IMG/VR virus record: IMGVR_UViG_3300012359_000045
Span: 1 to 27,595 of that record
Origin: a virus
Lineage: Duplodnaviria > Caudoviricetes
Strand: one strand, 5' to 3'
DNA: 27,595 nucleotides
Made by a program: the position numbers and the translations under genes. Positions 1 to 27,595 of this stretch are shown piece by piece. The first letter of the stretch is position 1; the number at the start of each line of letters is the position of its first letter. The notes below the pieces were generated by a model. That model saw only the letters and a list, made by a program, of their open reading frames with translations. It was not told the origin of the DNA and searched no databases.

Positions 1-51
1 GCCAGACGCCATTTTTCTTCAAGTCACAGTCACTTACAGTGGGTGATCCGG

Positions 52-360
52 ATGTCAACGTCGGCCGAGCGGATGCGGACCCACCGCGGCCACAAAAAGG
101 GCGACCATTCAGCCTGCGATTCACGGCGGTGCCGTGAACGCCAGCATATCGAGCGGGATAACGATCTCCGCCTGCTCGCCCTGGCGACCCTCGACGAGCT
201 GAATGAGCGGGGAATCGATCCCGGCACCTATTTCATCCACGACTGGAAGGACAGCCGGGAACTGGCGGGACTGGAGGCTGTCCCCTGGCTGGATACCGAG
301 CCTGACTTTCTTCACAGACTCCAGGCCAAAGTGGATGTTGACAATTTCGTGTTCACGTGA
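52..360 (+). CDS. Hypothetical protein, possible terminase small subunit-like
   Basis: ATG at 52 (GTG at 43 is an alternative). N-terminus AERMRTHRGHKKGDHSAC resembles first genes of actinophage packaging modules. It lies upstream of TerL and no other TerS candidate is evident. Confidence 0.45.
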   Translation: MSTSAERMRTHRGHKKGDHSACDSRRCRERQHIERDNDLRLLALATLDELNERGIDPGTYFIHDWKDSRELAGLEAVPWLDTEPDFLHRLQAKVDVDNFVFT

Positions 361-363
361 CAA

Positions 364-709
364 CAGGTATTTCGATGGGGATGTTCACCCGGCGGGTTGC
401 AGCTCGGTGCGATGAGAAGTTGCGTGGGAGCCATCCTAAGCGAAGTAGCCGGGACCGGCTTGAGAGCTGAAACCCCTGCTCCATAAGGATTTCAGCCCGA
501 AAGGGCCTGGACATGGGCAACCTTGGTAAGGGTCCCGTTTTGTAATCACGCGACCTGCGGAAACTACGGAGAGCAAACCCCCTCTGACCTGGGAAATTGT
601 CACAGAGCCATCCTAAGCGAGGTAGCGTCTCCTGGACGCTGACGAAACAGGCTCCAGGCGGGGCCGGGCTGGAACGGCAGGTGCTTCAATGGGGATGTTC
701 GCCTGGAGG
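364..709 (+). repeat. Nested direct repeats A-B-core-B-A in a non-coding region
   Basis: A: 364-395 vs 678-709 (26/32 identical, core ATGGGGATGTTC). B: 428-449 vs 605-626 (GAGCCATCCTAAGCGARGTAGC, 21/22 identical). Confidence 0.85.
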
Positions 710-1093
710 AAGAAACCGGGGTCTTCTCTCGCGGTAACCCGGCGGAGCTGTGATCGTTGCGGCGCACGGGCCTCACATCAGGTGGACGTCGGAAGGGGCA
801 GCCTGTATTTCTGCGGGCACCATTTCCGTAAGCATTCCGGGCATATTTTTGCCCGGGGATATCCGGTCAAAGAATTGCAGAGAACATTATGCGCCGCCGC
901 AGGCGGACCATTGCCGAGCGCCGTATCAGGCTGTGGAACCAGCAGAACGGCCTCTGCGGGGTATGCCTCCTCCCCCTCGATTATGAGGAGACAGTGGTCG
1001 ACCATGACCACGCTCACTGCGACACGGATTCCCGCCAGGCTTGCGGGGATTGTGATCGCGGGGCGCTGCACTCCTCATGCAACCTGCTGCTAG
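689..1093 (+). CDS. Small Cys/His Zn-binding protein (CDRCGA...LYFCGHH); the protein-like part ends near 889
   Basis: CxxC and FCGHH motifs resemble a small actinobacterial Zn-finger family. SD-like CAGGTG lies upstream. Codons after the TTA at 887-889 overlap the EndoVII gene and look like shadow sequence. Confidence 0.6.
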   Translation: MGMFAWRKKPGSSLAVTRRSCDRCGARASHQVDVGRGSLYFCGHHFRKHSGHIFARGYPVKELQRTLCAAAGGPLPSAVSGCGTSRTASAGYASSPSIMRRQWSTMTTLTATRIPARLAGIVIAGRCTPHATCC

Positions 1094-1179
1094 GCCACGC
1101 TAACGATAATGCCGAGCTGCTGGAAAAGGCTATCCAGTATCTCCGGAGGAGGGCTGTCAGGCAATGTTCCTTGTCATAG
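889..1179 (+). CDS. Recombination endonuclease VII-family nuclease
   Basis: QNGLCGVC...VVDHDH...RGALHSSCNLLLG..DN...L.KAIQYL is the Endonuclease_7 signature. Confidence 0.88.
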   Translation: MRRRRRTIAERRIRLWNQQNGLCGVCLLPLDYEETVVDHDHAHCDTDSRQACGDCDRGALHSSCNLLLGHANDNAELLEKAIQYLRRRAVRQCSLS

Positions 1180-1289
1180 GGCTGATTATCCTGCTTTTCG
1201 GCGGGCTGGTCATCCTTCCCCACACGCTATGGCTGCTATTGGCTGTTGTCTTGACAGTCCTTATCATACTTGCCGTCACGCACCGTTAA
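1164..1289 (+). CDS. 41-aa two-helix membrane microprotein (absent from the ORF track)
   Basis: Translates as MFLVIGLIILLFGGLVILPHTLWLLLAVVLTVLIILAVTHR*. GGAGGAGG at 1145-1152. It fills the gap between EndoVII and the next gene. Confidence 0.7.
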   Translation: MFLVIGLIILLFGGLVILPHTLWLLLAVVLTVLIILAVTHR

Positions 1290-1302
1290 AAGGATATATG
1301 CC

Positions 1303-3483
1303 TTGAAGGCTTTTTTCAGGTTCTGCCTGCCTCTTCTCCTGGTTACCGGGCTGGTTTCCGGGGTTCTTGCTGTCTCCGCCGCACCCGGCCGGGCGGCGGT
1401 GCATAAGACCATGGTAATCCTTGAGGAGAACCATAACCGTACCCAGGCCGAGGCAGGAATGCCCTATCTTGTCTCCCTGGAAAACCAGTTTGGCAAGGCG
1501 ACGGGATACAATGCCATTACTCACCCGTCCCTGCCCAACTATCTTGCCATCTGGGGCGGGTCCACTTTCGGGGTAACCTCCGATTGCAGTGTCGGTTCCA
1601 GCGGATGCATCCCGAGTCCTCCGTCTGCCTGGGGCCAGGCGCTGGCCGCGGGGAGCACGGCTAAGGCATATCAGGAGTCAATGACCTCCAATTGCCAGAC
1701 TGGCGGGTCGGGCAGTTATGCCCCCCGTCACGGGCCGTGGCCTTACTGGACGGACAGCACGGAACGCGCAGGCTGCAATGCCAATGACGTTCCGATGGGA
1801 ACGACTGTCAGCGGCAATCTCCTGAATGACATAAATTCGGGCAGCCTGCCGGTTACCGGCGAAATGACCCCAAACCTGTGCAATGACGCCCATGATTCCT
1901 GCGGCGGGGATGCACTTGCCCACGCGGACGCCTGGCTCCAGGGATGGGTGCCAAAGCTCATGGCCGGGCCTGATTACCAGGCCGGTAATCTCACGATTAT
2001 AGTCACCTTCGACGAAGGTGACTCCAACCAGAACGTTCTTTTCGCGGTAATCGACCCGGGCCTGTCGGCAAAGGTCGTCACCGGATCCTTCAACCACTAT
2101 GCTCTCACCCGCTGGCTCGATGACAACGCGGGCGTCTCCGAGTTGCGCAATGCCGCTTCGGCCGGGGATCTCCGTGCGGCGTTCGGCCTGGGCGGCCCCG
2201 TGCAGCCTATGGCGCCGGCCGTGACCACAGGAGCAGCTTCCGGTGTGGGCCAGACCACGGCAACACTCAATGGCGCGGTGAACCCCGAAGGGCAGGCTAC
2301 CGCCTACCAGTTTGATTACGGCACCACCACGGCATATGGCACTTCCGTGCCCTCTCCGGCGGGTTCGGCGGGGAGCGGGACCACGGCGGTCAGTGAAAGC
2401 TCCAGCCTGGCAGGACTTACCGCAAGCACCACCTACCATTACCGGATTGAGGCTACTAATGCCACTGGCACGAGCTTCGGAGCGGACCAGTCGTTTACCA
2501 CCGCGGCGGTCCAGGGAAACTGCCCTGTTACCGGGACCACGTCCCAGGAACAGGACCTGGCATCGGCAATCTGCAATGTGCCTGCCGATGCCCAGTATGA
2601 CCTTCATGACTCGGCGGGCCACTCAATGGATACCATGAAGGTTGTCTCCACTTCAGGCGGGACGCCTGCCTTCGTGGCAGTTTATCATACTTGCGCAGTA
2701 TCGCCCTGCCAGGTTCTGCTAGGCGGGTCGAGCGATCTTCGCACGTGGACCTATGAAGGCCAGCTCACGGCCGGCGGCGGGTCCCAGCCAGCAATCAAGA
2801 GGCTGACAGACGGCTCCTACCTGATGCCTTACGAGGGTGTCTCCCCCAGCCATGTAACCGTGAACTGGTATCCTACCCTGGCGGACCTGCTGGCAGGCAA
2901 CAGCACCCGGAGTTACAGCCTGCCTAACACCCTGGGTACCTGCCAGGGAACCCCTAACATTTACAGCCCGGTCGGATACACTAACCCGGACAGCTCACTG
3001 TTCACCCTCGGTTTCCATGAATCGCAATGCGGGGATGACAGGGAGGCCACGACAAAGATCACCAATTTCGCGTCGTCTTGCGAGTCGGTGTCCGATTGGC
3101 TGAACACCGCGTTGCAAGGCCAGGGCGCGGCAGGCAAGCTGGGTGACCGTGATGCCGTCTGGCATGGCGCGCATCTTTTCGACGTTGTCGAAGGGAATAC
3201 CAGCACGACATACTCGCCCGCTAACTGGCGCTTGTATCTGTACGGGTTCACGGAGAACGGCGCGGTGCAGCTGCCTGTCCATACTGCTGGCGGGTCCACG
3301 GCGTTCGAGAACCCTACCGTATCGGCTCTCACCATCGGTGGCGTGAATAAGCTGGTGATCAGCCTGTTCATTCCCTCCGAAGGAGCGGCACCGGGCGAAG
3401 CCGGGGAGTTGCTGTACACGGTTCCTGATACCCTGGGTCCTGGTCAGAGTGCCCTTCCGGCGGTTCTGCAGAATGCCTGCTGA
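1303..3483 (+). CDS. Secreted phosphoesterase (SapM/AcpA-like, alkaline phosphatase superfamily) + FN3-like domain + uncharacterised C-terminal domain
   Basis: TTG start at 1303 after AAGGA, then a signal peptide (MKAFFRFCLPLLLVTGLVSGVLAVSAA). Motifs ILEENH, HPSLPNYLA, YAPRHGPW, PNLCNDAHD, IIVTFDEG and NHYAL (about 1402-2190). FN3-like TATLNGAVNP...YHYRIEATN (about 2212-2502). Confidence 0.85.
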   Translation: MKAFFRFCLPLLLVTGLVSGVLAVSAAPGRAAVHKTMVILEENHNRTQAEAGMPYLVSLENQFGKATGYNAITHPSLPNYLAIWGGSTFGVTSDCSVGSSGCIPSPPSAWGQALAAGSTAKAYQESMTSNCQTGGSGSYAPRHGPWPYWTDSTERAGCNANDVPMGTTVSGNLLNDINSGSLPVTGEMTPNLCNDAHDSCGGDALAHADAWLQGWVPKLMAGPDYQAGNLTIIVTFDEGDSNQNVLFAVIDPGLSAKVVTGSFNHYALTRWLDDNAGVSELRNAASAGDLRAAFGLGGPVQPMAPAVTTGAASGVGQTTATLNGAVNPEGQATAYQFDYGTTTAYGTSVPSPAGSAGSGTTAVSESSSLAGLTASTTYHYRIEATNATGTSFGADQSFTTAAVQGNCPVTGTTSQEQDLASAICNVPADAQYDLHDSAGHSMDTMKVVSTSGGTPAFVAVYHTCAVSPCQVLLGGSSDLRTWTYEGQLTAGGGSQPAIKRLTDGSYLMPYEGVSPSHVTVNWYPTLADLLAGNSTRSYSLPNTLGTCQGTPNIYSPVGYTNPDSSLFTLGFHESQCGDDREATTKITNFASSCESVSDWLNTALQGQGAAGKLGDRDAVWHGAHLFDVVEGNTSTTYSPANWRLYLYGFTENGAVQLPVHTAGGSTAFENPTVSALTIGGVNKLVISLFIPSEGAAPGEAGELLYTVPDTLGPGQSALPAVLQNAC

Positions 3484-3486
3484 TGA

Positions 3487-5136
3487 GTGATGCTGATCGG
3501 CAATCAGAGACCGCGGATAGAATATGTCCCGGGTTATTCACGGTCGCGCGGGGAAGACGCGATAGAGCTTTCCCGTAATGCTGGTCTTGACCTCGATGAC
3601 TGGCAGAAATATGTCATCGTCAACTCGCTCGGCACCCGGAACGATGGCAAATGGTCAGCTTTTGAGGTAAAACTCCTGGTACCCCGGCAGGCCGGCAAAG
3701 GATCGATCCTCGAATGCCGGGAACTAGCGGGACTGTTCCTTTTCCGCACGGACCGGCTTCTGCTCCACACAGCTCACGAGCAGCGGACATCCACGGAACA
3801 TTACCACAGGATCTGGTCGCTGATCCAGAATACCCCCGAGCTAGATCGGCGGGTAATGCGCAACAACTCGGCATACGGGCTTGAATCGATCTGGCTCAAA
3901 CCGGGACCGACCGTCATACTGGGCTCGGGTGGTCGTCAGGTTCTCCGTAACGAGTCTTCTCGTCTCCTCTTCATAGCCAGGTCGGGCAGCAGCGGCCGGG
4001 GTTTCACAGGCGATTTCATCGCCTACGACGAAGATATGAAACTGAAGGCTGCGCAGGTCGGGGCGTCTCTTCCCGCGCTCGGTGCCCGGCCTAACCCGCA
4101 GGTTTTCTATGCTGGTTCCGCGGGCGACGAGAATTCCGAGCAGGTCGGCCTGATAAGGCGGCGGGGCATAGAGGCAGCCGAGTCAGGGCATTCACCCGGA
4201 CGGTTGTTCTTTGCTGAGTGGTCTATCAACTGGCATACCGAGTATTGCAATCCGGATTGCACTGAGCATGACGATCCCGAAGATGAGCGTTCGGTAGCCA
4301 GGGCGAATCCGTCTTACAACGTCCGCCGCATGCCCTTCACGATAGCGGCCGAGCGGGACGCGCTGTCATCAGCGCAGTTCGAGCGGGAAATCCTCGGGGT
4401 GGGTAAATACCCGGTTCCGGGGGATGCGTGGATGGTCATCCCCAAAAAATGGTTCACGGCAACCACGGATGATACGGGGGAACCTCCCCGGGTGAGGTTC
4501 CCCGTATTTGCTATCGAGGTAGCGCAGGACAGGGGGTCGGCATCAATATCCGTGGCCGGCCTCAGGCCTGACGGCCGGATCGGCTTGCAGGTCACCGACC
4601 ACCGCGAGCATACCGGGTGGATCATGAGCAGGGCCGGGGAAATCCAGGATAAATGGTCGCCGGCAGCCTGGATCGTAGATAAGCGCGCGGCCACTAACAC
4701 GGTCCTTGTCGAGCTGGAGCGTGCGGGCCTTCCCGTTAAGACGATGACTGCCACAGATGTGGCCGCGGCCAGCGGCCAGCTGTATGACGCGATGCGGGAC
4801 GACATGGTGAGGCATTACGGGCAGCTGGCGCTCCGCACGGCCCTGGCAGCGGTTACCACGAGGAACCTGTCGGAATCGTGGGCCTTTGACCGGATTAATT
4901 CAGCAGCCGACCAGACTCCTCTCATGTCTGCCGCGTTCGCTTACTGGGGTTACATGAAATACGGTGCTGAGGAAGATTACGACGCCGCCGGTTCGGTGCA
5001 TTTTGACCTGGCGGAAATAAGGCGTCTTTACCGGCTAGGGATTTACGGTCCGGACGACCTCCGGCGTCTATACGAGGAAGACTTGATCAGTGATAAAGAC
5101 ATTGAAAAACTGGCTGGCGAAGGACTTTTCTCCTGA
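3487..5136 (+). CDS. terL: Terminase large subunit
   Basis: Walker A VPRQAGKGS, LLHTAH, SGRGFTGDFIAYDE (Walker B), ANPSY, FEREILG and a C-terminal nuclease region. Directly upstream of the portal. Confidence 0.93.
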   Translation: MMLIGNQRPRIEYVPGYSRSRGEDAIELSRNAGLDLDDWQKYVIVNSLGTRNDGKWSAFEVKLLVPRQAGKGSILECRELAGLFLFRTDRLLLHTAHEQRTSTEHYHRIWSLIQNTPELDRRVMRNNSAYGLESIWLKPGPTVILGSGGRQVLRNESSRLLFIARSGSSGRGFTGDFIAYDEDMKLKAAQVGASLPALGARPNPQVFYAGSAGDENSEQVGLIRRRGIEAAESGHSPGRLFFAEWSINWHTEYCNPDCTEHDDPEDERSVARANPSYNVRRMPFTIAAERDALSSAQFEREILGVGKYPVPGDAWMVIPKKWFTATTDDTGEPPRVRFPVFAIEVAQDRGSASISVAGLRPDGRIGLQVTDHREHTGWIMSRAGEIQDKWSPAAWIVDKRAATNTVLVELERAGLPVKTMTATDVAAASGQLYDAMRDDMVRHYGQLALRTALAAVTTRNLSESWAFDRINSAADQTPLMSAAFAYWGYMKYGAEEDYDAAGSVHFDLAEIRRLYRLGIYGPDDLRRLYEEDLISDKDIEKLAGEGLFS

Positions 5137-5284
5137 CGTCCCGTTGTCAGTCGTTGCTGTTTACCTCGTGATCCTCGCCGGTGTTGCTTTTATCTCCGCC
5201 GGCGTGTCGCTTTACTCGTTTCCCGCCGGGTTTATCGTGGCGGGTGTCCTGCTGATTCTCATCGCAGTGGATAGCAGGACGTAA
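5090..5284 (+). CDS. Small two-TM membrane protein preceding the portal
   Basis: Hydrophobic ...GVSLYSFPAGFIVAGVLLILIA. TAATG coupling to the portal. The start is uncertain. Confidence 0.7.
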   Translation: MIKTLKNWLAKDFSPDVPLSVVAVYLVILAGVAFISAGVSLYSFPAGFIVAGVLLILIAVDSRT

Positions 5285-6537
5285 TGAGCCTGATCCTGGG
5301 GAAACGCGAGGAACGGTATTTCGGCATCAATACCGTGTCGGATCTTATCCCCCGGCGCATGGTCGGGGGGCGGGTCCCGTATGTTTCCGCCGACCGCGCC
5401 ATGAAGCATTCCGCCTTCTGGGCGGGTATCCGGCTTCGTTCCGACCTGATTTCCACCCTGCCTTTCAAGGCTTACCGGAATGTTCAGCTGGAGGATGGCG
5501 TCTATCATAAGATAGACGCGACCCTGACTCCTTTCATGGCCCGCCCCGATTTCATGGAATGGCGGTCTTCGTCGCAGGCCGAGCTGGACCGTACCGGGAA
5601 CTCGATCGGCGTGATCCGCGGCGGCCCCGACGTTACCAGCACCCAGTTCTATATTGAGCTGTATCCCAGTTCGGCGTGCAGTATCTTCTACGAGCGCGGG
5701 AACAAGAAATACCGGATTGACAACCAGGTTTATGATCCGGCTGAAGTCTGGCACGAAAAGCAGTATACTATCCCGGGTCTTGATGTAGGCTTGTCGCCTG
5801 TAAGCGCCGCGGTTTTTTCGCTGGGTCTTTACGAGTCTATCGAGGAGTTCGCTTCGGACTGGTTTATCGGGGGCGCTACCCCCAGGGCGAGACTTAAGAA
5901 CACCGCCAAGAAGCTGAATTCTAAGGAAGCCACGACAGTTAAGGAATCGTGGCGTGCTTCCCGAGCCGCCGATGAGCCTTTCGTTCACGGGAACGACTGG
6001 GAGTACAGCCTTATTCAGGCAGAGCAGAATGCGTCTAACTGGATCGACGCGATGAAGCTGTCCCTTGAGGATGTGGCGAGGTTCGTGGGGGTCCCGGCGG
6101 ACCTTATCGACGCGGCTGCGGGCGGGCCGAATATTACTTATGCGAACGTGATTCAGCGGAACCTGCAATTCCTTATCATGCATATCGGCCCGGCTGTCCT
6201 GCGCAGGGAGAATAGCCTGAGCCAGCTGCTGCCGAAGCCACGGTTCGTGGAAATGGATTCTAAGGCCCTGCTGAGGATGGACCCGAAGACCCTGGCGGCT
6301 GTTATCCGTACCCAGATTGAGTCCCGTACTCTTTCCCCTAATGAGGCCCGAGAAATGGATAACCGTCCGCCATTCACTGATGATCAGATCCGGGAGTTCG
6401 ACGAGCTTGGCCTCAACCGCCGCGGGACGACTCCTGCTACCTCGCTGGCCCCGGTGCCGGTCAACCCTGCGGATATCAACGCCATCAGCGATCCGGCCGC
6501 ATCTACCGCTAATTCACAAGGAAACTTAGATGGCTAA
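5284..6537 (+). CDS. HK97-family portal protein
   Basis: SAFWAGIRLRSDLISTLP, GLSPV, DVARFVGVPADLI, TYANV, LSPNEAREMDNRPP. Confidence 0.93.
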   Translation: MSLILGKREERYFGINTVSDLIPRRMVGGRVPYVSADRAMKHSAFWAGIRLRSDLISTLPFKAYRNVQLEDGVYHKIDATLTPFMARPDFMEWRSSSQAELDRTGNSIGVIRGGPDVTSTQFYIELYPSSACSIFYERGNKKYRIDNQVYDPAEVWHEKQYTIPGLDVGLSPVSAAVFSLGLYESIEEFASDWFIGGATPRARLKNTAKKLNSKEATTVKESWRASRAADEPFVHGNDWEYSLIQAEQNASNWIDAMKLSLEDVARFVGVPADLIDAAAGGPNITYANVIQRNLQFLIMHIGPAVLRRENSLSQLLPKPRFVEMDSKALLRMDPKTLAAVIRTQIESRTLSPNEAREMDNRPPFTDDQIREFDELGLNRRGTTPATSLAPVPVNPADINAISDPAASTANSQGNLDG

Positions 6538-7957
6538 AGTAGACAATTCTGCCTGGAATGCCAGCGAAGCGTGGGCTAATGGTTCTGCCTCGGATGATCC
6601 TGAGGCTTTTTTCCGGGGGATCTGCGCTGGGGAGAAAACCACGGGGAAGCCGGATACCCAAGCTCACTGGGCGTTGCCTCATCACTATCATCCGGGTGAT
6701 CCGCCTAATGCCGCGGGCGTGCGTAACGGCCTGTCACGTATCGGCCAGACTCAGGGACTTGTCAGCAAGACCGCGGCACAGGCCCATCTGGATAACCACA
6801 TGGAAGACATCCAGGCGGCAGAAAAGGCTGCCAGGCCGGGAGGTATCCGGGCTAAGCGCGCCGCTGGGGGCTTTCCGGGGGACCGGGGGAGGATCCGTTC
6901 TTTCCCGGGCAGCAATATGCGGGCCGCCCTGGTAACCAAGGACGGGAAGTCCTTTTACGAGTTCGAAGGTTTCGCCGCCATCTTCGACAAGTCCTACCCG
7001 ATGTATGACATGTTCGGCAAATATGAAGAGACCATGGGCGGGAAGGCTCTTAACAAGTCCCTGGCAAATAACCCCGATGTTGCCTTCCTGACTAATCATC
7101 GTGGTATCACCATGGCCAGGACGACCAACGAAACCCTGGATATCCGGAAGGCAAAGAGGCCGGATGACGGGGAGACAGGACTCAAGGTTCATGCTTTCCT
7201 GAACGCTGACCGGCAGGATGTGCGGGACCTGGCCAGTGCCATACACGACGAGCTTGTCACTGAAATGTCCTTCGCGTTCCTGCTGAACGACGGCGAATGG
7301 AACGACGATTACGATGAGTTCACGATTACCGAGGCGGATATTAATCGCGGGGATGTATCGGCTGTCAATTACGGGGCGAACCCTTACACGTCTATTTCGG
7401 CCCGCGCGGAGGAAATGAACCGGTTTCTCCGGGAGGCACCTGCTTACGTTATCCGCGGCGGTCTCCAGACCGTTTCCGAACGGGCTGACAGCGACGAGTT
7501 TGCTTCGGCTTCACGAGCGCTTGCCAGGGAGGCTACCCGGCATTACCTGAATGCTGCCCGCAGGCTGGATTCTATTAAGTCCGGTATCGCCAGCGGGGCC
7601 GTAACCGGGAAGGGCAGCCGGGCACCGGGGGTTGCCGGGGAGGACCCGTCTTCGCTCGTAATCGGGCTGGATGCCGTTCTTGACCAGGCCAATGTCCTCG
7701 TAGCTTCCATGGATGAGGCTGCCTTTAAGGCCTTGCCTCCTGACGTGCAGCAGGCGATCGATCTCCTGATGGGCGCGGACACGATTGTTGACGAGCTTAT
7801 GGAAGCACTGGGAATTTACGATCCGGACGAGCCTGCTGAATTGACCCAGGACAGGCCTGCGGAGCATCGTAAGCTGCCGGGCGAGACCACCGCGGGAAAG
7901 ACCGGCAAGTCCCTGCGCATCTGGCAGATGCGCATGAAGGGACAAGAGTACCGATGA
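6530..7957 (+). CDS. HK97-family prohead protease with N- and C-terminal extensions
   Basis: FEGFAAIFD, FLTNH (catalytic His), EMSFAF (catalytic Ser), DVSAVNYGANPYT. Confidence 0.9.
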   Translation: MAKVDNSAWNASEAWANGSASDDPEAFFRGICAGEKTTGKPDTQAHWALPHHYHPGDPPNAAGVRNGLSRIGQTQGLVSKTAAQAHLDNHMEDIQAAEKAARPGGIRAKRAAGGFPGDRGRIRSFPGSNMRAALVTKDGKSFYEFEGFAAIFDKSYPMYDMFGKYEETMGGKALNKSLANNPDVAFLTNHRGITMARTTNETLDIRKAKRPDDGETGLKVHAFLNADRQDVRDLASAIHDELVTEMSFAFLLNDGEWNDDYDEFTITEADINRGDVSAVNYGANPYTSISARAEEMNRFLREAPAYVIRGGLQTVSERADSDEFASASRALAREATRHYLNAARRLDSIKSGIASGAVTGKGSRAPGVAGEDPSSLVIGLDAVLDQANVLVASMDEAAFKALPPDVQQAIDLLMGADTIVDELMEALGIYDPDEPAELTQDRPAEHRKLPGETTAGKTGKSLRIWQMRMKGQEYR

Positions 7958-8331
7958 GGCAGATGGTCCAGGTGGCACCCTATCCGGAAGAACTGGAGAC
8001 GGTTCTCAGCGGCCTGGATTTCAGGTTCCCCGGCTGGGCGTTCGAGTTGCGGGACATGCCTAAGCATGCGGGTGCCCGCGGGCTGACGCTGGTGATAACC
8101 CATGAAACCACGGACGCTTATAACCCCGGCAAGCCGTATACGGTTACGCACCCGATGAGTGTCCCCCCGGCATCCCATGATGAGCGTAACTGGGCTAGAT
8201 GGGTCCTGGAAATGATCCTGCTCGTGCAGCGGCACGAGGCAATGGAAGCATTCGTGGTGAACGGCCGGAGGCCGTTCCCTCCCGGCCATGGCGGCGGGCA
8301 CGACCCGTATTATCCTATCACGATTTATTAA
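7954..8331 (+). CDS. Hypothetical phage protein
   Basis: ATGA coupling to the protease. C-terminal RHEAMEAF...PF.PGHG..DPY. Confidence 0.7.
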   Translation: MRQMVQVAPYPEELETVLSGLDFRFPGWAFELRDMPKHAGARGLTLVITHETTDAYNPGKPYTVTHPMSVPPASHDERNWARWVLEMILLVQRHEAMEAFVVNGRRPFPPGHGGGHDPYYPITIY

Positions 8332-8337
8332 AGGCTT

Positions 8338-8460
8338 CCTGACGGCTATCAGACCGTCAGGTCTTCCGGCAATCATACCGGGTTGCAACAACCGCAAATA
8401 CGATAAGGGCCAGTCATAGTTAAATCGTCACTGCGGTGTCCATTAGCTGGTAACGACACC
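8338..8460 (+). promoter_or_regulatory. Structured 5' leader of the major capsid gene (three hairpins with CWRTCAKA loops)
   Basis: Loops CTATCAGA (8346-8353), CAATCATA (8370-8377) and CAGTCATA (8411-8418), each closed by a complementary stem. Confidence 0.6.
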
Positions 8461-8477
8461 AGGACAGGTGACATGTA

Positions 8478-9914
8478 ATGAACATAAAGGAACTCATCGC
8501 CGGTATCGAAGTGGAACTCGAAGCGGCACAGAAGCGAGAGCAGAAGGCGCAGCGCAGTATCGAGCTGATCCTGGCCACCGTTCAGCAGGAAGGCCGTCCC
8601 AATCTCACTCCTGAAGAAGATACCGAATGCGAACGGCAGGACGGAATCCGGGAAGAGGCTAAGGCGCAGCAAACAGGTATCCGGGCTAAGCTTGCCCGTG
8701 CCAGGAAGGCGGAGGCCGACGAGCTGGAGGCCGAGAACAGGCTCAGGGAGGCCGTGGATGTTCCCGCGCCTAAGCGTGCCCCTCAGCGTCGTGATCAGGT
8801 CGTGCAGGTTGGCCAGGAGGAGCGGACTTACCATAAGGGGAACGACCCGGTTGGTTCTATGTTCCTTCGTGACGTGGCTCTGGGCGGGCTGTTTCACAAT
8901 GCCCGCTCTTCGGAACGTCTCGCGCGGCACATGAATGAGGAACGGGTGGAGCGCGCCGGCTATGTGGAGCGTGCCGCGGGTGACCTGCTCACGTCCGGGC
9001 TGGGCGGGCTGGTCGTGCCCCAGTACCTGGTCGAAATGACTGCTCCTGCCATCGCTAACCTCCGTCCGTTCGCGGACTCGTGTACTCCTCACGAGCTCCC
9101 CCCGGATGGCATGTCGGTTACCATCCCGACTATCACCACTGCCACGTCTGCGGCCGTCCAGTCCACCCAGCTTACCGCCGTGTCAGCCACGTCGGCTGTT
9201 GAGACCGATCTGACCCTCTCGATCAAGACTACTGCGGGTCAGCAGAACGTCTCCCGGCAGGCCGTCGAGCGCGGCACGGGCATCGGTGAAGTGGTTATGA
9301 GAGACCTCCAGCGGCGTTACGCGACCTCGCTGGATAACGAGCTGGTTAACGGCGCGACGACAGGTCTTCGTAACTTCGGCACGACGAACACCTATACCTC
9401 GGCTTCTCCGACCGGCCCTGAAATATACGGCCGTATTCTCGGTGCGCTGTCACAGGTGGAAAAGGCGCTGCTGGCTCAGGCTAAGCCTAACCTTGTGGTT
9501 ATGCACGGCCGCCGCTGGTACTGGCTCCAGGGCCAGATGGTCTCGGTGTGGCCGATGGTCAATGCTGGCGGCGGGCTGGGCCAGCCCGCGGGCGACGTGA
9601 ACGGGCTTAAGTACGGCTCGCCTTCCAGGGGTAGCCTGCCGAATGGCGTGGCCGTGTGTATCGACGATAACATCGTGACTAACCTGGGTGTCGGTACCAA
9701 CCAGGATCAGGTTTACACGCTGTCGTCTGATGAGGCTCACCTGTGGGAGGCTCCCGGGCAGCCTCTCATGATCAGGGCGGAGCAGCCTAACATTGCTGCA
9801 CTGGGCATCCTGTTCGTGGTCTACGGCTATTTTGCCTATACCTTCGCTCGTTATGGCGCGACTTCGGTGAACGTCCTGGACGGCACCGGACTCGTGGCAC
9901 CGGCCGGGTACTGA
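8478..9914 (+). CDS. Major capsid protein (HK97 fold) with N-terminal coiled-coil delta domain
   Basis: Charged coiled-coil N-terminus, GGLVVPQYL, TAGQQNVSRQAVERG, VVMHGRRWYWL. Follows the protease, with SD AGGTG. Confidence 0.92.
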   Translation: MNIKELIAGIEVELEAAQKREQKAQRSIELILATVQQEGRPNLTPEEDTECERQDGIREEAKAQQTGIRAKLARARKAEADELEAENRLREAVDVPAPKRAPQRRDQVVQVGQEERTYHKGNDPVGSMFLRDVALGGLFHNARSSERLARHMNEERVERAGYVERAAGDLLTSGLGGLVVPQYLVEMTAPAIANLRPFADSCTPHELPPDGMSVTIPTITTATSAAVQSTQLTAVSATSAVETDLTLSIKTTAGQQNVSRQAVERGTGIGEVVMRDLQRRYATSLDNELVNGATTGLRNFGTTNTYTSASPTGPEIYGRILGALSQVEKALLAQAKPNLVVMHGRRWYWLQGQMVSVWPMVNAGGGLGQPAGDVNGLKYGSPSRGSLPNGVAVCIDDNIVTNLGVGTNQDQVYTLSSDEAHLWEAPGQPLMIRAEQPNIAALGILFVVYGYFAYTFARYGATSVNVLDGTGLVAPAGY

Positions 9915-9931
9915 TCTAGCTAATCCTTAAT

Positions 9932-9959
9932 GGCCAGGCCGGTTAATCCCGGCCTGGCC
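9932..9959 (+). terminator. 11-bp GC hairpin after the capsid gene (attenuator or mRNA-stabilising stem)
   Basis: GGCCAGGCCGG-TTAATC-CCGGCCTGGCC, with no U-tract. Confidence 0.6.
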
Positions 9960-9976
9960 TCCGGGAGGGGCAATTA

Positions 9977-10348
9977 ATGGCTATCATCGTATCGCACAAC
10001 GCGACTATCGCTAATGCTCAGGCAGCGGCAGGCGATACCAACATACTGGATCGCGGTATGGCTCACTGGGACCATCCGGCGATGCTCCGCCTGGTTACCA
10101 CAATCGGCGCGACCCCCACGGCTACTTTTTCTCAGGTTCTCGGCTCAGTGGACGGGACCAGTTTTTACCCTGTTCCTTATGCCGACTCGGCTACGCCGGG
10201 AACTTTGACAACGGCAGCTTTCGGTGCGATTACCACGGCTCAGACCAAGATCGTGTATTTGCAGCCTACGCCGTGGCGTTACCTCAAGATGAATATCTCA
10301 GCGGTAACCAACGTCACCTCTACGATTGATGTTTTCTCAGGAGAATGA
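9977..10348 (+). CDS. Hypothetical beta-rich virion protein (possible head decoration)
   Basis: Strong SD GGAGGGG. T/A-rich sequence with GSVDG..FY and WRYLK. Directly after the capsid gene. Confidence 0.6.
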   Translation: MAIIVSHNATIANAQAAAGDTNILDRGMAHWDHPAMLRLVTTIGATPTATFSQVLGSVDGTSFYPVPYADSATPGTLTTAAFGAITTAQTKIVYLQPTPWRYLKMNISAVTNVTSTIDVFSGE

Positions 10349-10536
10349 AAATGGATCACGCACTTAAGGCTGAACGGGACCGTGCTGCTGCTTACGGCCT
10401 TATCAGGCTAGTCGAGCTAGCCGATGAAAAGCTGGCCGAAAGGGAGCAAGGTGAGATTAAGGACCGTCACGCCCCGGTTCGGCAGACCGCGTCTGCGGGC
10501 GCGGCGCGTACTCCAAGGAAGGCAGTTAAGGAATGA
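10345..10536 (+). CDS. Hypothetical protein
   Basis: ATGA overlaps at both ends, SD AGGAG. Confidence 0.65.
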   Translation: MKMDHALKAERDRAAAYGLIRLVELADEKLAEREQGEIKDRHAPVRQTASAGAARTPRKAVKE

Positions 10537-11015
10537 GCAGGTATCGTACCCAGTTTCTCTCGGCAACCGCTATCGCAGTTGACACCGCATTCGGTTTTCT
10601 TATGTGTCCTGCCTCTGGCGGGTATAACCTGCGCCGTATCACCGGAGGCCTGGTAACAGTCGGTTCCAGCGGGGCACCGCCGGATCAGGATTGCCTGCTG
10701 GGTATCGCCGCGGCCACGGCCGGACCTACCGGCGCGCCGACCACTACCACAACCACGCTGCTTAACCAGAACTCGGTTCCGTCGCTGATGATCGCGGCGA
10801 CCACCTACGCAACCACTAACCCTACCTTCTCGGCTTCTGCTGCTGATCCTTTCCAGATTCCGGTCTCATCCCGAGGAGGTTATGATCTTCTCTGGGAGGC
10901 TCAGGAGGAGTGGCAGATTCTTAAGGGGGTTGCTAACGGGCTGGTTTTCGTGAACCGCCAGAATGCTCTTACCACGCCGCTTGCATGGAAGCTGCTGATA
11001 GAATGGGAGGAATAG
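10533..11015 (+). CDS. Hypothetical beta-rich virion protein
   Basis: ATGA coupling. T/A/G-rich, ends in IEWEE. Confidence 0.65.
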   Translation: MSRYRTQFLSATAIAVDTAFGFLMCPASGGYNLRRITGGLVTVGSSGAPPDQDCLLGIAAATAGPTGAPTTTTTTLLNQNSVPSLMIAATTYATTNPTFSASAADPFQIPVSSRGGYDLLWEAQEEWQILKGVANGLVFVNRQNALTTPLAWKLLIEWEE

Positions 11016-11021
11016 ATTACA

Positions 11022-11459
11022 GTGAGTAATGAGGTGTCACTCTCTGTATGTAGCATTTGTAATAAGTCTTTCATCCCTGAAACTACTTTCGGTGGCAGAT
11101 CATTTAAAACTTGCAGCGATTGCAGGGATAAACGAGCTAAATATATGCTTAAATGGAAAGGCGGTCGGGAAGGATATAATGATCATCAGCGTGATTATAA
11201 AAGATCCCGCCGCCAGCAAGTCCTAGATCATTATGGCAATAAGTGTGCCTGCTGCGGAGAATCCAGGTTTGAATTCCTGTCAATGGATCACATCAGCGGT
11301 GGCGGAACTGCTGATCGGAGAAAATCCGGGTTGCGCGGGAATGCAATTATAGGATGGATTATCCGGAATAATTACCCGGATACATTCCGCATTCTATGCC
11401 ATAACTGTAACCAGGCAATAGGCTTCTACGGGATTTGCCCGCATGAGACGGAGAAATAA
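11022..11459 (+). CDS. HNH-like (homing) endonuclease
   Basis: CSIC/CSDC Zn site, CACCGE...LSMDHISGGG...FRILCHNCN. Visibly more AT-rich than its neighbours. Confidence 0.82.
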   Translation: MSNEVSLSVCSICNKSFIPETTFGGRSFKTCSDCRDKRAKYMLKWKGGREGYNDHQRDYKRSRRQQVLDHYGNKCACCGESRFEFLSMDHISGGGTADRRKSGLRGNAIIGWIIRNNYPDTFRILCHNCNQAIGFYGICPHETEK

Positions 11460-11512
11460 TGACTAAACCTCTTGCCGTCGAATGACATCCATCGAGAGAT
11501 CCTGGGGAAGTC

Positions 11513-12097
11513 ATGAGCAATTATTCAGGGACCCCGGTAGAGCTATTTCACTCGTTTTACGGTGCTGCTACCACCAGCGTGCCATCGGCTAGCGCCGCCA
11601 CTATCACTGCGGGAACCCCGGAGATAGTGATACCTGCCGGGTACATGTCCGGGCTCGGAAAGAAATCCAGCTCGGCAAGGCTGGAGATCGGCGGGTACAT
11701 GACGGCAACGGCGACGGTGCCCACGTTCGCCTTCGGCCTTGCCTATACTGCTTTCGCGACCCCGCCGGCCTTTTCCGCCGCGACCCCGCTGGCTACCTTG
11801 TCCAATACGGTAACCCCTGCGGCGGCCACGGGCTCCTGGGATGCCGTGTTCAAGATCGGCCTCCGTACGCTAGGCCTGGGGAATACATCCACCGTATGGT
11901 GCAGCGGGAAGGTAGCAGCCAGCCCGGCGCTCACCACGTCGGTCTGGTGGCTCAACCCGCTGGGTTCCGGCGGGACTACTGTCACCACCTGGCAATCCGA
12001 TCAGGAGTATTACCTGTGGCCCTACCTTACCCTGGGAGCGGCTACCGCCCTTAATACGGTGACCCTTCAGTACGCCACGCTTTACCTGGAGAACTAG
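11513..12097 (+). CDS. Hypothetical beta-rich virion protein
   Basis: SD GGGGAAG. T/A/S/G-rich 194 aa protein in the structural operon. Confidence 0.65.
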   Translation: MSNYSGTPVELFHSFYGAATTSVPSASAATITAGTPEIVIPAGYMSGLGKKSSSARLEIGGYMTATATVPTFAFGLAYTAFATPPAFSAATPLATLSNTVTPAAATGSWDAVFKIGLRTLGLGNTSTVWCSGKVAASPALTTSVWWLNPLGSGGTTVTTWQSDQEYYLWPYLTLGAATALNTVTLQYATLYLEN

Positions 12098-12099
12098 CC

Positions 12100-12402
12100 A
12101 TGAGTGTCGGATATTCGGCGACAAAGACAGATTTCGATTCCCGCGCCGGGCAGCTTGCGACTGCGCTGCGCGCAGCGCTGTACAACTGCCAGCAGTTCAG
12201 CCAGCTCCTGCAATCGTCACAATGGACTGACTCTAATCTCATCGCCCTCGGTTATACTCAGGCGGAAGTCACTTTGCTCAAGGCAGCGTTTACTGATTTC
12301 ACCTCCCTGTACAATATCGCGCACGCCAACGGCACGCTAGTGGCCGTTAATGATTTCTTTTTCAACGGCAACAAGCTGATGGGCGTCGTAGGGGTCGGCT
12401 GA
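12100..12402 (+). CDS. Hypothetical helical protein
   Basis: SD GGAGA, 2 nt after the previous stop. Confidence 0.65.
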   Translation: MSVGYSATKTDFDSRAGQLATALRAALYNCQQFSQLLQSSQWTDSNLIALGYTQAEVTLLKAAFTDFTSLYNIAHANGTLVAVNDFFFNGNKLMGVVGVG

Positions 12403-12434
12403 CCTGCTCTTGTCTCTTGTAAGGCGGTAGTGTC

Positions 12435-15400
12435 GTGCCACTGTCAGTGACGGTTACGGCTACCGCCGGGGGGAGCACCGCTCCCGGGATACTCCTCAGG
12501 GTGAAGGTCCTGACAGGGGCGGCGTCCGCGCAGACCGGCGCGACGGGCATTAATTCGAGCAACACCCCGTTCACCCCGGATTTGTCCCTGTCCACCACTA
12601 CGACCGGCTCATATGTCTACGGTGCGCTGGTCAATGGCGCTCCGCTGACGAACGGGTCGGCTTTCACCCCGGCCTCCGGCAATACGCTGCTCGACAGTTA
12701 TGCTGACAGCGCCAATGCCGAGCAGTACGGTGCCACCAGGACTACCGCGGCGACAGGTACTCCCGGGCCGGTCACTGCCGGTGCTTCCGCGCCGTTGTCT
12801 ACGGGGAGCATCGCGTTCGCGGAGATCCTTCCCGGGGCGGGCGGAATTTCCGAAGACCCCTCATCACCCGCCACGGCAGTCAGCACTACCGGCACCGCCG
12901 TGAGCACGGCAAGCTTCACTCCGCCAGACGGCGCGCTGCTGGTAGCCATGGTGGCCTCCGATGGCGGATCGGGACAGACCACCATGTCCGTGTCCGGCGG
13001 CGGGGTTGCCTGGACGCCGATGGCGGAGGCGAACACCGCACCCAGCGACTATGCGGGCGTCTGGGTGGCCCGGCTGCCTTCTTCAGACCCCCACGACCCG
13101 GTTATAACCGCCGCTCAGGGCGGTTCTACCGCCGCGGGCCTGGCGATGCGTATTTTCGTCCTGACGCAGGCGGCGGCGACGCAGGACGGCGGGACCCAGA
13201 ATGCCTCGATCTCAAGCAGCACCGCATTCACGGGCTCCATCACTACCACGCAAACCGGAAGCCGGGTTTACGGGGCGGTATCCCACACCAACGTGTCCGA
13301 TGTAGCAGCGGCTAACAGCACTCTCCTTGATGATGTCGCTGATGCTACTAACAATGGTCGGTATGTTACTTTCAAGGCGACGACGCTAACCGGGACTCCC
13401 GGGGCGACCACGCTGGGTGTCACGGCCGCGTCGTCGACAACAGGCCCCCTGGCGCAGGCGGAAGTAAAAACCTCGGGAACACTGACAGAAGACGGTTCTG
13501 CCCCGGCACCGGTCAGCACAACATCTGCCACCTTTGTCTCCTGCGCAAACTTTACCCCGCCAGCCGGGTCGCTGCTCGTGGTGCTTGTCGCATCTGATGG
13601 TGGTACCGGAATCACTACGATGTCCGTGTCCGGCGGCGGGCTGAATTTCACGGAACTTGTCAAGAATAACCCTTCCGGTCTTGACTATGCTGGCGTATGG
13701 GTAGCCCAGGTGCCTGCCGGCGGCGGGATCGGACCACTGCCGAGCAGGCCTCCGAGGAAATACCGCCGTATCCAGCAGCCCATGCCCGCAGGCACTCCGG
13801 CAGCCGCGATATCCGCAGTACCAGCATGGACCGGTGCCCGCCAGCTTGCGCGGAGATTCGTCCGCAGCCGGGTATCGGCGGGCACGCCAGCTGCGACTCC
13901 TGCCGTTCCCCTGAGAGTAATAACTTCACGGAGACCCTTTACCCGCACTGGCCGCAGCTGGATAGCGGCGGGTAAGGTACCTGTGCCGATCAGCCAATCG
14001 GCGGGTTCCGCGGCAGCGGCTAATAACGCGACAGCCTCGTTTACCTCGCGGGGCGGCACGACCCTGGTCGCCATGGTGGGCAGGTCGGGGGGCCTGGCTA
14101 CCGGGGCGCTTACCGGAGTCATTGACTCGGCCGGTAATTCCTGGGGGCTGGTCACCCGCGGAGCTGTTTCGGGGCAGTCGAATACCCGCCTGGAGTGCTG
14201 GGCTGCTTTCAACGCCGCAGCGGTTACTTCCGTGACATTCCAGTCCGGTACCTCCCAGACGTATGTCTGGAATATAAGCGAGTGGCCGGGCTCTTACATA
14301 GCGGTTGACGCAGCCTCTCCTGATAATTCGGGCGCCGGGCCGGGCACCACGATTGATACCCCGTCAATCACGCCGTCAGGCCGGGCTGATGTCTTCCTGG
14401 CAGCCGCCCACTACAACGCGGTAACTTCCGGGACACTTAATACCGCTAACTGGGCGCCGCTGCTCAATTTCGATGATGCCGCCGGATCCGGCCGGGCAGC
14501 CTTCGTCATCCCGAACAGTACCGCACCGGAATCTGCGGAGTGGCTGCTGGGGTCCAGCGCCAGTGCCGGTGTCGTTACTGTCGCACTCGGGCCGTCCATC
14601 CGGACGCCGCCCGCGGCTACACGGACCGCCCGGCGTCCTTACGGCAGGACACGGCCGGCGGGGATAGCTCCGGGCATCGTCGTGACGGCCGCTGCGGCCC
14701 CCGTGCCGCCGGCCCCGTCCAGGACCGCCACCCGGCTCAGGCAGGCCTTCAGGGGCCAGCGTAGCGCGATACAGCCCGGCATCGTCGTCACGATCACGCC
14801 GCCTCCAGTAGTGCCCGCCCGGGTCAGAACTCTCCGGGTTCCTTTCACGAGGCCTAGGCCTGGCGGTATCCGTCAGGGCGTGGTTATCGCTGCTGCCCCG
14901 GTCACCCCCGTGGTTCCGGGCAGGATCAGGACCCCGCGGCGGCCCTTCACCCGCATTAAGAGCGGCCAGATCACTGCGGGCATTGTCGTCACGGTAACAG
15001 CGGTTATCGCGCCGGTAGTGCCTGATCGGATAAGGACTGTCAGGCGGCCGTTTACCCGCGTCAGGCCTGGCCTGATAACCACGGGTCTTGTTGTCACGGT
15101 TACAGCAGCACCTGTGCCTGTCGTCCCTGTTCCGGTGAAAACACTGCGGAGGCCTTTTACCCGGGTTAAATCTGCGGGTATCCGTCCTGGGGTTATCGTA
15201 AAGATCCCTGTCGCGCCGGCCAGTATAAGAACGCCGCGACAGCCTTTTACCAGGGTTAAGACTCGCGGTATAACCCCCGGCCGGGTAGTGGTAATAATTA
15301 TCCCGCCGATCGTGCCCGCTAGGGTACGGACCAGGTTCCGCCCGCATACGAAGGCAATATCCAGGAGTAAGATCACCGGGGTTCTTGATCCCGGGGCGGT

Positions 15401-15572
15401 AATTGTCGTCTTCTATGCTACCTCGGTAGCCGGGGGTACTGAGCGGAACCGGACGGATAGCGGAACGGGCACCTCTCCGGGATCAGCTCCGGGAACAGGT
15501 CACCTGGCAGATGACGCAATCGGCGGGGCGGGGAAACCGGATAGCACGGCCGGAGGCAGGCAGATTGGATGA
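12435..15572 (+). CDS. 1045-aa repeat protein (duplicated beta-sandwich modules + basic RRPFTR repeats), putative fibre or appendage
   Basis: Duplicated about 212-aa module (exact 21-nt repeat at 12984-13004 and 13620-13640). About 8 C-terminal repeats of 30-35 aa. Confidence 0.7.
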   Translation: MPLSVTVTATAGGSTAPGILLRVKVLTGAASAQTGATGINSSNTPFTPDLSLSTTTTGSYVYGALVNGAPLTNGSAFTPASGNTLLDSYADSANAEQYGATRTTAATGTPGPVTAGASAPLSTGSIAFAEILPGAGGISEDPSSPATAVSTTGTAVSTASFTPPDGALLVAMVASDGGSGQTTMSVSGGGVAWTPMAEANTAPSDYAGVWVARLPSSDPHDPVITAAQGGSTAAGLAMRIFVLTQAAATQDGGTQNASISSSTAFTGSITTTQTGSRVYGAVSHTNVSDVAAANSTLLDDVADATNNGRYVTFKATTLTGTPGATTLGVTAASSTTGPLAQAEVKTSGTLTEDGSAPAPVSTTSATFVSCANFTPPAGSLLVVLVASDGGTGITTMSVSGGGLNFTELVKNNPSGLDYAGVWVAQVPAGGGIGPLPSRPPRKYRRIQQPMPAGTPAAAISAVPAWTGARQLARRFVRSRVSAGTPAATPAVPLRVITSRRPFTRTGRSWIAAGKVPVPISQSAGSAAAANNATASFTSRGGTTLVAMVGRSGGLATGALTGVIDSAGNSWGLVTRGAVSGQSNTRLECWAAFNAAAVTSVTFQSGTSQTYVWNISEWPGSYIAVDAASPDNSGAGPGTTIDTPSITPSGRADVFLAAAHYNAVTSGTLNTANWAPLLNFDDAAGSGRAAFVIPNSTAPESAEWLLGSSASAGVVTVALGPSIRTPPAATRTARRPYGRTRPAGIAPGIVVTAAAAPVPPAPSRTATRLRQAFRGQRSAIQPGIVVTITPPPVVPARVRTLRVPFTRPRPGGIRQGVVIAAAPVTPVVPGRIRTPRRPFTRIKSGQITAGIVVTVTAVIAPVVPDRIRTVRRPFTRVRPGLITTGLVVTVTAAPVPVVPVPVKTLRRPFTRVKSAGIRPGVIVKIPVAPASIRTPRQPFTRVKTRGITPGRVVVIIIPPIVPARVRTRFRPHTKAISRSKITGVLDPGAVIVVFYATSVAGGTERNRTDSGTGTSPGSAPGTGHLADDAIGGAGKPDSTAGGRQIG

Positions 15573-15577
15573 CATAA

Positions 15578-16399
15578 ATGTATGAGCTTGGCCAGCCGTA
15601 CCGTTTCACTTTGAAGGTTTTTGATGTCAACGGCGCGCTTACTGATTCTAGCACGCAGTCGGTAACGGTTACGCTGCCCGATCTGACCACGTCGTCCCTT
15701 TCTGTTGTCCGCGACAGCCTGGGTGTCTACCACGCGGATTATACTCCCGCGGTCCAGGAAGGCCTGTATAAATTCCAGGGTGTTACTACCGGCCCCGTCA
15801 CCTCTAAAACTGATTATGTCCCGTTCAATGTTTTCCGGTCTATTGTCAGCATCGATGAGGCCAGGATTTTCGCCGGTTATACCGAGGGCGACCAGGATGC
15901 TCTTTTCCGCCAGGTCATGTCCGCGGCCACGGAGAAAGCCGAGTCGATTGTGGGCCATTGCGTGCAGCGGCGTTTCGTTAACGATCGCGTTCCGGGTTAC
16001 TCGGCGCAGGTTCTCCGGATGCCTCACGGCCCGCTGCCATCGGACACGGCTGTGGAATCGATCACCTCCGTTTACCCGGGCGGCCCTTCGTGGGTTACCG
16101 CGGACTTGATGCAGTACCCGGATAGTGCCACAGTGGAGCTGGTCAACTGGCTTCCGTTCTGGTACGGACCGTGGAAGGCCACTTACACAGCGGGGCGGGC
16201 GGTTATCTCAGAGAAAATCCAGCTTGCCGTCAAGGAATTCATCTACGATTTCTGGTCCAGTCACAGGCCTTACGGACTTGGTGGCCTGGAGCCTGGTCCT
16301 GAGGAGACTGCCCGCTGGGAAGCGGCGCTGGCACAGTACGAGATCCCGCCTCATGCCAGGGCGCTGCTGGAGTCAGAGGAGCAACCCGGGTTTGCCTGA
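15578..16399 (+). CDS. Head-tail connector/adaptor with an extra N-terminal beta-sandwich domain
   Basis: IVSIDEARIF...AATEKAESIVG...VESITSV...YTAGR...IQLAVKE is gp6-like. About 85 aa of N-terminal extension. Confidence 0.78.
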   Translation: MYELGQPYRFTLKVFDVNGALTDSSTQSVTVTLPDLTTSSLSVVRDSLGVYHADYTPAVQEGLYKFQGVTTGPVTSKTDYVPFNVFRSIVSIDEARIFAGYTEGDQDALFRQVMSAATEKAESIVGHCVQRRFVNDRVPGYSAQVLRMPHGPLPSDTAVESITSVYPGGPSWVTADLMQYPDSATVELVNWLPFWYGPWKATYTAGRAVISEKIQLAVKEFIYDFWSSHRPYGLGGLEPGPEETARWEAALAQYEIPPHARALLESEEQPGFA

Positions 16400-16406
16400 T
16401 CAGCCT

Positions 16407-16531
16407 TCTGACCTGCACAGACAATCTGGGGGCCTTAAATCCCGCGTTTCCGCAGGTCGCAGAGTTACGGTGCCGGGCCGCGTAACCACCCCAGGAGGCC
16501 CCGTTAACTTGGTAAACCCGCAGGTCAGAGG
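16407..16531. repeat. Intergenic nested inverted-repeat element carrying TGACCTGC motifs
   Basis: TCTGACCTGC 16407-16416 / GCAGGTCAGA 16520-16529; GGGGCCT 16429-16435 / AGGCCCC 16496-16502; GTTACG / CGTAAC within 16464-16486. Confidence 0.75.
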
Positions 16532-16555
16532 CATGGAAAACAGGGGGTAGGGCAC

Positions 16556-17017
16556 GTGAAAGTCACTTCCGCGGATGACGTGATCCTGGCGGTGACCGCC
16601 GCACTTGACGCGGCGGTGACTTATCCCGTTTTCGACGGCCCGCCGTCCGGGCGTCCTGTCCGGGGTACGGACCGTTATGTCGTCATCGGGACGGACACTC
16701 TCGATACCGGCGAGGATGCCGGGCCGGCTAACGCAGCTGACATGTCTCAGGCCTGGAAGGGCCTCGGCCAGAAGGCCCGGGACGAAGATCTGCACATTCA
16801 CTGTATTTCCGTGGGAAAGGGGTCGTCGGTTGCAGCGGCGAGAGGCTTCGCCATGGCGGCGCTCCAGAACACTTTCGACTATCTCGGCCAGCATCCGACT
16901 AATGAAACCTATAATGCGCTGGTTTCTGATATAAGTGATGTCCGTGTCAGGAATACCTCCGGGGGAGCCGTCGTGCACATATTGTTCACGATATCGGCTT
17001 CCGCCCGTCTTACATGA
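16556..17017 (+). CDS. Tail terminator/completion protein
   Basis: PVFDGPP...YVVIG motif. Lies between the connector and the tail tube. Confidence 0.65.
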   Translation: MKVTSADDVILAVTAALDAAVTYPVFDGPPSGRPVRGTDRYVVIGTDTLDTGEDAGPANAADMSQAWKGLGQKARDEDLHIHCISVGKGSSVAAARGFAMAALQNTFDYLGQHPTNETYNALVSDISDVRVRNTSGGAVVHILFTISASARLT

Positions 17018-17046
17018 ATCCTGCTGGCAGATAAAGGGAAGATAAA

Positions 17047-17241
17047 ATGGCACTAAAGCGTTATAACGGGCCGGAGGCGTCCGTGATTCTTTCCGTGGCC
17101 GGCCACGAAATCGGGACTTGCGCTCAGGGCGAGAGCATTGTCATTCCCGACGAGCTGGCGGACATGGTTGAGTGGCCCGGGTACTGGGAGGATTTTTCCG
17201 CCCCGGAAACTAAGGCCATAACTTCCGGAGGAGAGGAGTAA
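17047..17241 (+). CDS. Small hypothetical protein preceding the tail tube
   Basis: RYNGP...GESIVIPDELA...W, with SD GGGAAG. Confidence 0.65.
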   Translation: MALKRYNGPEASVILSVAGHEIGTCAQGESIVIPDELADMVEWPGYWEDFSAPETKAITSGGEE

Positions 17242-17244
17242 GAT

Positions 17245-18288
17245 ATGCCTACAGGTAGCGGGCTTGACGCCCAGCTGGGTACTAAGACAGAGACTACTGT
17301 CGGTACCCTGAGTACTCCTGTCACCCAGTTTTTCCCGTTCGACAGCTCCTCCCTGACTTACGACCCCGGTTACATCGAGGGCAGCGGGCTCCTTGCGGGA
17401 ATACGGTTCAAGGATGTATCTCAGGCGGCTATCGCACGTAAATCCGCCATGGGCAAGATCGAGATTCCTGTCATGGCCAAGGGTTTCGGATGGTGGCTGA
17501 AACATCTTATCGGGTCGACGGCTAACCCCGCTCTTATCGCGTCCACGGCGTACAAGCAAGTTCACGTCCCGGGGGGACTCCGCGGGCTGTCATTTACCGC
17601 GCAGGTCGGCAAGCCCGAGCCGGGCACTGGCACTGTCAAGCCCCTGACATATAACGGGTGCAAGATTGACAGCTGGGACCTGACTCTTGCTGATGATTCC
17701 CTGACTCTCCTTTCCCTTAATATCGACTCCTGGAATGAGGATTCCGCTACCGGGCTGGCGGCAGCCAGCTACCCGGCTGGCAACCAGGCCTTCAATTTCA
17801 GTCACGCTACGGTGTTCAAGACGGGCGGCACGCCCGCATTCGCCTCCGGCGAGGTTTCCATCGCTTCCGGTGTCACGGTGCCATCGGTAATCACTAAGCT
17901 GACAATCACCGGCAACGCCTCGCTGGAAGCCAGCCGGTACGGGCTCGGCAACGCGGGTGTCAAGAAAGAGCAGCTTGAGAATGATTTCTTCACTATCACC
18001 GGATCGTTTGAGGGTGAATACGATTCGGTGACCTGGGACAGCGCGTTCCGTAACGGCACTACCACTGCCATTCAATGCGATTCTTCGTTCGGGGACGCTG
18101 GCGGCGGCAACCCCTATCTTCTTAGCATCATTATCCCGTTTGCCAAGATCACCCGGGCACCCGCCGAAATATCCGGCCCGGGACTGGTGACGACCAGCGG
18201 TGAATTCAAGGCTTATTCCGACCCAGGACAGTCTACTATCGCCCCGTTGCAGATCAAGCTGGTAAGCACCGATTCGGTGGCATGGTGA
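17245..18288 (+). CDS. Major tail (tube) protein
   Basis: MPTGSGLDAQLGTKTETTVG, SFTAQVGKP, YNGCKIDSW. Strong SD GAGGAG. Confidence 0.85.
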   Translation: MPTGSGLDAQLGTKTETTVGTLSTPVTQFFPFDSSSLTYDPGYIEGSGLLAGIRFKDVSQAAIARKSAMGKIEIPVMAKGFGWWLKHLIGSTANPALIASTAYKQVHVPGGLRGLSFTAQVGKPEPGTGTVKPLTYNGCKIDSWDLTLADDSLTLLSLNIDSWNEDSATGLAAASYPAGNQAFNFSHATVFKTGGTPAFASGEVSIASGVTVPSVITKLTITGNASLEASRYGLGNAGVKKEQLENDFFTITGSFEGEYDSVTWDSAFRNGTTTAIQCDSSFGDAGGGNPYLLSIIIPFAKITRAPAEISGPGLVTTSGEFKAYSDPGQSTIAPLQIKLVSTDSVAW

Positions 18289-18291
18289 GCT

Positions 18292-18831
18292 ATGCCTGGC
18301 GAGCTTGCGAGGGTGAACCTCGATCATCGTTCAGAAGAGCTGCTTAAACGACTTGAGAAGGCCGACCTCATGCCGGAACTCAAGTACGCTATGCGGTCTT
18401 CCACCAACGGGATTGTCCCCCGTATCAAGAGAGCGATAAAAGGCCTCCCCTCGAACCAGGCCGAGCACAATAAAGGATCGCTCCGGGATGATGTGGCTAG
18501 GTCGGTGAAAAGGTCTGTCCGTGTCAGCCCCCGTGAGGTTTTCGTCGCGGTCCTGGTTAAGCCTCACGGGGGGAAATCAAACCTGGCCCGCGTGCTTGAA
18601 GGAGCCATTCCGTGGCGTCATCCTGTTTACGGCAGGGCGGGAACTGACGTAGGCCAGTCTCCGTCCCCTTATTTTTATGACACCATTGAAAAGCAGCGGC
18701 GGGAAGTCGAGAAGGAAATCCTGGGTGTTTTCCGGAGATTCGAGAGAGAGATCTTATGCCTGACATCAAAATCAAGGAATGCCCTACATGTCATATCGGG
18801 CACGAGTGGTATTTCGGGGGGGCTGACCTGA
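18292..18831 (+). CDS. HK97 gp10-like neck/tail completion protein (may end at the TTA at 18754-18756)
   Basis: Basic protein with GSLR..VA and WRHPVYG...Q...PYFYDTI. Overlaps the next gene by 76 nt if TTA is read as Leu. Confidence 0.6.
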   Translation: MPGELARVNLDHRSEELLKRLEKADLMPELKYAMRSSTNGIVPRIKRAIKGLPSNQAEHNKGSLRDDVARSVKRSVRVSPREVFVAVLVKPHGGKSNLARVLEGAIPWRHPVYGRAGTDVGQSPSPYFYDTIEKQRREVEKEILGVFRRFEREILCLTSKSRNALHVISGTSGISGGLT

Positions 18832-19142
18832 AGGAGCTTCGCGTGGTCAAACGGCTCACGGGAATGAACGGGCTGGATTTCTCCAACGCCTTTAAGGTCA
18901 TGGATCCCGACGCGCTGGCGGCGCTCATGGTCATACTTCATGCCCGGGACAAGATAAAGGTCAGCATCGACGACGTGAACATCGATTTCGACGACTTCGG
19001 CATGGAGATCACCCCCGAAGAGCAGGATCAGGTCGACAGGCTCGAAAAGGAAATGAAGGAAGCCGCTGACAGAGGCATGGCCCCAAAAGCATCCTTACCC
19101 CCGAATGGCCTCCTGAAAAGGGCGGGCTGGAAAACCAGGTGA
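18756..19142 (+). CDS. Tail assembly chaperone (G)
   Basis: Lies between tail genes and the tape measure. Acidic, with slippery C CCA AAA at 19082-19088. Confidence 0.8.
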   Translation: MPDIKIKECPTCHIGHEWYFGGADLKELRVVKRLTGMNGLDFSNAFKVMDPDALAALMVILHARDKIKVSIDDVNIDFDDFGMEITPEEQDQVDRLEKEMKEAADRGMAPKASLPPNGLLKRAGWKTR

Positions 19143-19303
19143 AATCTTATTACGCGGACTTCTGGGAGTTGTTCGGTCTCACGCCCATCACTATCTGGGA
19201 TCTTCCCGCCGGCGATTTTTTCGCGATGGCACTACAGGCCGACCAGGTGCGCCGGGAAACCGCCAGGAACGCAGCGGACATGAGGAACCATCATGGCAAG
19301 TAG
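19088..19303 (+). CDS. -1 frameshift extension of the tail assembly chaperone (GT)
   Basis: The -1 frame is open: SILTPEWPPEKGGLENQVKSYYADFWELFGLTPITIWDL...HGK*. It ends at TAG 19301-19303, overlapping the tape measure start. Confidence 0.8.
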   Translation, partial: SILTPEWPPEKGGLENQVKSYYADFWELFGLTPITIWDLPAGDFFAMALQADQVRRETARNAADMRNHHGK

Positions 19304-21977
19304 GGTCCTGAATTTTGTTTTCACAGGCCAGGACAGGCTGACTCCCGTCGCCCAGAAGGCCGGAAGGGAGACTTCCGGAGCCCTAAACCAGGTAGGTGTT
19401 TCCGTGAGGAAACTCTCAGGGGAATTCACCGGCCTGGGCGCAGCCGAGGATGCGATCAGTGCCAAGGGAAACAAATTCAAGCTGGTACTGGCCGGGATTA
19501 ACATAGCTTCGGGTGTAGCAGAGCCGGCGTTGTCCGGGCTGGTTGTCGCTGTCGGGGGACTGGCGGCGGGGTTTGCCTCGGCCGCTTCCGCACTGGGAGC
19601 CTTCGGGCTAGTAGCCAAGGCTAATATCACTGCGGCTAGCGATGCTGCTACCAAAGCATCCGCGGCCCAGACCGCTCACACCGCCGCAGTGGCCGCGGCT
19701 AACTCTAAATACTCTCAGGCGATGGGTGTCGCCACGAATAAGGCGCAGCGGCATGCCGCTGCCACTGCCCGGCTGAATGCACTCCAGTCAGCTCAGGCTG
19801 CAAAGATCCGTGCGACAACTATCGCGTATGCTGGTCTTTCCCCGGCGCAAGTAGGATTGTCTAAATCCATCGGCGCGATGCAAGACAAATGGGCTGCGTT
19901 CACCCGCTCGTTTGCCCCCATGCTGAACAGGATAGCCAGTACGGTGAAGCCGTTGTTCGGCACCATCCTGGCTGGCATAGGGAAACTGGCAGCTTCCGGG
20001 GGGACTGCAATTCAAGCGCTGTTGCCATCACTGGGCAAAGCTCTGAATTCCGGCGGATTCCAGAAGTTTATTTCCATGCTGTCAAGCAATGCCGGGCCGG
20101 CTATCGTAAAGCTCGGTATTGCTATCGGTCATATTGCTGTCGGTATAGGGGGCATCCTGACGGCATTCATGCCGGTATCGCAGGGGATGCTATCCGGTAT
20201 CGATAAGATCACTGCGAAATTCGCCGCGTGGGGTTCCACGCTTACCGGGCATTCCGGGTTCCAGTCCCTTATGCAGACTTTCCGGGAAGAAACTCCGCAA
20301 GCTGTGGCCATATTGCGGAACCTGGGGGCTGTAATAGGTAACATCGGCCGGGCCATGTTTGGCCTGAGCACCTTTTCTAACAGCAAAATGCTGCTCTCAG
20401 CTCTATTGCCGGCATCCCGTGTCATGGCTTCCTTGTCAAAGAATACTGACCTGGTAAGGCTTGCCCTGTATGCCTTGGTTGCAGTGAAGATCGGACAGCA
20501 ATTCTCTTGGGTTAATGACGCGTGGAAAGGTGTCGTGAAGTTCGCCGCGGTAACCGAGGGCGCTACCGTCTCGGAAACTATCGCTGCGGCGGCAACCCGC
20601 GCATGGGGGCTGGCTATAAAGGCACTACCCTGGGTTGCCCTGGCTGTGGCGGTCGTCGCCGTGGCGCTGCTTATCGTCAAGTACCATGCCAAGATATGGG
20701 ATTTTACTAAAAGGGTATGGCATGACGTACTAGCTGTCATCGCTTCTGTTTTCGGGTGGGTTAAGCAGAACTGGCCCCTGATCCTGGGTATCATTACCGG
20801 GCCTATCGGCCTGGCTACCGGGTTTGTTATCCGCCACTGGCATATGATACGGGACACAGCAGTAAAAGCCGTTAATGTGATCATCGGTATTTTCCGCACA
20901 ATGATAGACGTCATCCTGAACGTATTCGGCGCTATTATTCACGGTGCTGCAACAGCATTCGGGTGGGTTTACGGCATAGGCGGGAAACTCCGGGGGGCCG
21001 CTAAGGCATTTGATCATTTCCGCGAGTCTGTGGACAGTTCACTACAGGGAATCCAGGACAAGACCGTCAATGTGAGCGTGGCAATGACCAGCCGGACCAA
21101 CCCCTACCCCGGGGGGATCGGCGGAAGGGCCGCCGAGGGTGGCAGGATCCGGGGGCCAGGCGGTCCGACATCCGACATGGCCGGGTTGTTCGCGTTGTCC
21201 AACGACGAATATGTCCAGCCGGCAGCGTCTCACAGGTATTACGGCACGGCCATGATGGACGCGATCCGCAACCGCACCTTCCCCCGGTTCGCCGCAGGCG
21301 GCGGGGTAGGGATTCTTCCCCGTGTTCCCGGCAGGGACCAGGTTGGGCGCCAGCTCTGGAATGCCCTCGTCAGCACCGTGAGAAGGGACTTCACAGGAGG
21401 CCTTGGCGGCGGCGGAAACTGGCTCGGGGTTATCCAGTCGGCCCTGCGACTGCTGGGACAGTCTCTCGCGTGGGTTCCCGTGGTCTTCCGGAGGCTCATG
21501 CAGGAATCAGGCGGCAATCAGTTCGCGGTGAACAGGTGGGACTCCAACTGGCTGGCCGGCACGCCCTCCGTGGGCGGGATGCAGGTCATCGGTCCTACTT
21601 TCGCGGCGTATGCTGGCCCGTTCCGTAATACAGGCCCGTTTCTTTACGGGGTCAGCGTCAACAAGCTGGCCAATATGTATGCCGGGCTGAATTACGCATT
21701 GCACCGTTACGGCAGTCTTTCCGCCCTGAGCGGGCCGGGAGGTTACCGCTACGGCGGGGCTGTGTCGTTCGACGGCGGAGGTTACCTGCCTCCCCGCAGT
21801 GCCACACTGGCAGTCAACAGGACCAGCCGTTACGAGCCCGTAGGCGGCGGCGGGAACACGTATATCATAAACGTATCCTCTTCCCCGCTGGCGAGGCCCG
21901 CGGATATCGGCAGGGATGTTGTCGGGGCGATAAAGGCCTTCGAAAAAGGCTCCGGTAAAGGCTGGCGCATGCCATGA
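19293..21977 (+). CDS. Tape measure protein with C-terminal lytic transglycosylase-like domain
   Basis: Long Ala/Gly helical body with W/F repeats. RLMQESGGNQFAVNRWDSNW..GTPSVGGMQVIGPTF...NYALHRYG. Confidence 0.92.
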   Translation: MASRVLNFVFTGQDRLTPVAQKAGRETSGALNQVGVSVRKLSGEFTGLGAAEDAISAKGNKFKLVLAGINIASGVAEPALSGLVVAVGGLAAGFASAASALGAFGLVAKANITAASDAATKASAAQTAHTAAVAAANSKYSQAMGVATNKAQRHAAATARLNALQSAQAAKIRATTIAYAGLSPAQVGLSKSIGAMQDKWAAFTRSFAPMLNRIASTVKPLFGTILAGIGKLAASGGTAIQALLPSLGKALNSGGFQKFISMLSSNAGPAIVKLGIAIGHIAVGIGGILTAFMPVSQGMLSGIDKITAKFAAWGSTLTGHSGFQSLMQTFREETPQAVAILRNLGAVIGNIGRAMFGLSTFSNSKMLLSALLPASRVMASLSKNTDLVRLALYALVAVKIGQQFSWVNDAWKGVVKFAAVTEGATVSETIAAAATRAWGLAIKALPWVALAVAVVAVALLIVKYHAKIWDFTKRVWHDVLAVIASVFGWVKQNWPLILGIITGPIGLATGFVIRHWHMIRDTAVKAVNVIIGIFRTMIDVILNVFGAIIHGAATAFGWVYGIGGKLRGAAKAFDHFRESVDSSLQGIQDKTVNVSVAMTSRTNPYPGGIGGRAAEGGRIRGPGGPTSDMAGLFALSNDEYVQPAASHRYYGTAMMDAIRNRTFPRFAAGGGVGILPRVPGRDQVGRQLWNALVSTVRRDFTGGLGGGGNWLGVIQSALRLLGQSLAWVPVVFRRLMQESGGNQFAVNRWDSNWLAGTPSVGGMQVIGPTFAAYAGPFRNTGPFLYGVSVNKLANMYAGLNYALHRYGSLSALSGPGGYRYGGAVSFDGGGYLPPRSATLAVNRTSRYEPVGGGGNTYIINVSSSPLARPADIGRDVVGAIKAFEKGSGKGWRMP

Positions 21978-24178
21978 CACTGGTTCTCCCCCAGATTATC
22001 GTCGAAGCGGGATTGTTCCCCGACAACCCGTCTCAGCCGGGCACGTCATTGCGCCTGGGCGACGCTGCTTACGGGAAGCTGGGTACGGGAACACTCGGCA
22101 CGTCGATAGCCTGGACCGACATATCGGACTACGTGGAGAGTTTCACTATCACGCGCCCGTCGACACGCGTGCAAGGCCCCTTGTGGAACTACCAGGCGGG
22201 CACCTGCGCTGTAAACCTGGATAACAGCGACGGCAGGTTCGATCCCGACAATCTTAACGGGCCTTATGTTTCGGGGGGCGCAACACGGCTGAAGGCCATG
22301 GTGCCCTTCCGTATCCGCGCAAACTTCGGCTCGATCGGCTATCCGCTGTATTTCGGGTTCACGGACGGGTGGGAGCCGGCTGACGTGGACAAGCCCAGTG
22401 ATTATGCCACCCTGGTTGTCTCCGCCACCGACGTGTTCAAGGTGCTGGCGGGAATTCATCTTCCCCTGGTCAGCATCGAAGGTGTTGGGGCGGACACCGG
22501 CGCGAGGATAAAGGACATTCTCGCCAGGGCAGGCTGGTATACTTCCGGGGAATGGCAGCAGATAGACACAGGCAATTCGCTGCTGCAAGGCACTACGCTG
22601 GATTCTGATGCGCTGTCTCTCATGCAGCTGGCCGTGGACAGCGAAATAGGCCAGTTTTACGCCAACGGCGCGGGAACAGTGGTATTCCATGCACGCCGCT
22701 CCCTGATGACTAACACCAGGTCGAATACTGTCCAGGCGGTTTTTGACGACGCAGGGCCATTTGATGGATTCTCCGGGTTCACTCATCCGTCGTCATCGCA
22801 ATTGCTCGGGCATACCGAGCCTGAAGTAAAGCTGTTCAGCGGGACCTACTACTGCTATTACCGGGATGACAGCTCCGGTCACGGCCGTATCAATCTCATG
22901 ACCTCGCCGGACGGGATCAGCTGGGCCGAGCAGGGCAACCTGGTCGATGTCACGGCGGCTGCCTGGGATTCCTCTTACGTGATCAGCCCTAGCGTGGTCT
23001 TCGACGGAAGCACTTACTACCTGTTTTACGAGGGAAACGACGGCACGCACAGCCAGGTAGGTTACGCATCGTCGGCCAGTCCTTCCGGGCCGTTCACCAA
23101 ATACGGCTCCAACCCCGTGCTGACATATACTGGCGGAGGTTTCGAGTCGGTCACGGTAGGGACGCCCTCAGTATTCTACGATGCGCCTTCGGCTACCTAC
23201 TACCTGTATTACCACGGCTATGACGGTGCCCATGACCGGACTGCTCTGGCGTGGGCCACGGCCCCTTCGGGGACATGGACGAGACACCCGTCAAACCCGG
23301 TGCTCGACGTTACCGCCGCGCCGTGGCTGGCGGGGAAAGTGGCCCCCTCATCCGTGATCGTGATAAACGGGATTGTCTACGTGTTCATCGAGGCCGATCC
23401 TGGCACCGGAAAGTTCGCGATAGGCGTAGTGACAGTTCCGCTGGCAGATGCCAAGACCAGTATTCTCTCCTTGTCCGAATGGAACCTTAACGCTCCGCTA
23501 TTCTCGGCCAACCCTCTCGGCTGGGACAATGACTACGTGCAATTGCCTTCCGTTATCTCTGACGGCACGCCGAGAGGATACTGGGTTTACTATTCTGGCC
23601 ATACGCTGGCAGGATCTTTCCGCCTCGGCAGGGCCGCAGGATTTTACTCGGATGGCAACGGGCTCTTGTATTCCTCTGTAAGCCGCGCATCGGATGACGT
23701 GACAATCGTCAATGATGTCCAGGCCACCCGTGCGGGCGGAAGCAACGTCCAGCAAGCACAAGATACCGCGAGTATTGCCGCTTACCTTTTCCCCAGGACT
23801 TACTCGCGCACCGACCTGATTGTCCAGAATGATTCCGACGCACTTGACTGGGCACGGTACGTCCTGCACATCGGCAGCACGGGGGAAGACAGGTTCGAGG
23901 CAATAGAAGTCGACCCGCAAGCCAATCCTGCCATCTTGTGGCCGCAAGTTCTCGGCAGGGACATGACTGACCGTGTCCAGGTGTGGCATCGGCCATCACA
24001 GGTTTCACCGGCTATTGTCAAGGACTGTTTCATAACGGGGCTTATCCACACCTGGAGATCTGCTGACTCATCCTGGCGCACCAAATGGGCGCTGGCGGAT
24101 GCCAGCAAATACGGCAGTTTCCTGACACTGGGCAATTCTGCCCTTGGCAAGCTCGGCTCTAACGCACTTGCCTTCTAG
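21974..24178 (+). CDS. Minor tail/hub protein with inserted five-bladed beta-propeller (GH43/GH130-like)
   Basis: WTDISDYVESFTITR and LDNSDGRFDPDN are typical of actinophage minor tail proteins. The insert (about 22751-23650) has repeated PSV..YYLYY.G...NPVL blades. Confidence 0.8.
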   Translation: MTLVLPQIIVEAGLFPDNPSQPGTSLRLGDAAYGKLGTGTLGTSIAWTDISDYVESFTITRPSTRVQGPLWNYQAGTCAVNLDNSDGRFDPDNLNGPYVSGGATRLKAMVPFRIRANFGSIGYPLYFGFTDGWEPADVDKPSDYATLVVSATDVFKVLAGIHLPLVSIEGVGADTGARIKDILARAGWYTSGEWQQIDTGNSLLQGTTLDSDALSLMQLAVDSEIGQFYANGAGTVVFHARRSLMTNTRSNTVQAVFDDAGPFDGFSGFTHPSSSQLLGHTEPEVKLFSGTYYCYYRDDSSGHGRINLMTSPDGISWAEQGNLVDVTAAAWDSSYVISPSVVFDGSTYYLFYEGNDGTHSQVGYASSASPSGPFTKYGSNPVLTYTGGGFESVTVGTPSVFYDAPSATYYLYYHGYDGAHDRTALAWATAPSGTWTRHPSNPVLDVTAAPWLAGKVAPSSVIVINGIVYVFIEADPGTGKFAIGVVTVPLADAKTSILSLSEWNLNAPLFSANPLGWDNDYVQLPSVISDGTPRGYWVYYSGHTLAGSFRLGRAAGFYSDGNGLLYSSVSRASDDVTIVNDVQATRAGGSNVQQAQDTASIAAYLFPRTYSRTDLIVQNDSDALDWARYVLHIGSTGEDRFEAIEVDPQANPAILWPQVLGRDMTDRVQVWHRPSQVSPAIVKDCFITGLIHTWRSADSSWRTKWALADASKYGSFLTLGNSALGKLGSNALAF

Positions 24179-24193
24179 AAAAATAGGAGCATA

Positions 24194-24694
24194 ATGCCGC
24201 TGCCGTTTTACGTCACCGACCAGGTACTTCTGCCATCTGATTGTAATTACTGGTTCCTGCCACTGGTAGGTTACAAGTCCGTAGACCTCGGGCGTACCTC
24301 CACGTCCCAGGTAGCTGATCCCGACCTTACCGTATCAGTGCTGGCAAATGCCGTGTACAAGGTGGACTGCACCCTTTTCTACAAGGTGTCCGCCAACGCC
24401 GGGACCGACTTCCAGTGGACCTGGACTATCCCCGCCGGCACGGCCGCGGGTCTCTACTTCGCCCAGTATTTCGGCGCTGGCGGAGGGCAGACTTTCGACA
24501 CCAACCAGTGGACCGATGCAGCGAAATCCGCCGACGCGACGGTCGTGGGCACGATATACGGGATCTCCATCGACGGCGTGCTGGCCACGGCGGGCACCGC
24601 GGGAAGTTTCACGCTTAACTGGGGAGCCTCTTCGGCAACGCCCACAACCACGCTAACCGCGCGTTCAACTCTCATGCTGCAACGGATCTCCTGA
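24194..24694 (+). CDS. Minor tail protein
   Basis: SD AGGAG. DPDLTVSV.AN.VY...GSFTLNWG...STLMLQRIS. Confidence 0.65.
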   Translation: MPLPFYVTDQVLLPSDCNYWFLPLVGYKSVDLGRTSTSQVADPDLTVSVLANAVYKVDCTLFYKVSANAGTDFQWTWTIPAGTAAGLYFAQYFGAGGGQTFDTNQWTDAAKSADATVVGTIYGISIDGVLATAGTAGSFTLNWGASSATPTTTLTARSTLMLQRIS

Positions 24695-25077
24695 TGACCA
24701 GCCTGGCAGACGTGCGCAGAGGCGACCAGTTTCTTCTCGCGGCACGGTGCACCGATCGCGACGTGACGGCAGGCCTGACATTCAGCATGTTCAGTGCCAT
24801 GAAAGCACCCATCGGGCAGCTTATCATCGCACCGGCAGGGACTTTCACGGGGGTTCTTGCCAGCGCTCCCGACCTGATTCCCGTCAGCCTCATCACCGGA
24901 TTTGCGCCGCTGCAAACCGGGGACATCCTGGAACGTGCAGGGTCGGGGGAAACCGCGGTGGTCCGCTGGACCAGCATCAAGCCTGATGGCACGGTCCAGT
25001 GGTCGTCATCGGCTGCGGCGAGAATCATCTACCCAGCAGACGGCTGGTTTATCATAGGTCATGTAAGCGACCTTTAA
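24694..25077 (+). CDS. Hypothetical protein
   Basis: TGATG coupling. Fills the gap before the holin. Confidence 0.6.
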   Translation: MTSLADVRRGDQFLLAARCTDRDVTAGLTFSMFSAMKAPIGQLIIAPAGTFTGVLASAPDLIPVSLITGFAPLQTGDILERAGSGETAVVRWTSIKPDGTVQWSSSAAARIIYPADGWFIIGHVSDL

Positions 25078-25088
25078 GGAAGGCAGCA

Positions 25089-25325
25089 ATGAAGTACCTG
25101 GTTGCAATACAGGATGGACTCAAGAACAACCCCGCGCTGGTAGCGGCACTGCTCAATGTCGCGGTTACCCTGGCGGCCCGGTTCGGATTCCAGGTGACAC
25201 CCGACCAGCTTGTCGGGTACGTGGTGATGGCTAACCTCCTGCTTGGTTTCCTGGTCCGCGCTCACGTGGTCCCGCTGGCCAAGTTCAACGTGGACATCAA
25301 GCCGAAGGCTGAGGAGACCAGATGA
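25089..25325 (+). CDS. Holin (two TM segments)
   Basis: ATG at 25089 after AAGGAAGG. NPALV...FG..VTPDQ...LVRAHVVP. ATGA-coupled to the endolysin. Confidence 0.8.
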   Translation: MKYLVAIQDGLKNNPALVAALLNVAVTLAARFGFQVTPDQLVGYVVMANLLLGFLVRAHVVPLAKFNVDIKPKAEETR

Positions 25326-26551
25326 CGACCGGCTCTATTTTCGGTGTCGACTATTCTTTTTCGGCACCCGATCCCGCGCAGCTGAAGGCTGCCGGAGTCC
25401 GCTATGCCGTGCGCTATCTCTCGGAAATACCAGTCACCTCTGGCGGTAAGGGCCTGTCAGTGGCTGAGCGTGATGCCCTGCGAGCGCACGGGCTTTACAT
25501 CGCGGTAGTGTATGAGACCACCGCAGGGCGGATGCTGCTCGGCCGTCAGGCCGGTATCGATCAGGCAATCCGGGCGGAAGTCTTGCTCGGCAGGGTCGGC
25601 ATGACTGATGTCCCGGTATATTTTGCCTGCGACACGGACCCGAACGGGTTCACCGCATCGCAATGGTCGGCAGTGATGGCTTTCCTCGATGGTGCCGCCG
25701 ATGTCATAGGGAAGCCGCGGGTCGGCGGGTACGGCGGGTACCAGTTCATCAGGCACGCCTTCGATGCGGGCAAGATCTCTTTCGGATGGCAGACCTACGC
25801 CTGGAGCACAATCGGCGGAGTCCCCCGATGGGACAGCCGTGCGCAGCTCCAGCAATACAAGAACGGCGTGGGACTCGCAGGCGGGGACGTTGACTTGAAC
25901 CGGGCGGTCAATCCCGATTTCGGCCAGTGGCCGCGGCCTGTCACGGGTACGCAACGAGCAGGCAATATCGGCCCTGCCGTGGCCAGGATCCAGACCAGGC
26001 TGAATGTTCACGGAGCAATACCCGAACTTGCAGTCGACGGTGATTTCGGCCCCGCGACACTCACTGCCGTGAAGGCATTCCAGGTTGCGCATGCCATCCC
26101 GGCCAGCGGCGAGGTCGGGGTGCATACGATGGCGGCGCTCATGCTGCCCCCGGGCGTGCCGAGTACGGTTAAAGTACCTGATCTTACCGGAAAGTCGGCG
26201 GGAAACGCCCACAACGCGCTCCTGTCGGCCGGGCTGATTCCGGCCGCGAGGACTGGCCAGGCTGCCAGCGAGATCTGCACGGGTCTCAGGCCGGTACCCG
26301 GCACAGTCGTAACCCGAGGCGCGTCCGTCGAGATCGTGGCGGCCACGGCCGTCACAGTCCGCCGGGGCACACAGGGAGCCTGGGTGATCCTCGCCCAGAA
26401 GGGCCTGAACAGGTCGGGTGCCGGCGTCAAGGTCGACGGGGATTTCGGGCCGGGAACCGAAGCGGCGGTGAAAACTTTCCAGGCTACGCACGGCCTTAGA
26501 ATAGACGGGATTATCGGCGCGGCCACCTGGGGCAAGCTAGGCGGCCTCTGA
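25322..26551 (+). CDS. Endolysin: GH25-like/DUF1906 domain + PG-binding + PASTA + PG-binding
   Basis: GVDYS...AVRYLS...VVYET...VYFACD...GGYGG...WQTYAWS...DVDLN. Two VDGDFGP.T..AVK.FQ modules. VKVPDLTGKS PASTA-like segment. Confidence 0.9.
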   Translation: MTTGSIFGVDYSFSAPDPAQLKAAGVRYAVRYLSEIPVTSGGKGLSVAERDALRAHGLYIAVVYETTAGRMLLGRQAGIDQAIRAEVLLGRVGMTDVPVYFACDTDPNGFTASQWSAVMAFLDGAADVIGKPRVGGYGGYQFIRHAFDAGKISFGWQTYAWSTIGGVPRWDSRAQLQQYKNGVGLAGGDVDLNRAVNPDFGQWPRPVTGTQRAGNIGPAVARIQTRLNVHGAIPELAVDGDFGPATLTAVKAFQVAHAIPASGEVGVHTMAALMLPPGVPSTVKVPDLTGKSAGNAHNALLSAGLIPAARTGQAASEICTGLRPVPGTVVTRGASVEIVAATAVTVRRGTQGAWVILAQKGLNRSGAGVKVDGDFGPGTEAAVKTFQATHGLRIDGIIGAATWGKLGGL

Positions 26552-26569
26552 CCTGATTTAAGGCATGGA

Positions 26570-26603
26570 AAAGCCCCGCTGGGAGTAGTCCCAGCGGGGC
26601 TTT
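26570..26603. terminator. Bidirectional intrinsic terminator
   Basis: AAAGCCCCGCTGGGA-GTAG-TCCCAGCGGGGCTTT is a perfect 15-bp stem between convergent genes. Confidence 0.9.
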
Positions 26604-26643
26604 GTCAACATCCGGCGAACTGGCCGCCGCAGGACTCTTTTGC

Positions 26644-27474
26644 TCAGTACTCTTCGGCTTCTTCCCGGGTGAGGAAGAAGTGTATCCCGCCGCTGCACTC
26701 CCGGGTCCAGTCCGGGTCGAACCATCCCGGGGTGACCCGCTCGCCGGCCCGGTAGGTGAAGCCATCTTCGAATTTGCTCACGCCCTCGGCCGCGCCGGTT
26801 ACCTCCAGCACGTCCGCGTACTCAGCCCGGCACTTCCGGGTGGTGGCGTTAGACCTCCTGGCGCCGGCCGGGATGAGAAGCTTCACGATCACTCCGTCCC
26901 GGCACGCCTTCCAGCCGGTGACATCCCCGGCCGGGACGATACTGAGCTGATCCCGCAGGCCTTCCGGCAGGATCGCGCTGCGCAGGTACGCGCCGGACAG
27001 GTCCGCGGCGGCCAGGTCCGCGCCGGCCAGGTTCGCGCGGTGCAGGTTCGCGCCGAACAGGATCGCGCCGGACAGGTCCGCGTGGTGCAGGTCCGCGTGG
27101 TGCAGGCCCGCGCCGGACAGGTCCGCATCGGACAGGTTCGCGCCGGACAGGTCCGCGCCGGACAGGATCGCCTGGACCAGGATCGCGCTGCGCAGGTACG
27201 CGCCGGACAGGTCCGCGCCGGCCAGGTTCGCGTGGGACAGGTTCGCGCCGGCCAGGTTCGCGGCGGCCAGGTTCACGTGGGACAGGTTCGCGCGGTGCAG
27301 GTCCGCGCCGGACAGGTCCGCGCTGCGCAGGTTTGCGCCGGACAGGTCCGCGCCGGACAGGTCCGCGCCGGACAGGTCCGCGCTGCGCAGGTTTGCGGCG
27401 GCCAGGTTCGCGGCGGCCAGGTTTGCGCCGGGATGTATGTCCAGGGGAGTGCCGTTGATAATGATGAATGACAT
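26644..27474 (-). CDS. Pentapeptide-repeat protein with C-terminal DUF5758-like domain
   Basis: ATG at 27474 after GCAGGAG. Many A(D/N)LxG repeats. GWKAC...VKLLIPAGARRSNATTRKCRAE...ECSGGIHFFLTREEA. Confidence 0.88.
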   Translation of the reverse strand: MSFIIINGTPLDIHPGANLAAANLAAANLRSADLSGADLSGADLSGANLRSADLSGADLHRANLSHVNLAAANLAGANLSHANLAGADLSGAYLRSAILVQAILSGADLSGANLSDADLSGAGLHHADLHHADLSGAILFGANLHRANLAGADLAAADLSGAYLRSAILPEGLRDQLSIVPAGDVTGWKACRDGVIVKLLIPAGARRSNATTRKCRAEYADVLEVTGAAEGVSKFEDGFTYRAGERVTPGWFDPDWTRECSGGIHFFLTREEAEEY

Positions 27475-27595
27475 GATTTCTCCTGCTTGCTCGTGGTGGT
27501 TTAGGTCGCGGCCGGGCCGGAATCGGACAGGCCCGCTGTCAGGAGCCCGTAGGTAGAGTTCAGAGCTGTGCATCGATGATATCGGCGATCTCGCC

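Follow-up and report, generated by a model that had tools for sequence, protein, structure and literature searches.

Whether the leucine codon UUA can end translation in a bacteriophage, and what would read it there, is the question raised by the 27,595-nt stretch of soil phage DNA analyzed here, which is referred to as the window. An earlier note had claimed that the genes of the window contain four in-frame TTA codons, all at gene ends, and had proposed either that UUA ends translation in the code of the host or that a hungry UUA is used for coupling or frameshift control.

TTA codons of the window and their placement

A codon count of the 30 called plus-strand genes bore out the claim, with TTA found in frame four times (at 887, 6526, 18754 and 19095) among 678 leucine codons and 8,602 codons overall. 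As a stop, UUA would be a minor one, ending 4 of the 30 genes. The free use of CTA, ATA and GTA that had been described was also seen (27, 77 and 95 codons, respectively, with 51 of TTG), and TTA occurred 121 and 100 times in the off-frames of the same genes. The minus-strand pentapeptide gene had no TTA in 310 codons, and a search of the window for tRNA-Leu(UAA) found none. An extra in-frame TTA was observed at 34 to 36, upstream of the start of the first gene and in the same frame.

Of the 678 leucine codons, only three had a downstream start no more than 3 nt away, and each of these was TTA (hypergeometric probability of ~8e-8). The 205-nt and 76-nt overlaps that result when TTA is read through, the two ordinary 1-nt couplings with which the TTATG junctions had been compared and the 6-nt gap after the CCCAAAA heptamer were as the earlier note described them (Table 1). 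Pfam searches of the gp10-like and chaperone G proteins gave no match, and both labels were taken from gene order and from the reader who first examined the DNA.

An assembly error at the four sites, a possibility that had been raised, was rejected. Contigs assembled from runs X1 and X2 had identical letters at all four TTAs, an agreement which, as these runs are possibly the source data, excludes a transcription slip more than it gives independent support. Contigs from runs X3/X4, divergent elsewhere, had identical letters at 6526.

Table 1. Genes, junctions and frameshift elements at the TTA sites of the window, with ordinary couplings for comparison
Feature	Coordinates	Strand	Evidence and remarks
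DUF7455 gene	689..889	+	Pfam PF24254 at aa 19-61; 66 aa with TTA 887-889 as end, 134 aa in table 11
TTATG stop/start junction, DUF7455 gene/endonuclease VII gene	887..891	+	Sequence
Endonuclease VII gene	889..1179	+	Pfam PF02945
TAATG, ordinary 1-nt coupling (comparison)	5282..5286	+	Sequence
Portal gene	5284..6528	+	Pfam PF04860; 414 aa, ending in QGN and then TTA
Prohead protease gene	6530..7957	+	Pfam PF04586; start 1 nt past portal TTA
gp10-like tail gene	18292..18756	+	154 aa with TTA 18754-18756 as end, 179 aa in table 11
TTATG stop/start junction, gp10-like gene/tail chaperone gene	18754..18758	+	Sequence
Tail assembly chaperone G	18756..19097	+	113 aa with TTA 19095-19097 as end
CCCAAAA -1 slippery heptamer, predicted GT protein	19082..19088	+	Heptamer and conserved -1-frame peptide in relatives
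T reading frame (-1), C-terminal part of GT	19089..19303	+	Sequence and relatives
TGATG, ordinary 1-nt coupling (comparison)	24692..24696	+	Sequence

Canonical stops of homologous genes in related phages

Alignment of homologs, as suggested in the earlier note, showed that homologs of the portal and gp10-like genes have TAA, TAG or TGA in the TTA column and that those of the DUF7455 gene have such a stop within 3 codons of it. Portal homologs of L002, L004 and L005 ended in QGN followed by TAG, TAG and TAA, respectively, in the column of the QGN-TTA of the window, and the portal gene of L081 ended at a TTATG junction. At the gp10/G junction, ATC TTA TG CCT in the window corresponded to CTT TAA TG CCT in L083, and TGA occupied the TTA column in L081, L082 and the L395 group. 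DUF7455 homologs of L002 and L006 stopped 3 codons before the window TTA. In G001, the endonuclease VII gene was preceded by a different gene and the junction was again TTATG. Sequence beyond the first TTA looked noncoding, with further TTAs in L005 and L266.

The earlier note placed the end of G just after the slip site; in the relatives, G stopped 0 codons (TAA in L083), 1 codon (TAG in L082 and L380) or up to 19 codons beyond it. Because these ends vary, the TTA of G is the least diagnostic of the four sites. The variation would suit a reading of UUA as ordinary leucine, with the four sites being stop losses with harmless tails or chance occurrences in AT-rich start regions, and two TTAs of G001 and two of candidate hosts that are followed by a canonical stop within 2 codons fit either reading. 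Ordinary leucine is nevertheless highly improbable, since homologs stop in the same column and translation through TTA would lengthen the DUF7455 and gp10-like proteins of the window and the L081 portal by 68, 25 and 31 residues, respectively, that are unconserved.

An XXXYYYZ heptamer, CCCAAAA, was present at the end of G together with a conserved -1-frame EWP..KGGL..QV peptide at 10 of 14 further loci scanned and in L081 to L083. This resembles the G/GT frameshift of long-tailed phages, with a conserved CCCAAAA before the tape measure gene; the frameshift is ordinary here, and its peculiarity is that the zero-frame stop is TTA. TTATG couplings considered at the G/T ends of L083 and L082 were rejected, as the G gene of L083 ends in TAA and the T-frame TTAs lie within the tape-measure start. 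The position of one TTA 6 nt past the slip site, and the UUA-linked bypassing reported for phage Hau3 (PMC10732093), could point to UUA as a programmed, growth-phase-dependent signal for frameshifting, bypass or coupling, a role suggested for the terminase genes of Streptomyces phages. Such a role is barely credible for sites that are unconserved and have TAA, TAG or TGA in relatives, and the slip functions with any downstream stop position.

TTA in the phage clade and in control phages

In 25 related phage groups (50 to 61% GC), TTA accounted for 6 of 81,103 homolog-aligned codons, compared with 815 for CTA and 760 for TTG. One of the six, in the distant member L384, was clearly internal, and UUA was in effect absent from gene interiors in the clade. 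NNA|TG junctions of homolog-supported genes comprised 39 with TAA, 12 with TGA, 12 with a sense codon and then TGA and 5 with a run-on of at least 2 codons. TTA was the codon in four of the five run-ons, though it made up 6 of 13,805 internal NNA codons (binomial probability of 2e-13). Stop loss in genes with leucine-coding UUA should have given TCA, CAA, GAA, AAA, CGA or GGA no less often. The complete relative G007 had 20 assigned tRNAs, including Leu-CAA and Leu-UAG, and none for UUA; terminal TTA was almost unused in this phage.

Among the control phages, Streptomyces phage Jay2Jay (48% GC) had no TTA and 242 CTA in 15,201 codons, Streptomyces phage Wipeout had 8 scattered TTAs with none at junctions, and Mycobacterium phage Cborch11, included as a control with the standard code, had one of its six TTAs near a junction. 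TTA depletion was rejected as proof of a stop because Jay2Jay does without any TTA, and GC bias alone was rejected because freshwater phages of 44 to 57% GC have internal TTA. The argument from missing internal TTAs was correct as an observation, but its diagnostic value is weak, since any phage with a bldA-type host should lack them. The evidence for TTA as a stop is its terminal placement, not its depletion.

Bacteria of the bldA type (Streptomyces) and their phages are likewise systems in which UUA is the rarest codon and is avoided by low-GC phages, and a pause at UUA close to the end of an ORF is likewise described (PMC10732093). In Streptomyces, UUA is leucine inside selected genes and no junction TTA was found in the two phage controls, whereas in the clade studied here TTA is terminal.

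RF2 and tRNA-Leu(UAA) in candidate hosts

Named homologs of the phage lysin were from Streptomyces, Actinomadura and Streptosporangiaceae, and tail-tube homologs were found in 6 of 201 Streptosporangiaceae genomes. Release factor 2 (RF2) had Ser-Lys-Tyr (SKY) in place of Ser-Pro-Phe (SPF) in a single Streptosporangiaceae clade of 61 of the 201 sampled genomes (64 pattern matches minus G012, G757 [Thr] and G676 [SKF]). When loci were read among the SKY matches, 29 of 30 were RF2 and L457 was not; a SKY-pattern match in G870 was rejected for the same reason. The clade also had a Val-to-Ala change at the tip of RF2 helix 5, and its RF1 was normal. RF2 loci read from other actinomycetes had SPF in 63 of 64 cases, the remaining one having no motif, and no true SKY RF2 was found in a 401-genome sample of the class.

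A tRNA-Leu(UAA) pattern was matched in 4 of the 61 SKY genomes versus 90 of the 140 other genomes of the family, many of the genomes being MAGs; a match was lacking in 57 SKY genomes but also in 50 of the 140 non-SKY genomes. The 23 SKY genomes tested formed one group in a midpoint-rooted tree with no outgroup, so that SKY and the tRNA loss represent one evolutionary event and not 57. The earlier note had named tRNA-Leu(UAA) and an altered RF1 or RF2 as features to look for in the predicted host, and it is RF2 and, in most SKY genomes, apparently the tRNA that differ. A release factor with an altered codon-reading region is present in the candidate hosts; its tie to the phage is one that we infer, and SKY RF2 presumably reads UUA.

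The organellar Ser204 is, we take it, the serine of the SPF tripeptide. In organellar RF2, this serine is replaced by Ala, Gly or Cys (PMC12574857), whereas in the SKY clade it is kept, a point against UUA reading by SKY RF2, and Pro-Phe is changed to Lys-Tyr. Ser-substituted RF2 was not found in actinomycetes by a pattern that required PFD and hence was blind to SKY, and the 24 metagenome matches to HRLVRI-x-PFD (x starting in G or C) showed no consistent actinobacterial lineage. A group with GPF-type RF2 was rejected as host, since TTA is used inside its secA and prfB genes, and the family of G519 (a lysin match) was rejected as an altered-RF2 host, since all 14 of its RF2 proteins had SPF.

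The SKY Streptosporangiaceae are the presumed hosts of this phage. The 61 SKY genomes yielded no usable close DNA match, CRISPR spacer or terminase homolog, six short matches that were checked lay outside CRISPR arrays, and a portal search of 401 Actinomycetota genomes at E 1e-60 found no match. All six prophage (tail-tube) matches were in non-SKY genomes, as might be expected if the phage imposed the code on a standard-code host, through a release or rescue factor of its own or destruction of host tRNA-Leu(UAA). The window is a 27.6-kb fragment outside which such a gene could lie, TTA ends genes oftener in the phages than in the candidate hosts, and G007 has RtcB and many tRNAs. Imposition by the phage is still quite improbable: no RF-1 domain was found in five related records (partial) or in the 125 non-structural proteins scanned from G007 and G001, and the likely host family shows the pattern in its own chromosomes.

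TTA in genes of candidate hosts

The adk, queA and ispD genes ended at TTA in single SKY members. In G723 adk, TTA was at offset 0 to the stops of 27 homologs, and the QueA and IspD domains ended 3 and 6 residues, respectively, before the TTA. UUA was thus found where homologs have canonical stops in the portal, gp10-like and G genes of the phages and in these three host genes.

At the edges of coding segments in SKY DNA, TTA was enriched 21-fold (27 edge and 14 inner), compared with 1.1- to 3.4-fold for eight other codons. Non-SKY DNA (0.45 Mb, partly from other actinomycete families) had 0 edge and 10 inner TTAs, a small control by which the normal internal-TTA rate of the family is loosely measured. 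Ten of the 34 first TTAs in the SKY samples (1.15 Mb) were scored as inner. About five proved truly internal on reading, and these were in accessory genes (NB-ARC/TPR, HerA-like, AbiEi-family and two of unknown kind); one occupies what looks like a conserved leucine position.

Real TTA ends in SKY ribosomal operons numbered 3 of ~857 gene ends, two being directly followed by TAG or TGA, and 0 of 148,073 core-operon codons were truly internal TTA, a count that discounts four "internal" TTAs in off-frame N-terminal extensions and a post-frameshift "end" in G706. Non-SKY relatives also had about none. As a terminator, TTA accounted for ~2.5% of the host coding segments sampled and ~0.4% in ribosomal operons.

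The persistence of some internal TTAs in SKY genomes, the minor share of TTA among terminators, the avoidance of TTA by Jay2Jay with no code change and the pausing of ribosomes at UUA near the end of the adpA upstream ORF (PMC10732093) are all compatible with an unassigned or hungry UUA, either bldA-like or left without its tRNA. Stalled ribosomes would then be freed by ordinary RF2 acting near-cognately, a rescue factor or drop-off, TTA would be tolerated only after a complete protein, and SKY would be unrelated or secondary. We consider this possible but unlikely. The second proposal of the earlier note, which invoked a hungry codon for coupling or frameshift control, can accommodate part of the data and explains less than a code change does: terminal TTA was missing from both Streptomyces phage controls, only one of the four window sites (TTAG) would yield a stop after a +1 slip, tmRNA tagging would be expected after a stall at the end of a gene as essential as that of the portal, and the candidate hosts have altered exactly the codon-reading parts of RF2.

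UUA as a probable stop codon

The best explanation, to which we assign a probability of about two in three from sequence comparisons, is that UUA terminates translation in the phage clade and is read by the RF2 of a SKY Streptosporangiaceae host in which tRNA-Leu(UAA) has likely been lost. Termination at UUA in the host code, the first proposal of the earlier note, is supported by the homolog stops, a candidate clade with altered RF2, the lack of a tRNA-Leu(UAA) match in most of its members and its TTA-ended housekeeping genes. We lean slightly toward the wider view that a large soil Streptosporangiaceae clade has a new, four-stop code (UAA, UAG, UGA and UUA) through loss of tRNA-Leu(UAA) and the SPF-to-SKY change in RF2 and that the phage family infects this clade and uses its code.

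In the order of events that we propose, GC pressure would make UUA very rare, tRNA-Leu(UAA) would then be lost, RF2 specificity would then be widened and TTA would then drift into stop positions, oftener in AT-richer phages. The Streptosporangiaceae seem to hold such steps side by side: a normal tRNA, a tRNA with C33, loss of the tRNA with SKY, and a tRNA regained.

Stop-to-sense recoding in phages (TAG = Gln, TGA = Trp) was reportedly described by Borges et al. in 2022. Gene ends are likewise miscalled in table 11 in those phages, and the direction is opposite, a sense codon here becoming a stop. The Thraustochytrium mitochondrial code is NCBI table 23. According to an October 2025 paper (PMC12574857), UUA is a stop in labyrinthulean (Thraustochytrium) mitochondria and UUA/UCA are stops in peDinoflagellate plastids, the plastid case being called the first sense-to-stop change outside mitochondria. 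As in those organelles, UUA is absent inside genes and present at homolog stops, and a changed RF2-type factor is the proposed reader; unlike them, a phage and free-living soil bacteria are concerned here, and UUA is a minor stop, whereas it ends up to half of the genes in the plastids. The same paper describes mitochondria of Marsupiomonadales and Pseudoscourfieldia in which UUA/UUG are stops, likewise a leucine-to-stop change in which a gene for the cognate tRNA is lacking. In those mitochondria, it is mtRF1a that has changed and UUG is a stop too, whereas here RF1 looks normal and TTG is a common leucine codon. The standard (Codetta-type) screen of bacterial codes cannot detect sense-to-stop changes (PMC9825746). 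In a literature coverage limited for subscription papers, no published case of UUA as a stop in a bacterium or phage was found, the published cases that were found being from mitochondria and plastids only.

If the proposed code is real, gene ends would be mis-annotated both in a common lineage of soil bacteria and in its phages. It would also represent a sense-to-stop reassignment in free-living bacteria for which a release-factor cause is named, and a natural RF2 with a fourth specificity, arising by a mutation unlike the organellar one, would make stop recognition directly testable. A host that stops at UUA may, in addition, be protected against incoming genes and phages in which UUA encodes leucine.

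Results

TTA codons in the window. The window, 27.6 kb long with 60% GC, is part of a long-tailed phage; Pfam identified portal, protease, capsid, tail tube and lysin genes in it, and the IMG/VR record holds nothing beyond it. TTA accounted for 4 of the 678 Leu codons in 30 plus-strand genes (8,602 codons), at positions 887 (DUF7455 gene), 6526 (portal), 18754 (gp10-like gene) and 19095 (chaperone G). This recount reproduced the four coordinates and the gene overlaps that the earlier note had obtained by manual scan. The same genes used CTA 27, TTG 51, ATA 77 and GTA 95 times, and TTA occurred 121 and 100 times in the two off-frames. Only three Leu codons in window genes had a downstream start no more than 3 nt away, and all three were TTA. 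All four sites were identical in contigs of soil-metagenome runs X1 and X2, and the TTA at 6526 was also present in X3 and X4 contigs, which diverge from the window at other places. Further features are listed in the table.

Features of the window and of bacterial loci
Feature	Location	Strand	Remarks
22-nt direct repeat	428-449, 605-626		One mismatch, noted by eye; non-coding stretch 5' of DUF7455 gene; possibly an operator or promoter element
Long gene, phosphoesterase domain	1270-3483		Inserted between EndoVII and terminase
Protease N terminus	6530-6845		About 100 residues absent from most relatives; alignments begin at aa 95-106
1,045-aa protein	12435-15572		No Pfam match; C-terminal third repeated, Arg/Pro-rich
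Pentapeptide-repeat/DUF5758 gene	26644-27573	-	3' of lysin, opposite strand
C33 tRNA-Leu(UAA)	L415-L421, L423, L424, L580		Genomes G741, G814, G812, G779, G709, G682, G752, G705, G803, G722
Table-11 frames crossing TTA	L493:11763-14270	-	SKY genome
Table-11 frames crossing TTA	L484:5775-8306		SKY genome

Homolog stops at the TTA columns. The earlier note had proposed that UUA may act as a stop, and alignment with phage relatives drawn from IMG/VR placed canonical stops in the TTA column for the portal and gp10-like genes and three codons earlier for the DUF7455 gene. Where the gp10-like gene meets the chaperone gene, the window has ATC TTA TG CCT and relative L083 has CTT TAA TG CCT; the column holds TGA in L081, L082 and the L395 group. 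The portal ends in QGN-TTA in the window, QGN-TAG in L002 and L004 and QGN-TAA in L005; in L081, the portal reading frame continues into the protease at TTATG. The early DUF7455 stops were those of L002 and L006, and read-through past the TTA of the window would add 68 residues overlapping EndoVII. The chaperone G site is consistent with a stop but proves little, because relatives end G at variable distances past the conserved slippery heptamer CCCAAAA: at 0 codons, at 1, or as far as 19.

TTA in related and control phages. Homolog-aligned codons only were counted in 25 de-duplicated phage groups of 50 to 61% GC, and the 81,103 codons included 6 TTA, 815 CTA and 760 TTG codons. Three of the six TTA codons lay upstream of a likely start, one was in a spurious frame, one was the chaperone G site of the window and one was internal, its carrier (L384) being a distant member with different codon habits. 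Where homolog-supported gene pairs meet at NNA|TG, the NNA codon was TAA in 39 cases, TGA in 12 and a sense codon directly followed by TGA in 12. At five junctions the frame ran on for at least 2 codons past a sense codon, which was TTA in four of them, compared with 6 TTA among 13,805 internal NNA codons (binomial, 2e-13). Random loss of stops would be expected to produce other codons equally often. A complete relative, G007, had 3 TTA in 24,099 codons and 20 assigned tRNAs, Leu-UAA not being among them. This 96-kb genome (L253 to L257), which is nearly without TTA, gene ends included, carries RtcB, ThyX and a glycosyltransferase gene adjoining a GH16 gene.

About 45 to 49 kb of each of three control phages was covered. 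Streptomyces phage Jay2Jay (48% GC) had no TTA in 15,201 annotated codons; Streptomyces phage Wipeout, which encodes its own tRNA-Leu(UAA), had 8, scattered and none at junctions; and Mycobacterium phage Cborch11 had 6, one of them 4 nt upstream of a start. Freshwater phages of similar GC used TTA inside genes. The three controls indicated that TTA avoidance is to be expected in any phage of a bldA-type host and is not diagnostic; the signal is the terminal placement.

Host candidates, RF2 and tRNA-Leu(UAA). The nearest terminase relatives of the window were phages of Actinobacteria. Lysin homologs with a named source belonged to Streptomyces, Actinomadura and Streptosporangiaceae; for the RtcB of G007, the named sources were Sphaerisporangium and Acidimicrobiia. 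One bacterial family had tail-tube homologs in 6 of its 201 sampled genomes, and an RF2 record with 100% identity identifies this family as Streptosporangiaceae. No release-factor domain turned up in five related phage records or in 125 non-structural proteins of G007 and a second relative, G001.

A change at the RF2 Ser was sought first, because organellar UUA stops accompany a Ser204 change in this factor (PMC12574857). The usual Ser-Pro-Phe (SPF) motif was read in 63 of 64 actinomycete RF2 loci (including G039, G033, G041 and G016), and the remaining one, G024, yielded no motif. A metagenome scan yielded no actinobacterial lineage with a Ser-changed RF2. A separate bacterial group (L300, L307, L311, L316 and L319) has an RF2 with GPF and HTAF in place of SPF and HTSF; it reads TTA as Leu, and its prfB and secA end in TAG.

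The earlier note had directed attention to tRNA-Leu(UAA), RF1 and RF2 of the predicted host, and in one clade of the candidate host family RF2 proved to be altered and the tRNA match rare. The tRNA was detected by sequence pattern, with an ARAGORN check on 4 loci, and roughly half of the sampled family genomes gave no match. Among these was G723, whose adk TTA fell precisely at the stop column of homologs (27 homolog stops, offset 0); its RF1 was normal, and its RF2 read HRMVRISKYD, with Ser-Lys-Tyr (SKY) replacing SPF, plus GGAD at the helix-5 tip. SKY RF2 was found in 61 of the 201 Streptosporangiaceae genomes, and no true SKY RF2 in a 401-genome class sample. The unpublished genome G680 is one of the 61; no conclusion rests on it or on G039, G033 (also part of the non-SKY control), G041, G016 or G024, which are likewise unpublished. 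The tRNA pattern was matched in 4 of 61 SKY genomes versus 90 of 140 other family genomes (Fisher p 2e-15, which is too strong because the tested SKY genomes form one group in the tree). In this midpoint-rooted, five-protein tree, 23 SKY genomes were set apart from 7 non-SKY genomes with support of 0.94 and 1.0, so SKY and the missing tRNA match count as one evolutionary event.

A tRNA-Leu(UAA) with C replacing the normally invariant U33 (loop CC-TAA-AA) occurred in 20 of the 201 family genomes and is possibly a weakened tRNA, a step toward loss. Three SKY genomes (G665, G769 and G729; L577 to L579) carry a tRNA-Leu(UAA) differing in sequence type from the family's own; it was likely regained in G769 and G729, since these are nested within the SKY group.

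TTA in bacterial DNA. Of 34 first TTAs in 1.15 Mb of DNA from SKY genomes, 24 lay at the end of a coding segment, versus none of 9 in 0.45 Mb from non-SKY actinomycetes (Fisher p 2e-4), where all were inner and several lay within domains, including those of RF2 and FtsX. For all 20 end-of-segment TTAs with a Pfam match, the best domain match stopped upstream of the TTA, and closely so in QueA (by 3 residues), IspD and DUF3151 (6 each), 6PGD (10) and HPr (12); the QueA run-on beyond TTA was 85 codons. At the edges of segments in SKY DNA, TTA was enriched 21-fold and eight control codons 1.1- to 3.4-fold; in non-SKY DNA, TTA was absent from edges. Other results count against termination at TTA in these hosts: 5 of the 10 inner TTAs in SKY genomes looked truly internal, all in accessory genes; in ribosomal operons true TTA ends made up only 3 of about 857 gene ends; and searches by DNA match, spacer and terminase did not connect this phage directly with any SKY genome. 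Table-11 frames extending through TTA far 5' of the real gene artificially lengthen ORFs in SKY genomes (L493 and L484).

Discussion

The placement of TTA, the change in RF2 and the absent tRNA match were observed directly, and we estimate at about 0.9 the probability that UUA terminates translation in this phage. The main competing explanation is that unchanged machinery releases the peptide at a hungry UUA codon; for Streptomyces, pausing at UUA close to the end of an ORF and bypassing linked to UUA have been described (PMC10732093). The first alternative in the earlier note, that the host code treats UUA as termination, was favored by the homolog stops, the SKY RF2 and the enrichment of TTA at edges. 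Termination by way of a host with SKY RF2 is reasonably likely.

The literature searches listed no bacterial or phage case of a UUA stop. Labyrinthulean mitochondria and peDinoflagellate plastids have UUA-stop codes that work in a similar way (PMC12574857), but the RF2 here does not carry the Ser204 change, and bacteria and phages are involved instead of organelles. Codetta is unable to detect a sense-to-stop change of this kind (PMC9825746).

Under the proposed mechanism, GC pressure would have left UUA almost unused, and the sole tRNA-Leu(UAA) would have been weakened, as by C33 in some relatives, or lost. Alteration of RF2 in two regions, which we take from RF2-ribosome structures to be the readers of the first two stop bases, would then allow release at UUA. 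TAA or TGA could subsequently drift to TTA at no cost, and such drift would be commoner in phages that are richer in AT and couple many genes by 1-nt stop/start overlaps. The observation is real and probably reflects a Leu-to-stop reassignment that the phage family has in common with a soil clade of Streptosporangiaceae.
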